DNA of 55,663 nucleotides, counting the filler, from Jimgerdemannia flammicorona (Eukaryota): assembly GCA_003990765.1 (NCBI GenBank). It is 3 parts of 3 records of this genome, joined end to end, with 100 filler letters (N's around TTAATTAATTAA, not from the genome) between each part and the next. Parts side by side here need not be neighbours in the genome. Positions count along the whole stretch, not along the records: positions 18,591 to 37,077 come from RBNJ01002201.1; positions 37,178 to 55,663 come from RBNJ01002202.1; 1 more part is not named here. One strand, written 5' to 3'. Below the pieces are notes generated by a model. It was not told where the DNA came from. It ran no database searches and saw nothing but the letters and a program-made list of their open reading frames with translations. Numbering within the stretch: the stretch's first letter is position 1; each line of letters starts with the position of its first letter. Below are positions 1 to 55,663 of this stretch, piece by piece. The translations under genes and the position numbers were made by a program.

Positions 1-1038
1 TTTTTGGAAGGCCTTTACTCATTCTTGCCATCATTCTCTCACCCTCCCTCACTCTTCATTTCTTATAGCTCATCTTCTACACTGTCCCATGCTCTCTACT
101 CGAGGTGTGTAGTGCATATTCTCTGTGCTTTTTTTTATTTTTGAGAGGCCTTTACTATCGCTCATTCTCTCATTCTCTCACTCTTTATTTCTCACAACTT
201 GGCTTTTGCATGCCTTGCTGCCTGAAAAAGTTGCACCCTTCTGACATGCTTATTTTTGATATGTTATATTTATTCTTGATATCAGCTTCCTATGATAAAG
301 ATGCTTGCTACAAAGATACTCACTTGTCTGCATGGATAATTTGAAGACTGTTTGGAGGGTGTCCTCTGATCTGTGCTAAAAATGTCCTCTCTCTTTCTTG
401 AGGAGGACCTCTTGCAGTCTGTGTTTCTTATCCAGAAGGCCAGATGAGGCAGAAGGCCAATTGAGGGGGTATCCCATGATTTGTGCTAGTGATGTCCTTT
501 CTCTTTGGAGGAGGACCTCTTCCAGCTGGCTTTCCATATCTTTAGAGGACTCTGTATCTCAAGAAGATTGGAGGAGATCAATCAGAGAGGTGTTCTCTGA
601 TTTATGCTGGCTATGTCCTCTCTCCTTGGAGGAGGACCTCTTTCAGCTAGTCTCCAGTATCTTTTTGTAGTGGGTGAGCAGGCTGGCCAGCTGCTGTTAT
701 AGCCCTGTGCCAGCTAGAGATCACAGGCAGACAGTCTTGGCCATCTTGCCATGAATAGAGGCTGAGATGTCCTCTTGTTTTGGCCATGAACTGGACTCCT
801 GTATCCTTGTACATATTTTTATTCTGCTACTGACAATCCACTCTTCTATACTATACCAGTTTCCTCTGGAATATTTTTGTGAAATGGAGGAAGATTTTGA
901 CTCTGTTGACATTGACTCAGATGAATTGCTGACTGCTTCGAGATAGAAGTTGGAGGCCACCTTGTTGACACCAGCTATTCTTCTATCAAGTAGAGTTATC
1001 CCAGGACTTGATTTTGGAAAACCTTTTGAATGTGACAT
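1..1038 (-). pseudogene. Decayed ORF of unknown function (S/K/R/E-rich, KRSSSKERGH-like repeats), divergent from the dioxygenase, cargo of the TIR element
   Basis: ORF 721-1038 continues in frame through TGA/TAA stops that revert to CGA/CAA (…ETS*KRSSSKERGHSQHK…), with later frameshifts. Confidence 0.35.
383..650. repeat. Three imperfect ~35-bp direct repeats spaced 110-121 bp
   Basis: TGTCCTYTCTCYTT(G/CTT)GAGGAGGACCTCTT(G/C/T)CAG at about 383, 493 and 614. Confidence 0.8.
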
Positions 1039-1281
1039 TTTGAAAAAGTTTTTGGGCTCACTAACTTATGTAATTGATACAAAATGAGGAATTGATGCAC
1101 TTCAGGAGACATTTAGAAGTCCTTATCATGAGGGATTGCCTGAATTATAGCATTTTCATTTTTCTGAGAGTCCTCCTTTGATGGGTTTGAAGATATATAA
1201 TCAAATTTTTCAATATCTTCCTGCTATTTGAGTAAGTTGCTTAGAATTCTGAGTATTTTTTTTTTTTTTTTTTTTTAAGAA

Positions 1282-2505
1282 ATGAATCTCACCAAACTTA
1301 GATTACTAAAAAAATTATTTTGCTTTTTAGAAGACAAAGAAGGATTGACACAAAGTATAATTAGTAGATTTTTTGGATCAGCAATGACAATATTGGGAAG
1401 ATCAACAAAACCTCAAGGCCAAATTTATCCAGACTCAATTCCATATTCCAAGTCTTCATGATTTGGAAATATTGAAAATTCTGAGGCTTGATCTTCCAGC
1501 AGAGCAGACAACAATACTTTATATGCAGAATTTGGAGGAAGTTAGATGTCAGTATTCTGTCAAGTCTTCAGAAAAAGGATATCAAAATTGATTTCGAACC
1601 ATGATATTTTTCAAGTCTTCCACCTTATCAGCTGGTATCCTAAATTCGCATTGCAATTATATTATTCTAGATGCTGATATAGAGGAAGTTGTTCTAGTAG
1701 TTTGGAGAGGAATGTTGGAAGATCAAGCAAGCCAAGTTTTGACAGATGTTTGTGAGGAGGCTTTCAAAGTTCAGAAAGCTGGATTGTGTGGCAAAGCTTA
1801 AGTAGGGACTGGATCATACATATCAGCTGGCTACACTTTGATCTATGTTGGTAGAATGCATTGTCATATTGTACCTCTCAACAATTTTAAACCACAAATT
1901 GGACAAGATAAATAAGAGGAACACAAAATAGCTGTTATGGATATGGCTTTACTTCTCTTTAACACTTCTTATCAGATGTAGTAGCAAATTCCCCTACTTC
2001 ACTCAATTTTTGAACAATTCAATGCTCCTTATTGTCTATCTCCTGAAGAATTTTTGGCATCCTTAGCATCTTTGGCATCCTCAACTTCAGTGTCATAATT
2101 CTTAACTTTGCTACCAGTATCTACTTTAGCTTTAAAATTACCTGGAATTGATAGAGGTCAGATGAATCAGAGTCAATCTAGGATACATTTTAGGGACAAT
2201 ATACAAGTTCTCCTACTCACACTGATCAAGAGATGATATCTGTTTTACTCTGCATTGTCAAACATAAAGAACAATATACTTCAAAATCTGGAGGCTTGTT
2301 CTATAATCTGGCTTATGCCATTGGAGTTCTGCTAGAGTCAAATATGATGATGGTATTTCACTCAAATCAACCATATGGTTCAATAGTTATTGGAGATGAA
2401 GAAGTTCTAAATAGCTTATCAATGAGTGTTTGTCATAGAACTTTGAAAGCTGTGAGCCATTATAACAAATTTTTTGGAAATTTGAGAGAGCAAAAAAATC
2501 TATAG
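1282..2505 (+). pseudogene. TET/JBP-like 2-oxoglutarate Fe(II) dioxygenase, decayed (start approximate)
   Basis: Reading through C-to-T stops gives NYIILDADIEEVVLVVWRGML…VGTGSYISAGYT…(frameshift)…SI(W)DTF(W)GQYTSSPT-HTD-QEMISVLLCIV…SGGLFYNLAYAIGVLLESNMMMVFHSNQP-(Y)GS. HxD is at 2218-2226, followed by a GG-x-F strand, and the distal His codon CAT is mutated to TAT at 2374. Confidence 0.6.
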
Positions 2506-2690
2506 ATATTTTGAATATTTGGTTATTGTTTTTTATATTGTATCTTAGTTTTAGAATATTTGATGGAAGTTTTGCTTTTTTCTTAGAAGTTCCATGAATA
2601 TGAAGAGTTTTTTTACTTCAAAGGAATTGTTCTTTTTGGTGAACTTCTTAATTTGCACTGGCTGGCTCCTAATATAGTTTATTATATAAA

Positions 2691-2870
2691 GAATTCAGGT
2701 CAACCTGAATTCATCACATGATAAATTCAAACTGATCCAAATTCATCACATGATAAATTCAAACTGGTTTGAATTCATCATAGGACAAATTTGAACTAAT
2801 TCAAATTTATTATGAGATGAATTCAAACTAACTCAAATCAGTCATGTGGTTTGCAAATTTGAATCAGGTT
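2691..2870. repeat. Subterminal array of 32-bp palindromic units (4 copies, 2707-2834, plus flanking palindromes)
   Basis: Unit GAATTCATCACATGATAAATTC-AAACTGRTYY. Reverting CpG decay gives GAATTCGTCACGTGACGAATTC-GAACCGGTTC, two perfect palindromes. Confidence 0.8.
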
Positions 2871-2899
2871 CAAATTTCCCTAGCTCAATCAGAGCACTA

Positions 2900-5800
2900 C
2901 CAGCAAGAGGAAAGAAGGTACCTTGTCTGAGATAGAGCACAAGTCCAATGTTTCACTCTGGATAGTTGAGACACTATGCCACTGAATGTGACAATAAAAG
3001 AAGTGACCAAAGGGACTCAGAACTACTAAACTGATGGAATGATACTCAGTACAAGAAGACTGAAGCCCATCCTGTTGAAGTTTTCGAGGAAGCAAACAAT
3101 AGTAAAGACTACAGTGACCTAGACTTGTACCCTACCAAGATTACCATCTGAAAAACAGTCTACCCAGTAGAGAAGAGGAAGAGACCTATTGGAAGGCCAT
3201 CTAGGAATATCAGTAGAAGAATCATCCAAGAATAAGACAAAGAGCATGAGGAGGAGCAGATAGAAACACCTTCCCAAACTCCCTCACCATTTGTCTCCAA
3301 AACAAATGAGCTGCTACCAGAAGATGAAGAAATAGAACAAAAAGAATGGGAACCTGCTGCTTCAAAGCCCAAGAAGAAGTATACCCCAAAGACCATATCT
3401 AGAGATATCTACAATGAAGCCTGGTAGAAGATTCAAGAGGCCAAAATGGAAGTTCCCCTCCTGCAGTTCCTACAACTGACACCAGCTGGAGTTCAAAACA
3501 AACTGCTGAAAACCACCAGATCCAGTACTGGCCAAGTTCCAATTCCACAGTAAGAACCAGTTTCCATCTCTATTCAAGCAGCTGAAAGTTATGTCAGCAC
3601 CTATCTATATAGAGATATTGAAGGACAAAAGGTGAAAATCCTCATAGATACAGAAGCAGCTGTCTGTGTCATTGCCAAATGATTCCTGGACACCATCCAA
3701 TGGCCCATTGATGGACCATCCAACCTCAGCATCATAGTAGCAGATGGAGCCCGAACTCAACCCCTTGGAGAAGTATGAAATATCACCATTTCCCTGAGAC
3801 ACATTCTGTTTTCTATTTCCAAAGCTATTGTTACTGAAGCTGTAACCTATGACATGATCCATAGCACCAACTAGATGAAGGAAATGAATACAGTTGTTGA
3901 TATCCGCCAACAAGTACTCAAGTTTGACTACTGAGGCAAGAAGTATAGAGTTAAGGTGACTAGCTATGAGTAATCAAAGAAGAAGAAGAAGGTCACCATC
4001 CAAGAAGAATATACCAGTAGTGAAGAATCTACAATAGAAGAAGAGGAAGAATCTGAAGATGGAAATGATCCCAGACTCAACCCCCAAATTAACCTGGTGG
4101 ATGACAGACCAGAAGACAATGTGTGGGCCAAGAACACTATCTCTATCACCATAGGAGCCATTGTAGGAGAAATCAAAGGATGCCCCACCTGCCTCAAGAG
4201 ATACAAGTACCCCAAGTACTCTTCCAAAATCATTGGAACAAGGAATTCGCCTAGTACAGTCTGCTCTGAGTGTAGAAAGAAGAAGAAGAAATGCAGACAT
4301 ATTCCAGAAACACCTAAAACCAAAGCTGCAGAAGTGCAAGCAATTTGGGGACAAGAATCATCTAAGGATGAAGAAGTTCCTGACCAAGAATTTCCCAAAG
4401 GAGAAGCACCTGAAGAAGAAGAGGTTTCTGAACTCATTCCCTGGGATGACTCTCACTGGACACCATCAGAAGATAATGACCCTTGGAATAAGGAAGAAGA
4501 ATCCAGCACAATCACCATTATCTCCAAGAAAGAAACTCACCAAGAAAAGGCCTTTTGGTTAAGAAGATGTCTCCACCAAATGGTCCTCTACTCTCCCCAA
4601 AACTACTTCTATCAGTGCTATCTATTAGACCAACAGGAGAGACAGAGACCCCAGAGACCAGAATCCCTGAACACAGTTGCACAGTCAACTACCTTCAAAG
4701 AAGTTACCATCAAGCTGCAAAGCCAATTCAGAAGACAAGGCCTCTTCACCCAGACAGAAGTCTACCCCCTGTCTACTCTTCCACCAACTTATGACCAAGA
4801 TGGATACTGATTCCCAAGACAACAACAAATCAATAACTGGGAACATCATTTCTGAACAATGTGATATTGTAACCATAGAAGACACCCAGACTGCCAAGAT
4901 TGCAGACACCAGAAGATTCACCTCAGTCATGATGTTGCAATCCATATCTTGAAGAGAGGAGATGACAGAAGCCAGGAAAAAGGATTCTCAAGATCTATGA
5001 TTTAGGAGAAGATATCCTAGCTCTCATTAGACATACAACCTGCCAAGGATGGGTAGGAGATGCCACCAACTTCATGGAAGCCCTAGACCCTACAGGAAGA
5101 AGAGAAATCAACTATCTCCAAGACCCCTCTACTGGAGCCAGATGGCCACACCTCAACCTCAGAGCCTGGAGGCTCTCTGCTAGTGAAGCCTCAGCCCAAG
5201 GAAAGGCCAAACTTAGCAAGGATGTTGCCCAGTATGCCCTGCTACACCCCAAGGCCAAACTTCTGACCAAAGTACACCCAGAAGATATGGGATATGATCT
5301 CCACAGTCTGGAGGATGAATCTATCAAGCCTGGAAAAACATTCATGATCAGAACCAGGCTAGCCATACAGCCACCCCAGGGAGCTTATATCTAACTAATC
5401 TCAAGGTCTGGACTTGCCAGACAAGGAATAACTGTAGAAGGAGGAACCATTGACTCAGGATATATAGGCGAAATCAAGGTTATCCTACACAACAGAGTGC
5501 AGAATAGCACTGAATCATTAGAGGACAGAAGATTGCCCAAGCAGTCTTCATGAAGGTAAGGACCCTGCAATTACAAGAAGTGTCTGAACTGACTGAAGGA
5601 ATAAGACAAGCCAAAGGATTTGGAAGTTCAGATAAGAAGGAAGTATATCTCCTTTAAGTCAACTACCTCAAGAGGAATGTTTCCCAGCAAGTATACTGCC
5701 AACCAGTCAAACTACACAAGAACCTCATCCTGGAGCCTGGAGAACAAACCACCTTTGAAATCTTTGCACCACCCAACTCCAGAAACATTTTCTTTGAACC

Positions 5801-7792
5801 CAAGGAAGATATCCTACACCTGGATATAGAAGGATATACATTCCCTGACAAAATGAATCCAGTACACTCCTGAGCAACCAACTAAAGTTGAGAAACTATC
5901 ATCTTGCTGAAAGGAACCAACATAGGACACCTGGTGCCTTTTCTCAGTCGAACTCATAGAGAAGTTTATGAACTAAACTTATTAGGAAACAGCAAAAGGT
6001 CCCAGAAGAAAGGAAAGTCCCCTCTGCGACCCAGGAGACAGTGAAGCCTTCCACCAGCTTTGGAGAAGAATTGACATCCCAAAAACAGCAACAACTAGTA
6101 GAACTTCTCAATAAATATCAAGATATCTTCACCACCAATTATGGCAACCTACCATATAATCCATCATATCACTACAGCATCAATACAGGAAATGCAACAC
6201 CCATCTGTCAGAAACTCTATAGAATACCTCATCACTTGAAAATATTTGAAAAGGAACATATTCAAGAACTCTTAGACAATGGAGTCATCCAACCCTTTAC
6301 CAGCCCCTGGGCCAGCCCTATACTTATTGTACCAAAGAAAGGAGGATGAAGACTCTGTATGGATTACAGGAAACTCAATTCAGTCACTGAAAAGAATGCC
6401 TATCCTTTGCTCAGAATTGATGACCTTTTGGATCAGTTACAAGATACCAGATACTTCAGCAGTATAGACCTCTTTGCAGGATTCTACAAGATCCCCAGAG
6501 ACTCCAAGGACATTCAAAAGACAGCCTTCCTTGTTCTAGGAAAACTGTTTGAATACCTCCAAATGTCCTTTGGACTTTGCAAAGCACCCCCCACCTTTCA
6601 GAGGATGATGAATTCAGTCTATACCCCCTTGATCCACCACTGCCTGATTGTATATATGGACGATTCCAACATCTATTCAGTAAATTTTAAAGAACACCTA
6701 TACTACCTAGAGGAATTCTTCAATCTCACCCACAAGAACTACTTGAGACTGAAGGCAAAGAAATGTTACTTTGGAAAACAGAAACTCAAATTCCTTGGAT
6801 TCATAGTTTTGAAGGAAAGAACCCATACAGACCCAAAGAAAACTGAAAAGATCAACAATTGGCCAGCACTCAAGACTCTGAAGGAAACATTATCATTTCT
6901 GATGCTGGTATCCTACTATTGAAGATTTATCAAGGATTTCACCCAAATTGCTGCCCTAATCTGAATCCTTCTCAAGAAAGAAGTTCTATTCAAATAGACA
7001 GAATCATAAGAAAAAGTCTTCAAAGAACTCAAGAATTGCATAACTACAGTACCAATTCTTGTGCACTCCAATCTACAGAAGTTATTTATCTTGTACACAG
7101 ATACTTCCAAAGATGGTCTTGGAGAAGTTCTAGCCCAAGAAGAATATGACCAACAATACCATATGATAGCTTATGCAAGCTGAGCCACCAATCAGCAGCA
7201 GATGAACTATGGTAGCACCAAACTAGAATGCCTTGTAGTCATATGGGCAGTCACCCTCTTCAAGCATTCTCATCGGAAAAAGGTTCACTCTGATGACAGA
7301 CCATGTAGCTCTCAAATGACTATTCAACTGCCAGGAATCCACTGGAATTCTAGCCCACTGGATCCTTATCCTTCAGGATTACAAAATCACCATCATCCAC
7401 AAGGCAGGGAAAGCCTACAACAATGTTGATGTGCTTTCCCACCAGTTCCAATGAACCAGAAGAAGGGTGTCCTAAGGAACTACACCCTAAAGGAAGCTCC
7501 TCAGACCATCAAGGCACAAGAAGATCTTATCTGAAAAGAACATCAGAAAGCCCACCAAGGACAGGCAAATATAGAAGAGAAGCTGTAAACAATATATCAA
7601 CATTGGCCCAACCTCAGAACTCAAGTTCAAGATATACTTAAGAAATGTGACACCTGCCAGAAGTACCAAGAAAGGAAGAATTACCAAGCACTATTGCAAT
7701 CAATCATACTATCAGATAACATCTTTCAGAGATAGAGAATAGATGTAATTGGACCTCTACCAGTTACACCAAGAAGAAACAAATATATTCTT
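2900..7792 (+). mobile_element. Ty3/Gypsy family A copy 1 (internal fragment: gag end-PR-Zn modules-dUTPase-RT-RNaseH-IN start), decayed
   Basis: Broken CCHC at about 2948-2990, ILIDT(E)AA protease at about 3640, [24 protein letters not shown] at about 6652, LYTDTSKDGLG RNase H, IN Zn region and DVIGPLP. Cut on the left by the TIR element and on the right by a LINE. Confidence 0.95.
5237..5633 (+). pseudogene. dut: dUTPase domain of family A polyprotein (between PR and RT)
   Basis: GYDLHS, SRSGLARQGITVEGGTIDSGYIGEIKVILHN, IAQAVF, RQAKGFGSS = dUTPase motifs 1-5. Confidence 0.93.
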
Positions 7793-7878
7793 TGCAGGTT
7801 CTTTCTCAGCTAACATTCACATTACACACACTTTACAATACACTCTCAAGTCGTTTATTGGAGAAAGGTGATAAGGAA

Positions 7879-9897
7879 ATGGCAAACAACAAGCATTCTG
7901 GGGTACATACTGGGTAGGGCAGCCCTAGCATGTTTGACTGGCAGCAGGTGGGGAGAGGTCCTGGCCTGGGAGGTGGTATGAGAGGACTGTTGGCAGGAGG
8001 ACAAGGAGGAGGTGGAGGCAGCAGTAGCAGACAGGGGTCTGGGAGGGTGAGCTTCGCAGAGATGGTGAAGGGGAGGCAGCAGATGATAGGGCTGGAGGGT
8101 TGGCTGAGCAAAGGCAAGGAGATGGAGATGATGACAGTTCACAGGTGAGTAGTACTTGGGGGTGGGGGCAGTGGAGCTGGGGGAGTAGTGGCTGGGGGGA
8201 GTGTGATGGCTGATGGTGATAGGACTGCCAATCTGGAAAAAAATCCAGATGTGATGGCTGATGACATGGCTGAACAACTGAGGCTTAGAAGGCAGGGAGA
8301 TTTGGCAGATGGTGTGATAGGTCTAGCAGTGGCACTATTACTCAAGAAATTGATCTCGGTATTCACAGTGACATTGTGCTTCCAGGGTCTGGTGGTGATG
8401 GTGAAAATAGTGCTGGGGCTTATAGCTAAGCAGGTGGCTGGAGCAGCATCTGTGAAGTTCCTGAAAGAATTAGAGAGAGTAGAGGTGGGGTTTGAGGAGG
8501 CTGAGCCCCTGGAGGAAGCGCTGAAGGTTGGATTGATTGTTGGAGAGGTGTGTGTCCCAATGGTGCGCTGTCTGAAGTGAGACCCCAGGGTGGTCCAACT
8601 GCTGGTGAAAGGAGTGCCTATGGTAATGGCAGTGGAGATGAGAAGGAGAGTCGAGGAGGTCATGGTGGAGTATAATGAGGTAGTGGATATTGGGTTCAGG
8701 GTCTGGGAAGGGACCTCACTCAGGACTGGAGATATGGATGTGTGGATGGCAGAGAAAGAAGCTATAGGGAAGACAAGAGACTGGCCTTCAGTGATGGTCT
8801 GGGGGGCAATCTTGTGTAAGGTGACAAGGGTGAAGAGAAGTGAGGAGGATGAAGAAGACTTGCTGGCAGCACTGGAAGAGCTGAGTGGAGTGGTGGAGCA
8901 GCAGGCAAAGACTTGGAGGACTTTTGAGAAGTTGACACACTTGGAGGTAGTGGATGGGAAGAGGATCAGAGTGGACAAGGGGCAATGGGAAAAAGCTCAG
9001 GGCCATAAACATCAGAAAGAGTTACTGGCTAAGATGGAAAGTCGACTGCTGAAGGAGGCAGGTGGAATGGTGGAACCAGGGGGTGCCAAGGCAAGTGTCT
9101 GGGCCGGCAAGAAGGGTGGGAGTGCAGGGAAAGGAACAGAGGAGGACAGGAAAGCAGCTGGTGGCAACCTGTATACTGATGGTATGTTTGAGGTCTGGGA
9201 GGAGGACTGGGAGGGATTGCCTACCCCTACTCCTCTCATCAGACAAGGCCCAGCTTACTGGAGTAGGGCAGGAGAGGATGTGCCAATAAAGGGGGCCCAG
9301 CAAGTGCAATTTGGTATGTCTGAGGTAGAAAATGGAGGACAGGTGGTGGTGATTAGAGAGGAGGAATTGGTGGATGTCCTGGAGGAGTGGGATGAGGCTG
9401 TGAGTACTGGGGCTGATACCATGATGTTGGATGGTGGAAGACTGGTGACCCCAGGAGGGAAGGAGATAGGAAATCTACTTTGGATGTGCAGGATGATGAA
9501 TAACCTGGTGGCTGAAGAGCTTGGAGAGGTGGACTTGAGGGTAATGAGTGATGAGCATTGGGCATGGATATTGCAGGGAGATGGTGTGGAGTTGGCATTG
9601 AAGGCAGAGATCCTTGCAGTGTATCTGAAGGAAGAAGGGTATGAGGTGGATAAGGAGCAGGAGGCTGAACTTGCAGGGGTTGCTGGGGAGAGGGCCAAGT
9701 ACTGTTGGGCCAAGCAACATGGGCTGTAGCTCTGGCAGGAGGCCTGCCTGGAGTACCAAGAGGAGTTTGAGGAGAAGGCAGATGGAGAGATGAATGAGCT
9801 GTTGGCTGGATTGGAGGCTCAGAGGGCTGAAGAGGAGACAGTGACTGCAGAATATAATCTGGACATGGCACAGGAAGAGATGAACTTGGAACAGTAG
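7879..9897 (+). pseudogene. LINE ORF1 (673 codons, Gly-rich N-terminus, RRM-like core, acidic coiled-coil)
   Basis: Single frame from ATG 7879 to TAG 9897 with 4 internal C-to-T-type stops. Collinear with ORF1 of copy 2. Confidence 0.75.
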
Positions 9898-9929
9898 AGA
9901 TGGCCTGGATAAACTCACCATACTTAAAT

Positions 9930-12720
9930 ATGAATAGTACAACCAATTTTTTTTCACTGAACATAAATGGGTTATGGGGTGCTTCTCAACAAAGGAATAT
10001 TTTTACTTGGCTGAAGGGATTGGAGGCCAATCTCTTCCTCTTGCAGAATGTCAGGTGTGAAGATGATGAGGATAAACTGGAATGGATGAAGGAATTGGGA
10101 GGTGAGGTGGGTTGGAAGGGCAAGGTTGGGATTCTGGTATAGAAAGGCAGAGGGGAGATAAGGAATATGTAGAGCTAGGGGAATAGACTGGTCTAGGGTG
10201 AGTGGATACATACTGGATGGGAGCCAATTACAGTGGGCTCTTGTTACTGCCCTACTGTATAGGGTGAGCATGTGGACTGGGTGAAGGGTCTTCAAGAGAG
10301 TGGGATACTAGCAGAGGCTGGGGTGGATGTACTGGGTGGAGACTTTAATATGGTTCGAGAGGTACTGATAGACAGAACAGATGGAGGACAAGGAGTTGAG
10401 GGTCAGAGTAGAGGGCTGGCAGCGTGGGAGGAAGTGGAAAGGCTGAGTGCTCTGGTGAATGTGGGTAGGAAGTACTAGGGGGATAGGAGGGTATACATAC
10501 ATTGGGCAGGAGGCTTGGGGATGAGAATTGATTGGATTCTGATGGCCAGCTGCTGGGGTTTGGATGTTTGGAGGTCACTGGAGGTGGAATGGTGTCCTTG
10601 ATCGGATCATTAGGAGATTTTCGGACAGGGTCAGTTTGGGGGGAGTGGGGATGGGCCTGGATATTGGCACCTCAATTCCTCTTTGTTAGATGATAGGGTC
10701 TGGTGAGATGGGTGGGCTGCAGACATTCAGAGAGACAGAAAGGTGTCCCAGTTGGTGTTTGATGGATGATGATGAAGAAGATGGCCAAGGCATACTGGAG
10801 TGAGGCTGGCAAGGAGACTGGGAGATAGAGGAGGTGAAAGGTGAGATGGGCTTCTAGTAGACTGTCTAGGCTCTTGGGAGATTGGGTGAGACTGGTGACA
10901 TTGGAGGGGGAGGAGATTTGGAGGTCTATAAGAATGAAAAAGGAGGTTGCTGAACTACAACAGGTGTTGCAGGAGGAGGAAGAAGCAAGGGTACAGAGTT
11001 TGGCAGCAAGGCTATGTTGGCAGGGTTTGGAAGAAGGGAAGAGGCCCTTTAAGTTTCTCACAAGGGCCCTTCAGGTGAGAAGGGTGCAACAATGGTGGGA
11101 GGGAGTGTTCAACTCTGATGGTGTCCTGGTCCATAGTATTCAAGATATTCTCGGATCTGGAAAGACACACTGGAGTAGATTGTGGAGTGAGGAGGAGGGT
11201 GGGGTAGATGCCAATGCTATTGGCCATACATTAGAAGGTTGGCAACCCCCACAAGTAGATGGGATGGGTGACTTGATGTTGCCAGTCTAAGAGGAGGAGA
11301 TCTGCCAGGTCCATGCTATGACAATACCAGGTATGGCACCTGGAGAAGATGGTTTGCCCTGGGACTTCTGGAAGAAGATGGTTGAGATCCCAGGAGTACT
11401 GGGTGAGATGACAGCATTGTGTGATCTTATTTTACAGACAGGGAGATGGGTGGGGGAGTAGGATCTGGGGTTGGTGATGTTGCTCTATAAGAACAAAGGA
11501 AGGTGAGAGGACTGGAAGAACTGGAGGCCAATTATGCTCTTAGATATGGACAGAAAGTTGGTTACTAATGTGGTGGTTGCAAGGCTACAAAAGGTAGCAC
11601 AGCAAATCTTGGGCATTGAGCAGAGGGGCTTTGTAGAGGGACGGCTCATTAGGGATGGCATGACCTGGATATATGGAGTTATTGAAGGGGCATGAGCTTG
11701 TGGATTGGATGGGCACCTGGTCTTCTTGGACCAGGAGAAGGCTTACAACTGGGTGAGGTGATTCTGGCTGGAAAAAGTTTTAGATAAGGCTGGGGTTCCA
11801 CACCAGTTCTGGTCAACAATGGTCAGTCTAATGGAAGGGAGTAGGGCAGTGCTCATGTGTAATGGACATCAAGGGGTAGCATTTCCCCTAGGTAGGGGGG
11901 TGCCCCAGGGGGACCCATTGTCCCCTATTTTGTATACCCTTTCCCTGGAACTACTACTGGATAGAATCAGGCAGAAGATAGTGGGGCTCTCTATCTTTGG
12001 TATTGGGTGGAAGGTAGGGGCCTTTGCAGATGACATGGTGGTTGGACTGGGATCAATTGCTGATGTTGAGGAGCTTAAGGAGACAGTGGAGTGGTATGAG
12101 GAGAACTCTGGGGCGAGACTTAATTGGCATAAGTGTGAAACAATGGTGTTAGGCAATGGTCTGGTGGGCAGGGAGAATATTGGAACAATCATCCCTACTG
12201 GTGAGGCAGTGTGGTACTTTGGTATCTATCTATCAGTATATGGGTCAGTAGTACCCAAGCTTTGGTGTGTGCAGCAGGTTGAAATTTGGGGGGAGGCCCT
12301 GCAGAGTTGGGGGGGCTGTCAATTGTCCCTGGCAGGGCATGTTATAATTTTGAACACCTACTGACTGCCAAAGTTGTGGTATCTGGTATATCATCTGGAC
12401 TTCCCATCCTGGGTGGTGAAGAGGCTGATGAAGCTAGCCAAGGAATGGATCTGGGCTGGAAGGAGGAGTCAGATAAACTGGGAGATCTTGTCCTTACTAG
12501 TGGCGAGTGGTGGATTGAGACTGATTGACTTTCTGAAGAGGCTATACTACTTGAGAGTTTGGTGGTTGAAGAGAGCCATGGAATTGAGAGGGAGTGGTTG
12601 GGTTCCCCTATTGCAGAAGGTTTGGAAGAGGCAGTTCTCACTGAGAGGCTCAACTGGTGATCTCCTATCCTTGGTTGGACTTCAGAACACTAATCAATTG
12701 TGATATAAAGGCTTCTGGTG
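9930..12720 (+). pseudogene. LINE ORF2: AP endonuclease + reverse transcriptase
   Basis: FSLNINGL, GGDFN, RIDW, SDH, APGEDG, NWRPIMLL, DQEKAYN, GVPQGDPLSP, FADD, LNWHKC. Confidence 0.92.
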
Positions 12721-12810
12721 ATCAAGGACACCTTTCACCAGTAACATTCAGGTGATACAAGACTCAGACAATACTTTTCACTGCGTTTTTGGTATACAGT
12801 GACTATCAAC

Positions 12811-14727
12811 ATAGATGGCAATGATCGATCTGGTGAGCATACTGGCCAGGGGGGTGCAGGTGCCTTTGGCTGGCAGCAGGTGGAGAGGAGGGGAGATGGT
12901 TTGGGGATGCCGGGGGCCACGATGGCTGGCTGAGGCCCTGGTGGTGGAGGGAGGGGTGGGCTGAGGCAGAGAGGTGGGGAGAGGTCAACCTTCACTGACA
13001 AGGTCAGATTGAGAAAGATGGCCTCAGGCCTGGATGGTTGGCTGGGCCTGGGGAAGGCGTTGATGGCTGCTGCTGGGGGACAGGTAGGTATGCCCAGGGG
13101 AGTCTTAGGGGGCAGGGGAGGAGCTGGTGTAGGGGAGGGAGATGTGCCTGTTGATGAGGCTGTGACTGGGGATCTGGCAAAAAATCCAGATGTGACAGTG
13201 GTTGGTAATTCAGGACTGAGAGGGGGCACAAGGCCCAGGGACCTGGCAGATGGAGTGATGGGCATGGTGTCGGCCCCATTACTCAAAAAGTCGCGGTCAG
13301 AATTCACAGTCATGATGTGCTTCTGGGGCTTGGTGGTGACGGCAAGGATGATTCTGGGGCTGGTGGCACAGGAGGCTAAGGGTGCTGTGTCAGTGAAGTT
13401 TTTGAGGGGGAAGGAAGGAGTTGAGGTGGGGTTTGAGGAGGAAGATACCTTGTTGGCAGCCATGGAGAAGGGGGTGATGGTTGGTGGGGTGGTGGTCTCT
13501 ATGGCCAGGTACATGTGCTGGGACCCCCGAGTGGTGCAGTTGATGGTGTTGGATCTCCCTACCATGTCAAAGGAGAGGACCAGGGAGTTGGTTGTGGAGG
13601 TGATCAAGGAGTATAGCGAGATTGTGGATGTTGGGTTCAAGGTCTGGGAGGGTACAGAGCTTAGGACAGGTGATGTCGATGTCAGGGTGAGGCTGGCTGG
13701 GAAGGAGAATACAGAGAAGTCAAGGGACTGGCCAGCGGTGCTGAGGTGGGGACTGGTGGAGTGTAAGGTCACAAGGGTGAAGGGGACCCTGGAGGAGGAG
13801 GAGGACCTGTTGGAGGCCCTGGAGGATCTGGAAGGGGCGGTGGCAAGGAGGAGATTGGCCTGGGAGGAGTTTGAGGCCAGGACGGTGGTGGGGGAGGTTG
13901 AGGGGAAGAGGGTCCAGATGGAAAAGGGGGCCTGGGAGAAGTTGCAGAGAAGGCGAATCCAGAAGGAGCTGCTGGCGATGTTGGGTGAGGGTGGGGCTGG
14001 TGGTAGTTCAGGAGAGGGAGTTGCAGGGTTGAGGGAGAGCACCTGGGCTGAAGGGGGAGGAATGGCATAGAGTGCAGCTCAGGTTAGAGTGGGGGAGGAA
14101 AGAGTCGGCAATTTGGAGGCAAACACTGAAATGGGCGAAGGTGTGCACCCTACATATAGTGTCCCAGGTAGAGCTGAGGGGGAGGAGGAGCTGCTGGATG
14201 TGCCGGATGAGGAGTGAGATGAGTCTATAAGGAGGAGTGCTCTGGTGGACCCCAAGGTGGATGGGGGATGAATCACTCAGGGTGCGGCGGAGGTAGTGGA
14301 TGAGGAGAAGTGGATGTGGAAGACCCTGGAAGGGGTTGCAGTGGAAGAGCTGGGGGGTGAGGATTTTAGGGTGATGGAAGAGAAGCACTGGGAGGAGATC
14401 CTTAGGGGGGAGGAGGTGCCGAGGAAGATGAGGAATGAGATCCTGGCTGTCCTCCTGGAGTCAGTTGAGTATCAAGTGGATGATCAGCGAGAGGAGGAAC
14501 TTAGGAAAGTAGCAAGTAAAAGGGCACTTTTTTTGTGAACCACGAGGAAGGGACTGGAGAAGTGGTGCACAGTCTGCTTGGACTACCGGTCAGATATGGA
14601 GGAGGTGGACAGGGTGGAATGCCAGGAAATCTTGAGGGCACTGGATGCTCAGGATATTGCAGAGAGTGACTTGGAAGCTGAATGGCACTTGGATCTGGCT
14701 GGGGATGGGATGAGCATGGAATTCTAG
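12811..14727 (+). pseudogene. LINE ORF1 (639 codons; start ATA presumed from ATG)
   Basis: DLAKNPDV…DLADGV…VKFL…VWEGTELRTGDVDV…CKVTRVK, homologous to 7879-9897. Confidence 0.75.
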
Positions 14728-14757
14728 GCTGGGTCTCTTTTACAACATTTTTTCAAT

Positions 14758-17700
14758 ATGAATAGTACAACCAAGATATTCTCGCTGAATGTTAATGGGT
14801 TATGGGGGGCAGCTAGGAGGAAGTATATATTTGGATGGCTTAAGGGACTGGATGCGGATCTCTTCTTATTACAGGATGTTCATTATAAGGCAGATGTGGA
14901 CTTACAGAATTGGACTAAGGAATGGGGGGGCATGGTAGTATGGAGGGGGAAAGTGTGTATTCTCATTTGGAAAGGGATGGGGTACATTGAGGACATTGGA
15001 CATTGGGGGGTCTAGGGTGGTGTGGGGAAGGTGGAAAAGGCCTGGATGGGGCTCATTGATGGTTGGGTCTTGTTACTGCCCAGCTGAGAGAGGGGAGAGA
15101 GTGGATTGGATTCACAGATTGAAGGAGGCTGGTGTACTGGGAGAAGTTGGGCTGGACTGTATGGGGGGTGACTTCAACATAGTCCAGGATAAGGAGATAG
15201 ATGGAATGGATAGTGGGAGAGGCATGTAAGGCGAAAGTGGTGGATTGGGTGACTGGTTAGAGACGGAGAGGTTGTGTTCTTTAGTGGACTCGGGAAGACA
15301 TTTTTGGGCTGAGCGGCAGGTATATATCCACTGGGTGGCGGGGCTGGGCTCTAGGATTGACTGGGTTCTGACTGCAGAGTATTGGGGCATGGATGTCTGG
15401 TCAGCACTGGAAGTAGTATGGTGTCTATGGTCTAATCACTGGGGGCTGTGTAGAGGGGGGAGGTTTGGGGGTAATGAGGATGGACCTGGACATTGGCGGC
15501 TAAATTCTTCATTATTGGAGGATAAGGTATTGTGGGAGGGTTGGAAGATAGAGGTGGTGGGAAATATTGGCAGGTGGTGGGAACAAGGCCTTGGGATTGA
15601 GGACCGCTAGAGACAATTGAAGGCGAATGCTCAGGGGTATTGGAGGGAGGCTGGGAAAGGAAAGTGTGCCCAGTGAAGGTGGAGGGAGCTGTGGGCCTCA
15701 TGGCGCCTGGCTGCACTCATGGAAAGATGGGCAGGGGTGCTGTAGGATGGGGATGTGTCTGATTGGCATATTGTTCGAATTCAGCAAGAGATAGTAGAGC
15801 TTAAAGGGGTGTTGCGCTGTGAGAAGGAGGTGCAAATGCAAGGAATGGCAGCCAGACTATGGTGGCAGGGGCTCAAGGAGGGGGAGAGACCTACTAGGTT
15901 TTTGTCATGATTGTTATGAGCACAATGAACGAAACAGCGGTGGGAGGGAGTTCTGGATGAGGAGGGCGAGCTGGTGGTGGGGACTCTGGCAATTCTGGGC
16001 CTATTGAGAACCCGGTGGAGAAATCTATAGAGTGAAGAAGAGGGTGGAATGGATGCTTTGGATGTTGACAGACAGCTGGGAGACTGGCACCTGGACTCTA
16101 CAATGGGACTTGGGGCATTGGGGGACCCAGTGAGTGGTGGGGAAATTTGTAGAGTTGTGGCCTTGACGAGTAAGGGGACAGCCCCAGGAGAGGATGGACT
16201 TCCCTGGGATTTTTGGCAGAAGATGGCTGGGGTGGGCGAGGTGCTTGAGGAAATGACTGTTATGTGTGATGGGGTTATTTGGTCTGGTGCTTAGATTGGG
16301 GGATAGCATTTGGGGCTATTTTCCTTACTCTACAAGAACAAGGGAAGGCGAGAAGATTGGAGGAACTGGCGGCCGATCATGCTTCTTGACATGGACTGCA
16401 AACTGGTGACAAAGATCTTGGTGATTAGGCTATAAGGAATCACTCAGCAGGTGCTGGGTGTGGAGCAGCGTGGGTTTGTCAGTGGTCAGCTGATTCGAGA
16501 TGGGACAGCTTGGGTTCATGGAGTAATTGAAGGTGCCTGGGCAACAGGGGTAGATGGCAGATTGGTGTTTCTGGACCAGGAGAAGGCCTATGATCGAGTG
16601 CAGAGGATATGGCTGGAGGGAGTGCTGAAATGGATTGGCATTCCCCCAGAGTTTCGAGGATCATTGATCAGTCTCCTGAAGGACAGTCAGGCAGCACTGG
16701 TCATTAATGGCCACAGAGGGGAGACCTTTTCCCTGGGGTGCAGGGTGCCGCAAGGGGACCCATTGTCACCCATTTTGTATGCCCTTTTGCTGGAGCCCCT
16801 ACTGGACAGAATTCGGTAGCAGATTGGGGGTTTGGACATTCTCAAGGTTAATTGGAAGGTGGGGGCCTTTGCTGATGATATGGTGGTCAGGCTGGGCTCT
16901 TTGGAGGATGTGGGGGAGTTACAGAGGTCAGTGGAATGGTATGAGAGGGGTTCCGGTGCTAAACTAAACTGGCACAAATGCAAGACACTGGTGCTGGGAG
17001 CTGGCATTGTTGGTGGTGATGTCATTGGGACAGTGGTACTGGCTGGAGAACCAGTGCATTACTTGGGGATCTACTTTTCAGTATTCGGTTCTCTTCTTCC
17101 CCATGCTTGGTGGGACCATCAGCTTCTGGAGTGGGGAAATGTTCTGTTGCATTGGGGAGGCTGGCACATGTCGCTAGCCAGAAGGGTGATAGTGCTGAAT
17201 GTGTATTGGATGTCTAAGCTGTGGTATGTTGGATATCATTTGGATTTCCCAACCTGGGTGGTCAAGGGGCTGTTGAAGATGGCGAGGTCATGGATCTGGG
17301 GAGGACAGCACAGCCAGGTTGGTTGGGAGGTGCTCACACTGCCCTTGGAAAGAGGTGGGCTGGGCTTAGTGGACTTTACTAAGCGACTCCTTTGTTTGCA
17401 AGCTTGGTGGTTGCAAAGGGTGAGTGAGCTTCGGGGTCAGGAGTGGGTCCCACTCATGCAGAGGTTGTGGGAGGTTCAGTACTCCCCACATGGTGACTCC
17501 GGTGACCTGCTCGCGATGGTGGCCATAGAAGGGAGCAGGAGGATGCAGTTTATGGGCTTCTGGTATGGGGTGGTAGATGGTGCCAAGAAAATTGGTCTTC
17601 ACTGGCGAGGTGATAAAGCTGTGGAGGATTGGGGACTGCAGATGTGGTGGTGGGACAGGCTTCTTCTGGGTGGTGTTCCAGTGGAGAACTTTTAGCTTGG

Positions 17701-18420
17701 TGAAGGTTTGGAGTATCTGCAAGGCCTAGGTAGAGACCTGTGGCCCAAAGCCTGGCAGAGGGTTGGAATTGGTGAAGAGTGGGATTGGCATGGACTCTGG
17801 CCTTGGAGCAAAAGGGTGAGGCAGTGGCTGCCCCCCAAGTTCTGGGTGGTGTGGTGGATGTCCTGCAGCGGAATGTGATGTTGAACTATTGGTCAGGGCA
17901 CTTGGTGGATAGTGGGGCATTCAAGTGTGAGGATTGTTTCAATGTTGGTCAGGAGGGAGGAGTAGTACAAATGCCTGAACATTGGCTTGGTGAGTGTGAG
18001 GTTTTGGAGGAGTTTTGGAAATGTATTATGGATAGGTTAGGGCTAGGTACCTTGGAGGGAGAGAGTGGGGGAAGATGGAGAAAGCTCTGCCAGCGACTGG
18101 TGGGTGGGGTGGGGGATGAATGGCTGACCCTTGGTTGGACTTTGGCTATGTGGGTTAGGTTGGCTGGGCATTGGGTTCATGTCTTTGAGGAAGGGCATAG
18201 GGTAGGGGTCCAGGACAAGGTGGCGTGTTGGGAATAGTTGCTATTGGACATTTTGAATAGCTGGTGGCAGGGTTGGGGGCTAGGGGAGGGACACTGCAGG
18301 GGCTTGGTGCAGTGTATATTCCGGAAGAGTGGGGGAAGGATTCAGGTAGTGGGTAATTGGGTGGTGCTCAGGCAGGGAGAGATTGAGGGGGGTGGGTTGG
18401 GTCCACGGGGCATTGGCTGA
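14758..18420 (+). pseudogene. LINE ORF2: APE + RT + C-terminal CCHC knuckle
   Basis: FSLNVNGL, GGDFN, DQEKAYDRV, PQGDPLSP, FADD, GGLGL, CEDC-x14-H-x4-C at about 17926-17997. Confidence 0.92.
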
Positions 18421-18490
18421 GAGTGGGGGTAACATTGTATTGTTAGAACTATAGACTTCAGTAGTAAAGGGCAGTCCAAGTGACTATAAA

Positions 18491-18590
18491 NNNNNNNNNN
18501 NNNNNNNNNNNNNNNNNNNNNNNNNNNNNNNNNNTTAATTAATTAANNNNNNNNNNNNNNNNNNNNNNNNNNNNNNNNNNNNNNNNNNNN
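18491..18590. other. Assembly gap with artificial six-frame-stop linker
   Basis: 44 N + TTAATTAATTAA + 44 N. Confidence 0.99.
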
Positions 18591-18824
18591 ATGGTAAGTC
18601 TTTGAGCTATTTTGGAATTGGGGTTCTTGTTGGTTGCTGCTACTGCGGTTCCTTGATCCTTCTTTTATATTCTTCAGGATGCTTGTGCTGTGGTCACAAT
18701 GACTCACAGTTGGTCATCGTTGCTCATCTCACATGCCATATGATCTTCTTATACTCTGATCTGGTGGCTTGTAAAGAAAGGCTGTCTCCTGTACTCATGT
18801 CATCATTCTGGGGTCACCGTTACA
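18591..18824 (-). repeat. 5' 234 bp of a family B LTR inserted into the 3' LTR of family A copy 2; remainder lost in gap
   Basis: Reverse complement of 20697-20925 (TGTAACGGTGACCCCAGAATGATGAC…). Abuts ATAG of the A LTR. Confidence 0.93.
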
Positions 18825-18963
18825 ATAGATAAATGTACTGTTTCTGGTATCTCTGGCTAATTATACAGGTTGGCATAGTAAAGCTATCTTGATTGCTTAG
18901 TATACTAGATATAGTATATGACTAATTTATAATTTTGGCAGTACAATTCTATTACTTATTACA
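18825..18963 (-). repeat. Family A 3' LTR (first 139 bp)
   Basis: Matches 36511-36649. Begins TGTAATAAG on the minus strand after AGTGGGGGCTGA. Confidence 0.88.
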
Positions 18964-19003
18964 TCAGCCCCCACTAAAGAATAGTCTGCCCTTAGACAAT
19001 TCT

Positions 19004-19516
19004 TTAGTCACCATTCCAATGTACATAAGTATCTTCAGCATCAATATCTGAACTGGTATCTTTATTTGGATCAGAGTCACTCCATTCAACAGGTTCTTCT
19101 TCTTCCTCTGAGAACAGAATCTCAATATGATTGATGATACTCTAGTAGATAGCAGGATTCATGTTTTATATATTATTCACAGAGAATTGTATCTATATCA
19201 GGACTGGGATATTTTATTTATAAATAGTGTACAATCTGTTTACAGCAGTGGTGTTTTTCTGGGTAAGGCCAGTATAGTTTCTAATGTAGGTTAGGTCTGC
19301 TATTGGGAGGTTCTACAACTATTCTCCAATTGCATAGTAGGTCTATAGCTGATAGACTTGCAGTAAATGTCTGACCAGGGTGAGGTTCTCTTAATGGGTC
19401 TGAATTTGCTGAAGAGGATTTCTATTGGCTTGTCAGAATTATGACAGGAGAACTGGGAGTAATTGGAATGAACTTATAACAAGAGTCTAGAGGTACTGAT
19501 CAATTGTCTAGTTCAT
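19004..19516 (-). pseudogene. Family A accessory ORF between integrase and 3' LTR (170 aa, unknown function)
   Basis: ATG 19516 to TAA 19004 in one frame. All internal stops revert to Gln/Arg codons: …QVYQLQTYYAIGEQLQNL…TAVNRLYTIYKQNIPVL…SEEEEEPVEWSDSD…. Confidence 0.65.
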
Positions 19517-20850
19517 GGTAAGAGAGGTATATCTTGAGATAGTTGATGTATACTGGTGTTCTGAGAGTTCATCTATCTATATTTCTTAAATAGATACTAG
19601 TTCCTCTGATATTGTGTACAAGATAAGATTCTTCTCATTTGGGCTCCAGTTTGGTAGCAAAATTTATCTCAATCATACTTCTTCAGATTAGTACTTGATC
19701 TCCAATATTGATCTTCTGATCCTTCTACTTCTAGTTATAGTACTTCTTTTATCTTTCTTAGACTTTGATAATCTGAGCTTGGGCTTAATTATATAACTAT
19801 TCTGCCTTCTTAAGGAGGTCTCCAAGATTCTCATGGTCAGCAGTTCTGGTTTCCTTGACAAATATTATTTTGAATAGCTTTTGTTTAGTAGAGATAGCAG
19901 GAGTATTCCAAATTTTCCATAGAATCTCAGGTAAGCAGAGGTTCCAGTTAGTAGGATTGACTCAGACAAGTTCTTTCTTGATAGTCTGATTCATTCTTTC
20001 TGTTATACCATTGGTCTGTAGGTAGTATAATGTGGTCTATTTGAGGTAGATCTTATGAATTTAGGTATAACTTATAATTATATTATTGATGAATTCTGTG
20101 CCTCAGTTAGAGATAAGTTCTTCTGGATGTCTATATCTGAGTATAAGTTCATGAAGAAGGTCTACAATGGTCAGGGTATCTGTGATTTCCATTGGGAAAG
20201 CCTTGGACCACTTGGTCAGATATTCTACAAATATAAGAATATATATATTTCTTCTTAGTATAACTGATAGGAGTCTAATTATATCTACTCTCCATCTCTG
20301 AAAGATGTTATCTGATAATATGATTAGTTATAGTAGTGCTTGGTAGTTCTTCCTTCCTTAGTACTTTTGGCAGGTATTATATTTCTTAAGTATGTCTCAG
20401 ACTTGAGTTCTGAGATTGGGCTAATATTGGTATATTGTTTATAGCTTTTCTTCTATATTTGCCTGTCCTTGATGAGCTTTCTGATATTCTTTTTGGATGT
20501 GTCTTGATGGTTAGAGGAGCTTTCTTTAGAGTGTAATTCCTCAGTACATCCTTCTTCTGGTTTATTGGGGTTGGTGGAAAAGTATATCAACATTGTTGTG
20601 AGCTTTCTCTGTCTTGTAAATAATGGTGATTTTGTAATCCTGAAGAATAAGGATCCAATAGACTAGAATTCTAGTAGATTTCTTATAGTTGAATAGTGTA
20701 ACAGTGACTCCAGAATGATGACATCAGCACAGGAGACAGCCTTTCCTTGCAAGCTATCAGATTGGAGCACAAGAAGATCATATGATATATGAGATGAGTA
20801 ATGATGACCAACTGTGAGTCACTGTGACCACAGTATAGTATCTTGAGGAA

Positions 20851-20858
20851 TATAAAAG
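20851..20858 (+). promoter_or_regulatory. TATA-like box upstream of the LTR-internal ORF
   Basis: TATAAAAG 83 nt before ATG 20934, conserved in all three B LTR copies. Confidence 0.4.
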
Positions 20859-20933
20859 AAGGATTAAGAAACTGCAGTAGCAGCAATCAACAAGACCAAT
20901 CCCAAAATAGCCCAAAGACTTATTACAAATAAA

Positions 20934-21797
20934 ATGTCTACTGCTCACCAAACCTCAAGGTCAAGGAACCACCAAGGCACCTCAGTCGAAGAAAGGATGT
21001 TCCAAGACATCAGAAGAGCTATGAGAACCTGCTCAAGAAGGACTCCTAGTATCAACCTGGGTACTGGTGACTCTTATCATTATATCCTCTACCACCATGA
21101 AATAGAAACAAGGATCACTATTGCTACCGAATGCCTCCAAATATGGCAGGAGTACGAAATAGGAAACCTTCTCCACCAGGAGTTTCTATAAGCCAGTACT
21201 CAAGAGCTACAAGATGTCATCCCCATAGATATATATGAAATGAGGATAGCTAAGAAGATCCATCAGATCTTTAAGCATATACCATAGTTGATCCCCAACT
21301 TGAAGTATGTTAGAGTCTTAGATTTTAGAGACCTGTCATCCTACCATATCAATGCACTAGAAGCCAGAGTGGCTACAGAAGCCCAGTCCACTATCACCCT
21401 CAATAGTGATGAAGTAGAAGACTTCTGGCACCCCATCCTCCAAGACAACCCAGACCAATTCCTGTAAGGATTGATCTCAGTATTCCAAGGCCCAAGCATC
21501 CAGGTTAGACCTCCCCAAGACCCCATATTTGTTTCTTATTTTGTAGAAGAGAACTTCATAGATTGGAGAGCCCCTGATTTCCCTGCCGCTGAATGTGATG
21601 ACATCATTGGTGATGATGTCATCCTGCATGACTTTGATATATGTGAGACATATGACTTGCATGAGATACCTGAAGCATGTAAAGTACATGAAACATGTGA
21701 CCTACATGATGAATTCATGGACCTCATCTCCTTTGAAGATATCCTGACCTCTGATGATGAGGATGAAGCCCCCATAGTCTTGAACATTCTGCTCTAA
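20934..21797 (+). pseudogene. Family B LTR-internal accessory ORF (287 aa)
   Basis: 864 nt in one frame with 3 internal stops of CAA/TGG-decay type. ORF-track pieces 20934-21191 and 21471-21797 are in the same frame. Confidence 0.75.
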
Positions 21798-21820
21798 GTC
21801 CTTTATTATACTGGATAATG

Positions 21821-21930
21821 CCAGCACCAGTATTCTGAGGTGATGCAGAATTGTTCCAGCATTGGTATTTGATATAACACTAAATAATACTAGTACTGAT
21901 ATTTTGATGTAATATCAAATTATACCAGCA
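21821..21930 (+). repeat. Three tandem ~35-bp repeats in B U3 (also about 29088-29198)
   Basis: CCAGCACCAGTATTCTGAGGTGATGCAGAATTGTT / CCAGCATTGGTATTTGATATAACACTAAATAATA / CTAGTACTGATATTTTGATGTAATATCAAATTATA. Confidence 0.7.
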
Positions 21931-22035
21931 TCCTGAACCTATACAACTATTAGTACCAACCCTGAAACTTAGTAGTTTTAGTTATTGGAATTTATATTTA
22001 GCTTTATATCTTAGCAATCATTAAATTATATTTTG

Positions 22036-22068
22036 TATAAATACCCTTCTTATTTCCTCTGAAATAAA
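22036..22068 (+). promoter_or_regulatory. Probable main LTR TATA box and poly(A) signal of family B
   Basis: TATAAATA 22036-22043 (same TATAAATACCC context as family C at 43225-43232) and AATAAA 22063-22068. Confidence 0.5.
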
Positions 22069-22304
22069 GTTAGTCTTCTCAGTACAATATATACACTTCC
22101 TTACAAGTAATCTAAGAGATAACAAGACAGTTAAAGATAAGAAGTTTGAGGACTATAGGACCTTGAGAAGGCACTCCAATAAGAACTTGCTTATAACAAA
22201 CTTGAGTTAGTATAAGAGATATACCTTGAAGAGAATCTGACATATTTGAAGGACTCAGCAACCACCACATGACAACTTAGTGCCCATTGGCTGGTGATTC
22301 AAGA

Positions 22305-25300
22305 TGAATCTCTCACTTTCAAGCTGAAAAATGAACAACCCCCACAACAACTACCCTGACTACAAGAGTCACCCCTGCAAGAATTCAAGATAAGATGGAA
22401 ATGCATCTCCCCACATTCTATGGATATACTACTGAAGAGTCAATCCTGACCTTCATTGAAGACTTTGAACAATTCGCTGCTATATGAGCTCTTGGTGTGG
22501 ATGCTCAATTGGCCCTTCTACCAGTCAGCCTCAGAGGATCTGCCAGAGACAAGTTCAATGTAGCCACCATTGCTGATGCTGGTACAGCCAAACTTATCAA
22601 CATGAAGGCCTTCCTCAGAACAATATATTATACTAAAGAGATCAAGCAAGCTCTCAAGGATCAACTCAATACTATCTGCCAGAGACTTAGTGAAGATCCC
22701 AACTCATTCTATATCTGAATCTGCCACCAGATTGTCTTGGCTGGCTATGATGACCACCTCAAGGAACAAATAGCAGATTCAACCTTCCTCAAAGGAGTTC
22801 ACTCTGAAATTGTCTTAGCAATCTGGTCTACCCCAGCTGCACTGACCCTTGATTAGAAAGTGGTCTTTGTACAGAGATATTAGACTGCCAGACACCCTGC
22901 TAAACACTCAATAGAGAAAATAACTGGCATCAAGATGGAGCCATCAAAGCTAACTAGTATCATACCTACCACAGTTGTAAACAGACAACCAACCCCACCT
23001 ACCCCTAAGACAGCCAAAGCTGGCCTAGTGGAGGAACTTGTCAAGTCATTTGCTGAGATGACTATATACCTTGGTGATGTTGTTAAAGAAGTCCAAAGCA
23101 CCAACAGGAGACTAGTGCAGAGATTTGCAGCTGCTACAGAAGAATGCAATATCACATGCTTCAGATATAGAGAAGAAGGCCACTATGCAAAGAATTATAT
23201 AACTGAAACAAGATGCAAAGCCCAACTAAACAATGCTAGCAGAACCAGAGAATAAACCAATGCAGTAGTTAATGAGGAGATTGGTGACACTGATGATGAA
23301 GAATACTATGAGGAGCTTGAATTCTACCCTGCTACTGAAGGTACCAGAACCTGGTCCAAGCCCTATGACAAGAAGAGCAACAACAAGCCAGTTGGAAGAC
23401 CAAAGAAGACCCCAGCTGTCACTATTCAAAGCAAGACTCAACCCAAGGAGATTGATCAAGATATGGAGTTAGATGAAGCTGCCCACCAAATCATTAAAGG
23501 CACTACTCCAGTCTCAGGAGAAAGTGAAAGCAAGAAGGAACAGAAGCTGCACAAGATCAAGATCCACCAGTATGATATCTACAAAGACCTCAAGGAACAG
23601 AAGGTCAATACTATCTTTGGATAGCTAGCTGAAGTCTCTGCCTTCAGACAGCAGTTGAGAGTAGGACTTGCAACTACTGCTAAGAATCAAGAGTATAAGA
23701 TTGTAGAAGCTCACAATGCACAGGAAGAATTCGAGAACTCAGGTGAAGAATCTGAAGACCAGTGCAAGATATCAGCCTATACTCCATATCAGATCAAAGA
23801 CTGTATCTTTGATGCTATCATTGATACTGATGCTGGAGGATGCCTCATGAGCAAGAAGGCAATTGACCGCCTAGGCTGGGACATTGAAGAGTCCACCAAG
23901 ATGGCCTATGTCACAGCAGATGGTACATGAGCTACCCCCCTTGGCAAAATCCAAGAAGTCCCCATCAAGATAGGAGAAGCTACCATTCTAGTATATATGA
24001 TTGTCACAAGTGCTACCAACTATGATATCCTCATTGGCAACCAATGACTTCACAAGGCCAAGGCCATCATTGACCTCAATACTCAGAAGATGCAGATCAA
24101 CTATAGAGAAAGAAAGGTACAAGTCTTTATCAATGTCTACAAAGGAGTTCTACCAGACATGGAGGAAGGAGATGAAGAGGACACAGAGGTCTTCATGCAC
24201 TTGGTGAACAAGAATAAGAACAAGAACAAGAATAAGACACCCAAGCTCACAGATGAGCAGTGGTACAACAAGATTATCAATGGCTATGCCCCTCAAGGAA
24301 GATGCCCCCATGGTACTAGGATGTACTGCTCTGAACACCTGAATGACTGCTGGTCCTGTATCAGTGAAGTCAGAAAAATCTGCCAACAGAAACATGAGTG
24401 AGAATTCACCAAAGCAAAAAGGAAAGCCAAAGAAGATGACCAGCTCCCAGAGCTTCAAGCTGACAGTGATGATGAGGAGGAATAAGAATCAGACATCACT
24501 CTCAAGGTCAAGAAGTTTCACCCTGAAGCCAAGATCCCAGAATACAAGACTGAAGGAGCCATAGGAATAGATCTTGCCAACATTCAAGATACTACTCTCA
24601 AACCACAGACCACTACCCTACTTGGCACTGGAATTGGAGTCAAGTTGCCAGAGAACTATGCCAGAATTATCAAGACTAGGAGCAGTCTGGCCAAAAGCAA
24701 AATCTCAGTTGAAGGAGGAGTAATTGACTCTGATTACACTGGCAAGATCTTCCTCATAGTCAGAAATCACAACCACACCACCCCCTTTGAAGTCAAGAAG
24801 CATGATAGGATTGGTCAGATGCTGATCCACGAAATCAAGAAGCTCAAGATCATAGAAGTCATCAAACTCATCAAGACCAAGAGAGGAGAACAAGGCTTTG
24901 GATCTACTGAAAGAGGAGCCTATGCTACCACAAGAAAGACAAGAACCAGAACAAGCACACCTATACTATTGGAGAAAACTTTCCCCTGGAGGAACAACTT
25001 CTCAAGATTCTGTATCAGAATGAGGAAGTACTTGCTATAGACTTCAGGGATATCCACAATCAAGAACCCAAGTACTACTATGAAGTTGACACTGGTGATA
25101 CCAAGCCCATCTACCAGAAAGCCAGACCCATACCACCTGTCTACAGAGAATGGCTGCAAGCAGAACTCAAGGAAATGGAAGAAGCTAGAATCATCAAGCA
25201 AGCTATCAGCCTCTGGGCCTCACTCATTGTCCTTGCTCTGAAGAAAGAAAGCAAGTCTGGAGAGTTTGTACCAAGACTCTGTATTGACTACAGGAAGCTC

Positions 25301-27600
25301 AATGCCATTACAAAGAAGGATAGGCAGCCCTTGCCAAATATTCAAAAAATCCTTACCACTCTTAAAAGTAAAGCCAAATACTACACCACCTTGGATCTGT
25401 TCTCAGGCTTCCATCAGATTGATCTCACTCAAGATGCCAGTGAGAAATTAGCCTTCATCACACCTGATACCACCTATATCTACCTGCAAATACTATTTGG
25501 AATGTGCAATGCCCCAGCAAGTTTTCAGCGAATGATGAACAAAGTCTTCAGCAATGAGATTGGAAAATAGCTCTTTGTCTATGTTGATGATGTGATCATC
25601 TTCAGCAACACTGCACAGGAACATGTCAATCACATACAGCTAGTCCTCAAGAAGCTCAAGGAGAATGGCCTCTACATCAAGCCCAAGAAATGCAAGTTTG
25701 CAGCTCAAGAAATTGCCTACCTAGGACACCTCATCAATCAGACCAGAATCCACATAGACCCTATGAAGATTGAGACTATTGCAGCCTATCCAAGACCCAG
25801 AACAACTACAGAAGTCCATGCCTTCCTTGGACTGGCCAGCTACTACAGAAGATTCATCAAAGGATATTCCAACATTGCAACACCTATCTACGAGCTACTG
25901 AAGAAGGAAACAAAATTCGAATAGACCAAAGAGCACCAAGAAATCTTCAATGAACTCGAGACCAGATTGACCCAAGCACCTATCCTCAGAAGACCAGACT
26001 GGAACCTAGAATTCATCCTGCAGACAGATGCAAGTGCTATAGAACTTGGAGCAGTCCTAGCTCAGAAGAAAGATGGACATGAATATGTCATCTCCTATAC
26101 AAGCCAAGGTATCTGTGGAGTAGAACAGAACTACAAGTCATGCAAGCTTGAATACTTAGCAGTAGTTTGGGCAGTAGACAAGTTCCACTACTACCTAGCT
26201 AGAAAACACTTCACCATTCAAACAGATCACTCTGCTCTTGCCTGGTTATTCTACACTCTGAACCCCAAAGGAATATATACCAGATAGATCTATAGACTGC
26301 AAGTGTATGACTATACTGTCAAGCACCACTCAGGAAAGACCAATATCAATGCTGATGCACTCTCAAGGACACTCTGAAATACCCTCATCAAGACCATTCA
26401 ACATGAATAAGGAGCTATACTATGGATTAATCAGCTATCTTGGGCAGCAGAAGATATCCAACCACCTCGAACCTTGGACAATTACTATTATCAACTGGAC
26501 TTGGAAACAGTTTGAATTAGACAACACTATACTCAGAAAAGGAGGAAAGCTAGTAATACCCAAACATAAGAAGTATCAAGTAATAAAGGAAGTATATGAA
26601 CAAGGATACTTAGGAGGAACCAACACATATGACAAAGTAAGAAGAACTATATGGTGGCCCAAGATAGAAGAAGACCTGTGCCAATTTGTCAAAGGGTGTG
26701 ACAAGTGTTAAAAACAGAAACAAGATCAGTAAGACCAGGCACCCAGGTTATCAAGAATTGAGCCTATCCCCTTCCACCATATTATAATGAATATCATTGG
26801 ACCACTACCAGTAATACTATCAGGAAACTACTATATTATAGTTATTGTAGATCTCATCACCAAATGGATAGATGCAGGAGCATTACAAGAAGCCAATGCC
26901 CTCTCTATAGCTGACTTCCTGCACCGAGAAATCATCTGCTGCTACAAGACACCAAAGCAAATCACAACAGACTGCAGCACAAAATTTGTCAATGGATTCC
27001 ATGAGATAATATATCAGAAATACAAGATCCAGCACATCAAGACCACTACGTACCACCCTCAAGGAAATAGACAGACAGAGAGAACCAATAAGACCCTCAA
27101 GAACATCCTAGTGAAGATCTCAGAGACATATGAGAATTGGGATAACTATTTACCAACCACCCTCTCTGTCCTATGAGATATACAGTCACAGAGCATACAC
27201 TTTACCCCAAGAGAGCTGCTCTTCAGAGAAGAAGATTCTAATAGAACCTCAGCTACAAATCTAGACCTAACTTGGAGATAGGTTGATGCAGAAATCCAGA
27301 GACTATACCAAATCAGGAAGAAGGCTGAAGATTACATCACCAAGTCACAAGTATTGATAAGAAAGAATGTGGAAAAGAATCACAAGGCCCTAGAATCCAT
27401 CTGAATCAGAGAAAAAGTTCTACTGTATTGAAATATGGTAGAAGCCTCATGGTTGCGAAAACTGGAACCCAAATAGGAAGGACCCTTCTATGTGTAAGAT
27501 ATCAAGGGAACTACCTTCTGGCTTAGAAAAATCTCAGGGACCATACTGCCTACCACAGTACATAGGAACAGACTCAAGAAGTACTATGAACCTATATAAG
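22305..27600 (+). pseudogene. Family B gag-pol: Gag(CCHC)-PR-GRCPH module-dUTPase-RT-RNaseH-IN
   Basis: LPTFYG, CFR(Y)REEGHYAKN(Y), AIIDT(D)AGG, RLCIDYRKLN, YVDD at about 25579, LQTDAS, IIGPLP, YHPQGN-QTERTN, KLEPK-EGPF. Confidence 0.93.
24500..24912 (+). pseudogene. dut: dUTPase domain of family B (between PR and RT)
   Basis: GIDLA, TRSSLAKSKISVEGGVIDSDYTGKI, DRIGQML, RGEQGFGST. Confidence 0.93.
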
Positions 27601-27963
27601 AGAAGCAAAACATGATGACCACCTGCGAGGTTCTAGTCCACAAATCATAACAGCATGTCCTGTGATCAGCAGGCTATCTGTCTGGACCATTCTCTAAGGG
27701 ATACAGTACTGGCAACTACTCATCCATGAGACTTTCAAAGTCAGAGGAGTTCGAACCATCAACTGATTGGTCAAGATCAGAATCAGGCCCTTGCTCTATA
27801 TGAAGAGAGTGACCCTTCACCATCTTGCCAAAATATAAAGAGAAGATGTCAGCCTATAAATACGACTTTTCGACCCCTTGCCAGAGGTTATGGGATCAGC
27901 AAATTTTTCAAGACTAGACCAATGAATAAGGATGCTCAGAAAGATCCTTATTCAGGAGGAAGA

Positions 27964-29542
27964 TGTAACAGTGACCCCAGAATGATGACATCAGCACAGA
28001 AGACAGCCTTTCCTTACAAGCCACCAGATTGGAGCACAAGAAGATCATATGGCATGTGAGATGAGCAATGATGACCAACTGTAAGTCACTGTGACCATAG
28101 TATGGTATCTTGAGGAATATAAAAGAAGGATTAAGGAACTGCAGTAATAGCAACCAACAAGACCAATCCCAAAATAGCCCAAAGACTTATCACAAACAAA
28201 ATATCTGCTGCTTGCTAAATCTCAAGGTCAAGGAACCACCAAGGTATCTCAGTTGAAGAAAGGATGTTCCAAGACATCAGAAGAGCTATGAGGACCCACT
28301 CAAGAAGGACTCCTAGTGTCAACCTGGGTACTAGTGACCCTTATCATTATATCCTCTATCACCATGAAATGGAAACAAGGATTACTATTGCTACTGAATG
28401 CCTCCAAATGTAGCAGGAGTATGAAATAAGAAACCTCCTCTACCAGGAGTTTCTATAAGCCAGTACTCAAGAGCTATAAGATGTCATCTCTATGGATATA
28501 CATGAAATGAGGATAGCTAAGAAGATCCATCAGATCTTCAGGCAGGCACCATGGTTGATTCCCAACTTAGAGTATGTTAGAGTCTTAGATTTCAGAGATC
28601 TATCATCCTGCCATATCAATATACTAGAAGCCAGGGTGGCTACAGAAGCCCAGTCTACTATCACTCTCAATAGTGATGAAGTAGAAGACTTGTGGCACCC
28701 CATCCTTCAAGACAACCCAGACCAATTTCTGCAAGGATTGATCTCAGTATTCCAAGGCCCAAGTATCCAGGTTAGATCTCTCCAAGACTCCATATTTGTT
28801 TCTTATTTTGTGGAAGAGAACCTCATAGATTGGAGAGCCCCTGATTTCCCTGCCGCTGAATGTGATGACATCATCAGCAATGATATCATCCCACATGACT
28901 TTGACATATGCGAGATGTGCAACTTGTATGAGATACCTGAAGCATGCAAAGTATGTGAAATGTGTGACCTACATGATGAATTCACAGACCTCATCTTCTT
29001 CAAAGATATCCTGACCTCTAATGATGAGAATGAAGCCCCCATGGTCTTGAACATTCTGCTCTAAGTCTCTTATTATACTGGATAATGTCAGCACTAGTAT
29101 TCTGAGGTGACACAGAATTGTTCCAGTACTGATATTTTGATGTAATATTAAATAATACCAGCACTGGTATTTTGATGTGATACCAAATTATACCAGCATC
29201 CTGAATCTGTACAACCATCAGTACTAACCCTGGAACTTAGTAGTTTTAGTTATTGGAATTTATATTTAGCTTTATATCTTAGCAACCATTAAATTATATT
29301 TTATATAAATATCTCACTTATTTCCTCTGAAATAAAGTCAGTCTTCTTAGTACAATATATACACTTTCTTACAAGTAATCTAAGAGATAACAAGATAGTT
29401 AAAGATTAGAAGTTTGAGGACTATAAGACCTTGGGAAGGTACTCTAACAAGAACTTACTTATAACAAACTTGAGTTAGTCTAAGAGATACACCTTGAAGA
29501 GAATCTGATATATTTGAAGGACTCAGCAACTACTATGTGACA
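27964..29542 (+). repeat. Family B 3' LTR (1579 bp)
   Basis: TGTAACAG…GTGACA, direct repeat of 20697-22274. Confidence 0.95.
28201..29064 (+). pseudogene. Second copy of the family B LTR-internal ORF
   Basis: 864 nt, ATG mutated to ATA. The 190-aa C-terminal part is still open (28492-29064). Confidence 0.75.
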
Positions 29543-31189
29543 ATAGCTATTTGAGGGCTATATAGTCAGTTATCAGTATGAACCTTTTTCTGATAAGATA
29601 ATGCTTGAACAGAGTGACTGCTCATATAACTGTAAGACATTTCAATTTGGTACTACTATAGTTCATCTTCTGCTAATTGGTAGCTTGACTTATATAAGCT
29701 ATTATATAGTATTGTTGGTCAGGTCCTTTTTGGACTAGAACTGCTCTCAGGCCATCTTTGGAGATATCTGTATACAAGATGAATGGCTTCTATAGATTGG
29801 GGTATATAAGAATTAGTACTATGGTCATGTAGTTCTTGAGTTCTTTGAAGACTTTTTCTTATGATTCTGTCTATTTATAAGGTACTTTTTTCTTGAGAAG
29901 AATTCAGATTAAGGTAGCAATTTGGGTAAAGTTCTTGATAAACCTTCTGTAGTAAGACACTAACATCAGAAATAATAGAGTTTTCTTTAGGATCTTGGAT
30001 ACTAGTCAATTGTTGATCTTCTCAGTTTTCTTTGGGTCTGCATGAATTTCTTTTTTTGAAACTATGAATCCAAGAAATTCAAGTTTCTATTTTCCAAAGT
30101 AGTATTTCTTAGCATTGAGTCTCAGGTGGTTCTTGTGAGTGAGCTTAAAGAATTCTTCTAGATAGTGTAGGTGTTCTTCAAAATTTACTGAATAGATATT
30201 AGAATCATCTATGTATATATACAATTAGATAGTAGTGGATCAGGTGGGCATAAACTGAATTTATCATTTTTTGGAAGATGGGAGGTGCATTGTAAAGTTC
30301 AAAAGATATTTGGAGATATTCAAATAGTTTTTCTAGAGTAAGAAAGGCTGTCTTCTGAATGTCTTTGGGATCTATGGAGATCTCATGGAATTCTGCAAAA
30401 AGGTCTATACTGCTGAAGTATCTGGTATCTTATAGCTGATTCAAAAGATCATCAATTTTGAGCAAAGGATAGATGTTCTTTTTAGTTACTGAATTAAGTT
30501 TTCTGTAGTCTATGTAGAGTCTCCATTCTCCTTTCTTTGGTACTATAAGTATAGGGCTAGCCCAGGGGCTAGTTGAGGGTCAGATGACTCTATTGTCCAA
30601 GAACTCTTAAATGTGCTCTTTTTTGAATATCTTCAAGTGATGAGATATTTTATAGAGTTTCTATCAGATGGGTATTGTATTTTCTATATTTATACTATGG
30701 TGATATAATGGATTGTATAACCGGTTGCCATAGTCTGTAGTGAAGATATCTTGATATTTGTTAAGAGTTCTACTAGTTGCTATTACAGAGATGTCAATTC
30801 TTCACTGTCTTCTGGGTCACAGAGGGGCCTTTCCTTTCTTCTGGGACCTTTTGCTATTTTCTGATATGTTTAGCTCATAGATTCTCTGTGGGTTTGGTTG
30901 AGAAAGGATATTAAATGTTCTATGATAGTTCCTTTTGACAAGATGATGGTTTCCCAACTTTGGTTAGTTGTTCAGGAGTGTACTGGATTCATCTTATTAG
31001 GGAATATATATCCTTCTATATCCAGACTCAGGATATCTTCATTGGGCTCAAAGAAGAGATTTCTGGGGTCAGGTGGTGTAAAGATTTCGACAAAATGAGA
31101 TTCTTGTACAGTTTGACTAACTGGTGGTATACTTGCTGGAGAATATTCCTCTTGAGATGGTTGACTTGAAGAAGATGTACTTCCTTCTT

Positions 31190-31580
31190 ATCTGAGCTTC
31201 CAAATCCTTTGGCTTATCTTATTCCTTCAGTTATTTCAGAGATTTCTTACAGTTGTGGGGTCTTGACCTTCATGAAGACTGCTTGGGTAATCTTCTGTCT
31301 TCTTATAATTTGATGCTATTCTATACTACTATTGCATAGGATAACCTTGATTTCGCCTATATATTCTGAATCAATAGTTCCACCTTTTATAGTTATTTCT
31401 TATCTGGCAAGTCCAGACCTTGAGGTCAGTTGAATGTAAGTTCCTTGGGGTGGCTGCATGATTAGTCTAGTTCTGATCATCAGTGTTTTTCCAGACTTCA
31501 TGGGTTCATCATCCAGACTGTAGAGATCATACCCTATATCCTCTTAGTGAGCTTGATTGGGGGTTTGGCCTTGGGATGTA
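31190..31580 (-). pseudogene. dut: dUTPase domain of family A copy 2
   Basis: Reverse-complement homolog of 5237-5633. Confidence 0.88.
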
Positions 31581-34500
31581 GTAGAGCATATTGGGCAATA
31601 TCCTTACTGAGTTCAGGCTGTCCTTGAACTGAAGCTCTACTAGCAGAAAGTCTCCAGGTCTTAGGATTGAGGTGTAGCCATCTGGCTCCAGTAGAGGGAT
31701 CTCAGAGATAATTTATTTCTCTTTTTTCTATAGGGTCTAAGGCTTCCATGAAGTTGGTGGCATCTTTTACCCATTCTTAGTAGATTGCATATCTGATGAA
31801 AGCTAGGATGTTTTCTTCTAAATCATCGATCTTGAGAGTCCTTCTTTCTGGCTTCTTGGTCTAACTTTTTTAGATCTGGTCTCTATTATCTCCTCTCTTC
31901 AAGGTGTAGATTATAACATCATAACTGAGATGAATCTTCTGATGTCTGCAGTCTCAGCAGTCTGAGTGTCTTCTATGGTTGCAATATTCTATTGCTCAGA
32001 AATGCTGTTCCCAGTTATTGATCTCTTGTTATTTCAGGAATTAGTATCTATCTTGGTTATAAGTTGGGAGAAGAGTAGACAGAGGATATACTTCTGTTTA
32101 GGTAAAGAGACCTTATCCTCTAAATTGGCTTTGCAACTTAGTAGTAACTTCTTAGAAGGTAGTTGACTGTATAACTGTAGTTGGGAGTTCTAATCTTCAG
32201 GGTCTCTGTCTTTCTTATTGGTCCAGTAAATGGCACTAATAGCAGTAATCTCAGAGAGAGTGGAAGACTATTTGATGTGGATATCTTCCCAGTCAAAAGG
32301 CTCTTTCTTGATGAGTTTCTTGCTTTAAAATAATAGAGATTGTGCTGAGTCCTTCTTCAATATTCCAGGGGTCATTATCTTCAGGTAGTGTCCAATGAGG
32401 GTCATCCCAGGGAATGAGTTCAGAGACTTCTTCTTCTTTCAGTACTTTTTGTTTAGGAACCTCCTATTCAGGGGTTTCTTATTCCTCAGATAACTCTTGA
32501 CCCCAAATTACTTATACTTCTGCAGCTTTGGCTATAGGTGTCTCTGGAATATGTCTGTATTTCTTCTTCTTTCTTCTATACTCAGGGCAGACTATGCCAG
32601 ATGAATTCCTTGTCCCAATGATCTTGGAGGAGTGCTCAGGGCACTTATATCTCTTGTGGCAGGTGGGGCATCCTTTAATTTCTCCTACAATGGCTCCAAT
32701 GGTGATAGAGATAATATTCTTAGCCCACACATTGTCTTCTGGCCTATAATCCACTAGGTTGATTCAGAGGTTGAGTCTGGGATCATTTCTATCTTCAGAT
32801 TCTTCTTCCTCTTCTGTAGTAGACTCTTTACTGCTGGTATATTCTTCTTAAATAGTGATCTTCTTCTTCTTCTTCAATTGCTCATAGCTAGTTATCTTAA
32901 CTCTATACTTTTTGCCTCAGTAGTCAAACTTGAGTACTTGTTGATCAATATCAATAACTGCATTCATTTCCTTCATCCAGTTGGTACCAAGGATCATGTT
33001 ATAAGTGATAGCTTTAGTGACAATAGCTTTCAGAATAGAGAACTGAATATATCTGAGAGAGATAGTGATGTTTTATACTTTTCCAAAGAGTTGAGTTCAG
33101 GCTCCATCTGCTACTATAATGCTGAGATTGGATGGTCCATCAATGAGCCATTAGAGAATATTCAGGAATCATCTAGTAATAACACAGATAGCTACTCCTG
33201 TATCTATGAGAATTTTTACCTTTTGTCCTCTAATATCTTTATATAAATAGGCACTAATATGTATATCTCTCTATAGCCTGGATAGAGATGGGAGCTAGCT
33301 CTTGCTGTAGGATTGGAACTTGGCTGGTGCTAGACCTAGTGGTTCTCAGTAATTTGTTTTAGACTCCAGCTGGTATCAGTTGCAGGAATTATAGAAGAGA
33401 GACTTCTATCTTGACTTCTTGAATCTTCTACCAGGCTTCATTATAGATATATCTGGGTATGGTCTTTGGGATATACTTCTTCTTGGGCTTTAGGGCAGTA
33501 GGCTTTCATTCTTTTTGTTCTATTTCTTCATCCTCTGGGGGCAGCTCATTTGTCTTGGAAACAAAAGATGAGAGAATTTGGAGAGATGTTTCTACTTACT
33601 CCTCTTCATGTTCTTCCTCTTCTTTCTGAACAATTCTTCTGCTGATATTTCTGAATGGCCTTCCTATAGATCTCTTTCTTTTCTCTACTAGATAAACTGT
33701 CTTTTGGGTAGTGACTTTAGCTAGGTACAGGTCTAGATCACTGTAGTATTCACTGTTGTTTTTTTCTTTAAAATCTTCAATAGAATGGGCTTTAGTCTTC
33801 TTGTACTAGGTTTCATTCCTTCAGTTTGGTTGTTCTGAGTCCCTTTGGTCACTTCTGTTGTTACATTCAGTGGTATAGTGTCCAAATTGTCTACAGTAAA
33901 AGTATTGGACTTGGGCTCTATCTCAAACAGAATATCTTTTTTCTTCTTACTAGTAGTTTCTGTTATCTCTTAGTGAATAACCTTGGTTCCTCTATAGTGG
34001 GTATCCTCTGTTGTCTTGATAACTCTGATTTTCATATGTAGTAAGATTTTCAATCTGTCCAACCAATCAGTCCAACTTGGAACTAAGGTCTTGAATTTCA
34101 CTCTTATCCTTCTTTTCTTCTTTGGCTGGTCTTCTTTCTTTAGATCTCTCCTATCCTTAAAGGAGTCCTTATAGAGCTTTGACTAGGATGTCTTCTTTAT
34201 CATCCTTCTTGTCATAGTCACTCTAGGTAGTTCCTTGTCTGATATTAAAGAATCTATGGGCTATATATACTTACTCTTCAGACCTTCTGATACCTAGAGT
34301 ACAGATATGCTGGGCAATATTTAGGATAATTCTATTCATAAAGATCATTAGATCTATAATATCTTGATTGGTGGAATTGAACCTAACTATATGCATTCTT
34401 TTCTAAATTCTTGTGAAGAATGCTCTGGGCAATTCTCTAAGATTCATCTTCATCTCTATGATAGATTCTTGAACCTTATTGTGGGTTTCATTTCCTGTAT

Positions 34501-35312
34501 ATTTTTTGATGAACCAGTGGACTATGGCTACATATTCTAGCTCATAAGATGCTACTGCTTGTATTTGTGCTACCAGTTCTGAGTGTAAGTCATTTGCTGT
34601 TTAGTGAAAAATTCCTCTGACTGGTTCTCTGAACTGGGCCTTATAGATGGTGATTTTTTATTTGAGAGATTTCTCAGAGCTGCAATTACCTCAATTCTGT
34701 CAAGAAATTCTCTAGGATCTTTCTCTGGATATCCTACAAAGGTTGATAATGAGATGGTCATTTTATCATCACTTTCTTCTAATTCTAGTTCTGGTTCAGA
34801 TTCTGATTCAGATTTTGATTCTGATTTATTCTCTGAACTATTACTAGAGATGAGAGTGCTTAGGTATCTTGAGGATAGTGTTATGGATCTCAGATGAAGT
34901 AGAATGAGCCTAGGTATTCTTGAAGGAGCTACTTTTAGTTCTGTAAGGGCTGGTGGTAAAGGTTCAATAGGTGAGATTAGTGGGACTGCTGTGGGGTATC
35001 TAGTTGCAGGATTTTGGGCTTGTATAATAAGATCTTCTAGTTCTTGGATAAGTTCTTCAAAGTTTTCAACAGAGCTGTCTATGTTATCTGGTTAATCTGG
35101 TTGAGGATTTCAGGCTATACAGATTTTTGATTCTGGTTGGAATCCTTCTAATACTGGGTAGTTAGTAAGTCTTGAGGTGATTACTTCTCTTTCTGTCCAA
35201 ATACTGGTGATGACTAGTTCTTCTATAGTGACAGAGATTGGTATTATATCAAATATATCCAGTTTGACTGTGAGTTCTTATGAGCTGAAAAGTTATATCG
35301 ATTTTGAAATCT

Positions 35313-35329
35313 TCCCAATTGAGCCCCCA
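35313..35329 (-). promoter_or_regulatory. Family A primer binding site, tRNA-Pro type
   Basis: TGGGGGCTCAATTGGGA just inside the LTR end. TGGGGGCTC is the classic tRNA-Pro PBS start. Confidence 0.75.
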
Positions 35330-35331
35330 AA

Positions 35332-36649
35332 TATAACATACCTGGCTCAATAGAGATAAATTATAAGGTTGGGGGTTAATGTAGTTTGGCTTAAGCCCCC
35401 AGTTACTTTATTAAAAAGCAACAAAATGTTCTTAGATTCCTGAGATCCTTGTTAGTGTTTAGTAGTATAATAGTCAAGTTTAGATATAATAGTTGATTTG
35501 TATGTTAATTTTCTTATTAGAGCAGTTCTCTGGGTATAGCATCAATTTGTATAATATAGGTGGTTTATATGATAGTCTCTGTGTAATATAAGTAGATTCC
35601 TTATGTAAGACAATCTGGCAATTTAGTGGTTTCCTTCTTGAGTGGTAGCAATTTCTTATATAATATGATGATCTCTAAAAGTATATAGTTTCTGATATGA
35701 TAATCTTGATATAATGATCTCTGTATAGTGCAATGAGTTTCTTATATATGACAATCTGGTAATTTGACAGTCTTCCTTATATAGATTTAGTGGATAACTC
35801 AGTCTGGTATAGATTCTCTTAAATTAGTAGACTTCTTAAATATCACAGATTTTTCTGAATCAGCTCACTGGGAATTATACTGGTGGTGAATTCTTTCTGA
35901 ATTGGCAGTTTACTGAGAATAGAGAATAGCACAGATTCTTCCTGAATCAGGCTCACTGAGAATGAATAAATAACTTAGATATTATAGATTCTTCCTGAAT
36001 TAACTCTTCTGGAAATATAGGATAACTTGATAATAGTGAATAATATAGGTGGCAGATTCTTGGTAAGTTATATCAAAGACTGGCTTCATTTGTATGAATG
36101 AATCACTGTGAAGTTGTGTCAGAAGACTGGCTTGTGGCAGAAATAGCAGGCTCTCTGAAAATGGTAGACTTCTCTTAAAAATGGCTGTAAAGTTCTTCAC
36201 TTGAACTTGGTGGCAAACTCAGATTCTTCAGACTTATCTGGCAAGTATACTAATTAATCTTTATATCAGAAAGTAAACTGAAGTGGGGAAAAGGGACCAA
36301 TGCTCAATCTTTAAAGGCTTCTTTGGTTTACTTCAACTTTTTGGACTGAGGTTTTATTCACTCTTATCTCTGGAATATTTTATACAGTTATAGTTACTAT
36401 TGGTTACTATGTTGCTAACTATAGATTACTATCTATAGTAAGTGTTTCTGAATAGTACAGTGTACCCACTTGATACAGTATACCCACTTGATATGATGTA
36501 TCTACTCAGTATAGGTAAACATACTATTTCTGATATCTCTGGCTAATTATATAGATTGGTACAGTAAAGCAGTCTTGGTTGCTTAGTGTACTAGATATGG
36601 TATAAGGCTAATTTATAATTTCAGCAGTATAATTCTATTACTCATCATA
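35332..36649 (-). repeat. Family A 5' LTR (about 1318 bp; termini decayed to TA…TA)
   Basis: Bounded by the PBS and by the match to the 3' LTR start. Contains a degenerate AAGAATCTGCCA-like motif array. Confidence 0.8.
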
Positions 36650-37077
36650 ATATATAATAACTACATCTAATGTGTCCAATATATAGTATCAATACTTAAG
36701 ATATATTAACAAATCAAGTCTCAGAAGGATGATTTAAAACAGCTCAATGAATGGACTACTATCACATATATACTTGAAAGAAGACTTTTATAAGATATAT
36801 ATGGAAAATAAAACATCCTAGTAACTATTTGATAAATAGTAAAGTATATATCTGAGATTCTCAACCTTATATATATAGATATATATAGGCTAATACATAT
36901 ACTATTATACTCTGAGAAGAAGTATTTCATTATATTTATTGATAATTATATATATCCCTTTGTCTGTAGATAAGATCATCTTTTAAAATCATTTAGCAGA
37001 CAAATTAAAGTTTGAAAAAAATGATTTTTTGAAACATTGTTTTTCTGTTAAAAATATATCTCAATTTGTTTAAAAAC

Positions 37078-37177
37078 NNNNNNNNNNNNNNNNNNNNNNN
37101 NNNNNNNNNNNNNNNNNNNNNTTAATTAATTAANNNNNNNNNNNNNNNNNNNNNNNNNNNNNNNNNNNNNNNNNNNN
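37078..37177. other. Assembly gap with artificial six-frame-stop linker
   Basis: 44 N + TTAATTAATTAA + 44 N. Confidence 0.99.
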
Positions 37178-37431
37178 AAAAAAAAAACTAAGCTGGTCTT
37201 AGTTTCTTGAACTTCCTGAAATATGGAAAATCCTGAACATCTAGAACTAGTCTGAAAAAGGACTTTGGTTGAGATGTCAACCCAATCTAGAAATCAATAA
37301 GCATAGAGGATGTACTCCATATAAAATTGATCCTGACCTTAAGAAAACAGTCTTCCAGAATATCCAGAACTTCCAGAAAACTCTTCCAGAACTATGTAAC
37401 AGTTACCCTAAAAAACAACCCTCTTATAACT

Positions 37432-37446
37432 TGGTAGCAGTAGTTT
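37432..37446 (+). promoter_or_regulatory. Family C primer binding site (TGGTAGC, tRNA-Met-like)
   Basis: TGGTAGCAGTAGTTT 3 nt after the LTR end. Copy 2 has TGGTAC-ATAGCAGCAGTTT at 51308-51326 (minus strand). Confidence 0.65.
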
Positions 37447-39451
37447 ACAATCCAATTCCACTTCAAGATACTTCCTCACCCCCACTATAAACCTCTCTGA
37501 GAATTCCTATAAGTTGGTATAAAGCCCAACCTCTGAACTGAAATTAATCCTGAACTATCTGACAATTTAGAGAGAATCGAACCTAATGTATAAGGATAAT
37601 TTGACCTCTATATCTGCAATAAGTGAGACAAACTTCATTCAAAGAAAGAAATACTCCAGTTAAATTAGCAAATAGGTGAAACCCTATTCACTGAACTCTT
37701 TGCTCTATACTCAGCAAGTCAAGACAAAGAAGGTCTTATTGAAGCCTTCTTTACTCTCCTCAATAAGAGTTTTGTCAGCTCCACAAATCCGAGTGACCTA
37801 GGATAACTATCAGTAGTCTTTCTAGTCTTAGTCCCTCACAAAGCCCAAGCCTCTATAGCTAAGTGGCTCAACTCTACCGACTTTCACCATACCAGAACCA
37901 AGATCATGTTATACTACCAATTCTAGAACAGTAAGGCCCACCATATTCTTAAAGAAGAAGCAAGAGAAACCCTTCATCAACTACCTGATCTCAAACCAGA
38001 AGCAGGCCCTACTATAGCTCTACCTGAACCTGAAACCAATACTGAACCAGAACTTGACTTTGAATTAAGTTCATCCAAAATTAGATATACAACTAATTCT
38101 GTCTACTTTGATACTGAGCAAACCCAATTACATGGGGACCAAACTGAAGAGAAGGAGGAGTATCTCAGTGAATTTGATCCCAGATACACCACTGAAGGAG
38201 ACACACCTCCATCAGGATGAAACACACCTATACAGTAATAAACAGCTATCTATTGAGCCCTTACTCCAGACCCACAACTACTACTCCAGCAACTTACACA
38301 GACCCAAAGAACCCCATCACACTCTATACTAGTACCTTAAGTAGTACCAGTAACACTACTACTAGCAGTCCAACCACCTCCAGTAAATAACATGGCAAAC
38401 TAACAGATTCTAGACCTCATAATCCAGATAGCAATAATGGCAGCCACTATCACTGCCTTAGCTGAACAGATCTGACCTATCAAAAATCTGAGCCTACCTA
38501 CTTTCAATGGTACTGCACAAGAAGTCCAAAGCTTTATTAGTATAGTTGATACTAACTTTGAAGCCAATTAATGGACCAATGAGCAAGTTGCTGACCACCT
38601 TCTGATAAACAATCAAGACCACACTCTGGGACAACTCTTTGCTATCACAACAGCCTATATTTGCTGAGTTGTTATATTCTTCCAAGGACCTGCCGAAGAA
38701 TGGTGGCAAACTCTTCCTGAAAACCCCCTCACATAGGACACCCAACCTGCAGTAGTTGCTCAAAATGCAGCAAACAATGCCCCAGGATATAAAGCCCATC
38801 CTGTAGCCCCTGGACTCAAACAACTTATGATTGCTCAATACTGTAGCAAAACCATGATTACCAAATCTCGAGTAAAACTCTGCAATCTCAAATTTGATGT
38901 ATATGGTAAAGAAGAATTTGAAACCTTCTGTATAAAACTTAAGTCACTTCTGAACACTATTGGCCTAGAATATATTGCCAATGACAAAGCATGAAATAGT
39001 ACAAAAGCAGACTGTCTATTTGATGTACTGTCTGAATGGCTTACTAGAAAAATCTGAGAACAAGATCACCCAGTTGGTTGTGATCACCAACAATGGTGTC
39101 TAGTAAGAATCAAGACTATGATCAAGCGAATCCTAATAGCTGGACTAATTCTGCCCCAAAGACAATTCAACAATAAGGAAAAGACTTGGACCAAGAAAGA
39201 AGAACCCAAGCATGAAGCATCCTGAGCTCCCTCCACATCTACCTCATGGACACCCAGAAATCATAAATCCACCCAGTCAAGTATCTTCAAGAAACTCACT
39301 GAAGGAGAAAGGAATGAACTTTGAAGAAGCAGAGTATACTTCTATTACTGAAAGACAGGACACATGACCAGTGCCTGCCCCAACTGAAAACTCCGAACAG
39401 CAACATAAGCAACTGTTACTACTCTGCACCACCTCAATAATCTGACTACCA

Positions 39452-39862
39452 GAATACTGGACTTTGTCAAGTTAAGGCAAACTACCAAGGCCCCAACCAA
39501 AGGAAGTCAAAAAGCAGCTAGATATGACCTATATGCAGCTGAAGAAGCTACAGTTTCTAATCAAGAAGTTAAGCAAGTCTATACAGAAATCAGTATCCAA
39601 ATCCCTGAAAGACATATTGGAAGGATATGCTGTCACAGTAGCCTAGCATTAAAAGGACTCTCAGTAGAAGGAGGAGTTATTGACAAGGATTATATAGGCG
39701 AAATTATTGTCCTCATCCAAAACCATAGTTGGACACCCTTCAAAATCTCCATTGGTTTCTGCATTATACAGATCCTATTCAATAAAATCAAGTCAACCCT
39801 GATAGTCAAGGAAGTTCCTGAACTACTGCCCACCATCTGAGGATCCAAAGAATTTGGCTCAT
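39452..39862 (+). pseudogene. dut: dUTPase domain of family C, between Gag CCHC and protease
   Basis: AA(R)YDLYAAE, (H)SSLALKGLSVEGGVIDKDYIGEI, (*)GSKEFGSS. In frame with the CCHC knuckle and upstream of DSGAS. Confidence 0.92.
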
Positions 39863-42744
39863 CAAACAAGGCTCCAGCCCAATCTACCATGAACAAAGAA
39901 GAATAATTCTACAAGAAAATCAAAGACAGATATATACCAAGTGGCTGATACCCCCATGGCATTGGAATGTACTCTTCCCAAATAATTAATGATTGCTTCT
40001 TTTGTGTCAATGAACTGGCTCAAAAAAGAACCAATAGAAGGAAAGATCCTATAACTGAAATCACTACCATTGGATTAGACAAACTGCTTACACTTCAAGC
40101 TTTTGTCAACTGAGCACCTGTCAAGATTATGATAGACAGTGGTGCCTCAGACAACTTTATTAATGAAGAAACAGCCAACAGACTCAAGGTCTTCATCTCT
40201 CTGGTATAACAAACTCAAGCAGTTGCTACAGCTGATGGAACCTTACATGTTATTAGCAAGGAAGTCTGCAATCTGCCCTTCTGAATTGGTAACTACCGAG
40301 TATATGTTACTCTCCAGATTGTACCACTTCCTGATAATGAAATCATCCTTGGGACTCTATAATTAAAATAAGAGAACCCTATAATCGATTGGGTAAACCA
40401 TTCCCTGACCTTCAAGAAAGGATGCCACAATTTCAAACTGCAAGGTGAAAAAGACCCACTCAGCTCTAGTAATCCTAGACCAAAGATCACTCACATCAAT
40501 AAGTTACAGCTCAAGAAATTGGCCAAAAAATGCCCTCTCTTTGCCATCTCCATCTGCCTATCCAAAGGAGAACCTGAGAACTCTGAAGAAGACTTTTCCA
40601 AAGTTGACAGCCATATCAGACCCCTACTTCAGAAATTTTGAGACATATTCCCAAAGAAACTTCTGAAAGACCTATCTCCTAAACAAGTAGTAGACCATGC
40701 CATCAAGACTATTCCAGATACCAAGCCAGCCTTCAAGTCAATCTACTATATGTCTCTGAGAAAATTGATGCACTCAAGAAGAAAATTGATGAGCTCCTAG
40801 AACAAGGCTTCATCAGATCTAGTATATCACCCTATAGTGCACCAGTTCTCTTTGTTATCAAGAAAGGAGAAGACCTGCGAATGTGCATTGATTACCATGA
40901 CCTCAATAAACAGACTATCAAGAACTGTTACCCACTACCCAGAATTGATGAAATATTCGATAGGCTTACCAACCCACAATTTATAAACTCTTTTGACCTA
41001 TGAAATAAGTACTGGCAAATTGCCATAAAAGAAGAAGATATCTACAAGACAGCCTTCTGAACTCACTATAGACATTTTGAATTCCTGGTTATGTCCTTTG
41101 GCTTAACTAATACTCTTGCAACCTTCCAGACCCTGATGAATACTATCCTGTACCTATATCTGGACAAATTCATTATTGTCTACATTGATGACATCCTAGT
41201 CTTCAGCAAAACCCTGGAGGAACACCTCAAACATCTTGAACTAGTACTACTGAAACTCTGAGAAAACCAACTCTTTACAAAACTCAGCAAGTCTGAATTC
41301 CTTCTGAAGGAAATTCAATTCCTTGGACATATTGTCATACCAAATAGAATCAAAGTGGACTCCAGCAAAATCTCCACAATTAAGGATTGGCCCAGACTTA
41401 AGAAGCTGAAAGACCTCTAGTCATTCCTGGGATTAGCAAACTATTACAGGCGATTTGTTGCCAACTTCACTAAAATCACTACTGCCCTCACTCAAATGAC
41501 TAAGTATAGTAAGAAAGAAGAACAGCCCTGGACCATGAAACAAGAAAAAGACTTCAACAATCTTGCAAATTGGGGATCTGAACAAGATACAGCCTTTCAA
41601 GCACTGAAGGATGCCTTGATAACCACTCTAGTACTTTAAGTGGCAAACTCTACCCTATCATATAAAGTTACTACTAATGCCTCTAATCTAGCCCTTGGAG
41701 CAGTACTCATGCAAGAAGGACACCCTGTGGCCTATCACTCTCGCAAGTTCAATGATGCCAAAATTAACTATGCAATCCATGAGAAGGAAATGCTAGCTAT
41801 TGTAGATACTTTGATCAAATGGTGATTATATCTAGAAGGAGCACACTTCACTATATTGATTAACTACAAGTCATTAGTCAATATCAAGACACAGGCTACT
41901 CTTTCTCAAAAGCAAGTCAGATGGATGAAAGTCCTTACCAACTTTGACTATAAAATCCAGTATTGCTCTAGTAAAGAAAATATTATTGCCGATGCAATCT
42001 TCAGACCACCCATTGACAAAGTTATCCAAACTCTCACCTTGGTTACTAATACTATCATAGAACAAATTATTGCAGCATGTGCTGATGATAAGAAAGCTCA
42101 AGCACTCTGAGAAATTCTGAGCAGTGACAATGCTGACAAGTATATCTGGTACAACCAATACCAACTGAAAGACAATACTATCTACTACAAAGACAGACTG
42201 TATATCCCAAACAACTGAGACCTCCGAAGGACTATCCTATTCAAATGTCATAATGCCCCTATAGCTAGACATTTGGTATTTGACAAATACTATGAAGTTA
42301 TCTCCTGGAACTTCTATTGGCCCCATATAGCAGATCAGCTAAAGATCTACATCACTTCTTGTAATGCCTACCAATGGAACAAGTCCTCAACACTAGCAAA
42401 ACCTGGCTTACTCTATCCTATTCCAGTACTATCTGATAATTAGGAACAAATCTCTATGGATTTCATTATATAACTACCCCAAACCAAGAATGGGAAGGAT
42501 GCAATTGTTGTCTTTGTAGACTATCTCAGTAAACAAGCCCACTTTGTGCCAACTACTACTACTGCAACAGTATCAGACATAGCCACACTCTTGTTTGACA
42601 ATATCTTTCACTATCATGGTCTTCCTAAGATCATTGTTAGTGACCGAGATCCAAAATTCACCAGCTATTTTTGGAAAGCCCTCCATGCATACCTTGAAAC
42701 AAAACTTGCACTATCTACAGCCTTTCATCCTGAAACTGATGGCC

Positions 42745-44809
42745 TGTAAGAGGGTTGCTTTTTAGGGTAACTGTTATGTAGTTCTGGAAGGGTTTTCTGG
42801 AAGTTCTAGATGTTCTGAAAGACCGTTTTCTTATGGTCAAGATCAATTTCATATAGAGTACGTCCTCTACGCTTATTGATTTCAAGTTCAGGTTGATGTC
42901 TTAATCAAAGTCCTTTTTTGGACTAGTTCTGGATGTTCAGGATTTTCATATTTCAGGAAGTTTAAGAAACTAAGACCAGCTTAGTTGAATTGGTATATCG
43001 CTGCAGACAATACCCAATTAGGAAATTTCGTGATGGGGTTAGAAGTGGGATCTAATGAAGAGTGGATTTACTTAAGAGTGGTTTGTGGATTATTAAATAG
43101 GTTTAATTGCTATTTATAATATTGCTATACTAAGAGTAGTTGTGTGAAGGGATATTGTGGGGAAGTGCTCAGGAGTTGTGTTCAGATTGTTTAAGTCTGA
43201 GATTCTGAGGTCTGGGGGAGGGGGTATTTATACTAGTGAGGGGCTATCTGGACTATGCTAAATATAGATATAGTACTTAGTGCCTTGCTGAGTCAGAATG
43301 TAGTCATATAGTACAAGTGTGATCTGACATGTCAAGAGATCATTTGGCTGCTGTATCAGTTCACAGTTATGTCATATAAGGCTAATCTAACTATACTATA
43401 ACTGCTAGGCTATTTATAGATTTAGATGCTATCTGGGTAGTCTTCAATGATATCACTATCGATTGCATTATCTCTGATAAAGTAGTCATCTAGGAAGAGT
43501 GGTTCATGGATTACTTCTCCTTGTTTGCTGAGATAACAATATATTAGAACTTCATCACCATCTCACAGGATAGCATTGTCTGTCTCATATACTGGATAAG
43601 GTGTTGGTGGGTAAAGGAGTAGTATATCGTCTTTGTTTTCATCAGTTTCGCTATCTGCATACCTTCTATAAGTTATAGCACTATGAGTTGCAGGGTTGTA
43701 GTAAGCTGACAGCTATGGTTCGTATCACTCATACTCAGATAGTAGAGTGGTTGGTTCAATCTCAAGGGTTGTCTAAAGGTACAGATTGTGTTCTCTGGTC
43801 TCTTCATTATAGTTGAAGTAATCAGGAGTAAATGTGGGTTGGTATTCATGCCAATGGTCATTGTCCCAATAGGTCTCATATGCTGTTATAAATTGTTGTA
43901 AGTTCATTGACAAGGTTGGTGGTGTGATCAGGGTTGGCAGAGATCCTTAGCTTGAGGTCATGTTGGCATCAGAGGAATCATTGTCTTCTGCTTTATCTTC
44001 ATCAAATTGGATTATGTCATAGACATCCTTCATAGCATATCTGACTTGAGGCATTTGCAGGATATGGTCATCAGAGTGTGAGAAGGTTCTGTCTGTGGTC
44101 TGGACATATTCTAGGTACTTGTGGTTGAGTTCTTATATCATGTCATCGATTTGGCCATAGGATAGGGTAGCAACCATTTCACTGGTAGTAACTCAGAGGT
44201 AGAGAATAAAGGTGCTGTACTCATAAAAGAGTTCTTTGTGTTTGCAGGCAATGAGCTTCCGGTGTTGAGACATCTGGGTAATATCTGTATCATAGTGGTG
44301 TTCAACCATATCTTTCAGGAGGTGGCTGATCTAGTAGTAGCTTGAGATTTGTCCAATTCAGTGGGCCTTGTTAAGCATGTTCAGGATGTTCCATTGAGCT
44401 TCCACAAAGTAGAGGGATGCTAGGCTATGGATATTTATGAGGGGCAGAGGGGGTGTGGCTTGGTTGATAATGGTATTCCAAATATCAGTACAGATGTGGT
44501 TGTAGATCTTGATGGTCATATTTGTATATGTTCAGAAGTTGTAGTTATTGTTTGTTTTGGTTCTCTGTTTTGATGTGTCTTGATGCTTGGTATATATACA
44601 TTTGGTCATGATTGATAAGATTCTGTTTGTATGAATCTTGTGTTCCATGACTTCATGTTGACTCAGCTTTGTGCACTGTGACTTTAGTTTGACTCAGCTT
44701 CATAATTAAGCAGATGATTTCCAGATTTGTTCAGAGGTCGTGTGTGATTTTGGTGGCTTATTCAGAGGGTGATGTGTGATTTCAGTAGCTTGGAGGTTGT
44801 ATACTTACA
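42745..44809 (-). repeat. Family C copy 2 3' LTR (2065 bp)
   Basis: Direct repeat of 51330-53177. TATAAATA at 43225-43232 (minus strand). Confidence 0.95.
43422..44519 (-). pseudogene. Family C LTR-internal (U3) accessory ORF (365 aa)
   Basis: 1098 nt from ATG to TAA. Consensus of three LTR copies is open apart from one shared TGA (likely CGA): MTTKIYNHICADIWNAIVNQ…QISSYYQIGHLLED…KLIACKHRELFYKYSTFIPCL…DSDIIEDYPDSI. Confidence 0.75.
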
Positions 44810-45249
44810 ACTCTCCCCTTCTTAGCTTTCGATATCCTCATCAGGGCCTTCTAATTTTGTTCTAGTGTTGTTACACCGATTGAGAGATCAAAAGTCTAGT
44901 GAAGTCCATTTTTTCAGAAAGTGGCATGCTCATAGTACAGTTGCCTAACATATTGGATTCACATGTTAAAGGGTCATGTATTCAATACTGTGTGCTGGAA
45001 GTGATTCTGACATCATTCACTGCTGGAGAATTTCCTCTAAGAAATCTTCTTAAATATCTATGCCTTGTTTTCCACCAGTAGTATGGAGAGAATAGGCTTG
45101 CTTTCAGTTTTGCTATTTTTCTAGAGGGTTGGTATTCTTGTCTTATTTTGTTGAGTTCTTGATTTTGTTTGTGATAATTATAATATTCAGGAGGGTGATA
45201 TATAGTATGTACTGATAGGTATCAGAATATTCAGATTTCAGTTGTTCAA

Positions 45250-45410
45250 GAAATCATATTCCTGAACTAAGTTAGTAGCATTCTGGAGGTTGGTCTTGGG
45301 TTCCCATGTGGCATCATGGATCATGTAATCTTTTCATTTGACAAGGTACTCAGGGTAGTTCTTGTTTCCACATTTGTTGAGGATTTGTTCAACTTCGTAC
45401 TCTTCTTGGT
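45250..45410 (-). pseudogene. Chromodomain at integrase C-terminus (copy 2)
   Basis: EEYEVEQILNK…EYLVK(W)KDY…DATWEPKTNLQNA. Confidence 0.9.
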
Positions 45411-48400
45411 CATTAATTATGATAGATACAGGTGGTTTGATGGTCTAGTTGGGGAATAGCTTGTTGTCATTGTCATTGTATCACTTGAGACATTGAACAT
45501 TAAAGACTGGGTAGACCTTAATGGTATCTGGTAACACCAATTTGTAGGAAGTAGGAGAGACTTGTGCGATGACTTTAAATAGTCCAATGAACTTGCTGTT
45601 CAGCTTTGTAGATGGTCTGTACTTGAGGTTATCAACTCAGTATCCTCAGATGTCCAGTAGAACTTTTTCTCCAATATCAAAGGTTTCTTCTTGGTGGTGT
45701 TGGTTAATATACTGTAACTGTTGTTCTTGAGCTTGCAATAAATTCTCAATTGCAATCTGGCTCAGATTGTGCATTTGGAGCAGGCATTCTTCAACAGCTT
45801 CAACTGTAGAGAGTTCTTCAGTAGTTCAGATGAGTGTTAAAGGGGTGTTTGGGTTTTGTTCTGTATTAGCGAAGAATGGAGTCATTCTAAGAGAGGCTTT
45901 CTTGCTGTTGTTGTAAGCAAACTCAACTGCAGTGAGGTGTTCATGCCAATTATCTTGTCTGTAGAAGATATAGTTTCTTAGCATTTGTTCCAGAGTTTGG
46001 TTCATTCTTTTGGTTTGGCCATCCATTTCTGAGTGAAAGGCTGTGAATAGTGTAAGTTTCATTCCAAGGTATGCATGGAGGGCTTTCCAAAAATGGCTGG
46101 TGAATTTTGGGTCTCAGTCACTAACAATGATCTTCAGAAGACCATAATAGCAGAAATATTGTCAAACAAGAGTGTGGCTATGTCTAGTGCTGTTGCAGTG
46201 GTGGTGGTTGGTACAAAGTGGGCTTGTTTACTGAGATAGTCTACAAAGACAATAATTGCATCTTTCCCATTCTTGGTTTGGGATAGTTATATAATGAAGT
46301 CCATAGAGATTTGTTCCCAATTAGCGGATGGTACTGGGATAGGGTGGAGTAGGCCAGGTTTTGCTAGTGTTGAGGACTTGTTTCATTGGTAGGCATCACA
46401 GGAAGTGATGTAGGTCTTGAGCTAATCTGCCATGTGGGGCCAATAGAAGTTTTGGGAAATAACTTCATAGTATTTGTCAAATCCTAAATGTCCAGCTGTA
46501 GGGGCATCATGCCATTCAAATAGGATAGTTCTTTGGAGGTCTCAGTTGTTTGGGATATATAGTCTGTTCTTGTAGTAGATAGTATTGTCTTTGAGTTGAT
46601 ATTAATAGTACTGAGTATACTTGTCAGCATCATTACTATTCAGAATTTCTCGGAGTGCTTGAGCTTCTTTATTATCAGCACATGCTGTGATAATTTGTTC
46701 CATGATAGAGTTTGTAACCAAGGTGAGAGTTTGGATAACTTCTTCAATGGGTGGTCTGGAGATTGTATCAGTAACAATGTTTTCCTTGCCAGAGTGATAC
46801 TGGATTTTATTGTCAAAGTTGGTGAGGACTTTCATCCATCTGGCTTGCTTTCGAGAAAGGATAGCCTGGGTCTTGATGTTGACTAATGACTTGTGGTCAG
46901 TCAATACAGTGAAGTGTACTCTTTCTAGATATAGTTGCCATTTGATCAGAGTATCTATGATGGCTAGCATTTCCTTCTTATGAGTTACATAGTTGATTTC
47001 GACATCATTGAACTTGTGGGAATAATAGGTGACTGGGTGTCCTTCTTGCATAAGCACTGCTCCAAGAGCTAGGTCAGAGGCATCAGTAGTGACTTCATAT
47101 AGTAGGGCAGAATTTGCTGCTTAAAGTACTGGAGTGATTATCAAGGCATCCTTTAGTACTTGAAAGGCAGTATCTTGCTTGGGTCTCCAATTTACAAGAT
47201 TGTTGAAGTCTTTCTCTTATTTTGTGGTCCAGGGTTATTCTTCTTTCTTGCTATGCTTGGTTATTTGGGTAAGAGCAGTAGCGATTTTGGCAAAGTTGGT
47301 AACAAATTGCCTGTAATAGTTTGCTAATCCCAGAAATGACTAGAGGTCTTTCAGCTTCTTGGATCTAGGCCAATCTTTGATTGCAGAGATTTTGCTGGGG
47401 TCCACTTTGATTCTATTCAGTGTAATAATGTGTCCAAGGAATTGAATTTCTTTCAGGAGGAATTCACACTTGCTGAGTTTTGCAAAGAGTTGGTTTTCTC
47501 GGAGTTTCAGTAGTACTAGTTCAAGGTGTTCCAGATGTTCCTCCAGGGTTTTACTGAAGACTAGAATGTTGTCAATATAGACAACAATGAATTTGTCCAG
47601 ATATGGGTGCAGGATAGTATTCATTAGTATCTGAAAGGTTGCAGGAGCATTAGTTAAGCCAAAGGGCATAACCAGGAACTCGAAGTGTCCATAGTGGGTT
47701 TGGAAGGCTGTCTTGTAGATGTCTTTTTCTTTCATAGCAATTTGCCAGTAACTATTTCACAGGTCAAAGGAGCTCATAAATTGTGGGTTGGTAAGCCTAT
47801 CGAATATTTCATCAATCCTGGGTAGTGGGCAACAGTTCTTAATGGTCTGTTCATTAAGGTCTTGGTAATCAATGTACATTCACAGGTCTCCTCCTTTCTT
47901 GACAACAAATAGGATCAGTGCACCATAGGGTAATACATTCGGTCTGATGAATCCTTGTTCTAGGAGCTCATCAATTTCTTTCTTAAGTGCATTGATTTCT
48001 CTCAGAGACATATGGTAGATTGACTTGAAGGCTGGCTTGGCATCTGGGATGGTCTTGATTGCATGGTCTACTGCTCATTTAGGAGGTAGGTCTTTCAGAA
48101 GCTTCTTGGGAAATATGTCTCAGAATTTCTGGAGTAGTGGTCTGACATGGCTCTCAACTTTGGAAAAGTCTTCTTCAGAGTTCTCAGGTTTTCCTTTGGA
48201 TGGGCAGATGGAGATGGCAAAAAGAGGGCATTTCTTGGCCAATTTCTTGAGTTGTAGCTTGTTTATGTGGGTGATCTTTGGTCCAGGATCACTAGAACTA
48301 AGTGGGTTCTTTTCACCTTGCAGTTTGAAGTTATGGCATCCTTTCTTGATGGTCAGAAAATGGTTTATCCAATCGATCATAGGGTTCTCTTATTTCAACC

Positions 48401-48894
48401 ATGGGGTTCCAAGAATGATCTTGTTGTCAGGAAGTGGTACAATTTGGAGGGTAACATGTACTTGGTAGTCACCAATTTGGAAGGGCAGATTGCAGACTTC
48501 CTTGCTAATGACAAGGAGGTTCCATTAGCTGTGGCAACTGCTTAAGTTTGTTGTACTGGAGAGGTGAAGACCTTAAGTCTGTTGGCTGTTTCTTCATTGA
48601 TAAAGTTGCCTGAGGCACTACTGTCTATCATAATCTTAACAGGTGCTCAGTTGACAAAAGCTTGAAGTGTAAGCAGTTTGTCTGATCCAATGGTGGTGAT
48701 TTTGGTTGTAGGGGCTTTCCTTTTATTGGTTCTTCTTTGAGCCAGTTCATTGACACAAGAGAAGCAATTATCAATCATTTGTGAATTGTACATTCTAATG
48801 TCATGGGGGCATCAGCCACTTGGTACATATCCATCTTCAATTTTCTTGTAGAATTGTTCTTCTTTGTTCATGGTAGGTTGGGCTGGGGCTTTGT

Positions 48895-49310
48895 TTGATG
48901 AGCCAAATCCTTTGGATCATTGGATGGTGGGCAGTAGTTCAGAGACTTCTTTGACTGTTAGGGTCAACTCAATTTTTTTGAATAGAATCTGGGCAATGCA
49001 GAAACCAATGGAGATCTTGAAGGGTATCCAACTATAGTTTCAGATGAGGACAATAATTTTGCCTGTATAATCCTCATCAATGACTCCTCCTTCTACTGAG
49101 AGTCCTTTCAATGCTAGGCTGCTGCAATAGCATATTCTTCCAACATATCCTTCAGGAATTTGGATACTGATTCCTGTATAGACTTACTTAACTTCTCAGT
49201 TGGAAACTATAGCTTCTTTGGCTGCATACAGGTCATATACAGCTGCTTTTTGACTTCCTTTGGTTGGGGCCTTAGCAGTTTGTCTTAACTTGATAAAGTC
49301 TAATGTTCTG
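48895..49310 (-). pseudogene. dut: dUTPase domain of family C copy 2
   Basis: YDLYAA, SSLALKGLSVEGGVIDEDYTGKI, IAQILF, GSKGFGSS. Confidence 0.92.
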
Positions 49311-51329
49311 GTAGTCAGGTTATTGAGGTGGTGCAGAGTGGTAACAGTTGCTTATGTTACTGTTCAGGGTTTTTAGTTGGGGCAGGCACTGGCCATATGT
49401 CCTGTCTTTCGGCAATAGAAGCATGCTCCACTTCTTCGAAGTTCATTCCTTTCACCTTCTGTGAGTTTCTTGAAGGTACTTGGCTGAGTGGGTTCATGAT
49501 TTCTGGGTGTCCATGAGGTGGATGTAGAGGGAGCTCAGGATGCTTCATGCTTGGGTTCTTCTTTCTTGGTCTAAGTTTTTTCCTTATTGTTGAATTGTCT
49601 TTGGGGCAGAATTGGTCCAGCTGTTAGAATTCACTTGACCATAGTCTTGATTCTTACTAGGCACTATTGTTGGTGATCACAACCAACTGGGTGGCCTTGT
49701 TCTCAGATTTTTCTAGTAAGCCATTCAGGTAGTGTATCAAATAAATGGTCTGCTCTTGTACTATTTCATGCTTCATCATTGATAATATATCCTAGGCCAA
49801 TAGTGTTCAGGAGTGACTCAAGTTTTGTACAGAAGGTTTCGAATTCTTCCTTGCCATGTACATCAAATTTGAGGTTGTGGAGTTTTACTCAAGATTCAGC
49901 AATCATGGTTTTGCTGCAGTATTGAGCAATTATGAGTTGTTTGAGTCCAGGGGCTGCAGGATGGGCTCCATATCCTGGGGCATTGTTTGCTACATTCTGA
50001 GCAACTACTGTAGGTCAGGTGTCCCATGTGAAGGGTTTTTCAGGAAGGGTTCACCACCATTCTTCGGTGAGTCCTCAGAAGAATGTAACAACTCAGCAGA
50101 CATAGGCTGTAGTGGTAGAAAAGAGTTGTTCCAGAGTGTGGTCTTGATTGTTTGTCAGAAGGCAGTCAGCAACTCGCTCATTTGTCCATTGATTGGCCTC
50201 AAAGTTGGTGTCAACTACACTAATGAAGCTTTGGACTTCTTGTGCAGTACCATTGAAGATAGGTAGGCTCAGATTTTTGGTAGGTCAGATCTGTTCAGCT
50301 AAGGCAGTAATGGTTGCTACCATTATTGCTACCTGGGCTATGAGGTCTAGAATTACCATGTTGTTTACTGGAGGTAGTTGGACTACTGGTAGTGGTGTTA
50401 TTGGTACTACTTGAGGTACTGGTGCAGAGTGTGAGGGTGTTCTTTGAGTCTGTATAAGTTGCTGGAGTAGTAGTTGTGGGTCTGGAGTAAGGGCTCGATA
50501 GATAGCTGTTTGTTGCTGTGTAGGTATATTCTGTCCTGATGGAGGTGCTTCTCCTTCAGTAGTATATCTGGGATCAAATTTACTGAGATACTCCTCCTCC
50601 TCTTCAGTTTGGTCCCTGTGTAATTGGGTTTGCTCAGTATCAAAGTAGATGGAATCAGTTGTATATCTGATTTCAGATGAACTTAATTCAAAGTCAAGTT
50701 CAGGTTCAGTATTGGTTTCAGATTCAGATAGAGTTGTAGCTGGGCCTGCTTCTGGTTCAGGGTCAGGTAGTTGATGAAGAGTTTCTCTTGCTTCTTCTTT
50801 AAGAATATGGTGGGTCTTGCTATTCTGGAATTGATAGTATAATGCAGTCTTGGTCCTGGTATGGTGAAAGTCAGTAGAGTTGAGCCACTTAGCTACAGAG
50901 GCTTGGGCTTCATGAGGAACTAAGGCTAGAACCACTCCTGCTGGTTGTCCTAGGTCGCTCAGATTTGTGGAGCTGACAAAACTCTTATTGAGAAGAGTAA
51001 AGAAGGCTTCTATAAGACCTTCTTTGTCTTGACTTGCTGGGTGTAGTGCAAGGAGTTCGGTGAATAGAGATTTGCCTATTTGCTGGTTTAGCTGGAGTAC
51101 TTCTTTCTTTGAATGAAGTTTATCTCACTTGTTGCAGGTGTGGAGGTTAAATTGTCCTTATACATATGTTAGGTTCAATTCTCTCCAGATTATCAGATGG
51201 TTCAGGATAAATTCCAGTTTAGAGGTTGGGCTTTATACCAACTTATAGGAATTCTCAGAAGGGTTTGTAGCAGAATGAGGAAGCATCTTGAAGTGGAATT
51301 GGATTGTAAACTGCTGCTATGTACCAAGT

Positions 51330-53177
51330 TGTAAGAGGGTTGCTTTTTAGGATAACTATTACATAGTTCTGGAAGATCATTTTCTTATAGTTAAAATCAA
51401 TTTCGTATAGAGTATATTCTCTACACTTATTGATTTCAAGTTCAGGTTGATGTCTTAACCAAAGTCCTTTTTCGGACTAGTTCTGGATGTTCAGGATTTC
51501 CATATTTCAGAAAGTTCAAGAAACTAAGACCAGCTTAGTTGAATTGACATATCGCTGCAGACAATACCCAATTAGGGAATTTCATAATGAGGTTAGGAGT
51601 GGGACCTAATGGGGAGTAGATTTACTTAAGAGTGGTTTGTGGGTTATTAAATAGGTTTATTTGCTATTCATGATATTACTATACTAGGAGTAGTTGTGTG
51701 AAGGGATATTGTGGAGAAGTGCTCAGAAGTTGTGTTTGAATTATTTAAGTCTGAAATTCTGAGGTCTAGGGGAGGGGGTATTTATACTAGTGAGGGGCTA
51801 TCTGGATAGTCTTCGATGACATCACTATCAATTGCATCATCTCTGATGAAGTAGTCATCTAGGAAGAGTGGTTCGCAGATTACTTCTCCTTGTTCGCTGA
51901 GGTAATAATATATTGGAACTTCATCACCATCCAACAGGATAGCATTGTCTGTCTCATATGCTGGATAAGGTGTTGGTGGGTAAAGGAGTGGTACATCATC
52001 TTTGCTTTTATCGGTTTTGCTATTGCATACCTTCTATAAGTTACAGCTATGAGTCATGAGGTTGTAGTAAGCTGGCGGCTGTGGTTCATGTTGCTCATAC
52101 TCAGGTGGTGGAGTGATTGGTTCGATCTTGAGAGTTATCTAAAGGTACAGGTTGTGTTCTCCAGTCTCTTCATTATAGTTGAAGTACATAATTGGGAGTG
52201 AATGCAGGTTGGTATTCATACCAATGGTCATTGTCCCAATAGGTCTCATATGCTATTATAAATTGTTGTAAGTTCATCAGCAAGGTTGGCAGTATTATCA
52301 GGGTTGGCAGAGATCCTTGGCTTGAGGTCATGTTGGTGTCAGAGAGATCATTGTCTTCTGCTTCATCTTCATCAAATTGGATTATGTCATAGACATCCTT
52401 CATAGCATATCTGACTTGAGATATTTGCAGGATATAGTCATCAGGGTGTGGAAAGGTTCTGTCTGTGGTCTGGATGTATTCTAGGTACTTGTGGTTAAGT
52501 TCTTGTATTATGTTGTCAATTTGGCCATAGGATAGGGTAGTAACCATTTTGCTGGTAGTAACTCAGAGGCAGGGAATAAAGGTGCTGTACTTATAAAAGA
52601 GTTCTCTGTATTTGTAGGCAATGAGCTTCTGGTGTTGAGACATCTGGATAATGTCTATATTATGGTAGTGTTCGACTATGTCTTCCAGGAGGTGGCTGAT
52701 CTTATAGTAGCTTGAGATTTGTCTGATTCTGTGGACCTCATTAAGCATGTTCAGGGTGTTCCATTGAGCTTCTATAAAGTAGAGGGGTGCTAGGCTATGG
52801 ATATTCATAAGGGGCAGAGGGGGTGTGGCTCAGTTGATAATGGTATTCCAAATGTCAGCGCAAATGTAGTTGTAGATCTCAGTGATCATATTTGTATATG
52901 TTCAGAAGTTATGGTTGTTGTTTGTTTTGATTCTCTGTTTTGATGTATCATGATGCTTGGTATATACATTCGGTCCTGATTGGTAAGATTCTGTTTGTAT
53001 AAATCTTGTATTCTGTGACTTTGTGTTGACTCAGCTTTGTGTACTATAACTTCAGTTTGACTCAGCTTCATGATTGAGCAGATGATTTCCAGATTTGTTC
53101 GGAGGTTGCATGTGATTTTGGTGGCTTGTTCAGAGGGTGACATGTGATTTCAGTGGCTTGGAGGTTGTGTGCTTACA
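51330..53177 (-). repeat. Family C copy 2 5' LTR (1848 bp, two internal deletions relative to the 3' LTR)
   Basis: Deletions near 51375 and near 51805. Carries the accessory ORF from ATG 52889 to about 51800. Confidence 0.95.
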
Positions 53178-53794
53178 TGGCCAAATCGAAAGAATGAACC
53201 AAACTCTGGAATAAATACTAAGGGACTATATGTCCTACAGATAAGATGATTAGTATGAACACCTCACTGCAGTCAAGTTTGCTTACAATAACAGTAAGCA
53301 AGTCTCTCTTGGAATGACTCCATTCTTTGCCAATACTGGACAAATCTCAAACACCCCTCTGACACTCATCCAAACTACTGATGAATCCTCCACAGTCAAA
53401 GCTGTTGAAGAATTCCTGCTCTGAATACATAATCTAAACCAGATTGCAATTGAGAATTTATCACAAGCTCAAGAACAACAGTTACAGTATATTAACCAAT
53501 ACCACCAAGAAGAAACCTTTGATATTGGAGAAAAAGTTCTACTAGACATCTGAGGATATCAAGTTGATAACCTGAAGCACAGACCATCTACAAAGCTGAA
53601 CAGCAAGTTTATTAGACCATTTGAAATCATTGCACAAGTCTCTCCAACCTCCTACAAATTGATGCTACCAGACACTATTAAGGTTCACTCAGTCTTTAAT
53701 GTCCAATGTCTCAAGTGATACAATGAGAATGATGATGAGCTATTCCTAAACCAAACCACCAAACCACCTACACCTGTCATTATTAATGACCAAG

Positions 53795-53950
53795 AAGAAT
53801 ATGAAGTTGAACAAATCCTCAACAAATGTGGCCTCAAGAATCACTCTGAGTATCTTGTCAAATGGAAAGGTTATCCAATCCATGATGCAATCTGGGAACC
53901 CAAGACCAATCTCCAGAATACTACTGACTTAGTTCAGGAATATGATTCTT
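53795..53950 (+). pseudogene. Chromodomain at integrase C-terminus (copy 1)
   Basis: EEYEVEQILNKCGLKNHSEYLVKWKGYPIHDAIWEPKTNLQN. Confidence 0.92.
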
Positions 53951-54392
53951 TGAATAACTAAAACCAAATACTCCACACCTATCAGTATATACTATATATT
54001 ACCCTTCCAAACATTATAATTATCATGAACAAAATCAAGAACTCAGTAAGTCAAGACAAAAGAATACCAACCCTCTGGAAAAAACAGCAAAACTGAAAGC
54101 AAGCCTATTCTCTCTGTACCACTGGTGGGAATCGAGGCATAGATATTTAAGAAGATTCCTTAGAGGAAATTCTCCAGCAGTGAATAACATCAGAATCACT
54201 TCTGGCATATAGCATTGAACACATGACCCTTTAATATATGAATCCAATGCATTAGGCAACTGTACTATGAGTATGCCACTTTCTGAGAAAAATAGACTTT
54301 ACCAGACTTTTGACCTCCCAAATGGTGTAATAATACTAGAACAAAATTAGAAAGCCCCCAACAAGGATGTCAAAAGCTAAGAAGGGGAGAGT

Positions 54393-55528
54393 TATAAGTG
54401 CACAACCTCCAAGCCACAGAAATCACACATCACCCTCTGAACAAGTCACCGAAATCATATGTGACCTCCAAACAAATCTGGAAATCACCTGCTTAATCAT
54501 AAAGCTGAGTCAAACTGAAGTCACAGCATACAAAGCTAAGTTAACATGAAGTCATGGAATATAAGATTTACACAAACAGAATCTTACCAATCAGGACCAA
54601 AGGTATATATATCAAGCACTGAGATATATTGAAATAGAGAACCAAAACAAACAATAACCACAACTTCTGAATATATACAAATATAACTACCAAGATCTAC
54701 AACCATATCTGTGCTGACATTTGGAATGCCATTGTCAACCAAGTCACACCCCCTCTACCACTCATGAATATCCATAGCTTAGCACCTCTCTACTTTGTGG
54801 AAGTCTGATGGAATGCTCTGAACATGCTTAGTGAGACCCACCGAATTGGATAAATCTCAAGCTACTATCAGATCGGCTGTCTCCTAAAAGATATGGTCAA
54901 ACACTACCATGATACAGATATCACTCAGATGTCTCAATACCAGAAACTCATTGCCTGTAAACATCAAGAACTCTTCTACAAGTATAGCACTGTTATTTCC
55001 TGCCTCTGAGTTACTACCACTAAAATGGTTGCTACTCTGTCCTATAGCCAAATTAATGACATAATACAAGAACTCAACCACAAGTATCTCGAGTATATTG
55101 AGACCACAGACAGAATCTTCCCACACCCCAATGACCATATCCTGCAAATGTCTCAAGTTGGATATATCATAAAGGATGTCTACAATATAATCCGATTTAA
55201 TAAAGATAAAGTAGAAGACAATGATCTCTCTGGTACCAATATGACCTCAAGCCAAGGATCTCTGCCAACCCTGATCATACTACCAACCTTACCAATGAAC
55301 TTACAACAGTTCATAACCACATATGAGACTTATTAGGATAATGACCACTGGTATGAATACCAACCCACATTCATTCCTGATTACTTCAACTACAATAAAG
55401 AGACTAGAGAACATAATCTGTACCTCCAGACAACCCTCAAGATTGAACCAACTACTCCACCACCTGAGTATGAGCAACATGAACCACAGTCACTAGCTTA
55501 TTACAACCTCGTGACTCATAGTGCTGTA
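54393..55528 (+). repeat. Family C copy 1 3' LTR (partial), with third copy of the accessory ORF from 54683
   Basis: T(A)TAAGTGCACAACC after the PPT. Matches 44809 and 53177 on the reverse complement. Confidence 0.93.
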
Positions 55529-55663
55529 TAGTGCTCCGAACGAGTCAATCCGGATGGGATTCGGATGGATTCGAATTGGATTCGAATCAGATTCGAATCG
55601 GATTCGAATCCCATCCGGATGGATTCGAATCGGATTCGAATCGGATTCGAATCGGATTCGAAT
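55529..55663. mobile_element. Left terminus of a recent TIR DNA transposon with 11-bp GGATTCGAATC subterminal tandem repeats
   Basis: LTR homology stops at 55528. TAGTGCTCCGAACGAG follows, then palindromic GATTCGAATC repeats with CpG largely intact. Confidence 0.72.

Follow-up and report, generated by a model that had tools for sequence, protein, structure and literature searches.

A decayed terminal-inverted-repeat transposon of Jimgerdemannia flammicorona that probably carried a very divergent TET/JBP-like dioxygenase gene

What kind of mobile element ends at position 2899 of this window, by which we mean the whole 55,663-nucleotide stretch of Jimgerdemannia flammicorona DNA that was analysed, and does the ruined reading frame just inside that end belong to it? 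The first-pass annotation had proposed a DNA transposon with terminal inverted repeats (TIRs) and a hAT-like terminus that had captured a gene for a TET/JBP-like 5-methylcytosine oxidase. Our analysis indicates that positions 1-2899 are probably the 3' portion of a TIR cut-and-paste transposon that is old and inactivated, and whose cargo is a gene for a very divergent TET/JBP-like dioxygenase of the Fe(II)/2-oxoglutarate type.

The evidence for a transposon comes from four features at the two edges of the window:

2690..2881, no strand assigned: decayed subterminal array of ATTCGAA-type units, which have become ATTCAAA or ATTTGAA and are free of CpG (ATTYRAA density; alignment A3)
2882..2899, minus strand: right TIR of the decayed copy, TAGTGCTCTGATTGAGCT in reverse complement, with its junction set against the paralogue at 33957
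55529..55546, plus strand: left TIR of a second, undecayed copy (TAGTGCTCCGAACGAGTC), which runs off the window; homology to the paralogue ends exactly at 55528
55547..55663, plus strand: CpG-rich subterminal repeats of this fresh copy, GGATTCGAATC units at 11-bp spacing (repeat family D6)

Both junctions, 55528/55529 and about 2899/2900, were set by retrotransposon paralogues without the insertion, and the right-hand one is uncertain by a few bases: the element has CAGAGCACTA, and the empty paralogue has CAGAAACTA instead. The decayed TIR matches the fresh terminus at 12 of 18 bases. The exact 11-mer TAGTGCTCYGA occurs at two sites in the 55,663 bases, namely 2889-2899 (minus strand) and 55529-55539 (plus strand); with one mismatch allowed there are five matches against 1.96 expected, so that the 11-mer by itself is weak evidence. 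Both exact copies adjoin arrays of one common subterminal motif. ATTYRAA is found 118.5 times per kb in 55529-55663 and 47.6 times per kb in 2690-2899, as against 0.7 in 2900-55528, and ATTCGAAT is present 16 times in 55529-55663 when both strands are counted. The earlier claim that the terminus at 2899 matches the one at 55529 is thus borne out by the 11-mer at both ends together with the ATTYRAA enrichment. Inverted repeats, subterminal repeats and empty-site junctions are all present, as in a TIR DNA transposon, and a second copy of this element family, young and with undamaged CpG-rich TTCGAA repeats, begins at 55529. Of either copy, the window includes a single end.

Inside the decayed copy, all on the plus strand, we recognise the following:

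330..665: three tandem copies of a unit of about 110-120 bp, 5' of the gene (repeat families D11 and D12)
886..1231: putative exon 1 of the cargo gene (MEEDFDS..., with three in-frame stops, by translation)
1232..1282: putative short intron, GT...poly-T...AG, predicted from the sequence
1361..2194: first two thirds of the TET/JBP-like pseudogene (N-terminal side), read in the frame of base 803 and broken by several in-frame stops
2164..2505: core of this pseudogene (C-terminal side), which continues in the frame of base 802 up to the stop codon at 2503-2505

The stretch 1361-2505 (plus strand) is a pseudogene of a TET/JBP-like gene, damaged by stops, a frameshift and a change from His to Tyr at a metal ligand. 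In tblastn, residues 5-256 of P0003, an intact relative of 374 aa, align to 1361-2194 with 46.8% identity (E 1.9e-77), and residues 265-371 align to 2164-2484 with 57.9% identity (E 2.8e-38); since the two halves fall in different frames, a single frameshift is placed near 2164-2194. At least eight in-frame stops interrupt the pseudogene, six in 1403-2200 and two internal ones in 2167-2505 by translation. The translated core contains HTD (2218-2226), GG (2290-2295, with GGLFYNLAYAIGVLL starting at 2290) and VFHSNQPYGS, where the Tyr codon at 2374-2376 stands in place of the distal His that the intact relatives carry in alignment; the motif RGK, conserved among the relatives, reads CGK in the window copy. 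These motifs and the decay of the frame are as the first-pass annotation had described them, and the stop codon, which it had put about 380 bp inside the terminus, lies 394 bp before the element end at 2899.

Relatives of this gene are few. P0003 is 47-58% identical to the pseudogene (E 3.8e-62 and 5.9e-34), and the other protein relatives are P0007 and the fragments P0004, P0005, P0006 and P0008. With the N-terminal part as query, phmmer found four proteins at E<=0.001 among 1.84 billion representatives, while word-index protein searches confirmed relatives in 1 of 66, 2 of 7051 and 2 of 8000 candidates, the last of these a profile-based search that gave nothing beyond the relatives already found. 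The family numbers four to six relatives only among about 15 billion predicted proteins. The relatives have short introns of fungal type, and the nearest named Atlas clusters are fungal; together with the dUTPase-bearing Gypsy elements mentioned below, this made us reject a plant host, to which the retrotransposon load had first pointed. A metagenome scan with a two-sequence alignment (A2) yielded 66 stretches, two of which were confirmed, L001 and L002 (tblastn E 7e-69 and 4e-64); they are near-identical copies, and L002 has a stop codon in the gene.

The metagenome contig L001 carries the argument for cargo status. Its source is far more AT-rich than the window and is CpG-replete (observed/expected 1.21). 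On this contig the same gene, likewise oriented, has a related terminus with GATTYGA subterminal repeats downstream of it. The terminal bases of L001 related to the window TIR are AACGAGTCAA, and bases 9-20 of the fresh window terminus (CGAACGAGTCAA) are nearly identical there. Because the L001 gene adjoins the same kind of terminus, we take the TET/JBP-like gene to be transposon cargo. Separation of frame and TIR in other copies had been named beforehand as the outcome that would count against the idea; L001, a distant relative, retains the linkage, and this pairing, the junctions and the repeats uphold the original description of a TIR DNA transposon with the frame as its cargo; the region is the 3' part of that element. 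A second gene of L001 (about 2370-3250) had no Pfam match, and its exon at 2661-2945 had no meaningful PDB match. The TIR pattern GCTYCSAACGAGTCAA matched at least 122 stretches when prokaryote genome contigs were scanned and 16 when viral contigs were. When P0003 and P0007 were compared with these 138 loci by tblastn, nothing better than E 1.5 was obtained, and in none of them were subterminal repeats as dense as in L001; we therefore treat them as chance matches and reject them as further copies of the element.

L001 and L002 also bear on the region 5' of the pseudogene. The tandem units at 330-665 may be promoter repeats or repeats internal to the element, and L002 has an analogous direct repeat, about 175 bp start to start, 5' of its gene. 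That 886-1231 is a first exon is weakly suggested by a likeness to exon 1 of L001 seen by eye; tblastx reported no match between the two. The L001 gene is broken by short introns, at sites other than 1232-1282 of the window. No sequencing runs were listed for 886-2899.

Is the product a TET/JBP-like dioxygenase? We consider this the best available reading, at the level of a lead plus a motif. All three rows of the alignment that span the whole core (P0003, P0007 and L001) conserve HxD, GG and the distal H-G-S/T, as does L002. The family has a 2-His-1-carboxylate triad, with HVD in P0003, P0007, L001 and L002, and HTD with a distal Tyr in the window, and the spacing of the triad (H283 to H335 in P0003) is like that of a double-stranded beta-helix (DSBH) fold across about 47% divergent relatives. 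According to PMC12730594 (Figure 7 legend), which is used here in portions of its text and supplement, no residues other than those of the triad are conserved in every TET/JBP type. In the Protein Atlas, the best named cluster for P0003 is one of Basidiomycota with PF20515 (score 0.96, 209 of 256 features), with PF12851 at rank 11; the recognition value of P0003 is 2142, below the 2300 mark. For P0007, compared with named clusters only, recognition is 2506, the 30 hits shown divide into 8 for PF20515 and 22 for PF12851 (Tet_JBP), and the top three clusters have 170-191 features in common with it; such hits are leads, not alignments, and by the tool's own note ten same-clan hits are also drawn by roughly one shuffled protein in three. 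Moreover, five blocks occur in the same order as in the PE-type TET/JBP proteins of Table S1 in PMC12730594 (compared by eye, unscored), and a by-eye alignment from GG to the distal His gives 10 identities in 33 ungapped positions to one Pezizomycete PE-type sequence.

Profile and structure searches gave no such match. For the window pieces (P0001, P0002), P0003 and the two L001 domain exons, Pfam at E<=10 returned nothing but an irrelevant MFP2b (E 0.16), and thus neither PF12851 (Tet_JBP) nor PF20515 (2OG-FeII_Oxy_6); PDB sequence and profile searches at E<=10 were likewise empty. AlphaFold2 models from 8- and 13-row alignments had mean pLDDT 41.2 and 41.1 and were unusable. When the first of these low-confidence models (pLDDT about 41) was compared with the PDB by Foldseek, no match reached E<=0.001, and the ranking of PHD2 at 8 and of NgTET1 at 25 and 48, with E around 1, is weightless. 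In TET2 and AlkB, the 2-oxoglutarate-binding Arg (R-x-S) lies some 10-17 residues past the distal His. The family alignment has no invariant Arg after the distal His but S/T-x-S at +15 to +17, so that the caveat made at the outset about this residue holds; an invariant R-G-K is found in the N-terminal half. As to the TET/JBP-like assignment as a whole, the Atlas neighbours, the HxD...GG...H motif and the PE-like blocks speak for it, and support by a Pfam or PDB sequence match did not materialise.

How well do these two conclusions, cargo and dioxygenase, withstand other explanations? One could suppose that the frame is a host pseudogene that merely adjoins a transposon end, given that the window has one end of the element and that enclosure by two TIRs is not directly seen. 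We regard this as very improbable, since L001, from a different source, keeps the gene upstream of a related terminus with its repeats, since L001 and L002 are near-identical and one of them has a stop, as expected of a multicopy element, and since the window has no recognisable host genes. Pfam finds retroelement domains only in its 114 ORFs, namely RVT_1, RT_RNaseH, rve, Integrase_H2C2, dUTPase/DCD and a weak RdRP_1 overlap. (Gypsy elements with a dUTPase ahead of the RT have been described from fungi, according to the part of PMC2864245 used here.) Alternatively, the frame might encode a transposon accessory protein of another fold or function, the HxD...GG...H motif and the Atlas neighbours being coincidental. 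The empty sequence-based family and structure searches, the unusable models, the behaviour of shuffled proteins in the Atlas and the absence of the canonical Arg all fit such a protein. However, P0003 and P0007 independently draw PF20515 and PF12851, in the case of P0007 in 30 of 30 named hits; the three metal ligands are kept at their spacing among divergent relatives; and the similarity to published PE-type proteins is ordered. On these grounds we think another fold rather unlikely.

To which superfamily would such an element belong? No transposase domain (BED, DDE or hAT-dimerisation) was detected in the 114 window ORFs of >=85 aa, in line with the earlier remark that the window has no transposase, or in 8 ORFs of L001 and L002. 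A target-site duplication (TSD; 8 bp in hAT, 7 bp in hAT7) was not seen at the single ends of the two copies. An assignment to hAT, for example as a relative of the TET-carrying hAT7 of Puccinia, has some attractions: the TAGTG terminus of the window copies fits YARNG as quoted in the first-pass annotation, Ac-like hAT elements typically have short TIRs and CpG-containing subterminal repeats, and TET-carrying hAT7 families are present in six Puccinia species (PMC12730594, section 3.1.2). Nevertheless we find it doubtful. YARNG is a degenerate motif of five bases, which fits about 1 in 64 random pentamers, and the related terminus of L001, TGATGAGC or TGAGC, does not fit it; the hAT7-1_PGr consensus starts CAACGG..., unlike the window TIR (PMC12730594 supplement); and the domains expected of a hAT element are missing from all the ORFs just mentioned. 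Ends of the kind CACTA/CATCA (the right end of L001 is CATCA) might also recall CACTA/EnSpm, Plavaka or Kyakuja, whose termini are of the form 5'-CAC(TA)...(TA)GTG-3' or 5'-CATCA...TGATG-3'. We dropped that reading because the polarity is wrong, with TAGTG on the left and CACTA on the right.

The two copies differ sharply in CpG. The observed/expected ratio is 0.05 in 1-2899, 2.39 in 55529-55663 and 0.09 in the whole window; the fresh end has 17 CpG in 135 bp, and 2506-2899 has 0. Among five repeat pairs in the window, 953 of 1034 differences are transitions, with CA<>TA the commonest class. The damage to the gene appears to consist of C>T transitions, of the same kind that erased the subterminal CpGs. 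Classical RIP was rejected as the process of decay: (CpA+TpG)/(ApC+GpT) is 1.43 and TpA/ApT is 0.83, both outside the RIP-like range by the usual index thresholds.

How might such an element have worked? Its 5' part, presumably with the transposase, would lie beyond the start of the window. The cargo product would resemble the PE-type TET/JBP proteins of fungal transposons, with HxD retained for HxE, and in active copies the enzyme would oxidise 5-methylcytosine on the element's own DNA. Such oxidation would counter both methylation-based silencing and C>T hypermutation, and the CpG-containing subterminal repeats, which are likely transposase-binding sites, would thereby stay usable. That a transposon-borne TET acts against methylation of its own element has already been published, also for the hAT7 of Puccinia (PMC12730594, sections 3.1.2 and 4.2), so the proposal of self-protection in the first-pass annotation is not new.

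A transposon that brings along a TET/JBP enzyme is a natural example of how mobile DNA opposes silencing by methylation. Work by Iyer et al. in 2014 reportedly linked the expansion of TET/JBP to KDZ/Plavaka DNA transposons and proposed an anti-methylation role. The window offers a picture of before and after, with a CpG in every subterminal repeat of the young terminus, and an old copy that is without its CpGs and its enzyme gene. The family also suggests that TIR elements beyond those catalogued to date carry TET-like genes so divergent that Pfam does not see them, which bears on the spread of this counter-silencing strategy and leaves the picture of Iyer et al. 2014 and Kojima 2025 unchanged.

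Since TET/JBP genes in DNA transposons are in print (Kojima 2025, PMC12730594), the window gene is a divergent addition to them. The fungal carriers named in the portions of that paper used here are Dileera, hAT7, Harbinger, IS3EU, EnSpm, ESTA, Helitron, Kyakuja, Zisupton and Plavaka, and those of the PE type are Helitron, IS3EU, Zisupton, EnSpm and Plavaka of Pezizomycetes and Agaricales. PE-type proteins reach known TETs only via HHpred or structure (HHpred E 1.4 to CMD1; section 3.2.3), and like the window family they are transposon-borne and too divergent for standard TET/JBP profiles. By eye, both share NYI..D..T.EIV, R...G..SAG, T-H-x-D/E, about 24 residues on GG-x-F-F/Y..YG, H-G-T/S and M-S-I/V. 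They differ at the PE hallmark HxE (section 3.4), where the window family has HxD (HVD/HTD), and it does not conserve the Arg-Leu found after M-S-I/V in PE-type rows. In a part of the supplement (187,118 characters, with long cells shortened), two 8-mers of the TIR TAGTGCTCCGAACGAGTC had 0 matches; the consensus sequences of the full supplement may already include the window TIR family.

The TET-carrying hAT7 elements of Puccinia (PU type) are likewise TIR transposons that carry a TET/JBP gene, in a genome of fungal type that is rich in repeats and CpG-hypermutated; this is the very pairing that the first-pass annotation had proposed. However, the definition of hAT7 rests on its transposase and on a TSD of 7 bp, whereas the window element is known from single ends, and PU-type sequence is by eye less like the window family than PE-type sequence (PMC12730594 and its supplement). 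Kyakuja, CMCT and PlavakaB have termini of the form 5'-CA..TG-3' or 5'-CATCA..TGATG-3', as against 5'-TAGTG...CACTA-3' in the window, and AG-type enzymes, unlike the window family, are close to CcTET and recognisable by sequence (PMC12730594). CMD1 of Chlamydomonas reinhardtii is a homologue of TET for which vitamin C takes the place of 2-oxoglutarate (section 4.2); among solved structures, Kojima names it as the one closest to proteins of the PE and PU types. It differs in being a host gene, and no PDB chain matches the window family by sequence; it is alike in being a divergent TET/JBP relative, and the window family is without an obvious C-terminal 2-oxoglutarate-binding Arg. Quite speculatively, the family could be a fourth, undescribed transposon-borne TET/JBP-like type, PE-like with HxD and without the 2-oxoglutarate-binding Arg-x-Ser, perhaps on an undescribed TIR lineage with palindromic TTCGAA (CpG) repeats in at least two unrelated hosts, and perhaps, given the missing canonical Arg, with a co-substrate other than 2-oxoglutarate, as in CMD1, or with a base modification other than 5hmC as its product.

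Our analysis indicates that the older of the two transposon ends in the window (1-2899) carries the remains of a TET/JBP-like gene, and that this reading frame is a pseudogene. In the frame of base 802 it reads ...SSPTHTDQEM...SGGLFYNLAYAIGVLLESNMMMVFHSNQPYGS..., with a stop codon at 2503-2505, and all of the sequence features named in the first-pass annotation are found there, including these:

2218-2226, plus strand: HTD (translation)
2290-2295, plus strand: GG (translation)
2374-2376, plus strand: Tyr codon, replacing the distal His at a metal ligand (translation, relatives aligned)

By tblastn, residues 5-256 of P0003, an intact relative of 374 aa, align to 1361-2194 (46.8% identity, E 1.9e-77) and residues 265-371 to 2164-2484 in another frame (57.9% identity, E 2.8e-38), which implies one frameshift. 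There are six in-frame stops within 1403-2200 and two more within 2167-2505, and in alignment with relatives the invariant RGK motif has its R changed to C. In both lineages the TET-like gene is preceded by repeats: tandem units of about 110-120 bp at window 330-665 and, in the metagenome contig L002 (1-250), a direct repeat of about 175 bp start to start whose sequence is unlike that of the window repeats.

Very few members of this gene family appear in public data. A phmmer search of 1.84 billion representatives with the N-terminal part as query gave four proteins at E<=0.001, word-index searches found 1 relative among 66 candidates, 2 among 7051 and 2 among 8000, and the only full-length domain sequences among the protein relatives are P0003 and P0007 (259 aa). 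Two contigs, L001 and L002, both AT-rich, came from one metagenome scan; in them short introns split the TET-like gene; its reading is open in L001 (748-1956), and the near-identical L002 has an internal stop (1882/1883).

TAGTGCTCYGA, an 11-mer, has just two exact matches in the window, at 2889-2899 (minus strand) and at 55529-55539 (plus strand), where the younger copy begins; with one mismatch there are five matches against 1.96 expected, so that alone the 11-mer is weak evidence. Inward of both lie arrays of one unit, GGATTCGAATC in the young copy (repeat family D6) and ATTCAAA or ATTTGAA in the old, the density of ATTYRAA being 118.5 per kb at 55529-55663 and 47.6 per kb at 2690-2899 versus 0.7 per kb at 2900-55528. 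Moreover, both copies are inserted in Gypsy-type retrotransposons with insertion-free paralogues elsewhere in the window, and homology to these empty paralogues ends exactly at 55528 on one side and at 2896-2899 on the other. Exact 11-mer, subterminal unit and junctions together uphold the earlier proposal that the two copies share a terminus. At both places the insertion site looks like the end of the element itself (55513-55528 versus paralogue 43674-43690; 2888-2899 versus 33957-33970): a TAGTGCT stands 10 bp upstream of the terminus at 55529 and recurs in the empty paralogue, and on the right flank the empty paralogue has CAGAAACTA where the element ends CAGAGCACTA. With two sites only, the resemblance may reflect a preference for such targets or be fortuitous.

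That the gene is cargo of this element is best seen in L001, which settles the linkage check proposed in the first-pass annotation by supplying another copy with the reading frame linked to a related terminus. There the TET-like gene is followed by a second intron-containing gene (about 2370-3250, plus strand), a 140-bp GATTYGA array (68.5 per kb versus 1.7 per kb elsewhere in the contig) and the terminus, ...TTGACTCGTTGGAAGCTCA, whose reverse complement has AACGAGTCAA and most flanking bases in common with the window terminus TAGTGCTCCGAACGAGTCAA; the gene has the same orientation relative to the element end as in the window. The L001 protein is only about 48% identical to the window-family protein, and CpG observed/expected is 1.21 in L001 versus 0.09 in the window; such low identity and such different source composition imply that gene and terminus have travelled together for a long time. 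Where L001 has its second gene, which gave no Pfam match and, for the one exon searched, no meaningful PDB match, the window copy has 394 bp between TET-like gene and terminus.

Is the family truly TET/JBP-like? We consider this quite likely, judging from motifs, Protein Atlas neighbours and a by-eye alignment with PE-type proteins. P0003, P0007, L001 and L002, which share about 47% pairwise identity, all keep HxD, then a GG-x-F-Y strand some 24 residues on, and a distal H-G-S/T. In the Protein Atlas the cluster nearest P0003 is from Basidiomycota and belongs to the dioxygenase family PF20515 (score 0.96, 209 of 256 features; PF12851 at rank 11), at a recognition of 2142, below the 2300 mark. 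Restricted to named clusters, the comparison gives P0007 a recognition of 2506; of its 30 matches, 22 fall in the PF12851 Tet_JBP set and 8 in the PF20515 set, the two that appear, and the top three clusters, PF20515 and named 'Tet-like 2OG-Fe(II) oxygenase', have 170-191 features in common with it. Against the reading, Pfam gave no family at E<=10 for window pieces, P0003 or L001 exons, PDB chains gave no match by phmmer or profile search, AlphaFold2 reached a mean pLDDT of 41.2 (8-row alignment) and 41.1 (13-row alignment), and Foldseek with the first, low-confidence model (pLDDT 41.2) found nothing at E<=0.001. An Arg-x-Ser is expected after the distal His in such dioxygenases; in agreement with the first-pass caveat on the C-terminal 2OG-binding Arg, the family alignment has no conserved Arg there, and S/T-x-S stands in its place. 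With that Arg missing, the enzyme may use another co-substrate or make another product, as CMD1 does.

The hAT-like terminus proposed earlier stands only in part: the window's TAGTG fits YARNG, where the support stops, and the related L001 end does not fit. Moreover, the one hAT7 consensus start visible in the Kojima 2025 supplement and the IS3EU start there are both unlike the element's TIR (PMC12730594), and we regard membership in hAT as unlikely. According to the same source, CACTA and Plavaka termini have the reverse polarity of the element's 5'-TAGTG...CACTA-3' (PMC12730594). Each window copy offers one end only and so shows no TSD, and, as had been cautioned, Pfam finds no DNA transposase in the 114 window ORFs of at least 85 aa, whose domains are retroelement only (RVT_1, RT_RNaseH, rve, Integrase_H2C2, dUTPase/DCD, one weak RdRP_1 overlap); eight L001/L002 ORFs yielded no transposase domain either.

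Gypsy-type elements lie nested in the window, some of them with a dUTPase:

24486-25037: dUTPase directly upstream of RT, Gypsy-type (Pfam E 2.8e-28)
39409-39837: dUTPase directly upstream of RT, Gypsy-type (Pfam E 8e-26)

Repeat D13 (5423-5493) is listed with these elements, and dUTPase ahead of RT is described for Gypsy elements of Postia and Phanerochaete (basidiomycetes) and Tuber in PMC2864245. A block at about 7900-18300, unlike the rest of the window in composition (GC 50-54%, strong G-over-C skew of 0.38-0.52 on the plus strand), has RVT_1 fragments at 11762-12361, 16436-16816 and 16820-17692 without any LTR-type domain, and has the look of one or two retroelements of the non-LTR type. 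Copies of the 135-nt repeat D10 (18825-18959, 36511-36645) each lie near a pair of 44-N runs (18491-18534/18547-18590 and 37078-37121/37134-37177) with 12 bases within each pair; the N runs may stand for masked or withheld bases.

The young copy's end is CpG-rich (17 CpG in 135 bp, observed/expected 2.39), and every subterminal CpG of the old copy is now TpG or CpA; observed/expected is 0.05 in 1-2899, within a window at 0.09 overall. Across five repeat pairs (20697-22167/27964-29435, 42745-44850/51330-53177, 38407-40243/48517-50353, 40762-42604/46156-47998, 3591-4975/31876-33260), 953 of 1034 differences are transitions, the commonest dinucleotide changes being CA<>TA (212) and TG<>TA (185); in 84 cases, CA<>TG, a CpG has decayed in both copies. 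These counts indicate that C>T pressure is strong and reaches beyond CpG. Short introns in the relatives, fungal Atlas neighbours and the PE-type similarity point to a fungus whose repeats undergo strong C>T mutation linked to methylation. How could such an enzyme serve its element? In an active element it would oxidise 5mC on the element's DNA, opposing silencing and deamination, and the CpG-containing, putatively transposase-binding repeats would thereby stay usable; once the element was silenced or the enzyme lost, methylation-driven transitions would destroy repeats and cargo gene. To our knowledge no PU- or PE-type enzyme borne by a transposon has been shown experimentally to act in this way. 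Kojima proposes the same function for such genes (PMC12730594).

TET/JBP genes within DNA transposons are already published, the copy in the window is dead and fragmentary, and novelty here is limited. Iyer et al. reportedly placed such genes inside KDZ and Plavaka elements in 2014. Kojima 2025 puts them in ten DNA transposon lineages, including hAT7 of Puccinia, and prints the TET domains in Table S1, whose PE-type rows match the present family, by eye and unscored, in five ordered blocks; one Pezizomycete row has 10 identities in 33 ungapped positions from GG to the distal His, also by eye (PMC12730594). For PE-type proteins HHpred gets no closer to CMD1 than E 1.4, and they were recognised by structure (PMC12730594); with a type so divergent in sequence, failure of Pfam is expected for such a relative. 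The searchable part of the supplement showed no sign of the present TIR family, the one whose subterminal repeats are TTCGAA (PMC12730594). While HxE is the hallmark of the PE type there (PMC12730594), the present family has HxD, and what is new, as far as the alignments tell, is a divergent, very sparsely sampled TET-like subfamily that appears PE-like, with HxD and without Arg-x-Ser.

Follow-up and report, generated by a model that had tools for sequence, protein, structure and literature searches.

The window analyzed here (the whole stretch of 55,663 nt of Jimgerdemannia flammicorona DNA, GCA_003990765.1, comprising 3 parts joined with filler, along which all positions are counted) raises the question of whether a retrotransposon can keep a protein gene inside its LTRs, and what such a gene would do there. 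The window contains three Ty3/Gypsy families (A, B, and C) that are old and decayed, each with an extra protein ORF near its 3' end. The original prediction was that these ORFs represent a single accessory protein family that was relocated into the LTR in two of the three. To our knowledge, genes positioned wholly inside an LTR are textbook examples only for retroviruses such as MMTV, and most of the extra genes recognized in LTR retrotransposons come from plants, nematodes, and rotifers, few of them with a demonstrated function. The reading that is developed below, for which the case is about evenly balanced, is that three deeply diverged, dUTPase-bearing lineages each have a single additional gene, in sense orientation, at the far 3' end of the RNA, that this gene is located in U3 in B and C, and that its product acts in trans.

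The placement of the ORFs depends on the architecture of the elements that surround them. Element B is a complete Ty3/Gypsy element (20697..29542, plus strand) that is inserted into A1 and recognizable by its LTR pair, PPT (27954-27963), and TSD (ATAG, at 20693-20696 and 29543-29546). Its 5' LTR (20697..22274, plus strand, 1578 bp) is 90.4% identical to its 3' LTR (27964..29542, plus strand, 1579 bp), and its domains are arranged as gag, PR, dUTPase, RT, RNase H, and IN, with the dUTPase (24525..24908, plus strand; PF00692, E 3e-26) following PR. A second copy of A, A2 (2896-7792), is continuous across the site at which B sits in A1, and the sequence upstream of A2 has no similarity to the 5' region of A1. 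Of the 3' LTR of A1, the initial ~135 nt (18825..18962, minus strand) are present; they are preceded by a purine tract and form a direct repeat with 36511-36645 at 85%, and beyond them the LTR is interrupted by a B-like LTR fragment (18592-18824) that adjoins the contig end. The second nest consists of two C elements. C-inner is complete (42745..53177, minus strand), with an LTR pair, a PPT (44811-44822), and a TSD (GGCCA, at 42740-42744 and 53178-53182); its 3' LTR (42745..44809, minus strand) measures 2065 bp and its 5' LTR (51330..53177, minus strand), in which part of the sequence found in the 3' LTR is deleted, 1848 bp. The domain order in C-inner is gag(CCHC), dUTPase, PR, RT, RNase H, IN, SH3, and chromodomain, which places the dUTPase domain match (48896..49276, minus strand) before PR. 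It is inserted into C-outer, whose 5' part (37186..42744, plus strand) resumes at 53178-55528, and these two parts are 87% and 85% identical to C-inner. Transitions make up 96-97% of the differences within the LTR pairs, which diverged after insertion. All three host elements have a dUTPase, and, as had been proposed for domain order, chromodomain, and TSD length, the families differ in the position of the dUTPase, in the chromodomain, and in the length of the TSD. RT-RH identity among the A, B, and C elements is 36-42%, indicating that they are deeply diverged lineages.

The ORFs occupy the coordinates and frames that had been assigned to them, with the A-type ORF running from 19516 to 19004 on the minus strand. 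This A-type ORF (19004..19516) spans 171 codons with 12 internal stops and is situated after integrase and before the PPT of A1, its stop codon being 45 nt ahead of the PPT and the LTR start near 18962. The B-type ORF is found as B1 in the 5' LTR (20934..21797, plus strand; 287 codons, 3 internal stops) and as B2 in the 3' LTR (28201..29064, plus strand; 4 internal stops, none of them in the last 194 codons). The C-type ORF is present three times: C1 (43422..44519, minus strand) has 365 codons and 9 internal stops, C2 (51800..52889, minus strand) has 2 stops in its first 235 codons and a frameshift after these, and C3 (54683..55528, plus strand), in the C-outer 3' LTR, has 282 codons with 4 stops and is truncated at 55528. 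In LTR coordinates, the B ORF occupies positions 238-1101 of 1578-1579 bp (as measured for B1) and the C ORF 291-1388 of 2065 bp (as measured for C1), and they are contained wholly within both LTRs of their elements. The LTR pairs, PPTs, TSDs, and nesting confirm that B and C are inside LTRs and that A follows integrase. Decay is evident in every copy, the number of internal stops ranging from 2 to 12; the peptides quoted in the original prediction are composites of copies with the stops replaced, and the actual frames are interrupted.

As every copy in the window is broken, the ORFs could be frames that happen to be open, or noise of annotation within decayed LTRs, rather than genes. This is very improbable considering the open homologues, of 172-342 aa and 41-79% identity, that exist elsewhere. 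Among metagenome protein sets, 5 of 215 candidates for the B query (E <= 0.01) are 58-75% identical and all open, and a whole-library HMMER search with the B profile recovered 5 clusters out of 1.84 billion, among them diverged forms that are open over 342 and 200 aa; overall, intact B-type homologues among metagenome proteins are 41-79% identical and up to 342 aa long. With a profile built only from external B proteins, the two overlapping six-frame chunks that span B1 reach 348-364 bits. For A, one of 11 candidates is a homologue, P0014, an open protein of 172 aa that is 56-57% identical and shares the Met start with A, and for C, one of 305 is a homologue, P0009, a fragment that is 60% identical to C1 over the C-terminal 69%. 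P0014 derives from a contig of 1,288 bp, and P0012, one of the external proteins, from a contig of 4,848 bp. Scanning metagenome contigs with the B alignment confirmed 1 of 107 pattern matches, a contig (L001) that holds an open 291-aa B-type ORF; none of the 594 pattern matches to the C alignment in metagenome contigs was confirmed, nor were any of the 145 (C alignment) and 48 (B alignment) in viral contigs.

Chance frames are also at odds with the conserved blocks that are apparent in the alignment of B-type proteins, where residues 143-209 form an invariant block, and with the pattern of length changes. Among the 12 of 28 soil-metagenome indel rows shown for the B ORF region, the 2 inside the ORF measure 3 and 6 nt, whereas the 10 outside measure 1, 1, 4, 4, 2, 1, 2, 1, 1, and 1 nt. 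Two fully specified replacements within the ORF shift its length by 57 and 45 nt. The B reading frame is maintained among soil-metagenome copies, as the fully specified changes in ORF length are all in frame. Cover by soil-metagenome contigs is near zero over 21545-21756, which corresponds to an acidic linker, and contigs bridge this gap with replaced letters. The 21 listed differences in the B ORF are distributed 5, 8, and 8 over the codon positions, which is uninformative since they reflect the decay of the window copy itself. The 10 sequencing runs listed with matching sequence come from soil metagenomes or one organism (shares 0.05-0.23), and none is RNA. As judged by sequence comparison, the A, B, and C ORFs are genuine accessory protein genes, and their reality, their position in the elements, and their nesting can be regarded as established.

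Whether these genes form one family is harder to decide. B and C are probably remote homologues, as suggested by several comparisons. In six-frame scans the two are reciprocal best cross-family matches in the same register: with a diverged external-B profile, the C ORFs provide the four best non-B matches among 558 six-frame chunks (best E 0.054), and with the C profile the best non-C match is a B ORF, at only 1.9 bits and E 2.4. The similarity is collinear, with B profile positions 37-148 corresponding to C residues 25-133 (about 85-110 residues). Using the diverged-B profile, shuffled sequences reached at least the observed score in 1 of 1000 cases for C2, 0 of 1000 for C3, and 851 of 1000 for C1; a further B-C shuffle test gave 0 of 500, and the C profile against P0003 gave 179 of 1000. 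The shuffle P of about 0.001-0.18 is suggestive of a relationship, the profile tests being marginal overall. When the full external B profile is used, the C ORFs (E 0.32-3.2) rank below a chunk from the pol region (40201-41400, E 0.011), and A does not rise above noise. Shuffles matched or exceeded the observed score of A in 10-33 of 1000 cases against B and in 29-64 of 1000 against C, and the chances that A also is a remote homologue of B and C appear about equal either way. A residues 35-106 align to residues 40-102 of P0002 (B) and to C residues 35-105, and a single register runs through the A, B, and C alignments, except for the top hhalign alignment of A and B (P 0.024), which has a different register.

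The alternative is that three unrelated, lineage-specific orphan genes came to occupy the same permissive 3' slot next to the PPT, that their helical head and acidic tail are convergent, and that the motif is a by-eye coincidence. This is rather less likely than not, and is consistent with hhalign probabilities of only 1-2% across the A, B, and C pairs (B-C: P 0.05, probability 1%, 16% identity over 76 columns; A-C: P 0.097 over 19 columns only), with a best pairwise BLASTP E of 0.009 in a tiny, six-sequence database, and with the B profile finding no A-type or C-type protein among 1.84 billion representative proteins. Bdelloid LTR retrotransposons are likewise reported, in the part of that study available, to have captured varied extra ORFs (PMC5408684). 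The motif provides a further argument for it. The shared motif that had been proposed is visible in the window copies, with YYxIG occupying residues 60-64 of A and 61-65 of C, but it is loose and is not conserved in external homologues, in which the motif positions vary. At the G of YxIG, B2, P0012, and P0013 have R, whereas C1 and C2 have S; IPxL is replaced by IA in P0012 and P0013, by ATAL in P0014, the intact A homologue, and by IL or IS in C1 and C3; and the A-x-[KR] part is not present in A at all. The invariant block of the B family falls outside the motif. Nevertheless, unrelated genes would not be expected to give reciprocal best matches in one register or a shuffle P of ~0.001 for C2 and C3, nor does this idea fit well with L001, which joins a B-type ORF to an A-type position and an A-like LTR end. 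AF2 models of A and B, although of low confidence (mean pLDDT 47.2 from 2 sequences and 45.3 from 9), show parallel patterns of seven helices that match in order and length with a ~13-residue offset. As RT itself is only 36-42% identical, similarity in an accessory gene is expected to be near the detection limit in any case. The case for a single family is no more than suggestive, the link between B and C being the stronger and that to A weak.

All three ORF types are in sense orientation, 3' of integrase, and adjoin the PPT, A and the L001 ORF before it and B and C after it. In L001 only 3 nt separate the end of the B-type ORF from a purine tract and LTR start, and the first 11 bases of this LTR equal those of the A LTR. 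This kind of gene consequently occurs on both sides of the PPT, and a shift of the PPT would suffice to place it in U3. The layout of L001 lends support to the relocation into the LTR that had been proposed. Neither an integrase frame nor any resemblance to the window is seen in the part of L001 upstream of the ORF (1-375), which contains one 28-nt internal repeat of no evident origin. Since the PPT is upstream of the gene in B and C, the gene would be part of U3 and copied into both LTRs, and copies would remain in solo LTRs.

A different arrangement, in which the ORF is outside U3, has to be considered. Transcription could start at the TATA-like element upstream of the ORF, which would make the ORF the first cistron of the genomic RNA, within an extended leader of R/U5 sequence; alternatively, each LTR could be a self-contained gene with its own promoter and poly(A) signal, also expressed from solo LTRs. 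In the B LTR, a TATAAA at position 155 is 83 nt before the ATG and retained in both LTR copies, an AATAAA is found at position 1367, downstream of the ORF, and the C ATG is preceded by a TATATATA run at ~80 nt, all of which would suit such an arrangement. Motifs of this type are, however, about as frequent as chance would predict for AT-rich DNA, and two TATAAA sites per LTR are close to the chance expectation. A TATA-like 12-mer common to B and C, located past the ORF at 240 and 488 nt from the LTR end, would suit a U3 placement, but a TATA-like site is also found upstream of each ORF, so that the motifs do not decide between U3 and R/U5. Translation of gag-pol would be expected to suffer from a leader ORF of 0.9-1.1 kb upstream of it, and A and L001 have the gene at the RNA 3' end. 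A location outside U3 is doubtful, and the U3 placement is kept here as a tentative one.

The product is best read as a soluble protein of about 170-365 aa, with a helical core of ~100 residues and a C-terminal half that is strongly acidic and studded with aromatic residues. As originally argued, it is not env: intact homologues have no Pfam match and no long hydrophobic stretch. The view that the domain is unfamiliar also held, as searches of Pfam (5 proteins, 0 families at E <= 10), PDB profiles (0 matches at E <= 10), and the ESM Atlas (best score 0.83, below lead level; pLDDT of the Atlas model 0.35) matched no described family, and Foldseek against PDB gave nothing at E <= 0.001 for a B model too poor to carry weight (best E 0.67). 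The proteins appear to belong to no described family.

MMTV sag, a superantigen ORF in the LTR U3 that encodes a transmembrane glycoprotein of a vertebrate retrovirus, is a positional parallel: it too is a sense ORF of ~0.9-1 kb, wholly in a long LTR, downstream of the PPT, and present in both LTRs. In contrast to sag, the proteins described here are acidic, without a hydrophobic span or Pfam match, and their hosts are chromovirus-like, dUTPase-bearing Ty3/Gypsy elements. Foamy-virus Tas/Bel1 and HTLV Tax are products of accessory genes at the 3' end that extend into U3 or border it, and their acidic activation regions act on their own LTR. The 3'-end position at U3 and the acidic region are shared with them, the role being proposed by analogy, but no similarity in sequence or fold was found. 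VANDAL VANC, to which the original prediction drew an analogy as another transposon-encoded accessory protein, is an anti-silencing protein of a plant DNA transposon that binds specific DNA motifs and acts on the epigenetic state of its own family; here the likeness is one of analogy. Among Ty3/Gypsy elements, CERV of C. elegans Cer1 is, according to the portions of the report available, a novel lineage-specific accessory protein that is nuclear and acts on the RNA of its own element (PMC10309623). The resemblance of CERV to the present proteins is one of description; CERV is made from a spliced mRNA and requires phosphorylation (PMC10309623). The additional ORFs of plant elements, such as Retand TRP28, are, in the passages available, likewise extra ORFs between pol and the 3' LTR, of unknown function and proposed to be regulatory, but they are antisense, reside in a long internal pol-to-LTR region, and have a different domain (PMC11963269). 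In fungal chromoviruses the place of the dUTPase within Pol varies, and a structure figure marks an "additional ORF with unknown function"; these are likewise fungal Gypsy elements with dUTPase, and the text passages of that paper give no position or sequence for the ORF (PMC2864245). In the portions of the full-text literature available, no LTR-embedded ORF described in fungal Gypsy elements was found, the ORF in that figure not being inspectable (PMC2864245).

In the best reading, the product would be a U3-borne, soluble, acidic-tailed accessory protein acting in trans, similar to MMTV sag in position and to Tas or CERV in role. It would be made from a subgenomic message or from the TATA-like element ~80 nt upstream of the ATG, enter the nucleus, and act in trans on the element that encodes it. 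The leading candidate for this role, if a tentative one, is an activator of the LTR promoter similar to Tas/Tax; a CERV/Rev-like RNA export factor is rather less likely, and an anti-silencing factor somewhat less likely again. For anti-silencing and transactivation, the functions proposed originally, the basis is composition. The broadest interpretation, which is no better than tentative, is that one ancient, probably fungal, accessory gene persisted as RT diverged and crossed the PPT into U3 at least once, such that every LTR, solo LTRs included, would code for a nuclear trans-acting regulator, a counterpart of the retroviral U3/3' accessory genes with an undescribed fold. In the window, two deeply diverged Ty3/Gypsy lineages have a conserved protein gene inside LTRs of 1.6 kb and 2.0 kb, and a related arrangement has the same kind of gene immediately ahead of the PPT. 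A shift of the PPT offers retroelements a simple way of bringing genes into U3; protein may still be encoded by the solo LTRs of such genomes, and unusually long LTRs need not be regulatory DNA alone. It is unlikely that the protein instead restrains the element or targets host defence, through copy-number control like that by Ty1 p22 or as a nucleic-acid-mimicking acidic decoy against a restriction factor; no similarity to Gag was found with the B profile, which had no other match in the window, although the highly acidic C-terminal half and the expected persistence of the gene in solo LTRs would suit such a role. Acidic, aromatic tails are common to all three protein types, and the B-type proteins have, in addition, an arginine-rich N-terminus.

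The accessory ORFs of the three Ty3/Gypsy lineages A, B and C lie at the 3′ edge of their elements, on either side of the polypurine tract (PPT). All six reading frames named in the original prediction are present, with the A frame (19004-19516) on the minus strand, B1 and B2 (20934-21797 and 28201-29064) on the plus strand, C1 and C2 (43422-44519 and 51800-52889) on the minus strand and C3 (54683-55528) on the plus strand. The quoted peptides are composites of copies in which stops were replaced. Also as predicted, the B and C ORFs are located inside the LTR, at LTR positions 238-1101 and 291-1388, respectively, and the A ORF follows the integrase, its stop falling 45 nt ahead of a purine tract and an LTR start near 18962 that recurs at 36645 in the self-comparison. 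By inspection, the proteins have no hydrophobic span and are therefore not env, in agreement with the earlier reading.

The elements that carry these ORFs form a nest, delineated by comparing the window with itself and by Pfam searches of frames read with X at stops. The N blocks at 18491-18590 and 37078-37177 each consist of N44 + TTAATTAATTAA + N44 (four N runs in all), which we take to be joining linkers with stops in all frames, so that the window appears to consist of the contigs 1-18490, 18591-37077 and 37178-55663. A B-like LTR fragment (18592-18824) and the 5′ LTR of the outer C element, from 37186, seem truncated because contig ends cut both. In the self-comparison, A1, a minus-strand copy of element A, runs from 33957 to 29542 and resumes from 20697 to about 18962. 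Element B (plus strand, 20697-29542) sits in A1, flanked by the target-site duplication (TSD) ATAG, and A2 (plus strand, 2896-7792), an 80% identical copy of A1, crosses the gap of the B insertion uninterrupted. The LTRs of element B (1578 and 1579 bp) are 90.4% identical, with a purine tract directly before the 3′ LTR. C-inner (minus strand, 42745-53177; LTRs of 2065 and 1848 bp, TSD GGCCA, purine tract before the 3′ LTR) is hosted by C-outer, an older copy on the plus strand (37186-42744 and 53178-55528). An 11-nt tandem repeat of about 10 copies (84% matches) starts 28 nt past the truncated C3 ORF and occupies the window end (55557-55663). Judging by RT-RNase H identity (A-B 41.6%, B-C 37.5%, A-C 36.3%), A, B and C are deep lineages. 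A dUTPase domain is found in all three, at a mutual identity of only 34-37%, and is placed after PR in element B (24525-24908), before PR in C-inner (48896-49276), and after PR and before RT in A2 (5254-5505). Element C matches SH3 and chromodomain families, and the Pfam search of X-read frames returned no chromodomain match in element B. A 10-kb stretch (8000-18200; GC 50-54%) has a plus-strand GC skew of +0.38 to +0.52 (G about 37-44%, C about 11-16%) and contains a non-LTR-type reverse transcriptase in two diverged copies arranged in tandem (RVT_1 E 2e-15 and 8e-5), about 66% identical and offset by about 4,900 nt.

The copies in the window are decayed. Transitions account for 146/151 of the LTR-pair differences in element B and 194/201 in C-inner (96-97%), mostly at CpA/TpG, and the CpG observed/expected ratio is 0.04-0.15 in all elements, a combination that reads as a RIP-like or methylation-driven decay signature. 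Such nearly transition-only divergence with CpG depletion accounts for the many TAA, TAG and TGA stops; internal stops number 12 in A, three in B1, four in B2 and nine in C1, while C2 has two followed by a frameshift and C3 has four and is truncated. Nevertheless, comparison with external sequences shows that the A, B and C ORFs are real genes. When an X-read B copy was compared with 5.8 billion proteins, five of 215 candidates matched at E <= 0.01, all open and 58-75% identical; one of these B-type proteins, P0003 (271 aa), begins at the same Met as the window copy. When the B profile was run exhaustively with HMMER against 1.84 billion representatives, only five clusters emerged, among them P0012 (342 aa), P0013 (200 aa) and P0011, which are diverged but open. 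The metagenome contig L001 carries an open B-type ORF of 291 aa at a GC content of 50%, versus 38% in the window. For A, one of 11 candidates was a homologue (P0014, 172 aa, open, 56-57% identical, same start), and for C, one of 305 (P0009, 247 aa, matching in the C-terminal part only, 60% identical). Every external protein derives from a metagenome assembly of JGI/IMG or ENA.

Length changes in the B ORF point the same way. Contigs of four runs, soil-metagenome or coded, were compared with the B 5′ LTR at a likeness of at least 80%. Among the 12 of 28 indels listed, the two inside the ORF are of 3 and 6 nt, and the ten outside measure 1, 1, 4, 4, 2 and 1 nt on the upstream side and 2, 1, 1 and 1 nt on the downstream side; in the acidic linker of the ORF, the two replacements that are fully specified alter the length by 57 and 45 nt. 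By these listed lengths, the frame is kept in 4/4 fully specified changes within the ORF versus 0/10 outside. At most of the base differences listed, the window carries T or A and the other copies carry C or G, which fits decay of the window's own copy. The acidic linker (21545-21756) is hypervariable in length among the soil-metagenome copies, with contigs bridging it with 45-87 nt fewer or replaced letters, and at this place the window copy has an extra Cys/His/Asp-rich insert relative to the external proteins.

The headline claim that A, B and C encode a single protein family is unproven. The notion finds support in the B-C alignment, which by eye keeps one register for about 85-110 residues, interrupted by a single 3-residue gap, and has several anchors at the same spacing in both types, but hhalign assigns B-C a probability of only 1.1% (P 0.05, 76 columns, 16% identity, in the originally predicted register). 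Given RT identities of 36-42%, common descent would lead one to expect about 16% identity in an accessory protein, and chance could give the same. For A-B, hhalign gives P 0.024, but the match spans 22 columns and lies in another register; for A-C it gives P 0.097, for 19 columns surrounding YYxIG, which occupies residues 60-64 in A and 61-65 in C. The best cross-family BLASTP matches, in a database of six sequences, are B2-C2 (E 0.009) and A-C2 (E 0.018). In the motif proposed as common to all three, the G of YxIG, IPxL and A-x-[KR] differ between members of a family and are not kept in P0014, and the invariant block of the B family falls downstream of the motif, which counts against one family.

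Profile searches of 558 six-frame chunks of the window give a similarly mixed picture. A full B profile built from external sequences only matches the C copies at E 0.32, 1.7 and 3.2, is outscored there by a pol-region chunk (40201-41400, E 0.011) and leaves A at noise level; from the 1.84 billion representatives, no protein of type A or C was recovered with the B profile. With a diverged-B profile of three external proteins, chunks of the C ORFs make up the four best non-B matches (best E 0.054), and the best non-C match of the C profile is a weak one to a B ORF (E 2.4, 1.9 bits), in the same register. Shuffled sequences scored at least as well as the observed ones, for the full B profile, in 0/500 (C2), 6/500 (C1), 15/500 (C3), 8/500 (A in the window) and 30/500 (P0014) cases, and for the diverged profile in 1/1000 (C2), 0/1000 (C3), 851/1000 (C1), 10/1000 (A) and 27/1000 (P0014). 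The corresponding counts for the C profile are 15/1000 (P0012), 60/1000 (L001 ORF), 179/1000 (P0003) and 29/1000 (P0014), and for the A profile 12-33/1000 with three B proteins and 53-64/1000 with the C copies. All of these shuffle values are optimistic because shuffling ignores local composition. The AF2 models, both poor, place helices at 18-32, 47-83, 89-95, 100-113, 117-125, 128-132 and 136-149 in B (pLDDT 45) and at 7-19, 34-69, 72-82, 86-101, 103-107, 113-118 and 121-135 in A (pLDDT 47); the helix patterns match, which may count for one family. We regard homology of B and C as probable, and give the inclusion of A an even chance.

In L001, a purine tract and LTR start (1252-1285) lie 3 nt past the stop of the B-type ORF, and the first 11 bases of this LTR equal the start of the A LTR (18945-19006, minus strand). 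L001 thus has a B-type protein in the A-type slot, an arrangement that also favors one family. The 375 nt that precede the ORF do not code for protein. A 28-nt direct repeat (170-197 and 1481-1508; 86% identical, 1,311 nt apart) flanks the ORF region, and the surroundings of its two copies are unrelated to each other.

Searches of Pfam at E <= 10 returned no family for these proteins, PDB sequences gave no match, and the Atlas and fold searches gave no lead and no match, respectively. The proteins have a helical N-terminal core and an aromatic-rich C-terminal half with a net charge of -3 to -10 per 30 residues, and the first 60 residues of the B-type proteins are Arg-rich. A hydrophobic-then-acidic stretch is common to all (residues ~128-145 in A, ~247-263 in P0003 and ~165-182 in C), which we take to resemble acidic activation or SUMO-interaction motifs. 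With low confidence in the function, we favor a soluble nuclear trans-acting regulator of its own element's expression, likeliest an activator, followed by a role in RNA export and then in anti-silencing.

The arrangement of the B and C genes is that of MMTV sag, whose protein is unrelated in kind. Retroviral accessory genes are expressed from subgenomic or spliced mRNA, and a subgenomic or spliced mRNA, an own promoter or a leader ORF would be possible routes here. Among the sequencing runs listed as carrying this sequence, none was of RNA. CERV of Cer1, a Ty3/Gypsy accessory gene with a spliced mRNA, is the functionally nearest documented case in this group (PMC10309623), whereas additional plant ORFs such as Retand TRP28 are antisense and internal, unlike the A, B and C genes (PMC11963269). 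Novikova et al. (2010) describe fungal chromoviruses with the dUTPase at varying positions and annotate an "add. ORF" without known function (PMC2864245), which might overlap with the present genes; full-text searches of the literature found no LTR-embedded ORF in fungal Gypsy elements. The genes are of interest to transposon biologists. The B and C genes would be part of U3, and the last 480-680 nt of their LTRs would be the "old" LTR. Each B and C ATG is preceded, at a distance of about 80 nt, by a TATA-like site, and two such sites per LTR are close to the chance expectation. Downstream of the ORF, the B and C LTRs share a TATA-like 12-mer, located 240 and 488 nt short of the end of the LTR, which in element B is followed after 27 nt by AATAAA.

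What the first reader, a model, noticed from the sequence alone, without database searches (positions are those of the whole stretch)
24250..48870. Shared ~40-aa GRCPH zinc module flanking dUTPase on opposite sides in families B and C
Seen: B (24250-24370) DEQWYNKIINGYAPQGRCPHGTRMYCSEHLNDCWSCISE. C consensus (39895-40015; 48750-48870 minus) EEQFYKKIEDGYVPSG(R)CPHGIRMYSSQMIDDCFSCVNE. The order is PR-module-dUTPase-RT in B and NC-dUTPase-module-PR in C. C-x-H-x12-C-x2-C is not the retroviral CCHC knuckle or the IN HHCC. Inference: an undescribed Zn-binding module that moves with, or works with, the dUTPase and has been shuffled between lineages.
Basis: partly seen in the sequence, partly recalled or inferred. 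Interest (0 to 1): 0.75.

Follow-up and report, generated by a model that had tools for sequence, protein, structure and literature searches.

The report
Unnamed zinc finger beside retrotransposon dUTPase
Several distantly related gypsy-type jumping genes of a fungus-like genome carry the same small, unnamed cysteine/histidine domain between their protease and their dUTP-destroying enzyme, in either order; it is probably a new little zinc finger that travels with that enzyme, a real but modest addition to known retrotransposon parts.

Summary
A ~41-aa C-P-H-x12-C-x2-C module lies in a non-chromo gypsy (B: protease-module-dUTPase-RT) and a chromovirus (C: NC-dUTPase-module-protease); B and C are 20/40 identical. 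The genome holds at least 1,579 motif copies (control 1) in five lineages. It is under purifying selection between lineages and gives a confident helix-hairpin-helix-helix model (pLDDT 87). No significant Pfam, NCBIfam, PDB or fold match was found. dUTPases of module-bearing lineages group apart from module-less family D and the host-like gene, against the RT tree (AU p=0.004), so parts were exchanged long ago. The coupling is not strict. Family D has dUTPase without the module. Family A has only a probable shortened finger ~240 aa upstream. Three outside relatives (P0003, P0007, L091) have no adjacent dUTPase. In both orders the module lies between protease and dUTPase. Best reading: a one-zinc CHCC mini-domain left fused to dUTPase after processing, acting as a protein-binding adaptor; zinc binding and function are untested. 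dUTPase-bearing fungal gypsies with variable dUTPase position, and an extra knuckle beside dUTPase (rotifer Juno), are published. This scan noted the same module at least six times elsewhere in this genome.

The parts
23157..23198 (+). Family B gag CCHC knuckle, decayed
   Evidence: complete in natural copy L061
23790..24130 (+). Family B aspartic protease (catalytic motif at 23823), broken by stops; ends approximate
24237..24398 (+). CPH-x12-CxxC module, family B1 (no stop inside)
   Evidence: (HMM of A3, E 7e-32), model
24501..24911 (+). Family B dUTPase
   Evidence: PF00692 E 2.8e-28
25202..25800 (+). Family B reverse transcriptase (YVDD at 25580), broken; ends approximate
39337..39378 (+). 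Family C (plus copy) gag knuckle, decayed
39466..39861 (+). Family C (plus copy) dUTPase; start approximate
   Evidence: PF00692 E 8e-26
39886..40041 (+). Module, family C1 plus copy, decayed (two stops, first Cys lost)
   Evidence: E 4e-22
40120..40400 (+). Family C (plus copy) protease (DSG at 40135); ends approximate
49382..49423 (-). Family C (minus copy) CCHC knuckle
48899..49294 (-). Family C (minus copy) dUTPase, broken by stops; start approximate
48719..48877 (-). Module, family C1 minus copy (one stop before the first Cys)
   Evidence: E 5e-26
48350..48650 (-). Family C (minus copy) protease (catalytic position at 48625); ends approximate
4562..4618 (+). Family A probable short variant (CPH-x10-CxxC in better-kept copies), decayed here
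32233..32289 (-). Family A second copy of the probable short variant, decayed
5254..5627 (+). Family A dUTPase (frameshifted here)
   Evidence: PF00692 E 3.7e-28 in natural copy L169

Best explanation
The module is an autonomously folding ~45-aa domain that binds one zinc through C-x-H and C-x2-C (knuckle, short hairpin, short helix, then a helix carrying the CxxC; treble-clef-like in layout). It is an accessory part of the Gag-Pol polyprotein of several Ty3/gypsy lineages, placed between protease and dUTPase. The protease probably cuts it free on the protease side and leaves it tethered to the dUTPase by a hydrophilic linker in either order. The mature product would then be a zinc-finger-dUTPase fusion, with the neutral-to-acidic finger binding a protein partner (capsid, RT or a host factor) and keeping the dUTPase where reverse transcription happens. 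Shown: sequence, order, selection, dUTPase/RT tree conflict, lack of family match. Predicted: the fold. Inferred: zinc binding, cleavage pattern, adaptor role, partner.
For: Four ligand positions are kept across 17 lineage representatives: Cys 17/17, His 16/17, Cys 15/17, Cys 17/17 (rows located with a pattern that fixes the first and last Cys). The extra Cys/His of B alternate with Ser/Met (10/7 and 9/8) and sit at or in a predicted helix start, so they are probably not ligands. Five AlphaFold2 models score pLDDT 84-87. Between lineages pS is 0.51-0.84 and pN 0.19-0.36. 12 of 15 database relatives have dUTPase in the same protein, 10 with the module after it and 2 before it. dUTPases of module-bearing lineages (with family A) group at 85/95 apart from D and the host-like L114. 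Holding C1+C2+D dUTPases together is rejected (p-AU 0.004) although their RTs group at 98/99. A hydrophobic-x-x-hydrophobic site, like the P2/P2' Val/Ile pattern stated for Ty1 protease in PMC6952103, is in 0 of 8 dUTPase-to-module linkers, 4 of 5 module-to-protease linkers, 3 of 4 protease-to-module linkers (B) and 1 of 3 module-to-dUTPase linkers (B). Net charge of the 41-aa core is -4 to +1, unlike basic nucleocapsids. Precedent for a finger kept on a dUTPase: betaretroviral NC-dUTPase (PMC4531489).
Against: Three relatives have the module with no adjacent dUTPase (P0003, P0007, L091). Family D runs dUTPase straight into protease in 25 of 30 top dUTPase loci, so the enzyme does without it. 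Family A has only a weakly matching short variant about 240 aa upstream of its dUTPase (5.7 bits; hhalign 72%). The cleavage pattern was chosen after seeing the sequences, comes from a copia-type protease, and the short linkers would seldom hold such a site even when shuffled (0-9%). The 85/95 group is not a starred branch. The module tree is unresolved (1 of 13 inner branches starred; AU 0.195). P0001, P0002 and P0006 are near-copies of this genome's own families and may not be independent.
Confidence: 0.42

Rival explanations
1. The module is an independent small accessory zinc-finger protein. It is one of several Cys/His modules that these elements collect in the permissive slot beside the protease, is released by the protease and acts on its own (for example on a host defence or chromatin factor). 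Its closeness to dUTPase reflects shared history, not function.
For: It occurs without adjacent dUTPase, with other Cys clusters, in P0003 and L091. L091 also carries a CxxC-x5-C...CxxC-x6-C motif that matches family A's accessory region. Family A holds three Cys/His modules between protease and dUTPase. D lacks it.
Against: 12 of 15 database relatives keep it within about 11-45 aa of a dUTPase, on either side, and no candidate cleavage site separates it from the dUTPase in 8 of 8 C-type linkers.
Confidence: 0.33
2. It is a nucleic-acid-binding finger that anchors the dUTPase to the RNA/DNA template, as NC does in betaretroviral NC-dUTPase.
For: Functional precedent in PMC4531489; conserved aromatic residues and glycines; basic residues flank the core in several lineages.
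Against: The core is neutral to acidic (-4 to +1) and does not have the CCHC spacing; the elements already carry a gag knuckle.
Confidence: 0.13
3. It regulates the protease (timing of dimerisation or self-release) as a folded spacer; the dUTPase is incidental.
For: It lies on the protease-facing side of the dUTPase in both orders.
Against: Distance to the protease catalytic Asp varies from about 60 to 160 aa and switches side. Proteases of B and C are only 22-24% identical while their modules are 44-59% identical. Candidate cleavage sites separate it from the protease.
Confidence: 0.08

Closest known systems
dUTPase-bearing fungal Ty3/gypsy elements (PosPlaTy3-3, -4, -5 of Postia placenta; Phanerochaete and Tuber Tmt1 elements), PMC2864245
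   Same: Gypsy elements with a dUTPase whose position varies between families (N-terminus of Pol, between protease and RT, C-terminus); apparently acquired from different sources (passages).
   Different: The passages seen name only CCHC and HHCC fingers; no extra Cys/His domain beside the dUTPase. Supplements not read.
Juno LTR retrotransposons of bdelloid rotifers, PMC5408684
   Same: dUTPase between protease and RT with an extra zinc knuckle next to it (section 3.1).
   Different: There the knuckle follows the dUTPase, upstream of RT, and is called a Zn knuckle (spacing not given for it in the section read); here the motif is C-x-H-x12-C-x2-C on the protease side. Juno sequences were not compared.
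Betaretroviral NC-dUTPase fusion (MMTV p30, MPMV), PMC4531489
   Same: A zinc-finger part stays fused to a trimeric dUTPase and is thought to place it at the site of DNA synthesis; order NC-dUTPase-protease as in family C.
   Different: That finger is the basic CCHC nucleocapsid itself; here it is a separate, non-basic domain found on either end of the enzyme.
Treble-clef / RING-type second zinc site (C-x-H ... C-x2-C); resemblance recalled
   Same: Ligand order and knuckle-to-helix layout of the model; faint Pfam hits of single members to RING models (E 0.0023 for P0007; E 0.049).
   Different: No first zinc site; hits are below the curated cut-off (18.7 vs 27.4 bits); no Foldseek or VIA match.

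Membership tests
Ty3/gypsy LTR retrotransposon (host elements B, C) | Order protease-RT-RNase H-integrase | tested here: met
Ty3/gypsy LTR retrotransposon (host elements B, C) | Paired LTRs, PBS, PPT | not tested
   termini were not analysed
Chromovirus (family C) | Chromodomain at the integrase C-terminus | tested here: met
   PF00385 E 1.2e-17 in C copy L065; no chromo hit in the B integrase ORF of L064
Trimeric dUTPase PF00692 | Profile match over the cut-off, with conserved motifs | tested here: met
Trimeric dUTPase PF00692 | dUTP hydrolysis | not testable with these tools
   needs assay
Retroviral CCHC knuckle (zf-CCHC) | C-x2-C-x4-H-x4-C spacing | tested here: not met
   module spacing is C-x-H-x12-C-x2-C; zf-CCHC hits only the gag knuckle
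Integrase HHCC (Integrase_H2C2) | H-x3-7-H-x23-32-C-x2-C at the integrase N-terminus | tested here: not met
   only one His before the CxxC pair, a Cys in first place, and a separate integrase zinc domain exists
RING / AN1 binuclear fingers | Eight ligands in cross-brace | tested here: not met
   four conserved ligands; positions +8 and +11 alternate C/S and H/M
Treble-clef fold group | Structural match to a solved member | tested here: inconclusive
   no Foldseek E<=0.001; best VIA Z 3.4; small models are weak queries; ligand geometry of the model could not be read
Zinc finger (any) | Binds zinc through the conserved Cys/His | not testable with these tools
   inferred from conservation only

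The most novel reading that the evidence does not exclude
A new small zinc-finger fold that acts as a portable tag for retroelement dUTPases. It works from either terminus, spread with one dUTPase clade across chromovirus and non-chromo gypsy lineages by circular permutation, and also exists in free-standing Cys-rich accessory proteins, so that it would be the first dedicated targeting or regulatory domain for a retrotransposon dUTPase.
Probability: 0.25. Interest if true: 0.6.

Novelty: new variant of a known kind. Interest (0 to 1): 0.36.

Why it matters
Why some retrotransposons keep a dUTPase is open (PMC2864245 calls its role unclear). A conserved finger that stays beside one dUTPase clade in two orders gives a small, testable handle on how the enzyme is delivered or controlled, may be a new mini-fold, and documents old exchange of accessory parts between distant gypsy lineages. 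Its range looks narrow (15 database proteins), which limits the impact.

Tried and rejected
Complex prediction of dUTPase trimer + module + Zn: no verdict (score 0.01, alignments not used); no evidence either way. Fold searches of the pLDDT-87 model: none at E<=0.001 in PDB or BFVD, best VIA Z 3.4 among 48,161 chains; this does not show the fold is new. PDB sequence search with the profile: 4 hits, best E 0.34. ESM Atlas: nothing at 0.9 or more. PHROG phrog_29887 matched 2 of 11 members (best E 0.0011) and the genome's module copies only at E 0.013 or worse; its members could not be seen, so it stays a weak lead. Phage tblastn: 6 chance-level hits. Prokaryote genomes: 0 of 3 candidates. Viral contigs: 1 of 82 candidates (L094, mostly the seed motif) and 0 of 22. 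Dropped as chance: 5 of 14 phmmer hits (P0011-P0014, P0016: repeat proteins) and L093. An L091-type family or a host-gene copy in the own genome was not found with three queries or among 7 atypical hits checked, all B-type; only 100 of the 1,579 pattern hits were listed, so this is not absence. Search for longer relatives of L091: none of 360 candidates. Within-family dN/dS was set aside because copies were picked for protein likeness. The first fold on 5 sequences was poor (pLDDT 66). No RNA holder listed. Seven literature searches listed no paper describing this motif; subscription papers and supplements were not seen.
Full report
What the window is. The window is three assembly contigs joined by N runs from a 231-Mb repeat-rich eukaryotic genome, filled with decayed retroelements. 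A single-locus dUTPase among cellular-looking genes (L114/L196) and mostly soil sequencing runs fit a soil fungus; the organism was not identified. Three Ty3/gypsy families with dUTPase are present: A (about 2900-7800 +, 29500-34000 -), B (about 22500-27600 +) and C (about 38400-42700 +, 45800-50400 -). C is a chromovirus (chromodomain E 1.2e-17); the B integrase ORF examined has no chromodomain. The two C copies differ by 194 transitions and 15 transversions over 1,837 nt.

Observation. The B module reads as quoted. B and C are 20/40 identical. Each search scored 150 of about 4,800 candidates; of the 30 loci fetched per family, 30 B loci have module then dUTPase and 30 C loci dUTPase then module. 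A natural B copy keeps gag, protease, module, dUTPase, RT and RNase H in one 1,399-aa frame, so the module is part of the polyprotein. A DNA pattern for C-P-H-G-x9..12-C-x2-C has 1,579 matches against 1 for the control. Following these gave three B-order lineages (B1-B3) and two C-order lineages (C1, C2) in the genome.

It is a real domain. Between lineages synonymous sites are near saturation (pS 0.51-0.84) while pN is 0.19-0.36, so it is old and under purifying selection. It stands out from variable linkers. B-to-C identity is 44-59% for the 41-aa module, against 39-44% for RT, 34-44% for dUTPase and 22-24% for protease. In 17 representatives the four candidate ligands are kept 17, 16, 15 and 17 times, with invariant Pro and Met and conserved aromatic and Gly residues; the extra Cys and His of B alternate with Ser and Met. 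AlphaFold2 on 11 sequences gives pLDDT 87.4, pTM 0.64: helix 7-15, a short hairpin around the C-P-H-G knuckle, helix 33-38, helix 40-54 starting at the CxxC. That layout recalls a one-zinc treble clef (my recall, not a test). No significant Pfam, NCBIfam, PDB or fold match was found; the best were a sub-threshold RING hit for P0007 and phrog_29887 at E 0.0011.

Is it tied to dUTPase? Mostly, not strictly. Three protein searches with the module gave 15 relatives (5 of the 14 phmmer hits dropped as repeats). Twelve have dUTPase in the same protein, ten before the module and two after it; P0001, P0002 and P0006 are near-copies of this genome's families. P0015 is an uninformative fragment. P0003 (157 aa) and P0007 (82 aa) have none, nor has metagenome contig L091 in its 1,122 nt; L092 has the C order. 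In P0003 and L091 the module is followed by a W-C-x-C-x2-C cluster, and in L091 also by a Cys motif found in family A's accessory region. Whether these belong to elements with a dUTPase further away is unknown. Conversely, of the 30 best dUTPase loci of the genome, 25 read dUTPase straight into protease (family D), 1 was C1, 1 the host-like gene, and 3 could not be read by the pattern; only the C1 locus has the module. Family A has GRCPH-x10-C-x2-C about 240 aa upstream of its dUTPase, intact in 13 of 25 loci; it scores 5.7 bits against a maximum of 4.4 in 1,000 shuffles and 72% in hhalign, so it is a probable, not certain, shortened relative lacking the first helix.

History. RTs of C1, C2 and D group at 98/99, apart from B and A. 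dUTPases do not follow: A, B, C and the outside module-bearing ones group at 85/95 (unstarred) apart from D and the host-like gene, rooted on three phage enzymes. Forcing C1+C2+D together is rejected at p-AU 0.004. So dUTPases moved between lineages, or D replaced its own; direction is not determined. The module tree is unresolved. Protease-module-dUTPase and dUTPase-module-protease cannot be interconverted by one insertion of a fixed cassette; a tandem duplication with loss (circular permutation) or two separate captures is needed (inference).

How it probably works. In both orders the module faces the protease side of the dUTPase. A hydrophobic-x-x-hydrophobic site of the kind stated for Ty1 protease (P2 and P2' mainly Val/Ile; PMC6952103, passages) is present in 4 of 5 module-to-protease linkers, 3 of 4 protease-to-module linkers, 1 of 3 B module-to-dUTPase linkers and 0 of 8 C dUTPase-to-module linkers. 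The last linkers are short and nearly free of hydrophobic residues, so the absence is not statistically striking, and the pattern was chosen after looking. Taken at face value the product is a finger-dUTPase fusion, like betaretroviral NC-dUTPase, which is proposed to hold the enzyme where RT works (PMC4531489, passages and section 9). The core is neutral to acidic (-4 to +1), which favours a protein partner over nucleic acid. I give this 0.42; an independent released accessory finger 0.33; a nucleic-acid anchor 0.13; a protease regulator 0.08.

What is known. dUTPase in fungal gypsy elements, at varying positions and from different sources, is published (PMC2864245, passages; PMC6431247, passages). 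An extra zinc knuckle next to the dUTPase is published for rotifer Juno (PMC5408684, passages and section 3.1). PMC3248453 has no mention of dUTPase or fingers in its main text. Seven searches listed no description of this motif; supplements and subscription papers were not seen, and Repbase/GyDB could not be searched. Contigs of 4 of 4 public runs from four studies cover all 30 bins of the B region at 85% or more, none spanning it, so family B is not an assembly artefact. This scan has noted the same module at least six times in other pieces of this genome; those notes are not independent evidence.

Verdict. Real, selected, unnamed small Cys/His domain of narrow range; probably a one-zinc finger; usually but not always beside one clade of retroelement dUTPases. 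New variant of a known kind of element. Interest 0.36.

Noticed in passing
window 4181-4300 (+) and 32560-32670 (-); L144-L169: Family A carries a C-x2-C-x5-C-x2-H ... C-x2-C-x6-C motif with a basic run, recalling a permuted fungal Zn2Cys6 cluster (recall); a related motif is in L091 downstream of the CPH module.
   Followed up: partly
window 4865-4915 (+) and 31935-31986 (-); L169: A further C-x-H-x5-C-x2-C-x-H cluster and an unnamed ~110-aa domain lie between the short finger and the dUTPase in family A; no Pfam hit there.
   Followed up: no
L091:100-270 and 900-1090: A Trp-rich ~55-aa domain appears to occur twice, on both sides of the Cys modules; not found in the own genome or in longer proteins.
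   Followed up: partly
L094:5818-6120: A 100-aa ORF of a prokaryotic-virus contig ends in helix + GRCPHG-x4-C-x2-C; hhalign 92% over 23 columns, but it was picked by that very motif, so possibly chance.
   Followed up: partly
L114 / L196: Single-locus, eukaryote-type dUTPase among cellular-looking genes, with no module; probably the host gene, with a few odd residues in conserved motifs.
   Followed up: partly
L115-L143: Family D: chromovirus-like RT with NC-dUTPase-protease order and a host-type dUTPase signature, so this genome's gypsies hold at least two separately acquired dUTPases.
   Followed up: yes
window 38407-40243 vs 48517-50353: Copies differ by 194 transitions and 15 transversions, with only 5 CpG in 1,837 nt: methylation- or RIP-like decay.
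   Followed up: no
window ~8000-18300: Two decayed non-LTR (LINE-type) elements with AFADD RT motifs at 12023 and 16868.
   Followed up: no
L066: A C copy in which the frame jumps from just after the protease to the chromodomain region, apparently an internally deleted derivative that keeps gag, dUTPase, module and protease.
   Followed up: no
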